Shown: positions 1 through 64,000, counted from the stretch's first letter. The stretch is DNA of 64,000 bases from Gammaproteobacteria bacterium (GCA_965222155.1 CBDCTH010000012.1:3424001-3488000), one strand, 5' to 3'. The notes: a model not told the origin generated them from the sequence alone. Translations and numbers: made by a program.

Positions 1-60
1 AGATGCTGCCTCCTCCAGGAGAACTATCCCCTGGGGAACAGCACAAACGATAAAAGAATA

Positions 61-1229
<1,169 letters not shown>

Positions 1230-1297
1230 GTTGGATTAAGACATAGGCCGGAACGTCGGCCATTCCTTATAAGGATAATCCAACACAGGAGAGAACA

Positions 1298-2164
1298 ATG
1301 ACAAGTATCTGGAACCACCTCCAAGGAGTGGATTTTAAACAAACCTATTACAACGCCGGCGGCGTCAAAACCCGCGCCATCGAAGCGGGTGACGGGCCAC
1401 CGTTAATATTGCTGCACGGCACCGGCGGCCACGCAGAAGCCTACCTGAAAAATATCGAGGCCCACGCAAAGCATTTCCACGTTTATGTCATCGATATGGT
1501 GGGTCACGGTTATACCGATGCCCCGGATATCAGCTACGACATGCAATGCTACGTGGACTTTATGAAAGACTTCGTCGATGCTATCGGCGCGGATAAAGCC
1601 CATATATCCGGGGAGTCGCTGGGTGCAACGGTCGCTTCCTGGTTCGCTCTGCAACACCCGGACCGGGTTGGCAAGATCGTCATGAACACCGGCATGATGC
1701 TGCCGCCGGAGGAGGAAGGCGCAGAGGAATTAAAGGATTTGCTGGAACGCAGCCGCAAAGCCACCGGTTCCCCGGATCGGAATGCGCTCCGGCAACGTAT
1801 TCGCTGGCTGATGCACCGGGATGAGGACGTTACTGATGAGATCGTCGAGGTACGCTACCGAATCTATCAGCAACCGGGCCGCGCGGCGGTGATCAGAAAA
1901 ATTGCGGAACAGAGCATAGGCGCCCTGCTGGACCCGGTCGAGCAGGAAAAATGGTACAAACCGGAATTGCTGCAACAGTTGACCTGCCCCACCCTGGTGT
2001 TATGGACTCGCTACAATCCGGGACAACTGGTACCCCTGGCGGAGCAGGGCGCCGCATTGATACCCGACAGCGAACTGGTGATACTGGAAAATTCCGCCCA
2101 CTGGCCCCAATGGGAGGAACCTGAAGAGTTCAACAAGGCACATATCGAGTATTTGCTTAAATAA
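1298..2164 (+). CDS. Alpha/beta hydrolase, meta-cleavage product hydrolase (MhpC/BphD-like)
   Basis: LLHGTGG, GESLG nucleophile elbow, AHWPQWE; AGGAG RBS; next to extradiol dioxygenase genes. Confidence 0.8.
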   Translation: MTSIWNHLQGVDFKQTYYNAGGVKTRAIEAGDGPPLILLHGTGGHAEAYLKNIEAHAKHFHVYVIDMVGHGYTDAPDISYDMQCYVDFMKDFVDAIGADKAHISGESLGATVASWFALQHPDRVGKIVMNTGMMLPPEEEGAEELKDLLERSRKATGSPDRNALRQRIRWLMHRDEDVTDEIVEVRYRIYQQPGRAAVIRKIAEQSIGALLDPVEQEKWYKPELLQQLTCPTLVLWTRYNPGQLVPLAEQGAALIPDSELVILENSAHWPQWEEPEEFNKAHIEYLLK

Positions 2165-2411
2165 CACGTTAGTATATTTTTTGAAAACTGACATGAGTGA
2201 AATAACCCGAACGTTGTTGGAAGAAACCCAGGACTACGTGAAACAGGCCAAGGCCAAGGAGGCCCAGGCCAAAAAACCCTGGCAGGTCTGGCTTGACGCG
2301 GAGTGGTGGTTCCCTGATTACTGGTACCCGGCGGCGCTATGCCGACGTATTGCCTCTGCAAGAGGTTATGGCGTATATTGAGAACTTGATTTGATTTCAT
2401 GGTGCGGACCT

Positions 2412-2834
2412 ATGACTGATAGCAAAGCAAAAGTACTGAAAGGCAAGGCCACTCCCCGAGGCAAATATCCCCATGCCAGGCGCGCGGGTGATTACATCTT
2501 CATTTCCGGCACCAGTGCAAGACAGGCCGATAATACCATCATCGGCGCAGAAGCGGCGGATGAAATGGGCACGTCGAACCTGGATATCCGGGTACAAACC
2601 CGGGAGGTACTGAAAAATATCGCCGACATACTGGCCAGTTTTGACGCCACGCTGGCAGATCTCACCGAAATAACGGCTTTTATGGTCAACATGAATGATT
2701 TTGCCGGGTATAATGAGGTCTACGGGGAGGTGTTCGACTATGACGGTCCGGCCCGTACCACGGTAGCCGTCCACCAGTTGCCGCACCCGCAGTTAGCGAT
2801 AGAAATAAAGGCCATAGCCTACAAGCCCGAGTAA
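2412..2834 (+). CDS. amnD: RidA/YjgF-family 2-aminomuconate deaminase
   Basis: [34 protein letters not shown]; adjacent to amnB. Confidence 0.75.
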
Positions 2835-2850
2835 TCTCACAAGGCCATGA

Positions 2851-3771
<921 letters not shown>

Positions 3772-3783
3772 GTGATACACTAC

Positions 3784-3960
3784 CGTCATTTCGGCGAATG
3801 CTGCGTGGTTGATATGTATTCGTCATTCCAGCGAATGCTATCGTCATTCCGGCGAATGCTATCGTCATTCCGGCGAATGCCGGAATCCAGTCAAAAAAAT
3901 CATTCCTTGTTTATGAGGGAATAAATTGTTCACTGGATTCCGGCATTCGCCGGAATGACG
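3784..3960. repeat. REP/REPIN-like element: perfect 29-bp inverted repeat plus 21-bp tandem partial copies
   Basis: CGTCATTCCGGCGAATGCCGGAATCCAGT (3863-3891) is the exact reverse complement of 3932-3960; partial units at 3784, 3821 and 3842. Confidence 0.9.
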
Positions 3961-4027
3961 GAAGGTGAATCAGGTAATACTCAAAAACAATATTGATGGA
4001 CTACTACAACAGATAGGTGAAAAATAA

Positions 4028-4840
4028 ATGAGCGTCGTATCCGCTTTTCTGGTGCCCGGCTCCCCCTTGCCCTACGTACAGCGGGATAATCCGCCCTGGG
4101 GTGAAATTGCCGACGCCATGGAAACGGCCGGTAAGGCCCTGGCAGCCTCCGACCCGGACCTGATCGTCATCTATTCCACCCAGTGGATCGCGGTACTGGA
4201 CCAGCTCTGGCAGACTCGTGCTGACCTGCAAGGCTTGCATGTGGATGAGAACTGGCACGAGTATGGAGACCTGCCTTTCGACATGAAGATCGACGTGGAA
4301 TTTGCCGAACTGGCCCTGGAAAAGACCGCCGCAGCGGGCATCAAGGCCAAAGGCGTGGATTATGATCACTTCCCTGTGGACACCGGCGCCATCGTAGCAT
4401 CCAATTTCCTGAACCCGGATGGGAGCATACCCCTGGCCATCACTTCCAATAACGTCTATCACGACTGGCAGATGACGGAATCACTGGGCCGGGTCGCCGC
4501 TGAGTCTGCGGCTGAACTGGGCCGGAAACTGGCCGTCATCGGCGTAGGCGGCCTGTCCGGTTCCATTTACCGGCACGTAATCGACATCCGCGACGACAAA
4601 ATCACCGACCCCGCGGAGGATGAATGGAACAGGAAGATCCTGTCATTGATGGAGCAGGGTGACACGGAGACCTTGTTACAGACCTGCCACGACTATGCCG
4701 CCGCGGCCCGGGTGGACATGGGCTTCAAGCACTTCGCCTTCATCATGGGCGCCACCGGCAATCACTTCAACAGTGCCACAGTCCACGCCTACGGCCCCCT
4801 GTACGGCAGCGGCGCGGCGGTTATCGAATTCGATTTGTAA
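4028..4840 (+). CDS. amnA: 2-aminophenol 1,6-dioxygenase alpha subunit
   Basis: VVSAFLVPGSPLP, YSTQWIAVLDQLWQ, GVGGLSG, YGSGAAV; follows amnB. Confidence 0.88.
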   Translation: MSVVSAFLVPGSPLPYVQRDNPPWGEIADAMETAGKALAASDPDLIVIYSTQWIAVLDQLWQTRADLQGLHVDENWHEYGDLPFDMKIDVEFAELALEKTAAAGIKAKGVDYDHFPVDTGAIVASNFLNPDGSIPLAITSNNVYHDWQMTESLGRVAAESAAELGRKLAVIGVGGLSGSIYRHVIDIRDDKITDPAEDEWNRKILSLMEQGDTETLLQTCHDYAAAARVDMGFKHFAFIMGATGNHFNSATVHAYGPLYGSGAAVIEFDL

Positions 4841-4860
4841 ATCAGGAAATCAAATAGTTA

Positions 4861-4932
4861 AATCAGGGGTCGGACCTGCATAACCGCATATAACTATTTG
4901 TTTTTTTCAGATTAATATATCGATGGATGAGC
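4861..4932 (+). mobile_element. Truncated left part of the 281-bp non-autonomous element (type A)
   Basis: Near-identical to the first ~70 bp of 7812-8092 and 8701-8981. Confidence 0.85.
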
Positions 4933-4966
4933 CTTAACCCATAATATCATCCATCGATTCTCTAAT

Positions 4967-5071
4967 CGACAATCTGCCGACCTTCAAAACGGCAATTAGA
5001 CGAAGTTAAAACCGACAATTAGTCGCTTTACTAACCGACAATTAGTCGCTATACTAACCGGCAAATGGCCG
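4967..5071. promoter_or_regulatory. Five imperfect palindromes CGRC-N5-GHCG at exact 23-bp period; putative operator array
   Basis: Units start at 4967, 4990, 5013, 5036 and 5059; the last overlaps the first ATG of the DUF4143 gene. Confidence 0.7.
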
Positions 5072-6312
5072 CTTACAATTTCATGCTTCCTCGCTCGCTG
5101 GCACCCGTTATTCGTGAGGCGATGACGGATACCCCGGTGATTTGCCTGCTGGGTCCGCGGCAGAGTGGGAAGACTACCCTCGTCCGACAACTGGAACCTG
5201 AACGTGCGTATGTCAGTCTGGATGATAACAACTATTACCAGACTGCCACCTCAGACCCAGTCGAGTTCATTGCGAGCCTGCCGGATGTTGTCACTCTGGA
5301 TGAAGTGCAGCGGGCGCCAATGTTGCTTCCTGCCATCAAGCGAGCCGTTGATGAAGACCGCCGTCACGGTCGTTTCCTGCTTACCGGATCAGCCAACCTG
5401 CTACTGCTGCCGAAAGTGACCGAATCCTTGGCAGGACGCATGGAAATTATACAGTTACAGCCTTTGACAGAAGCGGAAAAAATGCGTCAGTCCGGTTCTT
5501 TCCTGAAGATACTGATGGATGGGGCTTTTAATTCTGCCATCCAACCCGGACGTCAAACGGGAGGACTGACATTGGCGGAGCGGCTGGTAACTGGTGGGTA
5601 TCCCGAACCGCTGACACGTTCACCATCCCGTGCCAGGCAATGGCGTAGACAATACATGCATACCATCATTGAACGGGACGTACATGATGTGGCCCGGGTC
5701 AAAGACAGTCGCGAATTATCCCGCGTGTTGGAATTATTGGCCGTTCGCAGCGCGCAACTGTTCAACGCCAGTAACCTGGCGAACAACCTTGGTTTACATA
5801 GAGAGACCGTAGATCATTATGTCAGTGTGTTGGAGCGGCTATTTCTCATACGCCGTTTGCCCGCTTGGCATCGTAACACCGGCAAACGACTCATCAAGTC
5901 CCCGAAAGTCCATCTGATCGATAGTGGACTCGCCGCTACCCTTTCCGATCTCAACGCGGATGACTGGCTCGCTAAGAGGGAGAGGATGGGACACCTCCTT
6001 GAGTCTTTCGTAGTTCAGCAGCTTATAGCCCAGGCTGCATGGACTGATCCAGATCTCAGGTTCTGGCACTATCGTGACAAGGATCAAGTGGAAGTAGACG
6101 TAGTTATTACCCGTGGTCCGAAGACCTGGGGAGTTGAAGTTAAAGCGGCCGCTACCCTGACGCCGAGAGATGGAATAGGACTCGCCAGACTCGCTGACTT
6201 ATGTGGTAAAGACTTTGAAGGCGGTGTCCTGCTTTATACCGGACAGGATATATTACCAATGAGAAACAAACGCATGCTTGCCATACCGATCAGCGAACTT
6301 TGGAATCAATAG
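5065..6312 (+). CDS. AAA ATPase with DUF4143 (wHTH + PD-(D/E)XK-like C-terminus)
   Basis: GPRQSGKT, LDEVQR, LTGSA, SLAGR, GGYPE, KSPK..DSGL, EVD...VEVK. Confidence 0.92.
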   Translation: MAAYNFMLPRSLAPVIREAMTDTPVICLLGPRQSGKTTLVRQLEPERAYVSLDDNNYYQTATSDPVEFIASLPDVVTLDEVQRAPMLLPAIKRAVDEDRRHGRFLLTGSANLLLLPKVTESLAGRMEIIQLQPLTEAEKMRQSGSFLKILMDGAFNSAIQPGRQTGGLTLAERLVTGGYPEPLTRSPSRARQWRRQYMHTIIERDVHDVARVKDSRELSRVLELLAVRSAQLFNASNLANNLGLHRETVDHYVSVLERLFLIRRLPAWHRNTGKRLIKSPKVHLIDSGLAATLSDLNADDWLAKRERMGHLLESFVVQQLIAQAAWTDPDLRFWHYRDKDQVEVDVVITRGPKTWGVEVKAAATLTPRDGIGLARLADLCGKDFEGGVLLYTGQDILPMRNKRMLAIPISELWNQ

Positions 6313-6368
6313 ACAGATATCTTGCAGAAAAAACTATACATAAGGCTTGAGAAATTCGATTATTTTTT

Positions 6369-7137
6369 CCCGACTTCGACGGTTTATTTCTCTAAGTGAT
6401 TGATTTTTTTGAAAACGAGTTGACCCGTAGGCACTACAAATGCCGGGGATTGAATAGCGGATGGCAGACCGGGCTTATTTGAGTTCGTACGGCGTGCTTG
6501 AGTGGGTTAATCCCATCACTTTGTAGAGTTGTCTGCCCACCTCACTGATAGCAGAAGGGAGCACATAGCGGCGCTTTGTCTGTTGGTGTTCCAGCACGCT
6601 GTGCTGGCTATGCGTTAGCGCAGTGCAAATGACGTCGGGGGAGACCGGTTTGGCTTGCAGGGACATCCGGTATTGCAGGTGCCGGACACACAGCAGGGTC
6701 ATGAAGGCCATAGCGAGGTGGGCGCGGATGCGTCTGTGGGTCCAGTGGTAGATGGGTCGCACCTTGAGGTCGTGTTTACTCACCCGGAAGGTGTCCTCGA
6801 CCTGCCACAGGCCGCGATACTGGCTCATGGGGGTGTCGGTGGCCGCCGGCAGGTTGGTGATGACCCCGTGCAGGCCGTCCCAGCGCGCGGCGTCGGTCAC
6901 CTTGTCCTGATTGACGCTCAAGGTGGTCTCGCCGTCCACCTGCAGGTACTTCTTATAGCCGTAGTTGTTCAACAGGTCTTTGGGGTTGTTGCTGTTAGCC
7001 AGTTTCTTGCGCAGTGTGCGGATAGGCTGCTCGCGGTCGCGGCGGTCTTTTTCGGCCCGCACCGGGGCGTAGCTGACCACCAGCCGGCGGGATTGGTACG
7101 GCAGGGACAGCACGCGCGTCCCGTCCGCATCCTGCAG
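6369..7137 (-). mobile_element. IS1634-family transposase 3' fragment with one terminal end
   Basis: RWDG..G.ITN, YRGLWQVEDTFRVSK.DL..RP.YHW...RIRAH; 5' half absent; CCCGACTTCGAC end at 6369. Confidence 0.8.
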
Positions 7138-7193
7138 GGATTGATTCGGTATAGAGAAAAAGGAAACCTGTCTTATCTCCCGTCATTCCTGCA

Positions 7194-7412
7194 TCACTCA
7201 AATAATGAACGAGGTAACCCCGATTGCCGGATAATGGACATTAGTGTTCCGATACGCAGTTCTTTATGATCCGGTACAGGAACAGTCACCGTACTGTTTG
7301 ATATGACTTTTTGCATTACCACGTGACTACTTCGTCTTCTGATTTCTACGAATCCCTGACTGGTGAGTATTCGACAAACTTCATTTCCTGACAGGACTTT
7401 CAGTTTAGCCAA
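7194..7412 (-). CDS. hicA: HicA-family mRNA interferase toxin
   Basis: GF...RRRSSHV.M and VPVP.HKEL..GTL.SI.RQ; overlaps the hicB stop. Confidence 0.85.
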   Translation of the reverse strand: MAKLKVLSGNEVCRILTSQGFVEIRRRSSHVVMQKVISNSTVTVPVPDHKELRIGTLMSIIRQSGLPRSLFE

Positions 7413-7626
7413 CAGCAACCTCAACGTATGTCACGTACACTTCATTGTGTAATCGCTGCTGAATTTCCGATGTTGACGCAGTTTCGAAAAACAGTTCTAA
7501 AGCTTCCTTGAGATTGACTCGCGCCTCATTTACTGTTGCCCCCTGACTTGCAACGTCTACCTCGGGACAGAGTGCAACGTAGCCGTTATCTTCACGTTCA
7601 ATAATTGCTGTTAATTGTCTGGTCAT
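7405..7626 (-). CDS. hicB: HicB-family antitoxin
   Basis: IIEREDNGYVALCPE...SQGAT..EA..NLKEALEL. Confidence 0.88.
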   Translation of the reverse strand: MTRQLTAIIEREDNGYVALCPEVDVASQGATVNEARVNLKEALELFFETASTSEIQQRLHNEVYVTYVEVAVG

Positions 7627-7811
7627 TTCAATCTCCCATTTGCAACCATATTCTCATATTGGCTGCTTGAATGGTAACAATATCTGACCCTGTTACCAGT
7701 GTCCGCAATAGCGGCCTGAAACAATGTTTGTCAAAATAGTGTGATATTAAACTCTCTGCCCAGATTCCAGGGCGGAATCAGGGGTCGGACCTGAATCAGG
7801 TAATCCAGGGC

Positions 7812-8092
7812 GGAATCAGGGGTCGGACCTGCATAACCGTATATAACTACTTGTTTTTTCAGATTAATATATCGATGGATGAGCTTTTTTCAGCTTTAGC
7901 AGACGTTTTTTTATTACGCAAACTGACATCGTGAGAAATATTACTTGTCAGCGTCTATTATTGCCTATCTTAGCCTGCTTATTTTCTCTGCCAAAAACGT
8001 CTTCTGAAGCTGAAATAACAGGTCATATTCAGTCGTTTACTAAGCATAATCAAAGGGTTATATTGGATTATATTGGTCCGACCCAGCTAACA
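7812..8092 (+). mobile_element. 281-bp non-autonomous element, type A, copy 2
   Basis: GGGTCGGACC...GGTCCGACCC inverted ends; nearly identical to 8701-8981; AT-rich interior. Confidence 0.9.
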
Positions 8093-8119
8093 ACTGTCCG
8101 GGGCAGCACTTGTCAGTGA

Positions 8120-8410
8120 CCACCCCTCTCCCTCCAATAAAAAGGTTTTCTCCGATCATGGGCTACGGCAATAATCAGAATATGATCGTTTTCGTGTGTA
8201 AATTATTGAATAGGGAAAGCGTGAAACCAGACTGCGACGGAAATTCGCTTGGATAGTTTGCCCAATTTCAGGATGCGCTCGAATCCGATCAATCGAACGC
8301 TGAATATCGTCAAGATAATTCATCCCAAGACCGGGGCATTGTTCTTCATAGAACAGCGCTGCTTCGGTCATCTCTACTTCCGCAGGAAGTAGATACCGGT
8401 AGTCGGTCAC
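8120..8410 (-). pseudogene. ParE/RelE-family toxin, frameshifted near the C-terminus
   Basis: AE.E..EA..FYE...PGLG, RFPYSIIY; the expected ILIIAVAH.RR.P.YW tail is in another frame. Confidence 0.75.
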
Positions 8411-8637
8411 TTAATGCGTAGATGCGCCCGTCGCATTGCTTCGTCCCCCGGAACCACTTTGATTTTACCCTCCTGGTAAGCTTCGTAACGACGTTCCACT
8501 TCCTCAACCCATAATTTTTCCGAAGCTTTGTCATCCATATCATCCAAATCTTCAATCAAAGAGCGGATCAGGTACGCTTTTTCTTTCATGCTCAAGGAGT
8601 GAATTTCCTTTTCCAGTCTGTCAATATCAGTAGCCAT
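8407..8637 (-). CDS. Addiction-module antitoxin (TIGR02574-like)
   Basis: LS..EKA.L...LIEDL, W..EVERR...Y..G....VP; coupled to the ParE gene. Confidence 0.85.
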   Translation of the reverse strand: MATDIDRLEKEIHSLSMKEKAYLIRSLIEDLDDMDDKASEKLWVEEVERRYEAYQEGKIKVVPGDEAMRRAHLRIK

Positions 8638-8700
8638 AACCTGATTATACCAGTTTCTGTAGCAAAATATTTTTGAACCGGTACATGATAAGCTTGGAAT

Positions 8701-8981
8701 GGAATCAGGGGTCGGACCTGCATAACCGTATATAACTACTTGTTTTTTCAGATTAATATATCGATGGATGAGCTTTTTTCAGCTTTAGCAGACGTTTTTT
8801 TATTACGCAAACTGACATCGTGAGAAATATCACTTGTCAGCGTCTATTATTGCCTATCTTAGCCTGCTTATTTTCTCTGCCAAAAACGTCTTCTGAAGCT
8901 GAAATAACAGGTCATATTCAGTCGTTTACTAAGCATAATCAAAGGGTTATATTGGATTATATTGGTCCGACCCAGCTAACA
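8701..8981 (+). mobile_element. 281-bp non-autonomous element, type A, copy 3
   Basis: Repeat of 7812-8092; IHF-consensus AATCAAAGGGTTA at 8937-8949. Confidence 0.9.
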
Positions 8982-9017
8982 GCCTTTACGTATTGGAGTA
9001 TCCCCTGTGTTTATCGA

Positions 9018-10070
9018 CTACGGTTCGACGTAGGTTTTCAACACATTCCATGCATGCCAGCCTTCCAGCAGGGCATCCGGATAACCACCAGCGGTTTCCT
9101 GCAATTCTTCAGGAGGAAGATACTTTCTTGGTAATGGAAAGGCCTCAACAACATCTTCATAGGCGACGCCGCTTTGCTTTAATCGATCCGTTTCCGAGAT
9201 CAGCTCGGCCAGGTACGTTTGAAATTTTATCATATGGGTTCTGATCCTGTTTTTCCCGACCAGTGCACCACCGTGACCGGGAATCATCACTTCAATGTCG
9301 AGCGCCTCGATGACCCTGGCCATGGTCTGAAGGTACTCCTGCGCGTGCCCTTCTATAACCCAGGGAATGCCCGTGGGGCCAAGAATGAGGTTCCCGGTCC
9401 AGGCGATTTTCTCTTTCGGCAGGTAAACGATGCTGTCACCAGGCCCGCAGCCCATTCCAAAATAGTGGAACTGGACAATTCGCCCGCCCAGGTCTAATTC
9501 CATGAACTCATCGAATACCTGATCAGGCAGTCTCTTGGGTGCGGCGGCGTAAACGGCGGGGTCATCCACCAGTGCAAGTAAAAATTTCTTCTCAAAATCA
9601 AAACGCGAATCTATCAAATCCCTGGTAATCCTGTGCGCAATTATGTGAGTTTCCTCTGGGAAGTAACCATTGCCGAAGGTGTGGTCACCATGATAGTTCG
9701 TGTTGAAAAGATAGTCGGGCACGTCGCGACCGGTGAGCGATTTCACGTTCGCCAGTATTTTCTTTGCCATATCCTCGTTGATGTGAGCATCTACCACAAG
9801 AATACTGTCGTCGCCGATAATAACACCTGAATTATCGACCGGCTTTCGTGTTGAGATCAATCCGTATACGCTAGGCGCGAATTCCTGAGGCCGTAATTCA
9901 ACCCCCTGGGGTTTGATTTTCACGCCATGTATTTGAGGTAAATTCGGCGGGATAATAATCATGTCCCTGTCTTTTGGATGTGCCGCTGTTGTGCCTGCAT
10001 CCTGCCCTGCCTGCGCCGTCGAAGTCAGTGCAAATACCGTAAAACACACGAAAGTTAAAAACAGTCTCAT
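9018..10070 (-). CDS. Secreted MBL-fold metallo-hydrolase (cyclase-like) with atypical metal ligands
   Basis: Signal-peptide-like N-terminus, NSG.I.G....LVVDA, NTNYHGDHTFGN, IPGHG. Confidence 0.8.
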   Translation of the reverse strand: MRLFLTFVCFTVFALTSTAQAGQDAGTTAAHPKDRDMIIIPPNLPQIHGVKIKPQGVELRPQEFAPSVYGLISTRKPVDNSGVIIGDDSILVVDAHINEDMAKKILANVKSLTGRDVPDYLFNTNYHGDHTFGNGYFPEETHIIAHRITRDLIDSRFDFEKKFLLALVDDPAVYAAAPKRLPDQVFDEFMELDLGGRIVQFHYFGMGCGPGDSIVYLPKEKIAWTGNLILGPTGIPWVIEGHAQEYLQTMARVIEALDIEVMIPGHGGALVGKNRIRTHMIKFQTYLAELISETDRLKQSGVAYEDVVEAFPLPRKYLPPEELQETAGGYPDALLEGWHAWNVLKTYVEP

Positions 10071-10361
10071 AAGCCCACCCCTGTGACAATCAACGAATAT
10101 AAAAGATACTACTCGGTACGATAACTGGCAAACGAATTGTTGCGCATATTGCCTGGTTTTTGTTGGCGGCAAAGACCGACTGCTTGGCAACAATCAGGGT
10201 CGGCAAACAATCAGAACAATAGAACAATCAGGGTCAGACCCAGCTAAGCGAGCCCTCGACCTGACCCCACACGCTGTACCTTCTATTACGCTAAATACGA
10301 CATCTTCTGTAGCGACGCCGTGAATGTTGGTACTGATCAGGCAGCAATTCAGTAATCCTAT

Positions 10362-10625
10362 CTAATCTCCAAACCCGGAAACCGTGATAATTGCCAGTTC
10401 ATCAGCATGCACTTTTTCCGGGGTCAGGTCAGCAAGTAGCTCACTCTCGGTATAAGGAAAACAAAACCTGCCTTTTTTCCTTGAGGCAGGTTCGATAAGC
10501 AATCCCTCCTCCGTCACATCTGTAACGACTTTGCCGCCAGCTTTGATTTTGGGCAAGGTTCCCATTACACCAGTCACGCGCAAGGCCAAGCTATTACGTC
10601 TTCAATTTTTCCGGTTTGAGTCATC
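10362..10625 (-). pseudogene. AbrB/MazE-like antitoxin, apparently frameshifted at the 5' end; no toxin partner
   Basis: NSLALRV, EEGLLIEP, YT..ELLA.LTP; the MTQTGK start is in a different frame. Confidence 0.6.
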
Positions 10626-10635
10626 CGATTTTTGC

Positions 10636-11763
10636 TCAGGACTTGCCCTTGATCTGCTTTCTTATCCACGTTGAAAGTTCGGGATCTTCTATAAGCCAGG
10701 CGCCCGACCATCTATCGACGACGCTTAAACCTGTAAGCCTTCTCAGCGCCGTTTGCACTTTGTCAATTGATAGAGATTCGCCACCCAGCGATTGCCCGAT
10801 TGCCTCGCGCGTGGCTTTGGAAAACGGCTTTTCGGCGCCGGTTGCAAGTTGGACTAGCGTGGCGCGTTGAATATCCGTCAGTTTCAACCATAGCTCCGCA
10901 TAACCTAATTTCTCCGCCATTTGCTCGCGTAAGACGAGAAGGCCGTTACTGATAGACAGGTCAGGCCTCAAAGTCAACAGTTCGATCAATGCGCGGAAGA
11001 AATAGGGATTTTTATGCAACTCGTCAAATGCTTTCAGCGCGGCACTACGGTTTATTTTTCGTTGAGTTACATTCTTGAATACCTTGAGTTGGTGGTCGAC
11101 GAAGCGTTCGTCAAGCGGCTCGAAATCTAGGGAGGTTCCAAAATGAAATAAAGGCGCTTCGGCTTCGCTGAACATTTCCTGCAACCCTTCACGAGAGGAA
11201 CCGGTAAAAATTGCCTTCAGACCAGTATCCCGGACGTCCAGGCTGGTGCGAAGAGAGGCGATCAGGTCCCGGTTGTTTTTATCTTTCGCAAGTTCCTGAA
11301 TCTCATCAAACAGGAGCAAGGTTGGTTTTTTTCTATTTTCTACACGGGCGAGAAGATCGTCGAGATACAAGATGAGTTCAGCGGGCGGTTTCCTTCCGAG
11401 AGAGGAAAGATCGATTTCCGCTTCCGCTTTGGCCTTGCCGAGCGGCGCCGAAAGTTTCAGCTTTGGTTTCAGCCTGGATGCAGCGCTGCCGATGCGTCCC
11501 GCCATGGTTTTTGCTTCTAACGCGGTTTCAAGGCTGTGCAACAGGAGCGCGAGCGGCGCGAGCGGGGCGCGCCAAAAGCTTACATAGACTACCTTATGGC
11601 CTTTTTTTTCGGCATACGGAGCCAGATCTTTTGTCAGAAACTCAGTTTTTCCGGTACGGCGAGGCGCAAACAAGGTCAGCGCTTTGGCAGGGCCTTCAAC
11701 AAGCGCGTTAAATGTCCGAGCAGCCAGGTTCTCACGGGGATAATGCCACGGATGTTCTTTCAT
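10636..11763 (-). CDS. P-loop ATPase (archaeal-ATPase/AAA-like) with C-terminal wHTH-like region
   Basis: APRRTGKT Walker A, LLFDEIQE Walker B, FTGSS. Confidence 0.85.
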   Translation of the reverse strand: MKEHPWHYPRENLAARTFNALVEGPAKALTLFAPRRTGKTEFLTKDLAPYAEKKGHKVVYVSFWRAPLAPLALLLHSLETALEAKTMAGRIGSAASRLKPKLKLSAPLGKAKAEAEIDLSSLGRKPPAELILYLDDLLARVENRKKPTLLLFDEIQELAKDKNNRDLIASLRTSLDVRDTGLKAIFTGSSREGLQEMFSEAEAPLFHFGTSLDFEPLDERFVDHQLKVFKNVTQRKINRSAALKAFDELHKNPYFFRALIELLTLRPDLSISNGLLVLREQMAEKLGYAELWLKLTDIQRATLVQLATGAEKPFSKATREAIGQSLGGESLSIDKVQTALRRLTGLSVVDRWSGAWLIEDPELSTWIRKQIKGKS

Positions 11764-11820
11764 ATAGGCACTTATAGCACATATATCCTATATAGGAAAG
11801 ACATGCTATAAATGCCTATA
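11763..11820. promoter_or_regulatory. Concentric dyad operator directly upstream of the ATPase
   Basis: 17-bp arms 11763-11779 and 11804-11820 (16/17) share a centre with the perfect palindrome CCTATATAGG (11787-11796). Confidence 0.6.
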
Positions 11821-12004
11821 AACCGTTTATCAACTTATTTGTTTATAGTTTAAAAAGGTAAGCTTGTGCTGGACGAGGCAAGCAGAACTACGGGGACGGA
11901 CCACTGCTTACTACATGCAGTGCCTGCCCCTGCGGAAGCAGGGGGGCATGCTTAAATCCCCTTGCAGAAGTATGCGGTTGCTCTGTGAAGTCAAAATATT
12001 CCAC

Positions 12005-12032
12005 TTGCATTTTTCCCCACAATCACTATATT
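12005..12032 (+). promoter_or_regulatory. Sigma70-type promoter of the leuA leader
   Basis: TTGCAT-N16-TATATT, with the leader ATG 7 nt downstream. Confidence 0.55.
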
Positions 12033-12038
12033 AAATAT

Positions 12039-12122
12039 ATGGGTTTACATTATTTCTCATATCCTGTTTCAGCCAGCTTGCCGGCAGTCGCTTCCCTGCG
12101 CCTGCTCCTCCTGCCCTGCTAA
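12039..12122 (+). CDS. leuA leader peptide, 27 aa (MGLHYFSYPVSASLPAVASLRLLLLPC)
   Basis: Cluster of Leu codons just before the stop; CCTGCTCCT (12101-12109) is complementary to the leuA SD AGGAGCAGG (12192-12200). Confidence 0.8.
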   Translation: MGLHYFSYPVSASLPAVASLRLLLLPC

Positions 12123-12203
12123 GGGCGCTTAAACTACACACATCACAACACTTGTATTTTCTTAATTTACAGGCAAGATTTATCCTGAATCAGGAGCAGG
12201 ACC

Positions 12204-13736
12204 ATGACAGACAAATTAATTATCTTTGATACCACCTTGCGTGACGGCGAGCAAAGCCCCGGCGCGTCCATGACCCGTAGTGAGAAAATGCGCATAGCCA
12301 AGGCGCTGGAGAAATTGCGGGTGGACGTGATTGAGGCGGGCTTCCCGATTGCCAGCGGCGGGGATTTCGAGGCCGTCAGGTCGGTGGCGGAAATTATCAA
12401 AGACAGCACGGTTTGCGGCCTGGCGCGTACCGGCTACCAGGACATCGACGCGGCGGCAGAGGCGCTGAAACCGGCGCGCTCTGCGCGCATCCATACGTTT
12501 ATCGCCACTTCGCCCATCCATATGGAGCGAAAGTTGATGATGCAGCCGGACGAGGTGGTCGAGGCTGCGGTAAAGGCGGTAAAAAGGGCAAAAAAATATA
12601 CCGATGACGTCGAGTTTTCACCTGAGGATGCCGGTCGCTCGGAGCTCGATTTCCTGTGCCGGATCATCGAGGCGGTCATCGCCGCCGGCGCCACTACCGT
12701 CAACATCCCGGACACGGTGGGCTACAGCATCCCCACCCAGTTCGGGGAAACTATCGGCAGTATTATCGAGCGTGTTCCCAATTCCGATAAAGCGGTGTTT
12801 TCGGTACATTGCCACAACGACCTGGGCCTTGCCGTAGCCAATTCCCTGGCCGCAGTCATGCACGGCGCCAGGCAGGTGGAGTGCACCATCAACGGGCTGG
12901 GGGAGCGCGCGGGGAATGCCTCCCTGGAAGAGATTGTCATGGCAGTGAAGACACGCAAGGATTATTTCCCTTGCAGCACCGGGCTGGATACGACCGAGAT
13001 CGTGAACTGCTCAAAGCTGGTATCGAACGTGACGGGTTTCCCGGTACAGCCGAACAAGGCCGTGGTAGGCGCCAATGCCTTTGCCCATGAGGCCGGCATT
13101 CACCAGGACGGCGTGATCAAGAGCCGGGAGACCTACGAGATCATGCGCGCCCAGGACGTCGGCTGGTCAACCAACCGCCTGGTTCTGGGTAAACATTCGG
13201 GCCGCAATGCATTCCGCACCAGGTTAAAGGAAATCGGGTTTGAATTCTCCAGCGAAAAAGAACTGAATGACGCCTTTATCAAGTTCAAGGACCTGGCAGA
13301 CAAGAAACATGAAATTTATGATGAGGACCTCCAGGCTATCGTTACCGATAACATGCAGGGCGAGGAAGAAAAAATCAAGCTGGTGTCACTGAGGGTGGTA
13401 ACGGAAACTGGCGAGACGCCCCAGGCCGAATTGACCTTGTCCATTGACGGCGAGGAAACGCCGGGCATATCCGAGGGAGATGGTCCTGTCGATGCGGTTT
13501 TCAAGGCCATAGAGACTTTAGTGTCCAGCGGCTGTGAATTACAGTTGTTCTCGGTTAACAATATTACCGGTGGGACCGATTCCCAGGGAGAAGTGACGGT
13601 GCGCGTGAACAAAGACGGCCATGTCATAAATGGCCGGGGTTCGGATACGGACATCGTCACAGCGTCGGCAAAAGCGTATATCAACGCGATAAACCGGGCT
13701 TATTCGATCAGCAGCAAAATTCATCCCCAGGTATGA
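12204..13736 (+). CDS. leuA: 2-isopropylmalate synthase
   Basis: [34 protein letters not shown]-terminal regulatory domain. Confidence 0.97.
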
Positions 13737-14497
13737 GGTTGACACCCCGGCAACATCATTATATTCAGGCCCTCGGCATCGAGGTATACAGGGTTCGAAA
13801 TACAGAGCATAAAGAACAGAGTCTAAAGGGGACAGATTTGAAATCTGTCCCCGGTCGTACACTGGATACCGGCGTGATTGACGAGGGCCATTCCGTTAGA
13901 GCAGGTGGGATTGCCGTGCAGCAGGGAGACGGGATGGCGCTTGACTGGGATGCATTGCGGCGTAAGGTGGCCGGGTGCCGCTTGTGTCAGCTGCATGAAG
14001 GCAGGACACAGACGGTGTTTGGGGTGGGTGACGTGAATGCGGACTGGATGCTGATCGGTGAGGCGCCGGGGGCCGAGGAGGACCGGCGCGGCGAACCCTT
14101 TGTCGGCAGGGCCGGAAAGTTACTTGATGCCATGCTTCAGGCGGTGGGTCTTGCCCGGGATGAGGTGTTCATTGCCAACATCCTCAAATGCCGCCCGCCC
14201 AATAATCGCGACCCCAGGCCCGAGGAAGTCCTGTCCTGCGAGAATTATCTCGTGCAACAGATAAACACCATTAAACCCAGGCTGATACTGGCCCTCGGCC
14301 GGGTTGCCGCCCAGAATCTGCTCAAGAGCGAAACCCCCATCGGAAAAATGCGCGGCAAGCGTTACCACTACGGTGATCCCCCCGTTCCGGTCGTGGTAAC
14401 ATATCACCCTGCCTACCTGTTACGTTCACCGCGGGAGAAAAAGAAATCCTGGCAGGATTTGCAGTTGGCAATGACGATATATAAAGAGCAATCGTGA
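13733..14497 (+). CDS. Family 4 uracil-DNA glycosylase with N-terminal extension
   Basis: CRLCQL Fe-S motif, [28 protein letters not shown]. Confidence 0.93.
13828..13852. repeat. 25-bp REP-like palindrome inside the udg linker
   Basis: GGGGACAGATTT-G-AAATCTGTCCCC; same palindrome at 16747. Confidence 0.85.
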
Positions 14498-14961
14498 GCG
14501 CAGCGCTGAATGATGTCCAACTGGATTTGCGACCTATGGTGGAAACCGATTTAAGTGGTATATTGCAGATTGAGTATGCGGCGTATGCGTTTCCGTGGAG
14601 CAGGAACATCTTCAAGGGTTGCTTGCGGGATGACTATTGCTGCCGGGTCGTGGAACTGGATGGGGATTTAGCCGGTTATGCGATCATGTCCATGGGCAAG
14701 GATGAGGCGCATCTCCTGAATTTGTGTGTGGACCCCGGACGACACAGGATGGGGCTGGGGGGCTATTTATTGAATTTCATGCTTGACTTCGCCCGAAAGA
14801 ACAAAGCCGAAACCACGTTTTTAGAGGTGCGTCCGTCCAATACGGCTGCGCGGGGGTTTTATGAAAGGCGCGGTTTTGTAGAAGTAGGGTTGCGCGCCAA
14901 TTATTATCCCGCCATGTTCGGCCGGGAAGACGCCATCATCATGGCTCGGGAAACGGTGTAA
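14494..14961 (+). CDS. rimI: Ribosomal protein S18 alanine N-acetyltransferase
   Basis: FPWS, EAHLLN.CV, FLEVRPSN, R..YY...GREDA. Confidence 0.93.
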   Translation: MSAALNDVQLDLRPMVETDLSGILQIEYAAYAFPWSRNIFKGCLRDDYCCRVVELDGDLAGYAIMSMGKDEAHLLNLCVDPGRHRMGLGGYLLNFMLDFARKNKAETTFLEVRPSNTAARGFYERRGFVEVGLRANYYPAMFGREDAIIMARETV

Positions 14962-14965
14962 GGCA

Positions 14966-15883
14966 ATGTCTGCGATAACGTCAGCCGGTGGCGGGGATTA
15001 TCCGACTATCGACTCCAGCATCGGCAATACCCCGCTGGTAAGACTGCAACGCCTGCCCGGCGCTACCACCAATACCATCCTGGCAAAGCTGGAAGGGAAT
15101 AACCCGGCAGGTTCGGTCAAGGACCGGCCCGCGTTGAGCATGATCCAACGGGCAGAATCACGCGGCGAAATCAAACCCGGCGATGTGTTGATCGAGGCGA
15201 CCAGCGGCAACACGGGTATCGCTTTGGCGATGGCGGCTGCCATTCGCGGCTACCGGATGATCCTGATCATGCCGGACAACCTGAGCGGTGAGCGCAGACG
15301 CACCATGCGGGCCTTCGGCGCCGAGCTTATACTGGTTACCAAGAAAGAAGGCATGGAAGGCGCCCGCGACCTGGCTGAGAATATGGAAAAAGAAGGGAAG
15401 GGGAGGATACTGGACCAGTTTGCCAACCCGGATAATCCGTTGGCCCACTACGAAGGTACCGGTCCGGAAATCTGGCGCGACACACAAGGCAGCGTGACCC
15501 ATTTTGTCAGTGCCATGGGCACGACAGGGACAATTATGGGGGTATCGAGATATTTAAAGGAAAAGAATGACCAGGTGCAAATCGTCGGGGTACAACCGGC
15601 AGGCGATGAAAATATCCCCGGCATCCGGCGCTGGCCGAAGGCGTATCTGCCCAGGATCTTCCAGAAAGAGCGGGTTGACAGAATAATTGACGTCACACCG
15701 GCGGAAGCGGAAGACATGACCCGGCGACTGGCGGATGAGGAAGGCATATTTGCAGGTATTTCCTCAGGCGGCGCCATATCCGCCGCATTGCGATTGTCCG
15801 GCGAAATAGAAAACGCCATTATCGTAGTTATCATCTGTGACCGCGGTGACCGCTATCTTTCCTCAACAGTCTTCCCGGATTGA
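14966..15883 (+). CDS. cysM: Cysteine synthase B
   Basis: KLEGNNPAGSVKDRPA, MGTTGT, IPGIRRWP, CDRGDRYLS. Confidence 0.95.
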   Translation: MSAITSAGGGDYPTIDSSIGNTPLVRLQRLPGATTNTILAKLEGNNPAGSVKDRPALSMIQRAESRGEIKPGDVLIEATSGNTGIALAMAAAIRGYRMILIMPDNLSGERRRTMRAFGAELILVTKKEGMEGARDLAENMEKEGKGRILDQFANPDNPLAHYEGTGPEIWRDTQGSVTHFVSAMGTTGTIMGVSRYLKEKNDQVQIVGVQPAGDENIPGIRRWPKAYLPRIFQKERVDRIIDVTPAEAEDMTRRLADEEGIFAGISSGGAISAALRLSGEIENAIIVVIICDRGDRYLSSTVFPD

Positions 15884-15942
15884 ATACCCACCACCATACC
15901 GGCGAAAGCCGGTATCCAGTGAATAGGCTACCCACATGAACT

Positions 15943-16725
15943 ATGAATACCCTCGTATTTGACATCGAAACCATCCCGGATCTGGCAAGCGGCCGGCGTC
16001 TGTACAACCTGGACGGTCTTCCGGACAGGGACACCGCGGAAGTTATGTTCAAAAACCGCCGCCAGGAGACGGATAACACCTCTGACTTCCTGCGCCTGCA
16101 CTTACACCGGGTGGTGGCGATCTCAGTCGTGCTGGCGACCCGCGATAATGTCAGTGTCTGGTCACTGGGCGCGCCGGAATCCGAAGAGGCGGAACTGGTA
16201 CAGCGTTTTTTTGACGGCATCGAAAAATATACGCCGACGCTGGTTTCCTGGAACGGGCGCGGTTTTGACCTTCCCGTACTGCATTATCGCTCATTGCTGC
16301 ACGGCATTCAGGCGCCGAGGTACTGGGAGACCGGCGATGAGGATCAGAGTTTTCGCTGGAATAATTACATCAACCGCTTTCACCAGCGCCATACGGACTT
16401 GATGGATGTACTGGCGGGGTATGAGTTTCGCGCCGCCGCGCCGTTGACAGAAATCGCTTCCATGCTGGGGTTCCCCGGAAAAATGGGGATGGCAGGAGAT
16501 AAGGTATGGGACTGCTACCTGGCCGGTGATATCGAGGTGATCCGCGCTTACTGTGAAACGGATGTCCTGAATACGTATCTCGTCTACCTGCGCTACCAGC
16601 TCATCTGCGGGCGTTATTCCGATCAGACCTTCCAGGCAGAATGTGATCGCCTGAAACAGGTGCTGGCAGGCGAAAACAAAGCGCACCTGACGGCATTTCT
16701 CGAAGCCTGGGAAAGTGCTGAATAG
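15943..16725 (+). CDS. PolB-like 3'-5' exonuclease
   Basis: FDIET, SWNGRGFDLP, YCETDVLNT; commonly next to cysM. Confidence 0.88.
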   Translation: MNTLVFDIETIPDLASGRRLYNLDGLPDRDTAEVMFKNRRQETDNTSDFLRLHLHRVVAISVVLATRDNVSVWSLGAPESEEAELVQRFFDGIEKYTPTLVSWNGRGFDLPVLHYRSLLHGIQAPRYWETGDEDQSFRWNNYINRFHQRHTDLMDVLAGYEFRAAAPLTEIASMLGFPGKMGMAGDKVWDCYLAGDIEVIRAYCETDVLNTYLVYLRYQLICGRYSDQTFQAECDRLKQVLAGENKAHLTAFLEAWESAE

Positions 16726-16746
16726 CCTGTACAGGCTCAGATATCC

Positions 16747-16771
16747 GGGGACAGATTTCAAATCTGTCCCC
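16747..16771. repeat. REP-like palindrome between convergent genes; possible bidirectional terminator
   Basis: GGGGACAGATTT-C-AAATCTGTCCCC. Confidence 0.8.
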
Positions 16772-16782
16772 GATCAGCAATA

Positions 16783-17766
16783 TCAATAGCGGGGGTTCTT
16801 TTCCCAGTTGTAACTGGTCCTGATGATAAACTCCGGATCATCATAACGGGGCTGCCAGCCCAACGTTTCCCGGGTTGAACTGCCGTCCGCGACCAGTTGC
16901 GGAGGGTCGCCGGGTCTTCGGCCTGTTTCCATTACAGGTATGGGACGACCATGCACTTGTTCCACCGCCCGCACCACTTCACGGACGCTGTAACCATGAC
17001 CATAGCCGCAATTCAGGGTGATTGAGCCTCCACCTGCTTCCAGGTAACGCAAAGCCAGGGTGTGTGCGGTAGCCAGGTCACTCACGTGGATGTAGTCCCT
17101 GACGCCGGTGCCGTCCGCTGTCGGGTAATCCGTGCCGTAAATATACAGCTGGTCGCGTTTGCCCAGAGCCGTTTCACAGGCAAGTTTGATCAACAGGGTA
17201 CAATCGGGTGTCGACTGTCCGATGCGACCGTCCGGGTCGGCTCCTGCCACGTTGAAATAGCGCAAGGAGGCATAGTTCAGCGGCGCCGTTCTGGATAAAT
17301 CCCTGAGCATGATCTCAGTCATGAGTTTGGACATTCCGTAAGGATTCACGGGTTCAATGGGGCTTTCAAGGCTGACCAGCCCCGCCTCCGGGATGCCGTA
17401 AACCGCGGCAGTGGAGGAGAATATAAAGTGCCTGACGCCGCATTCCACACAGGCTTCCATCAGGTTGCGGGACTTGACGGTATTGTTCTCGTAATACATC
17501 AAGGGTTTTTCAACGGATTCCGGTACGATGGTGGAACCGGCAAGATGCAATACCGCGCCTATATCATGCTTATCCAGCAACGCGGTAACGAGTCCCTTAT
17601 CGCCGACATCACCCTGGACCAGCTCACAATCGGTGACCGCCTCGGCGAAGCCCTTGGACAGGTCGTCCAGTATGATGACCTCGTAACCCTCCATGAGCAG
17701 GTCCAGGGCAACGTGGCTGCCGATGTAACCGGCGCCACCAGTCAGCAATACTACTTTATCACCCAT
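16783..17766 (-). CDS. galE: UDP-glucose 4-epimerase
   Basis: TGGAGYIGSH, FSSTAAVYG, YGMSK, LRYFNVAGA, RDYIHV. Confidence 0.95.
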   Translation of the reverse strand: MGDKVVLLTGGAGYIGSHVALDLLMEGYEVIILDDLSKGFAEAVTDCELVQGDVGDKGLVTALLDKHDIGAVLHLAGSTIVPESVEKPLMYYENNTVKSRNLMEACVECGVRHFIFSSTAAVYGIPEAGLVSLESPIEPVNPYGMSKLMTEIMLRDLSRTAPLNYASLRYFNVAGADPDGRIGQSTPDCTLLIKLACETALGKRDQLYIYGTDYPTADGTGVRDYIHVSDLATAHTLALRYLEAGGGSITLNCGYGHGYSVREVVRAVEQVHGRPIPVMETGRRPGDPPQLVADGSSTRETLGWQPRYDDPEFIIRTSYNWEKNPRY

Positions 17767-17846
17767 GACAATCTTTCATGAAATAATCCATCCCTGCGGG
17801 AGCAGGAATCCACTACGCGACATCCACCTTAAAAACATGAACTCCC

Positions 17847-18338
17847 TCACTCAAACAAAATTACTTCACATCCTACCGCAACCAACTCAAACAACTCGAC
17901 CACGTCGCGGTTGCGCATACGTATGCACCCGGCTGAACCGGGCTCACCCATGGTTACATCGTCGGGTGCTCCGTGTATGTAAATGTAGCGGCTATAGGTA
18001 TCTACCGATCCGTCCCGGTTGACCCCGGGTTCTTCTCCGTGCAACCAGATAATCCGGGTGAGTATCCAGTCACGTCCGGGGTATTGCCGGCGCAGTTCCG
18101 GATTATATAGCTCGCCGGTGGCTTGCCTGCCGACAAACACCGTATTAGGCACGCACCCTGCGCCGATCATCTTTGCGATGCTGTGTCTGCCCCGGGGCGT
18201 ACGACCACTGTCAAGCTCCTCACCGCTGCCGTTTTTTCCGGTCGACACAGGGTATTCGCGGCTGACGCCTGCAGTTCCATGCAGTTGCAGAACCTGTCTG
18301 GCTAAGTCAATATAAATCTTGTAGTCAGTATGTCTCAT
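17847..18338 (-). CDS. L,D-transpeptidase (YkuD) family protein
   Basis: YPVSTG, TPRG, YIHG...S.GCIRM catalytic motif. Confidence 0.9.
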   Translation of the reverse strand: MRHTDYKIYIDLARQVLQLHGTAGVSREYPVSTGKNGSGEELDSGRTPRGRHSIAKMIGAGCVPNTVFVGRQATGELYNPELRRQYPGRDWILTRIIWLHGEEPGVNRDGSVDTYSRYIYIHGAPDDVTMGEPGSAGCIRMRNRDVVELFELVAVGCEVILFE

Positions 18339-18350
18339 TGATTTTGTACC

Positions 18351-19673
18351 TTACTCAAACAAGGCGATGGATTCAACATGGGACGTGTGGGGAAACATGT
18401 CCATTACGCCAGCCGCTTTCAAGTATAAGCCTGCTTGTTTCACCAGGATACCTGCATCCCGGGCCAGGGTTGCGGGGTTGCAGGATACATAGACCAGTTT
18501 TTCCACCCGTTGTAAATCCAGATGTTCGATAATCTCCCGGGCGCCGCTGCGTGGGGGATCAAGTAAAACCTTATTGTAATCGCGCCCAAGGAGCACAACG
18601 CCGGCGTCCTGTCCTGACAAGTCACACACACTGAAATTGACGTTGGATAAGCTGTTTTTCTGCGCATTCCTGTTTGCGCGACTCACCAGTTCTTCCGACC
18701 CTTCAACCCCGGTTACGTAGTTTGCATATCTCGCTATAGGCAGGGTGAAGTTACCCAGGCCGCAAAACAGGTCAAGCACCGTGTCAGCGGCGGACAGGTC
18801 CAGTAATGAGATAACCCTGTCAACCAGCAAAGGGTTAAGATCAAAATTTACCTGGGTAAAATCAACGGGAGAGAATTCTATGCTGACATCGTGGTTGTCC
18901 AACCGGTAATACAGGTCTTGTTCATCCTGCTCGGATAAGCTGTGTACGCTGTCCAGCCCGGCAGGCTGCAGGTAAAACCTGACAGGATTTGTTTTCTCAT
19001 ACTCGGCCAGTACCCTCATGTCACTCTCGGTCAAAGGGGCTATATGCCGGATAATTATGGCAGCGAACGCATCGCTTATCGCCACCTCCAACTGGGGGAT
19101 GTGCCGGTAAGCCGACAGGCCGCGGATCAGTTCCTTCAGTTGGCCGATCGTTTCCCCAAGGAACGGATGCAGGACCTCGCAGGAATCAATATCGGCAATG
19201 AAACGGCTGTTCTTTTCCCTGAAACCCACCAGCACTTTTTCCTTCCCGGCGACGTATTTCACGCCCATTCTGGCTTTCCGCCGGTAGCCCCAGTGAGACG
19301 CTGACAGGGGCGGGATAACCCGCTCCGGCGCCAGCCCGCCAATGTGCTGCAACTGTTCCAGTAAAACCGTTTGTTTGTGTAAAACCTGCTGTCCGCTGTC
19401 CAGGTGCATCAGGCTGCAGCCGCCGCATAGCGCGTAATGCGGGCAGCGGGGTTCAACCCGCAGCGCCGATGATTCGACCACGTCAACCACCCGGCCCTCA
19501 TCGAATTGTCCGCGCTTGCGGGTATACTGAAACAGTACTTGCTCTCCCGGTAGAGCGCCGTCTATAAAAACGGTCTTGCCATTGATATGGGCTATGCCCC
19601 GGCCTTCATGGGAAAGGGATTCTACTGTTGCCGACATTGGTTCGGCAGGGAGTTTGCTACGTCCGCGGGACAT
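18351..19673 (-). CDS. rlmD: 23S rRNA m5U1939 methyltransferase
   Basis: TRAM domain, C..CGGC, DLFCGLGNF, DPPRSG, YVSCNPATLARD, MFPHT.HVE. Confidence 0.96.
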   Translation of the reverse strand: MSRGRSKLPAEPMSATVESLSHEGRGIAHINGKTVFIDGALPGEQVLFQYTRKRGQFDEGRVVDVVESSALRVEPRCPHYALCGGCSLMHLDSGQQVLHKQTVLLEQLQHIGGLAPERVIPPLSASHWGYRRKARMGVKYVAGKEKVLVGFREKNSRFIADIDSCEVLHPFLGETIGQLKELIRGLSAYRHIPQLEVAISDAFAAIIIRHIAPLTESDMRVLAEYEKTNPVRFYLQPAGLDSVHSLSEQDEQDLYYRLDNHDVSIEFSPVDFTQVNFDLNPLLVDRVISLLDLSAADTVLDLFCGLGNFTLPIARYANYVTGVEGSEELVSRANRNAQKNSLSNVNFSVCDLSGQDAGVVLLGRDYNKVLLDPPRSGAREIIEHLDLQRVEKLVYVSCNPATLARDAGILVKQAGLYLKAAGVMDMFPHTSHVESIALFE

Positions 19674-19754
19674 TGACCGTACAAGGATTTTTATTTAAAC
19701 CATGTGTATCATACACGCTGATAATCGATAATTATCTGTTTTGAAGAGAGAATT

Positions 19755-19794
19755 TTGACGTATTAATTGATATAGTCTATATTAGACTATATCA
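19755..19794 (+). promoter_or_regulatory. TA promoter with overlapping palindromic operator
   Basis: TTGACG-N17-TATATT; perfect 12-bp inverted repeat TGATATAGTCTA/TAGACTATATCA (19768-19794). Confidence 0.75.
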
Positions 19795-19809
19795 TTAGTT
19801 GAAGGAGTA

Positions 19810-20094
19810 TTGACCGTGGACCATTCCAAACCATATCCAGTCTGGACAGTTGCCCAGGCCAAAGCGCGGCTTTCGGAAATCCTGCGCCTTGCCGAAAAGG
19901 AAGGGCCGCAACGCATCGGCGCCAGGAAGGCTTTCATCGTAGTGCCGGAACATACATGGCGGAGACAGACTTCACATCGTAAGCCCCTGGGCCGGTGGCT
20001 GGTCGACAACATGCCGCGTGGGACTGATCTTGAGGCAGCGGACCGTCACGAACCCGTACGCGAGATCTCATTCGTGTCTCAGGATGATGAATGA
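19810..20094 (+). CDS. Phd/YefM-family antitoxin
   Basis: WTVAQAKARLSEIL..A..EGPQ.I; ATGA-coupled to the PIN toxin. Confidence 0.85.
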   Translation: MTVDHSKPYPVWTVAQAKARLSEILRLAEKEGPQRIGARKAFIVVPEHTWRRQTSHRKPLGRWLVDNMPRGTDLEAADRHEPVREISFVSQDDE

Positions 20095-20510
20095 GCGGCT
20101 ATCTTATTGATACCAATGTGGTATCAGAACTGACGAAAACATTGCCGGACTCAGGGGTCGTTGCTTTTCTGTCAGAACACGATGATCTGTGGCTGTCGTC
20201 GGTCGTGCTGCATGAACTGGAGTTCGGATTGCTATCTCTTCCCGAAGGGCGTCGCCGCGATGACTTGCAGCAGGTTCTGTCAGATTTCATCGCCGAGTTT
20301 GACGACCGCATCTTACCCCTGGAGCGTATCGAGGCGGAGTGGGCCGCCCGACTGAGAGCAGAGGCCCACCTGTCAGGCCGAGTGCTGCACCTGGGCGATG
20401 CGCTGATCGCCGGAACGGCTAAGGCGCATGGACTCTCGGTCGCAACACGGAATGTAAAAGATTTCGACGGGCTGGATGTCAACGTCGCCAATCCCTGGCA
20501 AACACCATGA
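20091..20510 (+). CDS. vapC: PIN-domain VapC toxin
   Basis: YLIDTNVVSE, EL.FG, DALIA.TA, ATRNVKDF. Confidence 0.92.
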   Translation: MSGYLIDTNVVSELTKTLPDSGVVAFLSEHDDLWLSSVVLHELEFGLLSLPEGRRRDDLQQVLSDFIAEFDDRILPLERIEAEWAARLRAEAHLSGRVLHLGDALIAGTAKAHGLSVATRNVKDFDGLDVNVANPWQTP

Positions 20511-20582
20511 TGGCCATCTCCGAATTCATTATCGGCGATGTTGTGCTTGATGAAATCAACCCGGAGCATAAGGATTAACCGG

Positions 20583-21752
20583 ATGAGTGGTCGCTTGAAT
20601 GTGCTTCACGTTACACCGAGCATGTCGCCTTCATGGGGAGGGCCGGCGGTTGTTGCTTCGGAATTGACAACGGAACTCGTTCGGAAAGGGGTACGATGCG
20701 AGATTGTGACGTCTCATGGGTACAGGGTGGGTACCGGTCAGGTGCCGGCACCCGGCGTGCCTGTTACCAGCTTTGCGACAGAACTACCGGCGCGGCTTTG
20801 GGTCGGTTATTCGAGAGAATTATCACGGTTTCTGAAGGACAGGGCGAACAGCTTCGATCTTATCCATATCCATGAGATATGGCATTACCCCGCCTTTGCG
20901 GCGTTTTGCGCCGCCAGAAAATACAGGATTCCCTATGTGGTGACCATTCATGGCGAACTCAGCGAGTGGTGCCTTCGACAGAAAGTGCTGAAGAAACGAA
21001 TCTACAGGCTGTGCCTGTTGGACAGGATGTTACGCGCTGCCGGCACACTTCACGCGATTACCGACGCTGAAAAAAAACAGATTCTCAATCTGGGTTATGA
21101 TACCCCTTTGGTCGTAACTCCAAACGGCATTGAACCGTCCAGGTTTGAGGCACTGCCCTCTCCCCGCAGTTTTATTCAACGCTTTCCAGAATTAAAAGGA
21201 AAACGTGTCGTTCTTTTTATGGGTCGATTACATCCCAAAAAAGGGCTGGATATACTTGCCCGGAGTTTTTCCATGATTGCCCGGCGTTTTGACAACGCTG
21301 TCCTGTTGGTCGTCGGCCCGGATAAATTCGGGACTAGGGCGTATATGCAGTCTATCCTGCATGCGGAAGGAATACTGGACAGAGCGGTGTTTACCGGTCT
21401 GCTGACAGGCCGGGACAAGCTGGCTGCGCTGAGTTGTGCCGACCTTTTCGTGTTGCCGTCACACTCCGATGTTCTGGGGATCGCCGTACTTGAAGCAATG
21501 GCCGCGCGGCTGCCTGTGGTGATTACTACGAAGTGTGAATTTCCCGAGGTCTCCGAAAACAAGGCGGGCCTCGTGGTCGAAACAGATGAGGCGTCAATTG
21601 CCGCAGCGATGAGCCGGTTGCTGGAGGATGCAGCGCTACGCAAGCGTATGGGTCAACAGGGATACAAACTGGTCACCGACCATTATACCTGGCCTGCCGC
21701 CGCCGTGATGGCCGACCTTTATAAGGGTCTTGCAGCAGGTCAGCATGAATAA
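20583..21752 (+). CDS. GT4 glycosyltransferase
   Basis: GGPA, HIHEIW, GRLHPKKG, FVLPS..D.LG...LEAMA. Confidence 0.9.
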   Translation: MSGRLNVLHVTPSMSPSWGGPAVVASELTTELVRKGVRCEIVTSHGYRVGTGQVPAPGVPVTSFATELPARLWVGYSRELSRFLKDRANSFDLIHIHEIWHYPAFAAFCAARKYRIPYVVTIHGELSEWCLRQKVLKKRIYRLCLLDRMLRAAGTLHAITDAEKKQILNLGYDTPLVVTPNGIEPSRFEALPSPRSFIQRFPELKGKRVVLFMGRLHPKKGLDILARSFSMIARRFDNAVLLVVGPDKFGTRAYMQSILHAEGILDRAVFTGLLTGRDKLAALSCADLFVLPSHSDVLGIAVLEAMAARLPVVITTKCEFPEVSENKAGLVVETDEASIAAAMSRLLEDAALRKRMGQQGYKLVTDHYTWPAAAVMADLYKGLAAGQHE

Positions 21753-23292
21753 TCATGATGCGGGCGGGATGAGCCTCAGCGCACGTACGCTCAGTGGGCT
21801 TGGCTGGTCTTATCTGGCTACCTCCATCAAGGCTTTGCTGTCATTACTGGTATTGGTTATCCTCGCCCGGCTGCTCGCACCGGTTGAATTTGGTCTGCTC
21901 GGCATTGCCTGGATTTTTATCATGCTGGGAGCCAGGTTCGGCCAAGCATTTATCGGACCGGCCGTAGTCCAGCGGAGCGAGTTGACCGACCGTCATATTC
22001 AAGTCGGTTTTACCCTATCAGTGATAATCGGTATCGCCTTGGCGGGGATTATCCTGTTGCTTACGCCGATTATCGGTGAATTCTTTAATGAATCGACGGC
22101 AGCGCGGGTTCTCCAAGCGTTATCAATAATATTCCTCATCAATGGCATTGGAAACGTACCCACCAACCTGCTGCGACGGGCTCTCCGTTTCAGAGAATTG
22201 ATGGTTGCCGACGTACTGGCCTATTCCGTCGGCTACGGGCTTACGGCAATAGCCCTCGCTCTCCAGGGCTATGGCGTATGGTCTCTTGTCTGGGGCGAGA
22301 TCATGCACAGGGTCATCCATACGATAATGGTAGTCCGCTATACACATATGCATCTTTATCCCCGCTGGGCACTTAGCGAGGCGACAGATCTCCTGTCCCG
22401 CGGGGCCGGCTTTTCGCTGGCCCGGTTTTTCGAGTTCATTGCCCGGCAAGGCGGCTACTTTGTTATAGGGCGCTGGCTGGGCGCCGCGTCACTGGGTTTT
22501 TACTCGCGGGCGGACAAGCTCATCCTGTTGCCGAGGAACTACGTCAGCCAGAGTTTGTTTCATGTACTGTTCCCGGTCATGGCACAGCGCCAGCAGAGGA
22601 CGGAGCGGCTTGCAGGCATTTACCTGCATGGTTCCGAGATATTATCACTGGTGGCATTACCGGTAAGTGCCTTGTTGTTTGTGGGGGCTCCGGAGATTGT
22701 ATCGGTGATCCTGGGAGGGCAGTGGGACCCGGTTGTCGATCTTCTCCGGATTCTTGCATTTGCTGTCCTGTTCCAGATGTGCGACATCCTGAATATCGCC
22801 GCCATCGGCGCGTTAGGCGCGGTTTATCGCCAGGCCTGGCGGCAAGGGTTACACGCTTTTCTTGTTGTCGGCGGCGCCTGGTTTGCAAGCCGGTGGGGTC
22901 TGGAAGGCGTAGTTATCGTTATTGTCGGCGCTCAGGTTATCGCTTATTTGTTGTTGACGCAGTTGACGGTTTCACTTCTGAATATGCGGTGGCGCCATTT
23001 AATCCGCAGTTGCCTGCCGGCATTATGGGTCGGTTTCTGGGCTGGCGCGGCACTGTGGCTGGCGGCAGGACTAGCGCGGGCCATGGCCTTGCCGGCGCTA
23101 CCGGCGCTGATTGTCGAGGTCCTTATCTGGTTCACGGCGGCGACCGCGGCGCTATACTTTGCCCCGTCTTGTGTACGGCCTTTCTCCCTGCACTGGACAC
23201 TGGGCAACGTTCCCTTTGAGGTACTGGGAACGCCGGGAAGTTACCTGAGAACAGGACTTGGATGGTTGTCACGGGAACGGGAGGATTGTTGA
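21745..23292 (+). CDS. Wzx-type polysaccharide flippase, copy 1
   Basis: LARLL.P.EFG, G.GVWSLV, LG...LGFY.RA; multiple TM helices. Confidence 0.88.
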   Translation: MNNHDAGGMSLSARTLSGLGWSYLATSIKALLSLLVLVILARLLAPVEFGLLGIAWIFIMLGARFGQAFIGPAVVQRSELTDRHIQVGFTLSVIIGIALAGIILLLTPIIGEFFNESTAARVLQALSIIFLINGIGNVPTNLLRRALRFRELMVADVLAYSVGYGLTAIALALQGYGVWSLVWGEIMHRVIHTIMVVRYTHMHLYPRWALSEATDLLSRGAGFSLARFFEFIARQGGYFVIGRWLGAASLGFYSRADKLILLPRNYVSQSLFHVLFPVMAQRQQRTERLAGIYLHGSEILSLVALPVSALLFVGAPEIVSVILGGQWDPVVDLLRILAFAVLFQMCDILNIAAIGALGAVYRQAWRQGLHAFLVVGGAWFASRWGLEGVVIVIVGAQVIAYLLLTQLTVSLLNMRWRHLIRSCLPALWVGFWAGAALWLAAGLARAMALPALPALIVEVLIWFTAATAALYFAPSCVRPFSLHWTLGNVPFEVLGTPGSYLRTGLGWLSREREDC

Positions 23293-23377
23293 CATCAGTG
23301 CTGGAACAGTCATACTTTGCAGGTCATTACACGATAATCGTGGAGAGTCCCCGCACCTGATATCTGGTTAAAAAAGC

Positions 23378-24025
23378 GTGAAAGAAAGCACTGATGTATG
23401 TGACGGATACAAGCGCGTCTTCGATCTGGCGATAATAATTATCGCTTATATATTGTTTTTTCCGGTATGGCTGATTATTTGGTCCATAGTGCCCGTTGCC
23501 ATCTGGCTGGAAGACCGGGGCCCGGTTTTCTATGCGCAGGAACGGGTTGGCCGACGCGGTAAGCATTTCAATGTCTTCAAGTTTCGTACCATGATCCAGA
23601 ACGCCGAAAGTCTGACGGGACAGGTCTGGGCAACGGAAGATGATCCCCGGCTGACCCGGGTCGGGAAGATATTGCGCAGGTTTCATCTTGACGAGATACC
23701 GCAAGTAATCAATATCGTGAGGGGTGAGATGAGCCTGGTGGGGCCGCGCCCCGAGCGCCCGGTCCTGGCACAACAGTTCAACCGCGAAGTGCCCGGATTC
23801 TCCCAGCGCCTGAGGGTCAGGCCGGGTATTGCGGGGCTGGCCCAGGTGCGCGGCAGCTACTGGACAGATCCGGGTTACAAACTGAAATATGACAACCTGT
23901 ACATCGAAACAATGAGTCCCTGGTTGGATTTAAAGCTGCTTTTTCTCGCCGTCTGGGTCGCCATCAAGCGTGTCTTTTGTGGTCCGGACGCTTCCGTTGC
24001 AGATAACGGCGCTGAAAAGGATTAA
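23378..24025 (+). CDS. Polyprenyl-phosphate sugar phosphotransferase, copy 1
   Basis: KRVFD, KFRTM, DPRLT.VG, LDEIPQ, GEMSLVGPRPE. Confidence 0.92.
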   Translation: MKESTDVCDGYKRVFDLAIIIIAYILFFPVWLIIWSIVPVAIWLEDRGPVFYAQERVGRRGKHFNVFKFRTMIQNAESLTGQVWATEDDPRLTRVGKILRRFHLDEIPQVINIVRGEMSLVGPRPERPVLAQQFNREVPGFSQRLRVRPGIAGLAQVRGSYWTDPGYKLKYDNLYIETMSPWLDLKLLFLAVWVAIKRVFCGPDASVADNGAEKD

Positions 24026-24846
24026 ACCTGATGACGCGACGAAACAGGTAGGCAACCATTTGGAAACCGGGCATAAGAAGGCACAGCAGGTCACCGTTTC
24101 AATTATTATCCTGACCTGGAATTCCGAGCAGCAGGTCGGTGCCTGTTTAACCTCACTGGATCAGGGGTTGAATTCGTTTTCGTCCGAAGTCATTGTGATT
24201 GACAACGGTTCACAGGATCGGACCTGCAGCATCGTCAGGGAAACCCGGCCTGGGGCGCAGTTGCTATGCAATCCGAAAAATCGTGGCGTTGCCCCGGCTC
24301 GCAACCAGGGAATACGACTTGCCCAGGGCGAATATGTACTTATCCTGGATGACGACACGATCGTGCAGCCCGGAGCATTGGACCGTCTTATCCGTTACAT
24401 GGAGGATCAGCCCGAGGCAGGACTATGCGGACCCAAACTGACTGACGCTGCCGGCGAGCTACAGTTATCGTGCCGGCTGTTTCCGACCCTGATTGATAAA
24501 CTGGCCCGGCGCTTGCCAGGCGATTCGCCACAGCGCTTTACGGGAGGTGGGCCTGTTTGACGAGCGTATTTTTTATGGCCCGGAGGACATCGATATGTGT
24601 CTGCGCCTGCAACTGGCTGGCTGGTCGGTAGTGTATAACCCTGAAGCTGTGGTTATGCACGAGGAACGCAGGATGACCCGCTCCCTGGGATCCGGCCTGG
24701 TGTGGAAACACGTTTGCGCTCTGGGCTATTATTTCTGGAAGCATGGCTATTTGCTGTCGTGTCAACGGTTGTATTCGCAGCTCACACACCCAGGGCAGCC
24801 TTTCAGTCAAGGACAGAAATCCAGTCAATCATCGACCCAGGAATGA
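23970..24846 (+). pseudogene. GT2 glycosyltransferase, copy 1, frameshifted by a 95-bp deletion
   Basis: Near-identical to 30989-31915 but lacks the segment between two CGGCGCTTGCC repeats; true start probably downstream of 23970. Confidence 0.88.
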
Positions 24847-25535
24847 TCAGCTTCGTAACCCAGATCTATCAGTGCCTGTCCGGCATAATGGTCAAATACT
24901 TCCCTTGCCTCCCGCGTGAAGTGGTTCTTCCAGTCCCCGACGATACCTTTGCGAACAAAGCAGTACGCATTTTCATTACCCGGTTTACGACCTGTGACGT
25001 TCTCAAAAGAGAATTTTGAAATACACGCGCCAAGCTTCGCATCATCAACACTGTATACCGACAGATACTCGAGGATTTTTTTCAATTCTCGTCCAGGATT
25101 CTCCCGCATGGATTCATAACTGGTTTCCACGTAATTAGTCCGATTTTTCCAGGTTTTTATGAAACTGGTCCAGGTCATATTGAATGGTGGCCCCTCTGTG
25201 AAGCAATAATCGATGTACCTCGGTAAGTATTGTTGTATATCCTGGGCATCTTTAATCCCAAGTCGTTCCTGCTGCGATTCCGCCCAGCCCGGCATAACCG
25301 TACGTCTGTGAAACAAGTGATAGTAATAGTGGGACACAACCACATCTCTTCCATCGCGCCACATGACAATAGTATCGTTTGAATCGGCGACGTCCAGGTA
25401 GTGCCCATGCAGGATACAACGGCTGCGCGGCGGCAACGATCGCGCGTATTTGGCATGTCCAGGTACTCGGCAATCATTTGGCACACCCAGGTTCCGCCGG
25501 ATTTTGGATATTCCGTCAGCACAACCATATTGCAT
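24825..25535 (-). pseudogene. Sulfotransferase, frameshifted
   Basis: YPKSGGTW PAPS motif in one frame; RDGRDVVVS, YESM and FVRKG.VGDWKNHF in another. Confidence 0.82.
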
Positions 25536-25617
25536 TTAGCTTATTCCTCCTTAAACTGTACACATACTCGTTGCCAGTTGTTGATTGTTCCAGCTTTAAT
25601 ATCCATCCATAACAGAA

Positions 25618-26079
25618 TTGAACCAAACTAATCCAGTAGATTTTCTCGTAGTCGGCGCCGCAAAATCAGGTACAACGACATTGTTCGAGACTCTGGGCAA
25701 ACACCCTGGGATATATATTCCCCAGCGCAAGGAGTGCCGTTATTTTTCTTGCACGCTTGGCGAATTTGCTGAGCCCGGGCCGCAATATGCAAACAATGTA
25801 ATTCGAACTCTGGAAGAATATCGGGCTTTATTTAAAAAGGCAAAACCAACTCAGGTTTGTGGAGATATCTCATCGGATTATCTCTATTATTATCGAAATG
25901 CCGTTCCCAAAATTCTTGAAGAAAAGAATGCGCAGACCCCGATTGTCATTGTTCTGCGTAATCCTATTGACCGGGCTTATTCGAGTTATCTCTATCATGT
26001 TCGCGATGGGCGGGAGAAGTTGAGTTTTGAAGATACCTTGGATGCGGAAGAAGAACGTCGTACCGCAAATTGGGCCTAG
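25618..26079 (+). pseudogene. Sulfotransferase, C-terminally truncated
   Basis: DFLVVGAAKSGTT and LRNPIDRAYS; ends early before the IS5 element. Confidence 0.8.
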
Positions 26080-26130
26080 GGCTGCAAATCGACGCCACGT
26101 AGCGGGCTGGGCTTTGCTGCCGGCTATTTA

Positions 26131-27687
26131 GTCGCCCCTGAAAAACCCTGTTTCAGGCCGCCATTGAGGTCGCCGGCAGCCATGACAAACAGCGCGGTGC
26201 GCTCCACAGACGCAGCCAAGCCAGTATAAGTATCCTTTTTTTGAGACAAAAAAACCTGAGCCGCCTCAGGATCAAGCGCAGGTTGTGGCCGGCACAACTC
26301 AACAGGACATTTAATTGGTCGCCGTCTGTCCCGTTCAGGTGATTGCGCCCTAACAGCCCATCGGCTTTCAAATGACCGATCACCGGTTCAATCGCCTGGC
26401 GGCGTTTGAGTGACTGTTTTAACCGCTGTGTCTTAATACCGCGCTTCTGCCCGGAGATGTACACCGTGGACTCGGTTTCATCATGCCCCCGATAGCCCCG
26501 GTCCACAAACGCCTCATCAATACTCGTCCCGGTCAAGCGCCGTACCTGCTCCAATGCTTGTTTCAAGGTGTGCCCGTCATACGGGCTGCCCGGCAAGGCC
26601 ATACCCCCCACCACAAAGTTACTCTTGTTCGTGGTGGCAATGCTCGCCTTCACCCCGAATTCATAACGTTTAGCCACCTTACCCTTACTGATACATTCCA
26701 CCTCCGGGGCATGCAGGCTGTACAGCTTGTGTTTATCCTGTTTCTGCTGCGCCAGCAGTCGCTTGGCTAAGGCCAATTCATCGGCAAAGATACGCTGCTG
26801 TGCCGGATTGCCCGCGGTGTTACGCTCACTGTCACGCACCACCCGGCCCAGAGCCTGCCCCTGTATGGCGTTGAGCAGGGGGAGGTGCGTAACCGCTTCA
26901 CCTCGCGCCGCAGCCGCCGATACTGTTTGGCATGACCGTAGCGGTTCGCCTGCTGCAACGCCCGCGGCCCCTTGCGGGCAGTGCTCTGGCGTAACACCAC
27001 CCCCTGTTTGTGACATAACCGTACCCACCGCACCCGGGACCGATTCAGCAACTTGCTGTCGGTCGGATAACTCACCGCTTATCTCCTGTACCGTGGTGTC
27101 CACCGTCACCCGTTTGAAGTCCGTCGTCTTCACTGCCTTGCTCTGCACCCCCAGCGCCACCGTCACCTGTAAAATCCGCGCACACCCCGACTCCCCAATG
27201 CGTCGGCGAAAGCGCGTCAGACTGCTCGGGTCGACCGGCACCTCGTGCTGAAAGTACACCGCCCCGCAGACGTACTGCCAGTACGGATTCTCCACCCAGC
27301 CCGACACCACCGCCTCATCGGATAACCCATAACAATGCTTCAGATAGTGCAACCCCACCATTAACCGGGTCGGTTTCCCCGGACAACCGTTATCCGGGCA
27401 GTACAGCGCACCCGAACTGCCTTATCAAACACCGACTAGTCCACCCGGTCGGCCAGGCGATATAAGGCATGGCGTTGATTGAGCATAGTGTCCAGGCGTT
27501 CGCGGAACAGGTCGGTTGAGGTGCGGGTTGCGGCGTCAGGTTGTCTGGGGGTCATTTTTTCCTCCGAAATTGCAAGAAAATGAAGGTCCATGATACCAAA
27601 ACCGGCACTATCAGTCCAGGAATAAATGCAGGTTACATAATTATAATCAATAGGTTAGAATAGCTTTTGGGGTTATTCAGGGACGAC
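26131..27687 (-). mobile_element. IS5-family insertion sequence with degenerate transposase
   Basis: Ends GTCGCCCCTGAAAAACCC / GGGTTATTCAGGGACGAC flanked by TATTTA direct repeats; DTTVQE, YSLHAPEVECI.KGK, YEFG.K, DRGYRG, IEPVIGHLK; stop and frameshifts. Confidence 0.9.
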
Positions 27688-27872
27688 TATTTACATGATA
27701 CATCGGGTTGTGCAATTTTCAGATTCTCAGCCAGGGCTGGCTGATTTCGGCCCCTGGCTTTTTTTCCCTCAGCGAGCGACATCTTCGCGACGATGTCCGC
27801 GGCTTTAGCCTTCGCAGCAGCCCGCACCTCCGGCTTAATGTTTTCTCTATGTTCATTCAGTGGCTTGGCCAT
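27688..27872 (-). pseudogene. XRE/HTH antitoxin truncated at the IS5 end
   Basis: SLAE..KARG.NQ..LAE.L.IAQP.VS; follows the RelE-like toxin. Confidence 0.7.
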
Positions 27873-27885
27873 GATGTCCCTCCGC

Positions 27886-28245
27886 CTATTTGAACCCTTC
27901 ATTATCCAGGTGATTTAAAAATTCATTCTCCGCCAACGGGATCATCCGATCATAAAATCGCTTATCCTTTTTACCGTCTTTACGTCCACCGCATAGCAAG
28001 ACAGCACGTCGTTTTGGATCAAAGGCATAAAAGACGCGGTAGGGTTTCCCGGCATGCTGAATTATCAACTCTTTCAGGTTCTTGACCGTACGTGTACCTT
28101 TCAAGGTATCCGCATAAGGTCGTGCCAGCCAGGGACCTGTCATCTCCAATACTTCAACCATTGCCAGTACGTCTTCCTGTTCCCCGTCCGTTAAAGCCAG
28201 AAACCACTTTTCATACTCCTCAGTGACCAGAATTTTCCATGTCAT
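27886..28245 (-). CDS. RelE/gp49-like (HigB-type) toxin
   Basis: GP.LARPYADTLKG, LKEL, YRVFYAFDP.R.AVLL.GG.K. Confidence 0.88.
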   Translation of the reverse strand: MTWKILVTEEYEKWFLALTDGEQEDVLAMVEVLEMTGPWLARPYADTLKGTRTVKNLKELIIQHAGKPYRVFYAFDPKRRAVLLCGGRKDGKKDKRFYDRMIPLAENEFLNHLDNEGFK

Positions 28246-28761
28246 ATTGCATGCTCCCTACTCCATGGATAGAGCATACATTTAACATATATATTGTCAA
28301 ATTATTGTCAGGGAATTGTCAGGCACTGTAGATAGCGCACGGGGCGAGATCATACTTTTGTCGTAAACAATAGGGTTTGAAGCCAGGAGCGGAGTACCTT
28401 GCCTTGCGTTGAATCTCGACGTTCTACCAATAGCACACCCGTTTCAAGTTCCAAAATTGTAATAACCGACAAGAAAAGACTCGTGGTTGAAACTTCATTG
28501 GACAAACCACGTTTTTTCTATCAAGCCAAAAGGCTCAATAATGAAAACGGTATCATGTATCTGGATACAAATGAGGATAAACTAACCATACACAATGCTT
28601 TACCAGACAGGTGGTTTAAGCTATTAAACTGAACTATCATCCGGAAACAGATTCACTTGCAGTGGCAGAACTGACGTCGGAGTTTTCCCGGCAAGGTATA
28701 TGCTGTGAGGTCGTAACGATTCGTCGTTGTTATACGCCAACATAGAGCAAAGCAGATCAGC

Positions 28762-30297
28762 ATGAATAGTAATGATGCGCGTGAGACCAGCCTGAGCGCG
28801 CGCACGCTGAGCGGGATTGGATGGTCTTATCTGTCTACTTTCATCAAGGCATTGTTGTCGTTGCTGGTCCTGGTGATCCTGGCCCGGTTGTTAACGCCGA
28901 TTGACTTTGGGTTACTTGGTATTGCCTGGATTTTTATTATGTTGGGGGCTAGGTTCGGTCAGGCAGTCGTCGGTCCCGCAATAGTTCAACGGAGCGAGTT
29001 GACCGATCGTCATATTCAGGTCGGTTTTACGCTCTCAATGCTTATCGGCATTGTCATAATGGGTATAATCTGGTTGCTTGCGCCGCTTATCGGTGAGTTC
29101 TTCAAGGAAGCAATGGCAGCGCAGGTCCTCCAGGTGTTATCAGTGGTATTTGTTATTAATGGAGTGGGGGCTATACCTACTCACCTGCTGCGCCGTAATC
29201 TCCAATTTAGGCAATTGATGGTGGCTGACATCCTGGCGTATTCGATTGGCTACGGATTTATAGCAGTAGTTCTGGCTTTTCAGGGATTTGGTGTATGGTC
29301 CCTGGTCTGGGGCGAGATCATGCACAAGGTGATCCATACAGCCGTGGTAATCCGTTATTCTCCAGAGCATCTCCGGCCCCGCTGGGCGATTCGTGAGGCA
29401 ACTGAGCTGCTCTCGCGTGGGGCCGGGTTTTCGTTAGCCGGGTTTTTTGAGTTCGTCGCCCGGCAAGGCGGTTACTTCGTCATCGGGCGGTGGCTGGGTG
29501 CTACCTCTCTCGGTTATTACACTCGGGCTGACCGACTAATTCTTCTGCCGAGAAACTACGTCAGTCAGAGTTTATTCCAGGTCCTGTTTCCAGCCATGGC
29601 ACAGAGACAGCAGGGAACAGATCGTCTGGCAATCATTTACCTGCACGGCACCGAGATATTGTCATTGGTGGCATTGCCGGTTGGCGCCATGCTGTTTGTA
29701 TGTGCCCCCGAGATTGTCTCGGTCATTCTGGGAGGACAGTGGGGTCCGGTTGTTATTCTGCTCCAGATTCTTGCATTTGCTGTTCTGTTCCAAATGTGTG
29801 ACATCCTGAATATTGCAGCAGCAGGCGCAATCGGTGCAGTCTATCGTCAGGCCTGGCGACAAGGGGTACACGCTTTTCTTATTGTCGGCAGCGCCTGGTT
29901 CGCAAGTCGTTGGGGTCTGGAAGGCGTAGTGATTGCTATTGTCGGCGCCCAGGTTGTCGCTTATCTACTGTTGACACAATTGACAGTGTCGCTTTTAAAA
30001 CTGCACTGGCGGCGTCTCCTGCGTTGCTGTCTGCCGGCGTTATGGGTCGGCGCCTGGGTTGTCATGACGCTGTGGCTGGCCGCCGGCCAGGTACGGGCTA
30101 TGCACCTGTCTGCCGGGCTATCGCTGTTAATCGAGGTACTCATCTGGTCCGCGACAATTATAGCGGCGGTATATTACGCTCCATCATTCGCTCGTCCCTT
30201 GTCCGTTCCCTGGGCAATGACGAATATACCCTTTGAGGTTTTGGGAACCACCGGACATTACTTTAAAAAGGGACTGAAATGGCTGTCACGAGATTAA
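28762..30297 (+). CDS. Wzx-type polysaccharide flippase, copy 2
   Basis: Paralogue of 21745-23292 along its whole length. Confidence 0.88.
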   Translation: MNSNDARETSLSARTLSGIGWSYLSTFIKALLSLLVLVILARLLTPIDFGLLGIAWIFIMLGARFGQAVVGPAIVQRSELTDRHIQVGFTLSMLIGIVIMGIIWLLAPLIGEFFKEAMAAQVLQVLSVVFVINGVGAIPTHLLRRNLQFRQLMVADILAYSIGYGFIAVVLAFQGFGVWSLVWGEIMHKVIHTAVVIRYSPEHLRPRWAIREATELLSRGAGFSLAGFFEFVARQGGYFVIGRWLGATSLGYYTRADRLILLPRNYVSQSLFQVLFPAMAQRQQGTDRLAIIYLHGTEILSLVALPVGAMLFVCAPEIVSVILGGQWGPVVILLQILAFAVLFQMCDILNIAAAGAIGAVYRQAWRQGVHAFLIVGSAWFASRWGLEGVVIAIVGAQVVAYLLLTQLTVSLLKLHWRRLLRCCLPALWVGAWVVMTLWLAAGQVRAMHLSAGLSLLIEVLIWSATIIAAVYYAPSFARPLSVPWAMTNIPFEVLGTTGHYFKKGLKWLSRD

Positions 30298-30396
30298 CCC
30301 GATTATTGACATCAATGCCGGAACAGTCATACTTTGTATCTCATTACGTGGTGGTCGTGGAAAGTCTTGATACCTGAATCATCTGGTCAAAAAAGC

Positions 30397-31044
30397 ATGA
30401 ACGAAAGCATTGTCGTGCGTGACGGATATAAACGCGTCTTCGACCTGGCGCTTATTATTATCGCCTATATCCTGCTGTTTCCCCTGTGGCTGATCGTTTG
30501 GGTTGTGGTGCCCCTTGCCATCTGGCTGGAGGATCGCGGGCCGGTTTTCTATGCGCAAGAACGGATCGGCAGGCAGGGAAAGCATTTCAAAGTCCTCAAG
30601 TTTCGCACGATGATACCGGATGCCGAGAGTCAGACCGGGCAGGTTTGGGCGGCGGAAGACGACCCGCGCTTAACAAAAGTCGGAAAGTTGTTACGCAGGT
30701 TGCATTTTGACGAGATACCGCAGGTCATAAATATCGTGAGGGGTGAGATGAGTCTGGTGGGGCCGCGCCCCGAGCGCCCGGTCCTGGCACAACAGTTCAA
30801 CCACGAAGTGCCCGGATTCTCCCAGCGCCTGAGGGTCAGGCCGGGTATTGCGGGGCTGGCCCAGGTGCGCGGCAGCTACTGGACAGATCCGGGTTACAAA
30901 CTGAAATATGACAACCTGTACATCGAAACAATGAGTCCCTGGTTGGATTTAAAGCTGCTTTTTCTCGCCGTCTGGGTCGCCATCAAGCGTGTCTTTTGTG
31001 GTCCAGACGCTTCCGTTGCAGATAACGGCGCTGAAAAGGATTAA
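30397..31044 (+). CDS. Polyprenyl-phosphate sugar phosphotransferase, copy 2
   Basis: Same motifs as 23378-24025; 3' half nearly identical in DNA. Confidence 0.92.
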   Translation: MNESIVVRDGYKRVFDLALIIIAYILLFPLWLIVWVVVPLAIWLEDRGPVFYAQERIGRQGKHFKVLKFRTMIPDAESQTGQVWAAEDDPRLTKVGKLLRRLHFDEIPQVINIVRGEMSLVGPRPERPVLAQQFNHEVPGFSQRLRVRPGIAGLAQVRGSYWTDPGYKLKYDNLYIETMSPWLDLKLLFLAVWVAIKRVFCGPDASVADNGAEKD

Positions 31045-31915
31045 ACCTGATGACGCGACGAAACAGATAGGCAACCATTTGGAAACCGGGCATAAGAAGG
31101 CACAGCAGGTCACCGTTTCAATTATTATCCTGACCTGGAATTCCGAGCAGCAGATCGGTGCCTGTTTAACCTCACTGGATCAGGGGTTGAATTCGTTTTC
31201 GTCCGAAGTCATTGTGATTGACAACGGTTCACAGGATCGGACCTGCAGCATCGTCAGGGAAACCCGGCCTGGGGCGCAGTTGGTATGCAATCCGAAAAAT
31301 CGTGGCGTTGCCCAGGCTCGCAATCAGGGAATACGACTTGCCCAGGGCGAATATGTACTTATCCTGGATGACGACACGATCGTGCAGCCCGGAGCATTGG
31401 ACCGTCTTATCCGTTACATGGAGGATCAGCCCGAGGCAGGACTATGCGGGCCCAAACTGACTGACGCTGCCGGCGAGTTGCAGTTATCGTGCCGGCTGTT
31501 TCCGACCCTGACTGATAAACTGGCCCGGCGCTTGCCTTCAACACTGGGTCAAAAAGTGGCCCGTAAAGCGGAAATGGCGGACTGGGACCACCAGACTATT
31601 CGGCCGGTAGATTATGTGATCGGCGCTTGCCAGGCGATTCGCCACAGTGCTTTACAGGAGGTGGGCCTGTTTGACGAACGTATTTTTTATGGCCCGGAGG
31701 ACGTCGATATGTGCCTGCGCCTGCAACTGGCGGGCTGGTCGGTGGTGTATAACCCTGAAGCTGTGGTTATGCACGAGGAACGCAGGATGACCCGCTCCCT
31801 GGGATCCGGCCTGGTGTGGGAACACGTTTGCGGGCTGGGCTATTTTTTCTGGAAGCATGGGTACCTATTGTCCCGTCAACGTCTATACTCGCAGCTTAAT
31901 CAATCCAGGTCTTGA
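30989..31915 (+). CDS. GT2 glycosyltransferase, intact copy
   Basis: SIIILTWN, IDNGSQD, ILDDD, FDE..FYGPED.D; true start probably a little downstream. Confidence 0.9.
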   Translation: MSFVVQTLPLQITALKRIKPDDATKQIGNHLETGHKKAQQVTVSIIILTWNSEQQIGACLTSLDQGLNSFSSEVIVIDNGSQDRTCSIVRETRPGAQLVCNPKNRGVAQARNQGIRLAQGEYVLILDDDTIVQPGALDRLIRYMEDQPEAGLCGPKLTDAAGELQLSCRLFPTLTDKLARRLPSTLGQKVARKAEMADWDHQTIRPVDYVIGACQAIRHSALQEVGLFDERIFYGPEDVDMCLRLQLAGWSVVYNPEAVVMHEERRMTRSLGSGLVWEHVCGLGYFFWKHGYLLSRQRLYSQLNQSRS

Positions 31916-32003
31916 AACTGAAGGCTACGATTTGAATCTGCTTATTGTTATGTTGAACCAATACATATTGTTTTGTCCTGTCTGAAATACAACACCCGTA
32001 TAT

Positions 32004-34964
32004 TTGCAACATGAGGCAGGGAATAAATCTTATACAGGCTATTTTTCTCATACGGTAAATAAATTGAACTGTAAGAATATATTACTGCCGGTCGTGTATT
32101 TCTTATGTGTGGCTTTACTGGCTAGCCTTGTTTACGGATTGGCTGTTAGGAATAATTACAAAGAAAATGTTTACGAACACGCAAATCTTGAGTTCAAGAC
32201 CAGCGATGTGATTGAACGAAACCGCTATGCCGCTCGTGAAGATAATGGTAAGTTCTTGTTTGTGGCAGGTGCTCCCGATACGGCAGGAGCTAAACTGTTT
32301 TTTCGTAGAACCGCTGACATCAGATTTAAGGTAAGATCCCTCTATCAGGGACCATCATGTACAGAAATTGGAAAGAATAAGTCCACTCTTGCCGTCGACA
32401 CCCCCGTTAACTGGATTCGAATACTCCTCGACAAGCCAGACATTGAGTTTACGATTACAGTTGTAGCAGGAGATGTCCTGTTTGTGAGGGTAAACAACCC
32501 TGACCAACAGCAGTGCGGCCAAGCTATGATTCGCTTACTCCAAATCAGTAACTCCCCATCGCAGCATTTTATTTTCGGCTATTTATTAGTCTGGATGGCA
32601 ATGGCTCTATTGCTTGCGCATTTTCACCTGGGATACTTGGGGCTTTGGGGCGCGGCTATTCATACTTTTTATATTTACAGCGAAGCACTATACCAGCAAA
32701 AATTGGGTCTTGAACTTGGCCCAGCCTGCCTGGTGAGTTTGGCAGGAATTGGCGTCATCCTTCTACCGTTGATATCGCATTATACTCGACTTTTTGCACT
32801 ACCACTTTTCATTGTCGTCACCATCGCGTTGGTCAGCTTCCCTCTAATAAATATAGGAAATTTCTGGTTAACTGGAAATGTTCTTGATACCGATGCAATT
32901 CACGCAATTTTCCAGACAAATCAATCAGAACTCCTACAGTATCTTGATGACAACTACTCGGTTGTTAGGCTAATTGTTGTTTTCGGTTCCATCGCTATTT
33001 GTTTGGGATTGCTTGCTTGGAAACTGATAACAGCCGTTGCTGCCCCCTCCCTAGCTGGACTGGGAGTTCTATTCCTGTCTCTGGCTGTTTTATTTTCAGG
33101 CCAGATTTCCGATAGCCTGCTTACATTCAGTGTCTGGAGAGATGCCTCAATCAGATACTACCAGGAACTCAGGGCTTTTCACGACCTCGCTGCAAAAAGA
33201 GAGGCAATGAGTGCAAGTTACGAGTTACAACGCTCACGTGGGGACCGGGTGACTGTCCTAGTGATTGGAGAATCCCATAACAAACGTCATATGTCCCTGT
33301 ATGGATATCCACGCGATACAACACCGAAACTGGCGCAGAGGAACAAAGATGAGAACCTTATTGTATTTGAAAACGTCTATTCCAACCATACCCATACAAA
33401 TCCTTCTCTTTCCCTCTCTCTGACCGAAGCGAACCAGTACAAGAAGAAAAGCTGGATTACTATGCCCTCATTAGTTACCGTTGCGCGTCAAGCGGGTATA
33501 AAGACTTACTGGATTAGCAATCAGCAAATGCTAGGTATTTGGGATAACGCTATAGCATTACTGGCCAAAGAATCTGTGAACGTCGTTAACATCAACAAGA
33601 AAATTGGCAAATCGAAGTCTTCGGACAAACAGGATGAGGTCTTGATCCCATACCTCAAAACTGCGCTGCAGGATACAGGCGAAAAACTAATAGTCGTTCA
33701 TTTAAGCGGTAGCCATGGCAGTTACTGTTCACGTTTTCCCGCTGCTTGGAATGCTTTTACGGGGGAACTAGAAGTATCCGTATTTGGAAGTGCTTATACA
33801 ACGACTAACATTAAGAATATAAATTGCTACGATAACAGTATTCACTACAATGATCATGTACTAGACTTGGTGTTCACTAGCCTGGAAGAATCCGAGATTC
33901 CAGCATCAGCGTTATATTTTGCAGATCATTCCGAGGATGTATTCAATGGAAAGGGCCACAATTCTTCACGCTTTGATTTCAACATGACTGAGATTCCAAT
34001 GGTTTTTACGGCCTCGAACTTATGGAAGCAGGAATTTTCTGGACATTGGAATCAATTACTTAAAAACAGAAAGAAAATATTTACTAATGATCTGGTTTTC
34101 GAAACTGTACTTGGGTTGATGGGACTTAAAAGTAATGACATTAAAACAGAACATGATCTAGGGCATGAGGATTTCGAAGATATTGGGGCACGTAAAACCC
34201 TACATGGACGTGTAAGTCTAAAGGACAATGATAATTATTACCTGTGGCAGCGAATAAATGCTGACTTGGTTAAGAGTAACAATTTTGGAAGCCGCCTATT
34301 GCCCCATCGGGTCAATACTTTAGGGAAAATGTCTGAGATTACAAAAGCTGGACTCCGCTCATTTGAGATGGATGTTGTATTCCGTTCGGAAGGTGGGTTT
34401 CTTGAAGTTGGTCATCACTCTGGAGTGATGACCAGTATGACATTGGAAAACTTCCTCGAAAAAATCCCGAGAGACTTTGAAAAAATCTGGCTGGATATCA
34501 AGAATGCCACTAAACCCACGATTCCATTAATTGATAACCGACTGATTGAACTTGATAAAAAGTTTGAATTGAAAAGTAGGAGCATTATTGAAACCAGTAA
34601 TGAATCAGCATCTGTTTCGTTATTGTCTGATAGTGGATTTCACGTGTCTTTCTATCTGCCCATCAAGGAAACCCTAGACATTATGGGTAAAGACGACAAG
34701 GCTAAGGAAATTTTTGCCAAAAAACTCGCAGAGATTGTTAAAAGACAAGATGCCAGTGCGGTTTCATTTGATCTGCGGTTGTACAAATTTGTCAAGGACT
34801 ACCTTGAGTCAGAACTGCGCCCAGAAATCGTTTACCATACTTGGTCTCCTGGCAACTCATTCAGGAACCCGAATTTGTTAAAGGAGATGGAGGCACAGGA
34901 TTATTTTCTCGACCCAAGGGTTGAGACAATTCTACTACCTTTTATTTCACAATTTTCCCTCTAA
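32004..34964 (+). CDS. Phosphoethanolamine transferase (sulfatase fold) fused to a C-terminal GDPD-like domain
   Basis: TM block, VIGES...MSLYGY.RDTTP, HL.GSH, FADHSE; then PHRVN, FEMDV, WLDIKN. Confidence 0.8.
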   Translation: MQHEAGNKSYTGYFSHTVNKLNCKNILLPVVYFLCVALLASLVYGLAVRNNYKENVYEHANLEFKTSDVIERNRYAAREDNGKFLFVAGAPDTAGAKLFFRRTADIRFKVRSLYQGPSCTEIGKNKSTLAVDTPVNWIRILLDKPDIEFTITVVAGDVLFVRVNNPDQQQCGQAMIRLLQISNSPSQHFIFGYLLVWMAMALLLAHFHLGYLGLWGAAIHTFYIYSEALYQQKLGLELGPACLVSLAGIGVILLPLISHYTRLFALPLFIVVTIALVSFPLINIGNFWLTGNVLDTDAIHAIFQTNQSELLQYLDDNYSVVRLIVVFGSIAICLGLLAWKLITAVAAPSLAGLGVLFLSLAVLFSGQISDSLLTFSVWRDASIRYYQELRAFHDLAAKREAMSASYELQRSRGDRVTVLVIGESHNKRHMSLYGYPRDTTPKLAQRNKDENLIVFENVYSNHTHTNPSLSLSLTEANQYKKKSWITMPSLVTVARQAGIKTYWISNQQMLGIWDNAIALLAKESVNVVNINKKIGKSKSSDKQDEVLIPYLKTALQDTGEKLIVVHLSGSHGSYCSRFPAAWNAFTGELEVSVFGSAYTTTNIKNINCYDNSIHYNDHVLDLVFTSLEESEIPASALYFADHSEDVFNGKGHNSSRFDFNMTEIPMVFTASNLWKQEFSGHWNQLLKNRKKIFTNDLVFETVLGLMGLKSNDIKTEHDLGHEDFEDIGARKTLHGRVSLKDNDNYYLWQRINADLVKSNNFGSRLLPHRVNTLGKMSEITKAGLRSFEMDVVFRSEGGFLEVGHHSGVMTSMTLENFLEKIPRDFEKIWLDIKNATKPTIPLIDNRLIELDKKFELKSRSIIETSNESASVSLLSDSGFHVSFYLPIKETLDIMGKDDKAKEIFAKKLAEIVKRQDASAVSFDLRLYKFVKDYLESELRPEIVYHTWSPGNSFRNPNLLKEMEAQDYFLDPRVETILLPFISQFSL

Positions 34965-34976
34965 CTGATTCTTTGA

Positions 34977-35747
34977 ATGGCCATTCTCATAATGGACAAA
35001 GTATCTGTTGTCATCCCAAGCTATAACTCTTCATCCTACATATTGAATGCTATCCAGTCTGTATTGAACCAGACTTATGACAACCTTGAGGTGATAGTTG
35101 CAGACGATGCTTCGACTGACGACACCCGTGAAGTGGTACAAAATATTGGAGATCCGCGCGTAAAGCTAATAGAACGCAGAGTGAATGGTGGAGCTGCTGC
35201 AGCAAGAAATTCAGCCATTCGTTCTGCAACAGGCCGATATATAGCTTTTCTCGATTCTGATGACTATTGGTTACCGAATAAATTGTCAGTACAAATAGAC
35301 AAAATGCAGGAGGAAGCGGCAAGCTTCTCATGTACAAGTTTTATTATTAAATCGAAAAAACGCCAGGTCTTGATCGATATACCAGAGAAAATAGATTATA
35401 AACGCCTGTTAAGGGGAAATATAATCAACACTTCAACGGTGGTATATGATACTGCTGCGCTTGGTAAAATTTATATGCCCGCCCTACCTGTAGTGGAAGA
35501 TTTCGCGACTTGGTTAAATATATTAAAGCAGTGCAATTCGGGGCTGGGGATACCTCAATATTTGGCTTATTACATAAAGCGGGACAATTCACTTTCTTCT
35601 CGATTCGTGCGTACTAAGTGGTTCACTTATAGAGCATATAGAGAGACACAGGGCTTATCTCATGTCATGTCAGTTTATTATTTGTTGGGTATTTTACTGC
35701 GCGGGTTATGGAAACGTTTACGGCGAGTTTATCTGCCGCAGTCGTAG
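34977..35747 (+). CDS. GT2 glycosyltransferase (TuaG-like)
   Basis: VSVVIPSYN, DDASTD, ARN.AI, FLDSDDYW, EDFATW. Confidence 0.9.
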   Translation: MAILIMDKVSVVIPSYNSSSYILNAIQSVLNQTYDNLEVIVADDASTDDTREVVQNIGDPRVKLIERRVNGGAAAARNSAIRSATGRYIAFLDSDDYWLPNKLSVQIDKMQEEAASFSCTSFIIKSKKRQVLIDIPEKIDYKRLLRGNIINTSTVVYDTAALGKIYMPALPVVEDFATWLNILKQCNSGLGIPQYLAYYIKRDNSLSSRFVRTKWFTYRAYRETQGLSHVMSVYYLLGILLRGLWKRLRRVYLPQS

Positions 35748-35836
35748 ATTATTGGTGAGATTATCATAATATCCCGGCCGTACCATTACTGCGAAAGGTT
35801 ATCCCTGTATGGCGTTGAGCAGGGGCGGGGATCCAG

Positions 35837-35977
35837 TCAATCATCGACCCAAGTGTGATCTGCCTCATAACCGAGGTCTATCAGTGCCTGCCCGGCATAA
35901 TGGTCAAATATCTCCCGTGCCTCCCGCGTGAAGTGATTCTTCCAGTCCCCGACGATGCCTTTGCGGACAAAGTCGTA
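35837..35977 (-). pseudogene. 3' fragment of a second sulfotransferase copy, cut at a type B element
   Basis: Paralogous to 24825-24965 (FVRKGIVGDWKNHFTREA). Confidence 0.8.
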
Positions 35978-36140
35978 CATCCAGGGTCAGACCAGCATAA
36001 AAAGTATAACTGTTTGATTTTAATTGATAATCCGTCTGTACATGACCTTTTCAAATCGTTAGAACACGCGTTTTATTACGAAAAAAGACATTGTAAGAAA
36101 TGTCACTTGCTTAACATGATATTTTCCGCCGTGAAAACCC
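35978..36140 (+). mobile_element. 245-bp element type B, right end missing
   Basis: CATCCAGGGTCAGACC start; matches 40128-40290. Confidence 0.88.
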
Positions 36141-36263
36141 AGTACTTGTTTGAACCAGAAAGGACATTTATACTCCACATATACACGCGTCAAACGCGAT
36201 CTGCAATGGCCACAAGCTCAGACTGTAAGCGAAAGATAGGAATCATGGTATGCTTGGACTATT

Positions 36264-36743
36264 ATGCCCTGGAAGACAAGAGGGACAAGCACCCGACCGA
36301 GAAATGTTGGAGAATTGGTGATGGATGAGAAAGATAGCGCAGTCAATCAGAAGGCAGAGAGCACAAATAGAGTCTTTGCAGAATTCTTTAATAAAATTAC
36401 TGATCGGTTTGTGCCAGCTACCTCCGAAGACGACAATGCCTCTTCATGGATAAGGTATGGTGTAACACCTCTGGGATTGTTTGTTTGGTGTGCCTACGCG
36501 TATTTATACGTGATTAATGATGAAATTGCCCGCGTAACAGAGAATCAAAATGATATGCTATTTAAAGAACTTCCACCTGACTGGGCAGGATCAACCTCAG
36601 TAGTTCTTTGGAGTATGGCCATCATGCTGTGGTTTTTGATAGGTAAGAGCTTTAAACGTGGGCAAGCACTGACTTTCTTTTTCTACGGTCTGATTTTCCC
36701 CACGTTAGCCTTGCAAATTCTGAGGTTCGCATTCCCATCGTAA
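36264..36743 (+). CDS. Hypothetical membrane protein (about 3 TM)
   Basis: ORF with hydrophobic segments; likely start near 36322 after GGAG. Confidence 0.6.
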   Translation: MPWKTRGTSTRPRNVGELVMDEKDSAVNQKAESTNRVFAEFFNKITDRFVPATSEDDNASSWIRYGVTPLGLFVWCAYAYLYVINDEIARVTENQNDMLFKELPPDWAGSTSVVLWSMAIMLWFLIGKSFKRGQALTFFFYGLIFPTLALQILRFAFPS

Positions 36744-36758
36744 TGAGGCTCCGGACAA

Positions 36759-37376
36759 ATGAATATATGGGCAACACAGGTATTAGTATTAATGATGGTC
36801 CTAGGTTGGACAGCACAAGTCGTCTCCCAAGGCAAACGCGATAATGCAATAGATACGGAATACAGTGCCCAACTCGCCAACGCCAAACCGAACGATGTTG
36901 ATCGTGCGACGCTTCCCAGAAAACTGCTTTGGGCGGGAATCTCATTGATCAATCCTGACGAGCGATACAAGCTTGTCCCTCTGTTCGGTTATTCCATTTC
37001 CAATTTGGATGAAAAATGGTCAGAAGAACATTTGGGCAATGTGCTGGCTAAGGTAGAGGCGGGCAGTGTCCGTCTTGCCATACTGAAACTAGATGCAGTT
37101 GCATCAGATTCTGGGAACACTTATAAAGGGCAGGGCATCCAAGTCAGCAGTAAAAAAAACAGTAATTTCCCAGTATATACTCAGGCACAGGTGTCCAATT
37201 TCCTGAAGGCTAATAGCATAGATATAAGTTATAAAGACATGATCGCATTCAGCCAACCCCTTAGCGATGTGGATTTCAAGGAAGAATTCATTGCCAATTC
37301 AACTCTCTGGGCCAACGATAGCAGTGTGCGTCTACCTGACAAGGATACGGCTTCTACATCATTAGTAAAAAAATAA
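36759..37376 (+). CDS. Hypothetical secreted protein
   Basis: Signal-peptide-like N-terminus; 15 bp after the previous ORF. Confidence 0.6.
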   Translation: MNIWATQVLVLMMVLGWTAQVVSQGKRDNAIDTEYSAQLANAKPNDVDRATLPRKLLWAGISLINPDERYKLVPLFGYSISNLDEKWSEEHLGNVLAKVEAGSVRLAILKLDAVASDSGNTYKGQGIQVSSKKNSNFPVYTQAQVSNFLKANSIDISYKDMIAFSQPLSDVDFKEEFIANSTLWANDSSVRLPDKDTASTSLVKK

Positions 37377-37723
37377 GAAGATACCTGTTAGGCGGATTCA
37401 AGTCATAAGTGCAACAAGTGGTTTGGTATTGTTCTGAACCAGCTCAGCGAATACCTCCCACGGGGTCTTAAACCCCAAACTTATACGCAAAATTAATGTC
37501 TTTTGCTATCAGATACAAAAGTATGCGTTTGCCCTGCTTTACCGGCCCGAATCCCGGAACGTTCTGCACCATGGCGTACTTTATGGTATTATCAAGTTTG
37601 CGCCGCGAACGCGTGTTTCTTCGTTCAAATGTCATTTATTAGTAGTGGGCAGGGAGCAGTTATGTGTAAGTGTGTTAGTCAAACCAGGATGACCTGTAAT
37701 TATAAGCAAAGGAGTTCAACACA

Positions 37724-38041
37724 ATGCAACTACTCATAGAATCTATGGCAATTATCATACCCTTGACCGCGATCATGGTGACGCTGTTTTCCTGGTTGCG
37801 TCAGGACATCAGGGCACAAGGTGATCGTCTCGATAGACGCATCGACGAACAGGGCAAGGAGATCAGGACGCAAGGTGATCGTCTTAATGAACGCGTCGAC
37901 GAACAGGGCAAGGATGTCAAGATTCTGATCGCTGACATATCCGCCCTGAAAGCCACGCTGGAAACTTTCTTCCGACTGCGCGTGGACCCGCCCCAGCCAC
38001 CGGACAATACTAACCCTGATCAGGTCAGCAAGGTCGCATGA
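37724..38041 (+). CDS. Small membrane-anchored coiled-coil protein with an 18-aa internal repeat
   Basis: AAGGAG RBS, N-terminal TM, IR.QGDRL..R.DEQGK twice (54-bp tandem repeat). Confidence 0.7.
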   Translation: MQLLIESMAIIIPLTAIMVTLFSWLRQDIRAQGDRLDRRIDEQGKEIRTQGDRLNERVDEQGKDVKILIADISALKATLETFFRLRVDPPQPPDNTNPDQVSKVA

Positions 38042-38135
38042 ACGACATTCCCGTCGTACAGCACCACTATAAGGTATCTAAGTCCGATGCCTCTGTCGCA
38101 CTCATACGTGTACTGAGTAGCGGTCTGGTTACGCC

Positions 38136-38198
38136 GCTGAACCGGAATCGGTGTTCACCTTCAACCGGAATCAGTGTTCATCTTCACCGGAATACGCA
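38136..38198. mobile_element. Solo IS21-family terminus
   Basis: Repeated ACCGGAATC.GTGTTCA boxes ending in CACCGGAATACGCA. Confidence 0.65.
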
Positions 38199-38225
38199 GT
38201 CCTGGCGGTAGAAGTCGCTCAGGCG

Positions 38226-38561
38226 CATCCAGGGTCAGACCAGCATAAAAAGTATAACTGTTTGATTTTAATTGATAATCCGTCTGTACATGACCTTTTC
38301 CAATCGTTAATGGCAGTGCATCCAGGGTCAGACCAGTATAAAAACTATAACTGTTTGATTTTAATTGATAATCCGTCTATACATGACCTTTTCCAATCGT
38401 TAGAACACGCGTTTTATTACGAAAAAAGACATTGTAAGAAATGTCACTTGCTTAACATGATATTTTCCGCCGTGAAAACCCTGTTCTAATCCTTAAAACG
38501 GCGCGCTATTGAGAATTTTATCCTCTATAATCATAGAGTTATATTGGTCCGACCCCCTCGT
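38226..38561 (+). mobile_element. Type B element: partial copy (38226-38309) followed by a full copy (38319-38561)
   Basis: Two CATCCAGGGTCAGACC starts; one TTATATTGGTCCGACCCCCTCGT end. Confidence 0.9.
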
Positions 38562-38761
38562 GTCGTCGTATCACTGCAGCCTGCAAGTTGTACACTGGGC
38601 GACTATATCAGGCACTCAAGAGTTTCCGCACCGGTGTGGTCATCGCACCTGCGGTCTGATGTGATTTAACATAGATAATTGCACGTTACGTGAGAATTTG
38701 CGAAAAATTTACGAATAATGCTATAATTGTGTCATCTAAATGCCCCAAAAGGAATAAGCCA

Positions 38762-40033
38762 ATGCTGTTACGTTTTGCTGTAGCAAATCACCTTTCCATT
38801 CGCGAGAGTCAGGAATTGTCCTTCGCTGCATCTTCGTTGAGAGACCGAGGCGATGGGCTAATTGACTGCAAAGCGGTGCAGAGCGGGTCAGTTTTGCCCG
38901 CGATAGTGATCTATGGCGCCAATGCATCAGGCAAATCCAATATCGTGAATGCAATAGCCGCCATGATGAAAATGGTATTGAGGTCGCATACCCAGGGTGA
39001 ACCCGGTGGTGGCGTACCACGCCATGCATTTAAGCTTGATTCAACTTGTTCGCAAACCCCGTCCAGATTCGAAATCGACTTCGTCATCGATGACGTAAGA
39101 TACCATTATGGATTTGAAACAACGGATGAAGTTTTTGCTGCGGAGTGGCTGTACACTTTTCCCAAATCACATCGCAGAAAGATGTTCGAGCGCGACAACA
39201 GCGAATTTGAATTTGGACGCTGGTTGAGAGGGCAGAACAATAATATTGCTGGATTGACTAGACCCAATAGCCTATTTTTATCAGCTGCCGCACAGAATGG
39301 TCATGAGCAGTTATCAAAAATATACGAATATTTTAGGTCAATTAAGTTTGCTAGTACGATTTCAATACCAGGTATAGAGGCTTCAGCGCGATTTGTAGGA
39401 GATGACCCAGATTCACGGGTGATCGATTTCTTAGCATCGATCAATACTGGGGTTATTGGTTACCAAAAAAGGACAGATGAAATTTCGGAAAAAGATCGAG
39501 CAATACGTCGAGAGCTAATCGCTATAGTTGAAAAGTTTTCAGATGGTCCTATAAAATTTGAACCCGACGAGGATGATAAGCATGTTGCTATTGAACTGGC
39601 TCATCGTGGTCGGCAGGGAGAGTCGGTTTATCTTGACTTAGATTCGGAAAGCGCTGGTACACGGCGGTTATTGATAGTGCTTGGCCTGGTATACCAAGCA
39701 TTGGATAAGGGTGTCCCGCTATGCGTAGACGAAGTGGATGCCAGTCTGCATACCCATGCCAGTGAAGCGATATTGAAGTTATTCTGCCTACCAGAGATAA
39801 ATCAAAGCGGTGCGCAGCTTATTGCTACAACTCACGATACTAACTTAATGAAATCGTCAGTATTGAGACGCGATCAACTTTGGTTTACTGAAAAGACCTC
39901 GGAGGGAGCTACGGAGCTTTATCCGCTAACGGATATTCGAACGCGCAAGGGCGACAATATTGAATTAGGGTATTTGCAAGGCCGATTTGGAGCGCTTCCA
40001 AGTGACGACATAACATTGCCAATTCGTGAGTAG
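38762..40033 (+). CDS. RloA-like / AAA_21 ATPase of a two-gene defence system
   Basis: MLLRFAVAN..SI, YGANASGKSN, ESAGTRR, VDEVDASLH, QLIATTHD, RRDQLWF, YL.GRFGALP. Confidence 0.88.
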   Translation: MLLRFAVANHLSIRESQELSFAASSLRDRGDGLIDCKAVQSGSVLPAIVIYGANASGKSNIVNAIAAMMKMVLRSHTQGEPGGGVPRHAFKLDSTCSQTPSRFEIDFVIDDVRYHYGFETTDEVFAAEWLYTFPKSHRRKMFERDNSEFEFGRWLRGQNNNIAGLTRPNSLFLSAAAQNGHEQLSKIYEYFRSIKFASTISIPGIEASARFVGDDPDSRVIDFLASINTGVIGYQKRTDEISEKDRAIRRELIAIVEKFSDGPIKFEPDEDDKHVAIELAHRGRQGESVYLDLDSESAGTRRLLIVLGLVYQALDKGVPLCVDEVDASLHTHASEAILKLFCLPEINQSGAQLIATTHDTNLMKSSVLRRDQLWFTEKTSEGATELYPLTDIRTRKGDNIELGYLQGRFGALPSDDITLPIRE

Positions 40034-40039
40034 AATTGA

Positions 40040-40120
40040 ATGGCGAGGCTCAAGATACCGCCAATCCGACGGCGAAAATCGCGTAAAGAACCGAAACAAC
40101 ATTTTGTCCTGTTTTGCGAT
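40040..40120 (+). pseudogene. RloB-family protein, only the first ~27 codons remain
   Basis: MARLKIPPIRRRKSRKEPKQHFVLFC, cut just before the expected CEG motif by a type B element. Confidence 0.7.
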
Positions 40121-40127
40121 CATCCAG

Positions 40128-40372
40128 CATCCAGGGTCAGACCAGCATAAAAAGTATAACTGTTTGATTTTAATTGATAATCCGTCTGTACATGACCTTT
40201 TCCAATCGTTAGAACACGCGTTTTATTACGAAAAAAGACATTGTAAGAAATGTCACTTGCTTAACATGATATTTTCCGTCGTGAAAACCCTGTTCTAATC
40301 CTTAAAACAGCGCGCTATTGAGAATTTTATCCTCTATAATCATAGAGTTATATTGGTCCGACCCACTCGTAT
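40128..40372 (+). mobile_element. 245-bp element type B, full copy
   Basis: Inverted ends GGGTCAGACCA/TGGTCCGACCC; IHF-like sites at 40157-40169 and 40338-40350. Confidence 0.92.
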
Positions 40373-40380
40373 GTACTCAT

Positions 40381-40693
40381 CACGCGGCGTCTCCAGCTCA
40401 AACTGGCTCTCCCCGGTGGTCAGTGTCTTGCTGCTATAGCCGTTGCGGCGGTTGGCATTCTCCGATGGCGCATGCCGGGCGTAGCCCAGGTGGTCCGCCA
40501 GCTCAGCATTCAGCGCCGCTTCCACGGTGACCTTGGTCAGCATCTGGCTGAACTCGTTCAGGTCTTGCTCGGTTTTCAGGCCCTTCGCCACCTCACGGGC
40601 AAAGGCTTGCAGGTCTTTCTTGTTCATAGTACCTATCCTCACCCATAGTGATGGTTAATGATAGGCGGTTTACACAGTTTTTGTTACAGTCCC
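40381..40693 (-). mobile_element. IS256-family left end and transposase N-terminus, truncated
   Basis: GGGACTGTAACAAAAAACTGTGTAA end; EAALNAEL..HLGY, RNGYSSKT, TPRD, then cut by the type B element. Confidence 0.88.
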
Positions 40694-40766
40694 AGATAAA
40701 GTAGCGCGGCTGCTCGACGACTTATCTTTATTCGTTGTATTCCGCATTTTTTGAAACCACTGGTAA

Positions 40767-41684
40767 TCAATCCTGAATATCAAACGTGGTTGATAAGGCG
40801 CATGACATCGGTCTGCGCTTTTGGTCCATCAGGATTCTTAAGCTTTCGAAATTTGGAGAGTCATCTATCAACCCCTCCTTACATTCCAACATAAGGTCGG
40901 TGACAAAGTTCTCTAATCGCCAGCCACAGGTAAACTCTTCTCCAGACAACTTGCTTGGCACTCCATTTTTAATATCTTTGTAGGATGGGACGTAACCCGA
41001 GGTTTTTGAGTGAAGTGCATCATCTAGCTGTTTTTTTGGAAGCACTCGGCAACCGATTATGTTTTCGCCTATATTTGGAACACTTGTCATTGGCATCCTG
41101 ACTGCATGGGGAATATCTACGGGGTTATAGAATAGGTAATACATCTTTGTTTCCCAGCGGCGCTCAAAATGCCCCATAGTTTCTTGTTGTTCACTCTGTT
41201 TTTTCAATGCTTGATATTTTGACGTCTCTTCGAATACCAATAACTTATCTGCTATCAAATCTGAATGTTCTTCATCCGTTACTAGCAATCTACCTAGGCC
41301 GAATCGTCTGACGTACTTGCTCTCTTCAGTATATTTCAAGCTGTTTGCATAAAGCTTCTTCGACTGTAGCAGCGCTATTTTACTTTTTACCACCTTACCT
41401 CGATGACGAAATACCATCATTAAACCAATATCTGCTACCTCCCAAGTTCCAAAGTGCCTTCCTCCTCCAATGAAGTGGGCATCAATTCGTACGATCCAAT
41501 TTGAAGTTAATGTTACTGGTGTTTGGTTCCTCGAAAAGTAAGAAATAAAATTCATATCCAGAGACTCTTCATGAATTGCAGGAAACCTGGATAAATCGAC
41601 CGCTACTTGCCTATTACAACTAGCGAAGTGGGATCTCAAAAAATCACTTACGTCGTGTGGTATATCAATATGAGTAATGCTCAT
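40767..41684 (-). CDS. Hypothetical protein with a PD-(D/E)XK-like motif; putative nuclease
   Basis: HEESLD, EVADIG...ALLQSKKL; low GC; defence-island context. Confidence 0.6.
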   Translation of the reverse strand: MSITHIDIPHDVSDFLRSHFASCNRQVAVDLSRFPAIHEESLDMNFISYFSRNQTPVTLTSNWIVRIDAHFIGGGRHFGTWEVADIGLMMVFRHRGKVVKSKIALLQSKKLYANSLKYTEESKYVRRFGLGRLLVTDEEHSDLIADKLLVFEETSKYQALKKQSEQQETMGHFERRWETKMYYLFYNPVDIPHAVRMPMTSVPNIGENIIGCRVLPKKQLDDALHSKTSGYVPSYKDIKNGVPSKLSGEEFTCGWRLENFVTDLMLECKEGLIDDSPNFESLRILMDQKRRPMSCALSTTFDIQD

Positions 41685-42199
41685 TTCTGGTGTATGGGCT
41701 GAATAGTGAGGTGGTGCATCCGATGTTGTATAACTGTCTCTTTCAAAAGATAACAAACAACTTAAGAGGAGTACACCACTACCCTGATTTGACGCACACT
41801 CTCATATAGTCCCAGGGGAGAGTGAAGATGGCAAGACAAATATACATTTGTCATTTTCGGGTCGACTGGAAAGTATAATCTGGCTTCAATCAGAGACGTA
41901 TTTCGAAGCTGCATTATGACCACTCATGAGTGTGAAGCAGTGTGCAATATTGACCTCTATTTGTCTTATTGCCAATATAGGTTACAATTTGCTAATCAGA
42001 TTATGATGCGTATTATACCTCAATCACTAATAATTGACACTTGAGTGCCCGCATCACGGACAGGGTTATGAGTGAAGCCAGCAGATGCGGGACGAACAGT
42101 TCGAGTTTGAAATCAGCATTAAAACGTCACAGAAAATGGCTGTGCAGTCAGTACAATCGGGTGTCTCATAACCGTGCCGCAGTATAAATTTATGGGCGA

Positions 42200-43783
42200 T
42201 TGATGAGTTATAGCTACTCAAGTTTGGACAAAAAGAACAGGAAATGGTTCATAAATGACGATTCGAGGGGCACTCTTGCAAGCGTTTCTCTTGTTATAGG
42301 AAAGATCCGCGGATTACATCCATTCAAGATTTGCTTTGAGTATCCCATATCTGCAATTGCAGGGGTCAACGGATCAGGTAAATCAACAATTTTAGCGATT
42401 GTGTCGTGTGCATTTCACAATCATCCTGGGGGATTTACGCCATCCCTTAGGAAGCAATCATATTATACGTTCAGGGATTTCTTTATCCAATCTGCAGACG
42501 AAACTCCCATTGAAGGTGTGGAGATCAGGTTCGGTATACGCAATAACAAATGGCGTGGCGGAAAGTCAGGTCTCAGATATCAAGTCAGAAGGAAGCGCAG
42601 TGGTGGGAGGTGGAACGATTACCACACTCGGGTAAAGCGAAACGTTATATATTTTGGTATTCAAAGGGTTGTCCCGCACTTTGAGCGGAGTGTTCATAAA
42701 TCGTACCATTCACATTTCAAACCAGGTAGCCTGCCTTTAGAAACTCGAAAGAAAATAGCCGATATTACTGGTCGTATTATCGGGAAAACTTATACTTATT
42801 TCGATAACTACGAGCATTCCAAATATTCACTTCCGCGAGTGGAGACTGCGGGAATAAACTACTCTGGTTTCAATATGGGATCTGGAGAGAGTGCTGTTTT
42901 TGAGATTTTCACGGCAATTTTTCTGGCTGGACCTGGAACGCTCGTTGTCGTTGATGAAATTGAACTTGGCCTTCACGAAGAAGCTCAACACCGACTTATA
43001 GATGAGTTCAAGAAACTCTGTCTTGACTTAAAATGTCAAATTATTTGCTCGACACACTCACATGCTATTTTGAGCCGACTCCCCCCTGAAGGCCGTTTCT
43101 ATATTGAGGAGGTAAATTCCAAAACATCGATCAACAAGGGGATTTCTGCTGATTTTGCATGTGGAAAAATGGGCCGACCACACGCTCAGGAGCTCGATAT
43201 CTTTGTTGAAGATGCTGTTGCCAAGTCAATCCTTCAAAGCTTGCTGCCATTGGACCTCAGAAAGCGCTCTCGAATAACGCCAATTGGTTCCCACGGTAGT
43301 GTATTGCGCCAACTCACTTCCCGTTATTTAGACGGCAAAGGAAATTGTCTGTGTATATTGGATGGTGATCAGGAAAATGCCGCGGAAGCTTCTAAGAAGC
43401 TCGTTATTAAATACTCTGAAGCAAGCACAGACGCGAAAAAATCTGAGGTATCTGATTGGGCCGAGAAGAGGATATCTTTCCTACCTGGGAGCACATGGCC
43501 AGAAAAATGGTTGTTGGAAAGTGCAATCAACTGGCTTCAAAGCGGTTCTCCTGATGTTCCAACAGACATAGTCTGCCCTTGGGGACTGACCTCAAAACAT
43601 GAATTATTGGGGTTTCTTGAGAAAGCGAACAACTCTGATAAACACAACGAGTTTTTTGAACTTGCCAAAGTAGTCGACCTGGATAAAGAGCGTGTTCGAG
43701 ATGACATAATAAAGTTTGTGCTGAAGATCGAAGAGCCGAAAACACAGGTGCTTATCGATAAGGTTAAGGAGATGCTGCCTTAG
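42200..43783 (+). CDS. ABC-type ATPase fused to a TOPRIM domain (OLD-like nuclease)
   Basis: GVNGSGKST, NMGSGE signature, VVVDEIE, CSTHS, IFVED and ILDGD. Confidence 0.85.
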   Translation: MMSYSYSSLDKKNRKWFINDDSRGTLASVSLVIGKIRGLHPFKICFEYPISAIAGVNGSGKSTILAIVSCAFHNHPGGFTPSLRKQSYYTFRDFFIQSADETPIEGVEIRFGIRNNKWRGGKSGLRYQVRRKRSGGRWNDYHTRVKRNVIYFGIQRVVPHFERSVHKSYHSHFKPGSLPLETRKKIADITGRIIGKTYTYFDNYEHSKYSLPRVETAGINYSGFNMGSGESAVFEIFTAIFLAGPGTLVVVDEIELGLHEEAQHRLIDEFKKLCLDLKCQIICSTHSHAILSRLPPEGRFYIEEVNSKTSINKGISADFACGKMGRPHAQELDIFVEDAVAKSILQSLLPLDLRKRSRITPIGSHGSVLRQLTSRYLDGKGNCLCILDGDQENAAEASKKLVIKYSEASTDAKKSEVSDWAEKRISFLPGSTWPEKWLLESAINWLQSGSPDVPTDIVCPWGLTSKHELLGFLEKANNSDKHNEFFELAKVVDLDKERVRDDIIKFVLKIEEPKTQVLIDKVKEMLP

Positions 43784-44428
43784 TGGTTGACTTATAAGTA
43801 AGTTTTTTTAAGGCGTTTCGGCGAGCTGTTTATGGTAAAAAAAGGGGACAGACTGGAAGAAAAGGAGACAGGTTTAAACCTGCTCCCTTTCCCTCCTTCC
43901 TGCAGAGTAAAAATAAATCTGCCTAGGTGCATCCGCCAAAAGTTGTTCAACGAAAGGCCGGTTGTCCGACTTTCTGGATGACGCGGCTGGTTCCTTTAAT
44001 GCTCTGATATGTGTTCATATTTCAGGCTTTGCAACGTCGATTACGTAAATTGAGATCTTGCGCTTCTCGTCTTCTGAGAGCGTGTCGAGCAAACGATTTT
44101 CGAGATCGGCAGCACTTTTTGGCCGGCGTCTCTCCCCGGGTGTTGATCGACAATGTTCCGTGTCTCCGAACCAGAATACGAGATAAATTCCATAACTATC
44201 TGCGCCCGGGTCCCGAGTGTATTTGGCAATCAACTGCGTTTTTATCGCACTCCAAAGATCGCGATGACATGCGTATTTCACGGCAAAGCTGCCTCCCATT
44301 ACATCCGAAAGCTGCCACCTGTTACACGGCAAAGCTGCCACCCCTGACGGGGTAAAAATCCGGAGTGTTTGACGCGGATAACCACCGGTATCCTGTATCC
44401 TTTTTTCTGTTGAAAGGAGGAGACGCAA

Positions 44429-45970
44429 ATGCCTGCAAAGAGGTTATCCATGAGAAAGATAAAAGACGTTTTACGCTTGTGTTGGGGGCAGGGCCTGAGC
44501 AAACGCAAGGCCGCCAGAAGTTGCGGGGTCTCACGTCCGGCGGTCGATGAGTATCTGCGCCGGGCCGAGGCGGTCGGGCTGTGCTGGCCGTTGCCCGCGG
44601 GGCTGGATGATGGGGCGCTGGAGCGCCTGCTGTTTCCGCCCCCACCGGTCTTGCCGGCCGGGGAACGCGGCGTGCCCGATTGGTCTCACATCCACCAGGA
44701 GTTGAAACGAAAAGGCGTCACCTTGTTTCTGTTGTGGCAGGAATATCGCCAGCGCCATCCTCACGGTTATCAGTACACCTGGTTCTGCCAGCATTATCGA
44801 ACGTGGTGCGGCAAGCTGGACCTCGTCATGCGCCAGACCCACCGGGCCGGTGAGAAGCTGTTCGTGGATTATGCCGGCATGCGGGTTGCCATCATCGACC
44901 CATCGACCGGGGAGGTGCGTGAGGCGGAGGTCTTTGTGGCGGCGCTGGGCGCGTCCAACTACACCTATGCCGAGGCCACCTGGAGCCAGGGCCTGGAAGA
45001 TTGGGTCGGTGCGCATGTGCGCTGTTTTGCGTACCTGGGTGGCGTGCCTGAGTTGGTGGTGCCTGATAATTTACGCGCCGGGGTCAGCAAGGCGCATCGC
45101 TATGAGCCGGACATCAACCCCACCTATCAGGACATGGCCACACATTACGGGGTCGCCATCCTGCCGGCGCGGGTGCGTCGCCCGCGTGACAAAGCGAAAG
45201 CAGAGGTCGCCGTACAGGTGGTGGAACGCTGGATTCTCGCCGCGCTGCGCCACCGTCAGTTCTTCTCACTGGCGGCCTTGAACCGTGCCATAGATGAACT
45301 GCTGGCGCAGCTCAACAATCGGCCCTTCAAGAAACTGCCGGGTACCCGGCGCGAGCAGTTCGAGCAACTGGACCGGCCGGCCCTGCAGCCCCTGCCCACC
45401 GAACCCTATGTGTATGCCGAGTGGAAACGGGTGCGCGTACACATCGACTATCACGTCGAGGTGCATGGTCACTACTACTCCGTGCCCCACGCGCTGGTCA
45501 AAAAGCAACTGGACGTGCGCATCACCCGCCATACCATTGAGTGTTTCCATCGTGGCCAGCGGGTCGCCAGCCATCGACGCGCATACCACAAGGCACGCCA
45601 TACGACCGTCACGGCCCATATGCCCGAGGCACACCGTCAGGCCGGTGAGTGGTCCCCGCAACGCCTGGGACGCTGGGCGGCGAAGGTCGGGCCGGCCACA
45701 GAAACACGTATCCTCAGTGTGCTCTCTGCCCGCAAGCACCCCCAGCAAGCCTACCGTAGTTGCCTGGGGATTTTGCGCCTTGATAACAGCTATGGCAAAG
45801 ACCGGCTGGAGGCCGCCTGCCAGCGCGTACTCACCCTGGGCAGCCACAGTTACAAGAGTATCGAATCCATCCTCCGCCACGGCCTGGACCGGCAACCTCT
45901 CGCCGAGCAGACCGAGGCGGCTTTGCCCGAGGACCACGATAACATCCGTGGCCCCGCCTATTACCACTGA
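44429..45970 (+). CDS. istA: IS21 transposase
   Basis: [32 protein letters not shown]. Confidence 0.95.
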
Positions 45971-45989
45971 CCGATAACAGGAGACTGCT

Positions 45990-46745
45990 ATGTTGACACA
46001 TCCCACCCTGGATAAACTCCAGACACTGAAATGTACCGCTATGGCCACCGCCCTGACCGAGCAGATGCGTATGCCGGCTATCGAGGAGTTGGCCTTCGAG
46101 GAACGCCTCGGTTTGCTGGTCGACCGGGAAATCACCGAGCGGGAAAACCGACGCCTCACCAGCCGGCTGCGCCGCGCCCGACTCAAGCATAATGCCGCCT
46201 TGGAGAATGTCGACTATCGCCATCCGCGGGGACTGGACAAAGCCCTGATACAGTCGCTGACCACCTGCCAGTGGGTCAGCGAACACCTCAATATCCGCAT
46301 CACCGGCCCCACCGGCGTGGGCAAAACCTGGCTGGCCTGTGCCCTGGCACACAGCGCCTGCCGGCACGGCTACACAGCCCTGTACCTGCGCCTGCCCAGA
46401 TTCCTGCAGGACAGGGCAATCGCTAAGGGGGATGGACGCTATCCCAAGCTCCTCACCACCCTGGCGAAAACGCATGTCCTGATCCTCGATGACTGGGGTC
46501 TTGTCACATTGACCGCAGAGCACCGCCGTGACCTGCTGGAAATCCTGGAAGACCGCCACGGGCTACGCTCCACACTGGCTACCAGCCAGTTGCCGACCGA
46601 AAAATGGCACGACAGCATCGGCGACCCCACACTCGCCGATGCGATCCTTGACCGGCTGGTTCACAACGCTTACAAGCTCAATCTCAAGGGAGAATCCATG
46701 CGAAAACACAAAGAAAAGTTGACGTACACCACCCTGGCTGAGTAA
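45990..46745 (+). CDS. istB: IS21 helper ATPase
   Basis: GPTGVGKT, LILDDWG, ADAILDRLVH. Confidence 0.95.
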   Translation: MLTHPTLDKLQTLKCTAMATALTEQMRMPAIEELAFEERLGLLVDREITERENRRLTSRLRRARLKHNAALENVDYRHPRGLDKALIQSLTTCQWVSEHLNIRITGPTGVGKTWLACALAHSACRHGYTALYLRLPRFLQDRAIAKGDGRYPKLLTTLAKTHVLILDDWGLVTLTAEHRRDLLEILEDRHGLRSTLATSQLPTEKWHDSIGDPTLADAILDRLVHNAYKLNLKGESMRKHKEKLTYTTLAE

Positions 46746-47662
46746 TACTACCCAAAACCCGCGTCGCTCCGCTCCGATGGGTGGTAGCTTTGCCCCGTTC
46801 CGGGTGGCAGCTTTCACGTGTGATGGGCGGCAGGATTCAGTGAATTACGCGATGACAGCTTCTCTTAACCTCCACCGGAGCGTTGAAACTACCGTAACAT
46901 ACGTGAATGTCTGACCGTTTGTCGTTGGCGTAACGACCCTCCGGTTGGGCGTCGATACCCAATTGCTTTAACCTGTCTTGTAAAGCTGATAACAGTGCAT
47001 CCCGGCACGCGTCTTCCGGTTTCGGGTTCTGTGGTCGATTGTAAGAGTCTACGTTCCAATACTGGCGCCAGTCGGATGTGTTTCCATAGCGGATGTTTTT
47101 TGATATTACGCGTAAATATTCAAACGTCAGCGCGGCGAGGTCGTTAGCGTTCGCAGGATTGCGATTATCGAGTACCTCAAGCACCTGCTCGACCTCGGGA
47201 TGCTGAAATTCGACTTCACGTCGCGTGATGTTCTGTTGATATTTGGCATCGTTGAGATAGGACCGCCAAGGGAGCAGCTCATCGTCGGACGACAGCGTTT
47301 CGAGAGCATCGGTAGCGGCCCGGGTTGGGACGGATGCCAGTTGATTGATGAATCTCCGAATGTGGTCCGGCGCTGTCATGGCCGCTGTCACAGTAATGTC
47401 TTCTTCCGAAGTGGAATCAAGAGAATAAGGTCTGCAGGAAGGACCGATCAGCCGGACCAGAAGTTGCAGTATCGGAACAGTCAGGCGTTCGATGACCCCT
47501 TGGGTTTGGACCGCCGCCAAGCATCGAAGTCGGCGTTCATTACCGGCTGTATAGGATGCCAGCCTTTCGAGATACGAGTCCGGCGAAGCAAGAAGACCGG
47601 CGGGAGTTTGGGACACTCATAAAATAGCGAATTCATGCCACTGAGTCTTATCGCCAGACCGA

Positions 47663-47992
47663 CTAATTAATCTTGCAAAGGATCCTTATATGATTGCCTT
47701 TCATTTCTGCCTGGTATTTCGGAGGATCCCGGAAGGGCCATGGGCAATCGCCCCGCTTTTTCATCCAATTACCGATGCTTTGGCTACGAATTTCCGAGCA
47801 TGTGCGCCAGAATGATGGGCTTAGTTCGATATTCAGGGGCTGCACTTCACCGTTGCAGAGAGGCAGTTCGAGGACAACTTCACTCAGCCCTTTGAACAGT
47901 TTATTACGATCCATTAGCTTTACTCCGAACCCCAATGCTCCTGGTGCCTCCCTTGTTCCCGATTTCCAACCAGTCAATTCTATAATCGTCAT
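47663..47992 (-). CDS. Small hypothetical protein
   Basis: Open frame with SFWRTCSEIRS..IG.W....G..PWP...PP; function unknown. Confidence 0.55.
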   Translation of the reverse strand: MTIIELTGWKSGTREAPGALGFGVKLMDRNKLFKGLSEVVLELPLCNGEVQPLNIELSPSFWRTCSEIRSQSIGNWMKKRGDCPWPFRDPPKYQAEMKGNHIRILCKIN

Positions 47993-48306
47993 GTTCATCC
48001 ACTCAGTGTTTTTGGATATAGAAAGTATAAACCCCGTTATTCTCGCAAATCCATACTCATTTTTTGTCAGCCTTTCCCTCTTCTTCACTGGAAGCTGATA
48101 TAAGTTTGTCCAATATGTATTGCACCCGGACAATGTATTGACTGTTTTATGAAGCATGTTATAAGATCAGGACAACTATTTGAGCTTGTGCAAGGGTAGT
48201 ATATCCGATGGGTGAAGATTGGCATTTACCTGTATCGGAGCAGAAAAAAGCCTCATTAGACGGCTGATATCAACGGACCAACGGGATTTTTGCAGGAGGA
48301 ATTGAA

Positions 48307-49236
48307 ATGGCCAAACGTATAAGTATTATCAACTTCAAAGGTGGGGTTGGTAAAACCACCCTTGCATATCACCTCGGCACTGGACTGGCAAAGTATCATA
48401 ATGCCAGAGTACTGCTGATAGACGTGGACCACCAAAGCAGTTTATCCATTGTTTGCTTAAAGGCTGATAAATGGCAAAAAGCAGTCGATGAAAAATGTAC
48501 GATTAATGAGGTCTTTCAACCGTTTGTTGGCCAATCATCTGGCCCACCCGGTGATGAAATTATTCTCAGAGAGCCAATCAGGAATAGGGGCTATAACAGC
48601 ATGGACCTCGTTCCTGCCAGCCTGCAACTTGATGATACCGAAATTGAACTGACGGCTTCACATCAGGGTAACGCTATCCACTCGGAATGGAACAAGAGAA
48701 CTCTTATATGTCGTTGGATTGAAGATGTCGGAATTAATGATGAATACGATTATATTATTTTCGATTGTCCACCCGCGACGAAAATCGTTTCCCAGAACGC
48801 CATTGCAGCTAGCCATGGTTATATCATTCCCGTTGTTCCGGAAGCAGTGATGGAGCGTGGAGCACCCCATCTGTACGAAATGGTACGGACTGGCATTGAT
48901 ACCCGATTGAATGCGCTAGCTGCAATGGGAGAACCAAGAAAGATGTACGTGTCCGAGACTAAACTTGTCGGGTTGGTAATCACTCGAATACAGACTGCTG
49001 GGGGCTACTCTGGATATACCAATGATCACACTCAGCATCTCGATTCGCTGAAAAGGCGTTGGAAAAATATGTTGGTAAAACCCTATATTGTTCAGGGAAC
49101 AGGTCTGTCTCAGGCCTTGGCAGATGGCGTTCCGGTTTATGATCGGAGTTCGACCCAGAACGTAGGTGGGCGAGGAATTCATAAACAGTTTGAGAAACTG
49201 ACAACCGAACTTAAACAGAGGGTTGACAGCCTATGA
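48307..49236 (+). CDS. ParA/Soj-family ATPase
   Basis: NFKGGVGKTT, LIDVDHQ, FDCPP; AGGAGG RBS. Confidence 0.92.
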   Translation: MAKRISIINFKGGVGKTTLAYHLGTGLAKYHNARVLLIDVDHQSSLSIVCLKADKWQKAVDEKCTINEVFQPFVGQSSGPPGDEIILREPIRNRGYNSMDLVPASLQLDDTEIELTASHQGNAIHSEWNKRTLICRWIEDVGINDEYDYIIFDCPPATKIVSQNAIAASHGYIIPVVPEAVMERGAPHLYEMVRTGIDTRLNALAAMGEPRKMYVSETKLVGLVITRIQTAGGYSGYTNDHTQHLDSLKRRWKNMLVKPYIVQGTGLSQALADGVPVYDRSSTQNVGGRGIHKQFEKLTTELKQRVDSL

Positions 49237-49751
49237 ATGACGAACAGCAGAATTCGGTTAGAGAACCTGATCCCAATGCCCAGGCAAATTATTTGCTGGT
49301 TGACGATATCGTTCGATACTTATCGCGCCTGGCGAACCTGTACAGTGAAGCAAAAACAGGCAACTCGGAATTAAGTGATGGGCTTCGACAGTTGGTCAAT
49401 GCCTTACGGCCTTATTCAAACCGCCCTGTTCCTGATCTTGCCGATATTATCAGAGAGGCAACTCTACGGAGATTCCGTGAAACTTCCCCAAAGAAGATTA
49501 AAGCAATACTTCCATCTAATCTGGAATCTCTTCCGCCACAGGAGGTCGAAAAAATACTGGATGATGAAAACTACACAAAGGATCAGGTGATTAACCTCGG
49601 GGTCCAACGTTTTGGTATTTCCTCTGCGAAGCTCACACGCCTTGGCAAGAAAAATGTACTGGAGTCAATACGTGCTGCGCTAAACCATGAAAAATCACTC
49701 GAAGTGATTTCCAAGGAAGCACAACGCGGAGGTGAAATGAGGTCATCTTAG
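49233..49751 (+). CDS. Hypothetical protein coupled to ParA
   Basis: ATGA overlap with the parA stop; 172-aa helical-looking ORF without ParB motifs. Confidence 0.75.
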   Translation: MNDEQQNSVREPDPNAQANYLLVDDIVRYLSRLANLYSEAKTGNSELSDGLRQLVNALRPYSNRPVPDLADIIREATLRRFRETSPKKIKAILPSNLESLPPQEVEKILDDENYTKDQVINLGVQRFGISSAKLTRLGKKNVLESIRAALNHEKSLEVISKEAQRGGEMRSS

Positions 49752-49866
49752 GCAGTATAATTCTGAATATAGGTTGTTGACGCCGCACAATCAGGAACAG
49801 CGACGTTGTTCGAGGCTCTTAATTAGCACCCTCGGATTTTTATTCCTCAGGAAATTCAGAAATTCA

Positions 49867-50024
49867 GGGGACACAATACTTAATTATCCTGCCGTTGTTT
49901 TGGCCTTGGTTTTTTCTTTTTCAGCGACCGGCCCAACACCCCCTCAATCCTGCCAATAAATCCCTCATCCCCCAAGGGTCTGCCCGTACGCGCATGGGTA
50001 TTCCAGAATTAAGTATTGTGTCCC
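49867..50024 (-). mobile_element. Internally deleted RAYT (Y1 HUH transposase) element
   Basis: Inverted ends GGGACACAATACTTAATT / AATTAAGTATTGTGTCCC; minus strand encodes HARTGRPLGDEGFIGRIEGVLGRSLKKKKPRPK*, resembling RAYT C-termini. Confidence 0.7.
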
Positions 50025-50027
50025 TAG

Positions 50028-51668
50028 CCCGGATATCTCACCAATAATTGGAAAAGGGTCTCAATCTCTGGTATAATGTGAGTGTTGTCAGTAACTTACA
50101 TAAAAGCGGAGACGAGACCCTATGACGACACAGTGTACTTCAACCCAACTGGCATTTCAATCGTTTGGTCGCCGTAACGTGGTGGGGCGATTTGACGGCG
50201 GTCGGCTGACCTCAGACGCTGGCGGCCTGCTGTTACGCGCAGTGGACCAGCAGCTCGACGTGTTGCCTCGGCTGGCGTCGTGTTTCCTTGGCCCTCGGTG
50301 TGCGGGGATGATTGCTCACTCGGTGGCTGAGTTGCTGGCGCAACGCATGTATGCGCTGGCCTTGGGCTATGAGGCTATCAATGACCATGATGCGTTGCGT
50401 GCGGACAGTTTGTTGGCGCGGTTGGTGGGCAAGCCGGCCCTGACCGGGGCACAACGCCGCCGGGTGCGTGACCGGCGTTATCCGTTGGCGGGGTCAAGCA
50501 CCTTGAACCGGTTGGCGTTGGGGACACCGGCGCACGCGCCCGGTCATCGTTACCAGAAGGTCGTGGCGCTCCCTGAGGAGTTGGACCGGTTGTTGGTCGA
50601 CGGGTGCCTGGAAGCGCAGCCACATCCGCCGCCGGTGTTGTGGCTGGATTTGGATGCGACCGATGACCCGTTGCACGGTCATCAGGAGGGCCGGTTCGTT
50701 CACGGCTACTATAAGTCATACTGTTATCTGCCCTTATATATTTTCTGCGGGGCGCTTCGGGCTTTTGCCGGGAGGAGATAATGGGGGGGTGCGAGGCCAC
50801 TGGCGTGGGTTACCTGCTGGGCCTGGCGCGCACTCTGCGCGTGGCGGGGTTGATTGACAAGGCCTTGCGCAAGTCCCGGCGCCGTTACCTGCAAACCGGG
50901 ACGGCGTCCCGGCGGTTTCGTGAGTTGCGTTATCGCACCCGACAACGTTGGACGCGCAGCCGGCGGGTGGTGGCCAAGGCGGAGTACCTGGCCAAGGGCG
51001 CCAACCCGCGTTTCGTGGTCACCAACCTGGCTACACAGACCGCTGGCGCCCAGTCCTTGTATGAGGCCCTGTACTGTGCCCGGGGTGACATGGAAAACCG
51101 CATCAAGGAGCAGCAACTGGGGCTGTTTGCCGACCGCACCAGCACGGCGACGCTACGCGCCAACCAGTTACGCCTGTATTTATCCTCATTTGCCTACCTG
51201 TTGATGCACGGCCTGCGACGCCTGGGACGGGCCGGGACACGCTGGGCCAGGGCGCAAGGTACCACCCTCCGGGCCAAGCTGTTGAAGTTGGCCGCCGCCG
51301 TGCGCATAACTGCACGCAAGGTGTGGGTCTCCTTCGCCGCCGGCTACCCGTATCAGAACGAGTTCGCCGCCGTGCTGGCCCATCTTCAGCAGGGCCCGGC
51401 CCGGGCGCCCCCCGGATAGACCGCCGGCCCGGGCCGGCCCGACTGTATGCGGCGCTGACAACCGCGTCGGCGACCACACTTGTCCTGATGACCATACCGG
51501 GCCGGACACACCGGGTCAACACCCGGTTGAACACGGGGTTTCCCGGTTCAACGGCTCACCCAGCCGCCCGGGCGCAAGTCAGCTGGCCTTGACACTACCC
51601 CGAAAGGAGTAAATCGCCGGAATTGAGCCTGTTTGACACCTCATAGTAAGATCGGTGAGATATCCGGG
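50028..51668 (+). mobile_element. IS1380-family element with broken transposase
   Basis: 15-bp IR CCCGGATATCTCACC with CTAG on both sides; FDGG.LTSDAG, LDLDATDD..HG.QE, Y..RG.MENRIKE; internal deletion/frameshift near 50750-50780. Confidence 0.92.
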
Positions 51669-51672
51669 CTAG

Positions 51673-52789
51673 CGGTGTTTCTCCTGGTACGTCTGCCGCT
51701 GTTTCCTGCTCCGTCACCCCGGCAACGTCTACGTCGTTATTCCCAAACAACCCCGGATATTCCTGCCAGCCCCACTAGGCGCCCACACCCAGCAAGACCA
51801 CTATGACCACTGTTAGCGCCACACTCGACCAATGTATTCCGGTACGGTCTGTTGTCGTGCCCTCTGCAGGCTGGACTGCGGGCTTACGTACAGACTTTGT
51901 TGGACGACTGCCCCCGGTCAACGCCTGACGCCATGCTGCCACACTCTGCGGCCGGTCATGTTCGTTCACTTCCATCGCCCAGTCTATGGCTTCCAGCAGC
52001 TTGGGACTGTATCTGCCCTTGCCTGCCTCTATGGCAGGGAGTAATACTGCTTCTCCCCTTGTATGCGCCAGCATCCTTGCCACCGCATCCGGTAATTCAC
52101 TGTCTCCCAGCCCGCTGATACACCGGTACGCCACCATCCCCAAGGCATAAATGTCCGTCCAGGCGCCGACTCGGTCTACCTTGCCGTCATACTGCTCCAC
52201 CGGCGCATACCCCGGGGTTAATATGCTGGTAATCGGCTTGGAACGCTGCCCCACCGCCTGACGGGCAGCGCCGAAGTCCAATACCACAGCACTCCCGTCA
52301 TCTTCCCGCAACATCAGGTTGCCCGGCTTGATGTCCCGATGCACGTAACCGGCCTCGTGCATGACTGCCAAGCCCGATAACACTTCCTCCAGTAGACGAC
52401 TTAAGGATTCTTCCTCTAGGCAGGGCTCTTTACTTAATCGGGCAGCCAGGGTCTCTCCATGAACGTACTCCAGCACCATGTACGCCGTGCCGTTGGACTC
52501 GAAGAAACGATAGACCCGGTTCAGGTGGGTATGGACAAACCGGGCCAGGGTGCGGGCCTCATCCAGGAACCGGGTCAACCCCCAGTGGTAGTCCTGGGCA
52601 TCCGTGTTAGATTTGGGTACTACCGTGCTGGCTTCCGTGCGCGCGGCAAACTCTCCGGGCAAGTACTCCTTGATGGCCACGAACTTGTCCAGGTGGGCGT
52701 CATAGGCCCGGGGTCCCCAGCACCGCATCCAGCCGGTATTCCTCAAAGCGGGTGCCGGGCGGCAGGGCATGGATATGGTCTATGGGCAT
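51673..52789 (-). pseudogene. Hanks-type Ser/Thr protein kinase with TM helix
   Basis: VAIKEY, HRDIKPGN, DFG, TPGYAP.E; Gly-loop deleted with frameshift, premature stop at 51775, 3' end cut at IS1380. Confidence 0.85.
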
Positions 52790-52968
52790 AGGCGGCTGCA
52801 AGTCCCCGGCTGCAGTGGATGAGTGATTCTGATTGTAGGACAGCCCTTGAGACAGAGTCAATGCGGAGGATGTCCTGATGGCAATGCACCAGTCGTTTAA
52901 TTGAGAAGCAGCCGGCAAAGTGCCACCGACTAAGTTTGAAAAATGTACTATAATTAGTTTGACAGGTC

Positions 52969-54846
52969 ATGCAAAGCGGCATGACTCAAACTAACGGGGC
53001 TCCAGAATTCCTGGGGCGGTTCAGAAAGCCGCTATATTTTAATACTACCAGCACAATAGGCGGAAAACTGCATTTCATGGCCTCGCTGAAATTGATAAAA
53101 TACATGATTAGTGCTTTAACCACCCCGGTAAGTGTCTGGCCATCCTTGGCGTGCTTGCGCCTTGTCAGTAAAACGTCATTTTTCCACACCGCTTTTACAA
53201 TGTTCTGGCTAGGATGTCTGTTTTTACTAACATCATGCACGTTTGCATACAAGGAGGAAGGGGCGATTGATTATCGTAAAACCGAGGTCTCAACTACAGA
53301 TCTGAGTAAATTCACTGTTAAGACCGATAGTATAGAAACAAATATACAGGGAGAACCAATTCGTATTGCCAAGTTGCAACGTAAGAATTTACCGCAAGAT
53401 AACAGGGAAGTAACATTTTCAGAAAATGACAACATATGCATACGGCTTACATCAGCTTATATAAAAGACTATTCAGAAGGCCCCCTAAGCTGGGTTAATG
53501 ATGCAGTTGGGGGGCAAATCAGGTCCAAGGGAGAAATTGCCGTTGTAGTTAACGCTTTTGCAGTCAAAGATTCTGTTGCTTTTGACTTCTCCGACAAAGG
53601 AGTTAATAAAGGAAAGGTGGTTTTTTTCTCTGATGATATCGTTGCAGGCCAGTTCATGAATTTTAATAATATGCCAATTTACGGCCCCTCCTCTGAAGGA
53701 AAGAATGGCATAGGTCTTGAAATCTGGATTATGGAGCTGGATATTTCCGACGTTCTAACAGGAAATTTGCTCCGGGACATAGCCTCATATGGAACAATAC
53801 CTCTTCCCTTTTCGTCTGTTGGGAACGTAATTCTGGAATCTATGGGTAAAAGCCTGTTAAGTTCCACTAATACTCACGATACAAATTTTCTTTACAGAGT
53901 ACTGCTAGAGCCCAAGAAAGCAGCCATGCTTCCAAACGCCCCCCTAGAAGTCGGCCATTACGTATTCATTCGAGTTCAGGAAGATATTGGAGACATTCTG
54001 AAAAATATCAAGAACCTTGATTTTAAGAAAATTATCAAAGGGGGTAGAATTGATGATATAAACTGGTCAGAACTGGTGCTTGATGAAAACAGTGGACGAT
54101 TATATAAAAAGGTTAAAATGAACGGAGTAAATGCTCAGTGTGATTGTGATGATAATGGTTATGATTATATTGAGTACACAGATCGAAATTATTTGGTTAT
54201 AAGTGTTGATAAAGATACTTCTGGACGTGATTTATCTGTAGATAATAAGTTGTATGAAGCTTTTCTCGGCTCTGTGAAAGAATCGGCAAATACCAATCAA
54301 TTCGTTGCGACAATCATAATGGAATTAAAAATGCGTGAGATTATGACTTTGTTCGACCAGTACTTTGAAGCAGTGAGCAAAGTTAATTCCGCAGAGGATG
54401 TCGTGAGAAAAGAAGATGATGCGATCAAGAAAGCAGCGGCAGAGGCTACGGCTAGGAAAGCTAAGGCTGATGCCACCTCCAAGAAAACGGATATGATTAA
54501 TGGCTTTACATATTTTTGGGATGATTACATCAAACCTTCATTGGAAAAGCATTATTACAAGTCGGCGTCACTCAACAGTAACGATCTCACAGAACGGGAT
54601 CTAAGCCAAGCTGCTAGGCAATTTATGGCTAAAATCAGCCAAGGAGTTGGTAAAGGAATAAACGATATTGACATTTGTGTGTCTGACCTGTTCACGTGGT
54701 TTTCAAGTGGAGTCAAAGAAACAAATCGGGAGGTCGCTAAAGATAGAATAAACGAAATAAGGCAGAAGATAATTTCTTTGATCAACGGTAATGGGTGCCC
54801 GACTTCTACACCGCCGACTACAACCCCATCCGAGCAACAAACGTGA
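52969..54846 (+). CDS. Hypothetical low-GC putative lipoprotein
   Basis: 625-codon ORF; LLTSC lipobox-like motif suggests a later start. Confidence 0.65.
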   Translation: MQSGMTQTNGAPEFLGRFRKPLYFNTTSTIGGKLHFMASLKLIKYMISALTTPVSVWPSLACLRLVSKTSFFHTAFTMFWLGCLFLLTSCTFAYKEEGAIDYRKTEVSTTDLSKFTVKTDSIETNIQGEPIRIAKLQRKNLPQDNREVTFSENDNICIRLTSAYIKDYSEGPLSWVNDAVGGQIRSKGEIAVVVNAFAVKDSVAFDFSDKGVNKGKVVFFSDDIVAGQFMNFNNMPIYGPSSEGKNGIGLEIWIMELDISDVLTGNLLRDIASYGTIPLPFSSVGNVILESMGKSLLSSTNTHDTNFLYRVLLEPKKAAMLPNAPLEVGHYVFIRVQEDIGDILKNIKNLDFKKIIKGGRIDDINWSELVLDENSGRLYKKVKMNGVNAQCDCDDNGYDYIEYTDRNYLVISVDKDTSGRDLSVDNKLYEAFLGSVKESANTNQFVATIIMELKMREIMTLFDQYFEAVSKVNSAEDVVRKEDDAIKKAAAEATARKAKADATSKKTDMINGFTYFWDDYIKPSLEKHYYKSASLNSNDLTERDLSQAARQFMAKISQGVGKGINDIDICVSDLFTWFSSGVKETNREVAKDRINEIRQKIISLINGNGCPTSTPPTTTPSEQQT

Positions 54847-54894
54847 AGCGCTTTAGCGATGCCCTATTAGGTATTTCCTACCCCATTCATACTG

Positions 54895-55053
54895 GCACAG
54901 GCCGATTTGCAACGCTATTTCCAGGTCTCGCCTCCCTCAGTCCACCGCATGTTGACCCAATTGGAGGACAAGGGACTCATTCGAAAACAGCTTGGTGTCG
55001 CACGTAGCCTCTCATTGGTACTGCCTGTCCATCAACTGCCACAACTTGACTGA
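54895..55053 (+). pseudogene. LexA/MarR-like winged-HTH C-terminal remnant
   Basis: AQADLQRYFQVSPPSVHRMLTQLEDKGLIRKQLGVARSL*; no start. Confidence 0.6.
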
Positions 55054-55170
55054 ATTTGACTCGTCAATCGATCAGAATTAAATTGAAACGGTACTAGTCT
55101 TGCCGGGTATTGATGACGTTACATACCCTTCTGACGGAGTTGAAACGGTAGCGAGTAGACTGGAGGTTTC

Positions 55171-56010
55171 TTGATGCCCCAACTACCCCATTGGCTGGAA
55201 CAGTTACGCCGCACCGAAATCATACAGCGCGTAAAGAACGATCCTCGTTCCGGGCCAGAACAATACCTTGGAGTCAGTAGCTCGGATGCGACGCACGAAG
55301 TTGCCGGGTGGGGTCAGGCGGACTTCGACAAACCTTGGCGTCATCTGTCGCCTGATGACCGTGTCCTTCTTTACGCTTACTTCTTTCAGCTTGGGCACTT
55401 GGAAGAACTTGTCGAGGCGTTTGGTATGCTCTTTGCCAAAACCCGTCCTGCGGAACAACCCATTGTCGTCGATTTAGGTTGTGGACCGTTCACAGGCGGA
55501 CTTGCTTTTGCCAGCGCACTTGGCTCCGAACAGCAATTTGATTATATCGGCGTGGACCGATCTGAGGCTATGCGCAGACTAGGCGAACGGCTCGCAATCG
55601 CCGCCGAACATCACAATACAGCACTTCAAATTGGTCGCCAATGGGCATCCGACATCTCCTCGATTTCCTGGCATCAACCACTGACTTGGCATCCGGTATT
55701 TGTCATTGTGTCGTACCTTCTGGCTAGCCCGACGGTGGACGTGGTGGAGCTTATCAAGGAGTTGGAACAACTGCTCTCAAAATTTGGCCGAGGGTCAGTC
55801 ACAGTTTTGTACACAAATTCGAAACGAGACGAAGCCAATAAAAACTTTCCGGATTTTTGCAACGCATTGCGTGATGCAGATTTCAAAACACTTAAAGATG
55901 ACATTGGAACAATTGCGGTGGAAAGAATGCACGGTACTCAGGGCCGCGACTTACGATATGCTCTGTTCCATCGTCCTGCACAAAATACTCTTTCTCTTGG
56001 AGATAACTGA
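55171..56010 (+). CDS. Class I SAM-dependent methyltransferase
   Basis: VVDLGCGP motif I, YIGVDRS motif II; GGAGG RBS. Confidence 0.85.
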   Translation: MMPQLPHWLEQLRRTEIIQRVKNDPRSGPEQYLGVSSSDATHEVAGWGQADFDKPWRHLSPDDRVLLYAYFFQLGHLEELVEAFGMLFAKTRPAEQPIVVDLGCGPFTGGLAFASALGSEQQFDYIGVDRSEAMRRLGERLAIAAEHHNTALQIGRQWASDISSISWHQPLTWHPVFVIVSYLLASPTVDVVELIKELEQLLSKFGRGSVTVLYTNSKRDEANKNFPDFCNALRDADFKTLKDDIGTIAVERMHGTQGRDLRYALFHRPAQNTLSLGDN

Positions 56011-56011
56011 A

Positions 56012-57100
56012 GTGCGGCTACCAACTTGGGATGAAATCGTCAGCGAGGAGGACCAGCGCGATGTGTTGGAATATCCGCTTGATCAGCACCTATTCGTTGT
56101 GGGGCCACCTGGTTCCGGCAAGACAGTCCTTGCCTTGCACAGGGCGCGGATGATGGTGGATACAGGGATGCCAGTTAAACTTGTCACATACAATCGCATG
56201 CTCAGGCGTTTGCTGGAGCTGTTGGGGGGCGGAAGTATAGATGTTCAGACAATGCATCAATTTGCATGGTACGACTACAAGGACCGGATGGGTGAAGAGC
56301 CACCACAGTATGTGGAATATAATAATGATTGGGAAACCATGCTTGCGCGCGTCAAAGACAACCATAAGTGCCACAACCAATTTCACATGATTGTGGATGA
56401 GGGACAAGACCTTCACCAGGAATTTTTCAGGTATGCTTCGTATGTCTCGAACGCCATCACCGTATTTGCAGATGACGATCAAGCACTCAGTACGGATCGC
56501 TCAACGCTTGAGGACATCAAAGCCGCAGCCCACTTGAATGATCCGATTATTCTCAAAAAAAATCATCGGAATAGTCCGGAGATTGCTACGGTGGTGGAAC
56601 ATTTCCATAGTGGTCGTCTCCCCGCCGCATCCATCGTCCGCTCCTCAACGGGAGAACTTCCTCGCCTGGTCAAAACAAAAAACCTTGAATCTACAGCCAC
56701 GTTGGTGTCGAATTGGTATAATACCCGAGGCGGTAGTATCGGCGTTATTTTCAATCGAAACGAGACCGGTAATGAGTTGCACACCATGCTCCGCAAGAAA
56801 CTGCCCGACAAGCGCGTTGACATGTACACAAATGATCAAAAAAACGAGGGTAGTATCGACATGCTATCTTCGGGTGTGACCATACTCAACAAAGAATCCG
56901 TGAAAGGCCAGGAATTTGCCACAGTGTTTATTTTGGAACTGGAATCCTTCATCCCATGCAATACCCCTGTAAATAAACCCGCAATGTACATGATGTGTGC
57001 CCGTGCTTGTGATAATCTTTTTCTTATTTACGGCCCCGATTCACTTTCGATACAGGCAGAGAGAGCATTGCCGGGGGCTGATGCTTTGGAGCGGTCATGA
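56012..57100 (+). CDS. Compact UvrD/Rep-like SF1 helicase
   Basis: GPPGSGKT, IVDEGQD, FADDDQ, NHRN, VKGQEF, YMMCARA; GTG start 1 bp after the MTase stop with GGAG RBS. Confidence 0.85.
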   Translation: MRLPTWDEIVSEEDQRDVLEYPLDQHLFVVGPPGSGKTVLALHRARMMVDTGMPVKLVTYNRMLRRLLELLGGGSIDVQTMHQFAWYDYKDRMGEEPPQYVEYNNDWETMLARVKDNHKCHNQFHMIVDEGQDLHQEFFRYASYVSNAITVFADDDQALSTDRSTLEDIKAAAHLNDPIILKKNHRNSPEIATVVEHFHSGRLPAASIVRSSTGELPRLVKTKNLESTATLVSNWYNTRGGSIGVIFNRNETGNELHTMLRKKLPDKRVDMYTNDQKNEGSIDMLSSGVTILNKESVKGQEFATVFILELESFIPCNTPVNKPAMYMMCARACDNLFLIYGPDSLSIQAERALPGADALERS

Positions 57101-59277
57101 ATCCTCCTGAACCCCAGATGGCAATGCGCTTTTCCGAGGTTCGTGAACCTGAATCCCGCTGGTTGGGACTGGCCACTGATAATCGGCGTCTTTTTGATGC
57201 GTTGCAGGATGGTTGGCTACGACCCCAGTCTTCGGACGGGCAGATGGTAGGAATCGGAACGTACGTTCGGGATGGGAGCCCGGTCGATGCGGGGCATCCA
57301 ATACACGTCCAGGTAAGACTAGATCCCGCGAAGTTGCCTAATCTTGATATTGACGTCTTGCGCAACAAAAGTTGGCGGACATCTTGTATTGGCGCGCTTG
57401 AGCCAACAGATCAGGCGTTGTACTGGCCGGGTGCGCTACCGACTTTCGCCATCTCGAAACTATTAGTATCGACCGAAGAAGAGCGTGCGCGTTTCACCGG
57501 CATGGCCAGGTATGTCTCGAATCTGATACTACCCAAAGAGTTGGTCAGAGTCGGTGCTAAACCCGGGGACTGTTTCGATGTGGAGGTTTCCCCACCCAAG
57601 GCAACGGTGGGTATTGGCATTCCAAGCGATATGGATGCAATCCACGGCGCTATTGCTATGGCTGTTTGGGGAGTTCCGCGAATTGATCCCTGGCTGGATA
57701 TTCTCACCACCAGCCTTGACCCTGAACAATCGGGGCTGGAAGATCTGGCCGCGAAAATGGACGCCTCATGGTGGCGGTTTCCACCCTGGATGCGGCTTCA
57801 GGGTGAGGTCAATTCAGACAGCCTGCACGATCGCCTCTGGTTGGCTGCCGTGGAAGTGTTTCGAAGTCAAGTAAGTGGCGAGCGTATCGATCCCCGTGAA
57901 CTCTCAACACGAATACACGCTAGGGCGTCACAAAGCTGTCCTGCAAAAGGTCGGGACGAGCAGGCGAGAGAGTGGTTGGAGACCACAAACGGTATTCTAC
58001 GCGCCGAGTCGGTCATTCAACTCCGGGATTGGCGGAGTTGCCCTGTTGGAATAGCCATTCAATTGGTGTTGGCTCGTCCAGAACCAACGAACTTCAAGAC
58101 ATGGTTTAAGGATATGCCGCAACTCCCCCCGGCAATTGCCTGGTCTGCAGCAGTTCTATGCGGTCTTTTGCATGGATACAGGCGTCTCGACTGCCAATTC
58201 CGTGGGACGGTGCTGCAACGCGAACTTCTATCAATTCAGGCATTGCGCCTGTCTGTCGCGGGGAAACGCGATCTTTGTTGGCCATCTGTCACCGCCAGGA
58301 AACCCGAATGGAGAAGGGCTGCCGGCCGCTTCGTGTTGGCTTGGGACGGTAATGATTTTTCTACAAAGCCGGAGAATGCGCGCGGTCAATGGTTTGGCGC
58401 GGATTTCAAGAGAACAAAAGTTCAGGAAGAGGCCCATAAACTCGCAACAAATTTGAATTGGCCCTGTCTTTCCCAGCAGATCATTCTGACAGACGTACTA
58501 CTACCCTATTCTGGTCCAGGCACTATGCGTTTACCCACCAATAAGGATACGCTAATCGAGGTTGAAGGGACTGTACGGTTCCAGTTGCCGGAAAATTTGG
58601 AAATCGAGAAAAAACTTAATGTTGATCGGTTCCGCCACTTCATCGCCACGGAGGCAGGACCACTGTCGAATCCGCCATCCTCCTCGCTAGCAGCCGAGAC
58701 GCAACCCCTGCAATCAGCTATTCCTGGCTTGATATATATCCGAGATTATCTGAGCGAGGGCGAAGAAGATGAACTTGTTAAACTCATTGATAGTCACCCA
58801 TGGGACACTCAACTGAAACGACGCGTTCAGCACTATGGGTGGCGTTATGCTTACAAAGCCCGTCAAGTTGACCCAGCCATGCGTCTCGGCCCCCTGCCGG
58901 ATTGGGCTGACAAACTCGCCGGACGCCTTGTTTCAGAAGGGCTTGTACCGCAACTTCCCGATCAGGTTATTGTCAATGAGTATATTAGAGAACAGGGCAT
59001 CAGTGCCCATGTTGATAGTAACAGCTTTGCTGATCATATCGTCACGATCAGTCTATTGGAATCGTGGGGGATGGTGTTTCGCAAAAAAGGGTCAAAAAAC
59101 AAAGTCGAACAGCTACTTGAGCGACGCAGTGCGGCAATCATGAGTGGCGAAGCCCGGTATGACTGGAAACATGGAATACCAATGCGGAAGAGCGAGCGTA
59201 ACAAGTCCGGCGAGGGACGCAGGAACCGAGAGCGTCGCATTTCACTTACCTTTCGCAAGGTGAAATACTCCGTGTAG
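57097..59277 (+). CDS. Unknown ~540-aa domain fused to an AlkB-type 2OG-Fe(II) dioxygenase
   Basis: RRVQHYG, IVNEY, HVD...H iron ligands, RISLTFR; ATGA overlap with the helicase. Confidence 0.85.
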   Translation: MNPPEPQMAMRFSEVREPESRWLGLATDNRRLFDALQDGWLRPQSSDGQMVGIGTYVRDGSPVDAGHPIHVQVRLDPAKLPNLDIDVLRNKSWRTSCIGALEPTDQALYWPGALPTFAISKLLVSTEEERARFTGMARYVSNLILPKELVRVGAKPGDCFDVEVSPPKATVGIGIPSDMDAIHGAIAMAVWGVPRIDPWLDILTTSLDPEQSGLEDLAAKMDASWWRFPPWMRLQGEVNSDSLHDRLWLAAVEVFRSQVSGERIDPRELSTRIHARASQSCPAKGRDEQAREWLETTNGILRAESVIQLRDWRSCPVGIAIQLVLARPEPTNFKTWFKDMPQLPPAIAWSAAVLCGLLHGYRRLDCQFRGTVLQRELLSIQALRLSVAGKRDLCWPSVTARKPEWRRAAGRFVLAWDGNDFSTKPENARGQWFGADFKRTKVQEEAHKLATNLNWPCLSQQIILTDVLLPYSGPGTMRLPTNKDTLIEVEGTVRFQLPENLEIEKKLNVDRFRHFIATEAGPLSNPPSSSLAAETQPLQSAIPGLIYIRDYLSEGEEDELVKLIDSHPWDTQLKRRVQHYGWRYAYKARQVDPAMRLGPLPDWADKLAGRLVSEGLVPQLPDQVIVNEYIREQGISAHVDSNSFADHIVTISLLESWGMVFRKKGSKNKVEQLLERRSAAIMSGEARYDWKHGIPMRKSERNKSGEGRRNRERRISLTFRKVKYSV

Positions 59278-59351
59278 TGCCGGCTCGAAGATAATGTATG
59301 GTCCGCCCCGAGTTTGAAAGACAAATAACTGGCGAGGCAAGTCAGGTCGCG

Positions 59352-59596
59352 CATCCAGGGTCAGACCAGTATAAAAACTATAACTGTTTGATTTTAATTG
59401 ATAATCCGTCTGTACATGACCTTTTCCAATCGTTAGAACACGCGTTTTATTACGAAAAAAGACATTGTAAGAAATGTCACTTGCTTAACATGATATTTTC
59501 CGCCGTGAAAACCCTGTTCTAATCCTTAAAATAGCGCGCTATTGAGAATTTTATCCTCTATAATCATAGAGTTATATTGGTCCGACCCACTCGTAT
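59352..59596 (+). mobile_element. 245-bp element type B, full copy
   Basis: Matches 40128-40372. Confidence 0.92.
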
Positions 59597-59693
59597 CCCC
59601 TCGTATGTACCTCTAAGGGGGGTGGCTTTGTAAAACGCTTGTTGAGTACACCTGCTCTCTAACTCAAATTTTGTTGATTTTAGTTTTATTAAA

Positions 59694-59996
59694 GGGAACC
59701 TCTAATAATTGACGATTTCCGTTACTATCGCTATCTATGCGGGCAAGCCGGGTTCTTTTACATATAAATGTATTCGGCCAGTGGCGAAATGACCCCGTGC
59801 TCGCCTTCATCGACCCCTTAATCGGGCCGTTTTATTGCCTTCGGGTGTCGGTTTGACACCCGCCGGGCGTTGTCTCCGTCAAGCAGGCGCGCTGACCCCT
59901 TCCAGGTAACACAGTCGTCGCATGTTATACACCAGGTTCAGCATCCCAATGGCCAACTCACTGCGCGCCAGCCCGATACAGCGTATCAGAGATCCG
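59694..59996 (-). mobile_element. IS5-family right end and transposase C-terminus
   Basis: GGGAACCTCTAATAA end; LIRCIGLARSELAIGMLNLVYNMRRL on the minus strand; cut by a type B element. Confidence 0.7.
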
Positions 59997-60206
59997 CATC
60001 CAGGGTCAGACCAGTATAAAAAGTATAACTGTTTGATTTTAATTGATAATCCGTCTGTACATGACCTTATCCAATCGTTAGAACACGCGTTTTATTACAA
60101 AAAAAGACATTGTAAGAAATGTCACTTGCTTAACATGATATTTTCCGCCGTGAAAACCCTGTTCTAATCCTTATCATAGGGTTATAATGGTCCGACTCCC
60201 TCGTAT
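59997..60206 (+). mobile_element. Type B element with a 35-bp internal deletion
   Basis: Both ends present; 210 bp. Confidence 0.9.
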
Positions 60207-60356
60207 GTACCTCTAAGGGGGGTGGCTTTGTAAAACGCTTGTTGAATACACCTGCTCTCTAACTCAAATTTTGTTGATTTTAGTTTTATTAAAATTTCTA
60301 TAAAGTTGTGCTATTTTTTTGAAAGAAAAAGATATACAGTTTTCTTTTAAAAATAT

Positions 60357-60980
60357 ATGGGAAAACACACGCACAGCACTGATAGCAATATCCTCCGGCG
60401 GATTCATTCCCGTAAGCGGGGTTGGGTCTTTACGCCTGACAGTTTCACAGACCTCGGTACCCGGCAGGCAATTGATCTCGCGCTGATGGGGCATCGGAAG
60501 ACTGGCCTCATCCGAAAACTGGCCCGGGGGTTGTATGATTACCCGAAAATCGATCCTCAGCTTGGTCCTTTACAGCCATCTACGGATGACATTGCAAAAG
60601 CCTTGGCAGGTCGTGATGCTGCCCGTTTACAACCCTCCGGGGCTTATGCGGCTAATCTCCTTGGACTTTCTACACAAGTGCCAATGAAAGTCGTGTATTT
60701 GACGGATGGCCGGGCGCGGACAGTAAAGGTTGGCAAGCGAGAGATCGTCCTGAAACGAACCACCCCCCGCAATATGGCTACCGCCGGGAGCAGCAGCGGG
60801 TCGGTGATCCAGGCCCTGCGCCACTTGGGCCGGAAAAACGTCGACCAACAAGTCATTGCACAGCTTGATCGCCGTCTTGATGACGATGTTCGCAAGCAAC
60901 TGATGAAAGATATTTGGTATGCCCCGGCTTGGATCGCCGATATCATTCGCATACTGGCTGCCCAGGAAAGTACAGTATGA
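60357..60980 (+). CDS. AbiEi-like antitoxin (DUF6088)
   Basis: [34 protein letters not shown]...VYLTDG. Confidence 0.85.
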
Positions 60981-61341
60981 GAGAATTTATTGCAATGCCG
61001 AAAGAACGTCGCCGGCTGGCCTGTACGGAGGCCGGCGCACAACTGAACCTGTCTGAGATTGCTGTCGAAAAGGACTTCTGGGTTTGCTGGACCCTGCGCA
61101 AATTGTTCGAGCTACCCAAATGGGGTGAACACCTGACGTTCAAGGGTGGTACATCATTGTCCAAGTGTTGGAAGCTAATTGAACGTTTTTCCGAAGATAT
61201 CGATATCGTCATCGAACGGGGCGCCTTGGGTTTTAGTGGAGAGAATGCCGTGGAACAGGCACCCAGCAAGACACAGACAGAAAAGCGCCTCAAGGCACTG
61301 AAAGTAGCTTGCCAGCAATGTATCAGCGACAGGAGGATTCA
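60977..61341 (+). pseudogene. AbiEii nucleotidyltransferase toxin, truncated by a type B element
   Basis: [24 protein letters not shown]; only ~120 codons remain. Confidence 0.88.
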
Positions 61342-61586
61342 CATCCAGGGTCAGACCAGCATAAAAAGTATAACTGTTTGATTTTAATTGATAATCCGTC
61401 TGTACATGACCTTTTCCAATCGTTAGAACACGCGTTTTATTACGAAAAAAGACACTGTAAGAAATGTCACTTGCTTAACATGATATTTTCCGCCGTGAAA
61501 ACCCTGTTCTAATCCTTAAAACAGCGCGCTATTGAGAATTTTATCCTCTATAATCATAGAGTTATATTGGTCCGACCCCCTCGTAT
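61342..61586 (+). mobile_element. 245-bp element type B, full copy
   Basis: Matches 40128-40372. Confidence 0.92.
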
Positions 61587-61748
61587 GCCGGTGCAGTTTT
61601 CGTCGATCAGATCGCGGTATTGCTGATTGGCCGCCGTAGTGACTGCGTAAAACTTGCGAGCGGGGCGAGTGTGGGTATAGTCGGCGAAGAGCCGGTCGTG
61701 GAATTGAGCTTCTCGTTGCAGGCGGGTATCTTTATCAAAATCAATCAC
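61587..61748 (-). pseudogene. 5' fragment of a gene (possibly a SAM methyltransferase) cut by the element
   Basis: MIDFDKDTRLQREAQFHD... overlaps the Uma2 stop and runs into the element. Confidence 0.45.
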
Positions 61749-62517
61749 CGGGTTCTCTATCAGAATCAGGCGCTACATAGATGTTTTGTTTTTGGAGGAC
61801 TTTTATGATTGTCTGCTGGTAATCTTTTGATGAACTGAGTTTTGGGTCTTGAAAAGCTAATAAACCAGCTTCTACGTCTTTATTCCGCAAGCCAGGTAAT
61901 ACGCCGGATATGGCCAAAGTGCGTGGCTCAGGATGTTGTAATGCCAGAAAGGTTACCGTTATTAATTCATTGCGGTTTTTATTTTGATTAACCTGCCAAT
62001 GTTCTGCTACACCTAATTCGCGATATTGGGCCTGCTTACCTTTATCGATGGATGTAATCCCGACTTCTACTACCAGATCCGGGGCGTGGTTAAGAACAAA
62101 GTTATCGCCAGCCTGTACACTATGCGCTCTAGCAAGTCGATACGCGCGGGCTTTTGGCCCGAGGTAATAACAGCAATCAGGTTCCAGGCCCGTATTCTCT
62201 GGATCGTTTGAACGGCGCCATCGATTTGCACGCAAAGCACTTCTTGATATAGAAAATTCGTCTACTACGGCTTTGATAAGGGTATCTATGTCTTCTGCGA
62301 GTTGTTCGTGTGTTGCGCTGGGTGACATCAACATAACCAGGCCACGTACTGGATCTAATATTACCCGTCGAAAGACCTTCTCAAGCGGTAAACGAGCCAG
62401 GTTTAGCACCAGATCTTTATTCGCCAGGAAAGCGACGTACCCAGAATCCAATGAGTTTTTTCTGTGGACAAGTTCTGCTAAGTCGTCAACATTAATGGTT
62501 GTAGTTGTTAAATTCAT
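61741..62517 (-). CDS. Uma2-family endonuclease
   Basis: MSPS..HE, GLEPD.CYY, APDLVVEV, Y..LGV.EHW. Confidence 0.85.
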   Translation of the reverse strand: MNLTTTTINVDDLAELVHRKNSLDSGYVAFLANKDLVLNLARLPLEKVFRRVILDPVRGLVMLMSPSATHEQLAEDIDTLIKAVVDEFSISRSALRANRWRRSNDPENTGLEPDCCYYLGPKARAYRLARAHSVQAGDNFVLNHAPDLVVEVGITSIDKGKQAQYRELGVAEHWQVNQNKNRNELITVTFLALQHPEPRTLAISGVLPGLRNKDVEAGLLAFQDPKLSSSKDYQQTIIKVLQKQNIYVAPDSDREPGD

Positions 62518-62549
62518 GGTGGTAATTCCTTAGTTGTAATGTGTACATC

Positions 62550-63093
62550 TTATTTGATGTAATTGTATAAAGTTGCCCTGGAGATTTTATAACGTTCTGT
62601 AATGGTTTTGATGGGGATGGCCGGGTTCTGTTTTAAAGTTTTGATCTCAGTGATTTGCGCGGGAGTCAGGGCTTGTGGTCTGCCGCCGCAGCGGCCGCGC
62701 GCGGGCTGCTTTGAGGCCGGCCAGGGTGCGTTCGCGGATCAGTTCACGTTCGTATTCTGCCAGCGCGTCGACGACGTGGAACATGAGTTTGCCGGCAGGC
62801 GTGGTGGTATCGATATTTTCTTTCAGGATTTTGAAATGGATGGCTCTGTTTTCCAGATCCTGGGGTATTTTGATGAGGTGGCTGAGACTGCGACCTAACC
62901 GGTCCAGGCGCCAGACGATGAGGATATCGGCGGCTCTGAGTACTTTCAGACACTGGTTAAGTTGCGGCCGATCGCGGTCTTTCCCACGGGTAACATCCGT
63001 GTAGATCTGTTCGCACTGGGCGTTTTGCAGGGCGTCATGCTGTAATGCCAGGGATTGATCACCGGTGGATACCCGCGCATAACCTATTTTCAT
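62550..63093 (-). pseudogene. Serine resolvase/invertase, frameshifted before its HTH
   Basis: IGYARVST..Q, VWRLDRLGRS, LAEYERELIRERT; GGRP...ISRATLYNY in another frame. Confidence 0.88.
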
Positions 63094-63225
63094 TTTCTGC
63101 CCGTTTTTTGTACGTTGATAAATATACGGGTTGTTAGACAAATGATCAAGCAACAACAGCAACATCAGTATTTTCCAATATGAAATGAGCCTGACATAAT
63201 CTGTGTTTCTGCTCATTGCGCCCAT

Positions 63226-63305
63226 CCCCCTGCTCAACTCCATACAGAGCTTGCCCCTGCGGTTGTAAGCAGGGGGGCAGGCTCTGTATGGAGTTGAGCA
63301 GGGGG
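63226..63305. repeat. Nested GC-rich palindromic mini-element
   Basis: CCCCCTGCTCAACTCCATACAGAGC...GCTCTGTATGGAGTTGAGCAGGGGG arms around an inner CCCCTGC..GCAGGGG hairpin. Confidence 0.85.
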
Positions 63306-64000
63306 GTGGCCTTTGAGGTAGCCGGTGACAAACAGAGCCGTTATGACTGGCTACGTCGGACACTGGTTAAAGTCAACACTTCAGACTGTGGTAAAGCGAA
63401 CAAGGGGGTGCTGATGCGTTACCTGATGCAGGTCAGCGGGTATTCCCGAGCGCAGGTGAAGCGGCTGATTAAACACTACCGGGAGAGCGGGCAACTGGCG
63501 CCGCGGCAGCGCACGGTATGTGGCTTTGCCCGGCGCTATACGCAGACGGATAGCCGCCTGCTGGCGGCCCTGGATGAACGCCATAACACGCCCAACGGGT
63601 TGACCCTGAAGAAGCTCTGCGAACGCGCGTATGAGGTCTTCGGTCAGGCCGAGTATGCGCGCCTGGCCGGTATCTCGGTGTCCCACCTGTACAACCTGCG
63701 CCAATCGCAGACCTACCGGCGTCAGCGGCACACGGTGGAGAAGACCCGTCCGGTCAACCGTAACATCGGCGAACGACGTAAGCCGCAGAGTGACGGCCAA
63801 CCGGGTACTATTCGCATCGATACCGTGCACCAGGGCGATTTGGACGGGGAAAAAGGCGTCTATCCTATCAATGCGGGGTAGATGAGGTGACCCGGTTCGA
63901 GGTCGTGGTCAGTGTCGAGCGCATCAGCGAGGTCTATCTCATCCCGGCCCTTCAATACCTGCTGGAGAGCGTCCCGTTCGTGGTCCTGGGGTTCCATGCC
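63306..64000 (+). pseudogene. Integrase-core (ISNCY/IS481-like) transposase lacking its N-terminus, frameshifted; runs off the window
   Basis: SGYSRAQ..RLI, IS.SHLYNLR, IDTVHQGD, then VDEVT...LGFH in another frame. Confidence 0.75.

Follow-up and report, generated by a model that had tools for sequence, protein, structure and literature searches.

The TIRYT elements, or TIRtrons, are described as RAYT-like genes lying between long terminal inverted repeats that share GGGGWSAS, from which repeat families dispersed as single units, dimers or clusters are derived (Di Nocera et al. 2013; PMC3733652), and they form subclass 2.1 of Quentin et al. 2018 (PMC6006769). In the related REPIN-RAYT systems, a single-copy Y1 gene is flanked by repeats thought to be spread by it (PMC3116915, PMC3337134, PMC5581495), and the nonautonomous unit consists of two inverted end sequences with no target duplication (Bertels and Rainey 2011; Bertels et al. 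2017). REPs are described as 20-40 bp hairpin-forming palindromes with a GTAG or CGTC tag (PMC3733652). The passages on function in two of these papers report no demonstrated activity of TIRYT/RAYT enzymes on their own repeats in cells and treat their role as debated (PMC5581495, PMC3733652). IS200/IS605 elements belong to the same Y1 HUH enzyme family, leave no target duplication, and have cleavage sites a fixed distance beyond the recognised end structure, as we propose here, but they have subterminal hairpins, no inverted terminal repeats, multiple copies and a transposase of about 150 aa, compared to a single-copy gene of 261 aa with inverted ends in the system studied here. Gene-less derivatives of IS200/IS605 are known as PATEs.

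The window analyzed here is a stretch of 64,000 nucleotides from a Gammaproteobacteria bacterium (GCA_965222155.1, CBDCTH010000012.1:3424001-3488000) and holds two homologous families of repeats, type A and type B. Judged by sequence, their ends match the published TIRYT/TIRtron class, a known, little-studied kind; a first reading of the window from sequence alone (hereafter the sequence-only reading) had suspected an undescribed system, but RAYT-like genes with long terminal inverted repeats have carried the name TIRYT/TIRtron since 2013 (PMC3733652, PMC6006769). As far as the published passages describe the class, the likeness comprises a RAYT-like Y1/HUH gene between long inverted repeats and not hairpin REPs, and moderately abundant end-derived families found singly, as dimers or in clusters, also in genomes without the gene; the G-rich repeat starts (published GGGGWSAS; here GGGGTCRG or GGGTCRG) may correspond. 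Differences from the same passages are that the tip fits the published 8-mer at 7/8 positions when R is G (A GGGGTCGG, 7/8; B AGGGTCAG, 7/8), and that the conserved end here is long, at about 110 nt, and has an IHF-like box within it. The consensus of metagenome ends is GGGTCGGACC with a weak G/C in front, and the flanks of the other two Y1 genes in this genome fit GGGGWSAS at 8/8. Unlike REPs, the ends here are about 110 nt long, show no significant fold and carry no GTAG or CGTC tag at their tips; unlike a REPIN, which doubles one REP, type B joins two unlike ends (3'-side and 5'-side), like an internal deletion. The main-text passages of the TIRtron papers make no mention of gene-less two-end derivatives at defence-island breakpoints, nor of a flank stutter or of toxin-antitoxin cassettes set in co-oriented arrays, and a full-text literature search for the 10-mers returned no bacterial-repeat paper among the matches listed.

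Type A and type B copies in the window

All seven type B and three type A copies named in the sequence-only reading were recovered, as were their homology and their common orientation. Type B copies start at 35977/8, 38225/6, 38318/9, 40127/8, 59351/2, 59996/7 and 61341/2, four of them full length (38319, 40128, 59352, 61342); they are direct repeats of 245 nt, 94-100% identical, extending from CATCCA|GGGTC to GACCCMCTCGTAT, and represent a young family confined to one island. Type A is represented by full copies of 281 nt at 7812 and 8701 and by a left fragment of 75 nt at 4861 (94.7%, blastn). Direct blastn between A and B gave 74-75% over 69 nt, and their ends can be aligned over about 115 nt, with 20 invariant columns across 12 aligned ends, three congener ends included. 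All copies of both types (10/10) lie on the + strand, a single orientation with a two-sided probability of ~0.002 by hand arithmetic if copies are assumed to be independent. Counted in both orientations, GGGTCNGACC and GGTCNGACCC, this motif is present 156 times in the genome, with about 35 expected under equal base use. An Rfam scan of the window at gathering score gave 0 matches, and a search of the plasmid collection with B gave no match. The features are as follows:

4861..4935, + strand: type A left-end fragment of 75 nt, adjoining the stop of a LigB-family gene (94.7% over 75 nt)
7767..7793, + strand: stutter, read directly; flank plus first 12 nt of the A left end, duplicated before the full copy
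7812..8092, + strand: full type A copy, 281 nt (end profiles: right 35 bits, left 21 bits)
8156..8637, - strand: two small genes between both A copies, one matching Unstab_antitox
8701..8981, + strand: full type A copy, 281 nt, 99.6-100% identical to the 7812 copy
10226..10248, no strand assigned: solo palindrome GGGTCAGACCC with A-type outer flanks on both sides, termini abutted and interior absent
35820-35978: sulfotransferase-like fragment left of the 35978 copy, 86% to 24808-24966
35978..36146, + strand: type B copy cut off after about 170 nt, with the sulfotransferase-like fragment as left flank
38226..38309, + strand: type B left-end fragment, 85 nt
38319..38566, + strand: full type B copy, right terminus toward the promoter region of the AAA_21 ATPase operon
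38690..40033, + strand: intact AAA_21 ATPase gene with a B copy on each side (relatives at 85% identity)
40052..40126, + strand: start of rloB (25 codons), interrupted by the left terminus of the B copy that follows, as judged against the intact rloB of L019
40128..40375, + strand: full type B copy, rloB remnant on the left and IS256 fragment on the right
40340..40642, - strand: N-terminal fragment of an IS256-family transposase that covers profile positions 14-83 of 379 and adjoins the right end of B
59352..59599, + strand: full type B copy with 10 nt of its right tip repeated behind it
59997..60217, + strand: type B copy lacking about 35 nt internally
60357-60980: DUF6088 gene, upstream of the AbiEii fragment
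60914..61341, + strand: AbiEii remnant covering profile positions 4-63 of 238, where the left terminus of the 61342 copy interrupts the gene
61342..61589, + strand: full type B copy, counterpart of the C4 copy at 97046 by shared base differences

The copies had been described as marking junctions between unrelated broken genes; this holds for the rloB/IS256, AbiEii and sulfotransferase-like fragments, but the left flank of the 59352 copy is intergenic, and therefore no broken gene is shown there. The 96-nt flank after the 59352 copy is also found at the 59997 copy. A resolvase gene is present at 62647-63363.

End modules and a Y1 transposase gene

Each element consists of a pair of end modules, inverted relative to each other and about 110 nt long. 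A module starts with the GGGTCRGACC tip and has, further inward, an IHF-like box, YAA-N4-TTGAT, at about 20-30 nt, then CTTA(A/G)A..TTTT (about +70-90) and TGTAAG (about +105). IHF-like sites had been reported inside both ends; using WATCAANNNNTTR, which we take to be the IHF consensus, we found exact matches at one end per type (left end in 7/7 B copies, right end in 2/2 full A copies), with the opposite ends (B right, A left) one base off, and 15 matches in the window against 2.4 expected. Folded as single strands, the ends do no better than shuffles, unlike classical REPs (z-scores of -1.4 for the whole of B and +1.2 to -1.3 for single modules). The reported lack of target duplication was reproduced, with matching bases on the two sides in 0/6 full-length B copies on C12 and no target duplication in any family.

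These features bear on whether the copies are ordinary MITEs of a DDE transposon (e.g., Tn3-derived miniature elements) that lost their target duplications, which we regard as scarcely credible. Terminal inverted repeats and IHF-like boxes beside the tips would fit such an origin, and the GGGTC tip presumably resembles the outer part of Tn3-family repeats. However, the genome lacks a Tn3-family transposase (PF01526) and contains an ordinary MITE that retains its own TTAA duplication, each family keeps conserved bases outside the GGGTC tip, and what is found between such ends is a Y1 gene, with no DDE gene found there. A dif/Xer-like reading of the ends was also rejected, the arms being not symmetric by eye.

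Y1_Tnp genes occur in 15/23 genomes of the genus. Of 26 Y1_Tnp loci scanned, 3 (L060, L062, L063) have the gene between inverted GGGTCRGACC ends, and these are all three genes of the 265-aa open-frame class, one per genome. The bracketed gene is single-copy and encodes a Y1/HUH transposase of 261-265 aa that scores 33.7 bits against Pfam Y1_Tnp (cut-off 23), with HIH and Y-containing motifs visible in its translation. Its best NCBIfam match, REP_Tyr_transpos (NF047646), reaches 69.5 bits and stays below the cut-off of 80 for the REP-associated tyrosine transposase equivalog, and comparison with solved structures returned no relative at E 0.01. Among 80 metagenome homologues (49-62% identity), the exact 10-mer precedes the start in 47/68 loci with upstream flank (by 93-218 nt, mostly 106-127 nt), lies about 25 nt past the gene end in 37/61 loci with downstream flank, and is present on both sides in 29/54 loci. 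Conservation at these ends starts exactly at GGGTC, and the inner boxes of A and B recur. Profiles built from the metagenome ends alone score 51.4 bits on B right, 28.8 on B left, 35.0 on A right and 21.4 on A left over about 85-117 nt; in the 38319 copy, the left end is matched by the 3'-side profile (29 bits) and the right end by the 5'-side profile (51 bits). By this alignment evidence, the homology of the A and B ends to those flanking the gene is not confined to the tip and spans the entire end.

A gene of this kind bracketed by the same ends in congeners and metagenomes bears out the earlier suggestion that the copies are ends of a trans-acting HUH/RAYT-type system, and it supports a dependence of A and B, as putative nonautonomous ends, on such a transposase. 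We consider it probable that A and B are gene-less derivatives of a TIRYT/RAYT-type mobile element. The putative autonomous copy that had been sought, with a transposase gene between the same ends, exists in three congeners, but no intact cognate gene was found in this genome, where the best matches are two other Y1 genes (26-28% identity) with different flanking repeats of their own. The flanks of this genome's RAYT genes were rejected as the source of the ends, the repeats there being of other types, and so was C10:25176-28169 as an autonomous element, with a hydrolase, a broken amidohydrolase and vapBC inside and no transposase. Coding relics of the gene are kept in a sister family, C (score 115 against a null of 33.6, reached by 0/200 shuffles); in A and B the scores, 31 and 35 with a null of about 33, are not significant. 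Terminus counts among congeners do not follow gene presence (6, 25 and 3 with the gene; 31, 18, 12, 12, 12, 6 and 0 without), which counts against a derivation from a TIRYT/RAYT-type element, as do the missing cognate gene, the lack of significant coding relics in A and B, the non-significant folds, the sub-cut-off NF047646 score and the mixed orientation of family C.

We propose that the full element would carry a Y1 (HUH) transposase gene of roughly 261 aa between imperfectly inverted modules of about 110 nt, and that in type B the whole gene would be missing, with the gene's 3'-side end (B left) joined to its 5'-side end (B right). Copies may have spread through single-strand cutting and rejoining, without target duplication, using an enzyme supplied in trans by a since-lost cognate gene, by a former host of the island, or possibly by one of this genome's other two Y1 genes. 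A proposed cut site 6-8 nt outside GGGTC would explain both the family-specific outer hexamer or heptamer and the tandem duplication of flank plus tip.

Junctions in two versions of the island

The island exists in two versions, on C12 and on C4, and the rearrangements that distinguish them stop precisely at B termini. Judged by base differences, the C4 copy matches the 61342 copy along its whole length, and its left junction lies 110 nt left of the junction of the 40128 copy, with 6-7 extra bases. At the 35978 copy, the left flanks are unlike between the two versions, the difference starting exactly at the terminus. The flank stutter is not confined to this island: the 7-mer beside a terminus recurs within 30 nt at 14/55 metagenome termini and 15/67 genome termini (22-25%), compared to 5/1100 and 13/1340 at random positions (1% or less). 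The differences between the island versions support the termini as sites where rearrangements start or stop.

Homologous recombination between co-oriented copies of inert repeats, with no enzyme acting at the ends, might instead have made the whole mosaic, an explanation we consider possible though doubtful. The length, direct orientation and near identity of the B copies favor it, as do the absence of the cognate transposase gene from the genome and a 96-nt right flank common to three copies, which points to segmental copying. Yet the C4 junction is no crossover product, given that its copy matches 61342 throughout and that the junction is displaced; the left flank of the 35978 copy switches exactly at the terminus; and stutter enrichment at termini, unrelated organisms included, is unexpected from crossovers inside the repeat. 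Of the earlier proposal that the system shuffles DNA and builds the island, the part concerning rearrangements that start and end at termini is retained; the enzyme as island builder is not borne out. This genome has no intact cognate gene, and recombination between direct repeats of 245 nt could account for some of the mosaic. For the origin of the mosaic, we infer a first step in which derivatives of the TIRYT/RAYT-type element would have inserted into island genes already decaying, followed by terminus-started rearrangements and by exchange between co-oriented copies through recombination. On C12, copies of family C occur in both orientations (6 to 4), and therefore the strict co-orientation of B is not general to the family; replication-strand bias was rejected as its cause on the same ratio and a weak GC skew.

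Assembly mis-joins at a repeat are a highly improbable source of the junctions. The genome is a 12-contig assembly with a contamination estimate of 7.3%, a second island version on C4 and an end of C12 inside the repeated region, all of which could favor mis-joining, but the repeat measures just 245 nt in a 3.5-Mb contig. The C4-type junction recurs in contigs of the public runs X2 and X3 (depth 80.8 and 40), which is non-independent support because these runs may be the source sample, and their short contigs cannot bridge copies. The contig graph branches at 40018, the point where the two island versions diverge. Parts of the stretch without run-contig cover were excluded as evidence. In run X4, from another study, contigs depart from the sequence at the left tip of a B copy (38224-38226), which is a hint only because depth is <13 and the pieces are short; run X5 holds only a diverged relative.

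Termini around defence genes

One congener array of 9 kb contains an unbroken run of 18 single termini, all on one strand, and the AAA_21-RloB operon seen here also lies between such termini in an unrelated MAG. An unlikely reading is that the termini act as HUH start and stop sites, so that DNA between co-oriented termini would be excised as a single-stranded circle and set beside another terminus. Such a scheme would account for the single-terminus, co-oriented arrays in congeners, the terminus-exact rearrangements, the flank stutter and the AAA_21-RloB operon in the unrelated MAG; if so, an integron-like system driven by a Y1 transposase would move toxin-antitoxin pairs, AbiE, the AAA_21-RloB pair and DUF4143 ATPases as cassettes.

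In IS26-type and integron cassette arrays, co-oriented repeats border unrelated segments without flanking duplications. This is an analogy only, since the enzyme families differ, and neither IS6-type ends nor an integron integrase was found here. It is very unlikely that the termini are themselves integron-like or other tyrosine/serine recombinase cassette sites, even though co-oriented terminus arrays separate small toxin-antitoxin and defence cassettes in congeners and in an unrelated gammaproteobacterial MAG, the resolvase gene is present, and boxes like the RYYYAAC/GTTRRRY consensus lie near the ends. The best match to the integron integrase model TIGR02249 reaches 84 bits against a cut-off of 265, no recombinase adjoins any of the five arrays examined, the single-strand fold is not significant, and the ends are tied instead to the Y1 gene in 3/3 congener cases and in most metagenome cases.

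If A and B derive from a TIRYT/RAYT-type element, the locus offers natural test material: a young family (94-100% identical) in a single island, two versions of which differ by events that stop exactly at element tips, with a tandem repeat of flank plus tip as a measurable signature that would predict the enzyme's cut site. Termini recur around toxin-antitoxin and anti-phage genes in several genomes, raising the question of whether they help to assemble defence islands; here, gene-less ends sit at breakpoints within a defence-gene island.

Borders and flanks of the elements

A repeat search recovered the seven type B and three type A copies that the sequence-only reading had described in the window, all of them on the plus strand.

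Element copies in the window (start positions, strand, description)
38319, 40128, 59352 and 61342, + strand: type B, full length (~245 nt)
59997, + strand: type B with ~35 internal bases missing
35978, + strand: type B, cut after ~170 nt
38226, + strand: type B, left-end piece of 85 nt
7812 and 8701, + strand: type A, full copies of 281 nt
4861, + strand: type A, left piece of 75 nt

The suggested homology of the two types is confirmed by a direct match between them (74-75% over 69 nt), and alignment of the flanks of all B copies places the left border between CATCCA and GGGTC and the right border directly after ...GACCCMCTCGTAT. The reported lack of target duplication also held, as matching bases on both sides were found in none of the six full-length B copies on the contig carrying the window (C12, 3424001-3488000). 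Likewise, the flanks agree with the earlier description: copy 40128 lies between the first 25 codons of rloB, a gene present intact in a relative, and an IS256 transposase fragment, copy 61342 interrupts a gene for AbiEii at position 63 of the 238 in its profile, and a sulfotransferase-like fragment adjoins copy 35978. The proposal of IHF sites inside both ends stands for one end per type, where the generally known consensus is matched exactly (7/7 B left ends and 2/2 full A right ends; 15 matches in the window vs 2.4 expected), and fails at the other end by a single base.

Just ahead of a B copy lies a small ORF with no Pfam family (37724-38041, with a tandem 54-nt repeat at 37803-37910), and coiled-coil or KID-repeat ORFs of similar kind adjoin termini in the congeners G002 (L012:15718-16038 and 17984-18418) and G018 (L047:3048-3686). 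Polysaccharide genes (a flippase, a sugar transferase and a GT2) form a block that occurs twice, at 21734-24782 and 28751-31896, with 78-92% identity; sulfotransferase fragments and an IS separate the two blocks.

Several familiar kinds of element were considered. The window gave no Rfam matches, no plasmid matches to B were found, and searches of the genome found neither an integron integrase (best 84 bits vs a cut-off of 265) nor a Tn3-family transposase. Single-strand folding of whole B elements or single modules was no better than that of shuffled sequence. An ordinary MITE is present in this genome on a small contig (C1:5868-6108; ~240 nt, ~18-nt clean inverted ends) and is missing from an otherwise 99% identical stretch of C12 (21262-21265), giving a filled and an empty site; it retains its TTAA duplication, and therefore target duplications persist in this genome once made.

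Cognate transposase genes and the class of the ends

When the element was compared across the genome, as the earlier reading had proposed, type B was confined to the C12 island (nine copies, two of them outside the window) and to a second version of that island on contig C4 (six copies). The tip motif GGGTCNGACC in either orientation is more widespread, with 156 sites in the genome vs ~35 expected under equal base use, 87 of which group into two linked clusters of ~100-nt end modules. Each module runs from a family-specific outer hexamer or heptamer through GGGTCRGACC, one or two (R)YATAAC or CCTAAC boxes and TTGATT or TTTGTT to an AT-rich stretch and CTTA(A/G)A..TTTT, and full elements of types A and B and of a further family, C (285-390 nt), consist of two such modules inverted to each other. 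The motif is enriched in 9/10 congeners examined (31, 18, 12, 12, 12, 6, 25, 3, 6 and 0 sites; 0-2 for the reversed-motif control). Solo palindromes GGGTCNGACCC, at window 10226-10248 and C12:361521, carry type A and family C outer flanks on both sides, as if tips had joined with the interior absent.

Genes for Y1_Tnp, the HUH tyrosine transposase, occur in 15/23 genomes of the genus. A scan of 26 Y1_Tnp-gene loci of the genus for the tip motif found inverted GGGTCRGACC ends, ~945 nt apart, bracketing the gene in three (G032, G006 and G013), which are all three genes of a 265-aa open-frame class, one per genome. A transposase gene between the same ends, the check that the earlier reading had proposed, exists in three congeners, and this genome has no intact copy of it. 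In the two bracketed loci that were read, complete family C-type end modules flank a 261-aa gene on both sides; in one congener this gene is at L063:1078-1863, minus strand. Among NCBI families its protein best matches REP-associated tyrosine transposase, with a score of 69.5 bits that is below the cut-off of 80. Other Y1 genes in the genus lie between different repeats, likewise starting GGGGTCAG... or GGGGAC.... Family C elements hold coding pieces of the 261-aa gene (matching at 86% over residues 1-37, at 57% over 102-143 and at 37-44% over the C-terminal 65), and the relic's alignment score of 115 was reached by none of 200 shuffles (mean 33.6); no significant relic of this gene was found in A or B.

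Two further RAYT/TIRYT-like genes are present in this genome, one of 285 aa (C12:1985271-1986125) bracketed by a repeat family starting GGGGTCAGGTCGC (35-44 copies) and one of 222 aa (C12:2623897-2624562) bracketed by a family starting GGGGACACAATAC (32 copies). Short fragments resembling the 222-aa gene occur in the island at window 49943-49999 (residues 184-202) and, outside the window and ~300 nt past a B copy, at C12:3502126-3502221 (residues 1-32).

Outside the genus, a metagenome search that used the 261-aa protein as query found 569 relatives, the best 80 of which (49-62% identity) were examined. Of the 68 loci with 200 nt or more of upstream flank, 47 have the exact 10-mer 93-218 nt (mostly 106-127) ahead of the start; of the 61 with downstream flank, 37 have the reverse complement of the 10-mer ~25 nt beyond the gene end; and 29/54 carry both. 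Conservation begins exactly at GGGTC, and the metagenome ends share the inner boxes AAC..TTGAT, CTTAAA..TTTT and TGTAAG with A and B, the last being the GT.AGAAAT motif already noticed in the middle of both types. Profiles built from the metagenome ends only and then scored on the window ends gave 51.4 bits for the B right end (5'-side profile) and 28.8 bits for the B left end (3'-side profile), with 35.0 and 21.4 bits for the right and left ends of A. Because of these scores, B reads as a 3'-side end joined to a 5'-side end with the entire gene missing.

Ends of this kind have been described. The name TIRYT was given to RAYT-like genes that have long terminal inverted repeats on both sides where others have hairpin REPs, the units being termed TIRtrons; the motif GGGGWSAS is common to many of the repeats, derived repeat families are moderately abundant and occur singly, in dimers or in clusters, and repeat abundance showed no clear link to the presence of the gene (PMC3733652). 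A later survey places most TIRYTs in subclass 2.1 (PMC6006769), and a RAYT gene is typically present once per genome, between repeats whose spread is attributed to it (PMC5581495). The elements here fit this class, and the best-supported reading, in which we place considerable confidence, makes A and B gene-less ends of TIRYT elements. The sequence-only reading was right as to kind in suggesting a trans-acting HUH/RAYT-type system, but the kind it took for a strong candidate for an undescribed system is already described.

Flank stutter and surroundings of the termini

At many termini the flank is tandemly repeated, and the repeated stretch often takes in the element's initial 8-27 nt. Counted as recurrence, within the preceding 30 nt, of the 7-mer immediately outside the tip, this stutter was found at 14/55 termini of the metagenome loci vs 5/1100 random positions and 0/53 positions 45 nt further out; the corresponding figures for this genome were 15/67, 13/1340 and 1/67. 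The same stutter appears at the flanking repeats, of GGGGTCAGGTC type, of one of the genome's other two Y1 genes, the 285-aa gene. Judging from the stutter, the enzyme may nick 6-8 nt outside GGGTC, and nicking, short extension and resealing would duplicate a stretch of flank and tip. Such a nick would likewise account for the outer hexamer or heptamer that is conserved within, and peculiar to, each amplified family.

Termini in this genome and its congeners are often co-oriented between small cassettes (among them HigBA, ParDE, PIN, HipA, Fic, AbiE, DUF4143 ATPases, a coiled-coil protein), sometimes with only 25-30 nt left. An unrelated gammaproteobacterial MAG carries three co-oriented termini, then an AAA_21-RloB operon whose ATPase is 80% identical to that of the window, then a degenerate terminus; no recombinase was found adjoining the five arrays examined. 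Strict co-orientation holds for B on C12 (9/9) and for 18 consecutive termini within a 9-kb G002 array, yet family C occurs on C12 in both orientations (6 vs 4).

In G002 (L012, G002:C1:1138000-1157999), a 3'-part fragment of a large RTX-repeat gene is copied into the terminus array 4 kb downstream (10574-11123 vs 6227-6492), the copy starting directly after a terminus tip. On contig C10 of this genome (L001, 3100-3400 and 6150-6220), ~45 nt of an alpha/beta-hydrolase gene 3' end follow two successive right termini, and an additional related piece precedes the first element. The 3' end of a tRNA-Phe gene (C12:435632-435707) recurs 10.3 kb downstream in a repeat that includes 1155 nt of downstream sequence with an end module and higBA (C12:435695-436848 and 445987-447139), an arrangement that looks like an island integrated at a tRNA.

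Two versions of the island

The second version, C4:72072-117418, matches C12:3436187-3509455 (window 12187 onwards) at 98-99.9% identity, with C12 ending within it, and the blocks that differ between the two are bordered by B termini. Window 40018-61342 (21.3 kb) is missing at the corresponding place on C4, where the copy at 97046 is, by its base differences, the counterpart of copy 61342 along its whole length. Its left junction falls among the final ATPase codons, 110 nt left of the junction of copy 40128, with 6-7 extra bases; a crossover between copies 40128 and 61342 would not leave this junction. At the truncated copy 35978, the left flanks of the two versions differ from the terminus outward.

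The C4-type junction is present in contigs of two public sequencing runs (depth 80.8 and 40), and contig depth in run X2 is ~190 over 36.1-40.0 kb and ~84 over 40.7-43.3 kb; both versions were therefore present in the sequenced material, the junction contigs not counting as independent support because the assembly may itself derive from those runs. One genome may carry the two versions at separate loci, or the sample may have contained two strains.

Sequence from parts of C12 and C10 recurs on three small contigs as well (C1, C7 and C8). These terminus-precise differences between the two versions support a part played by the termini in assembling the island, by a mechanism that we infer; ordinary recombination between copies probably contributes to the mosaic.
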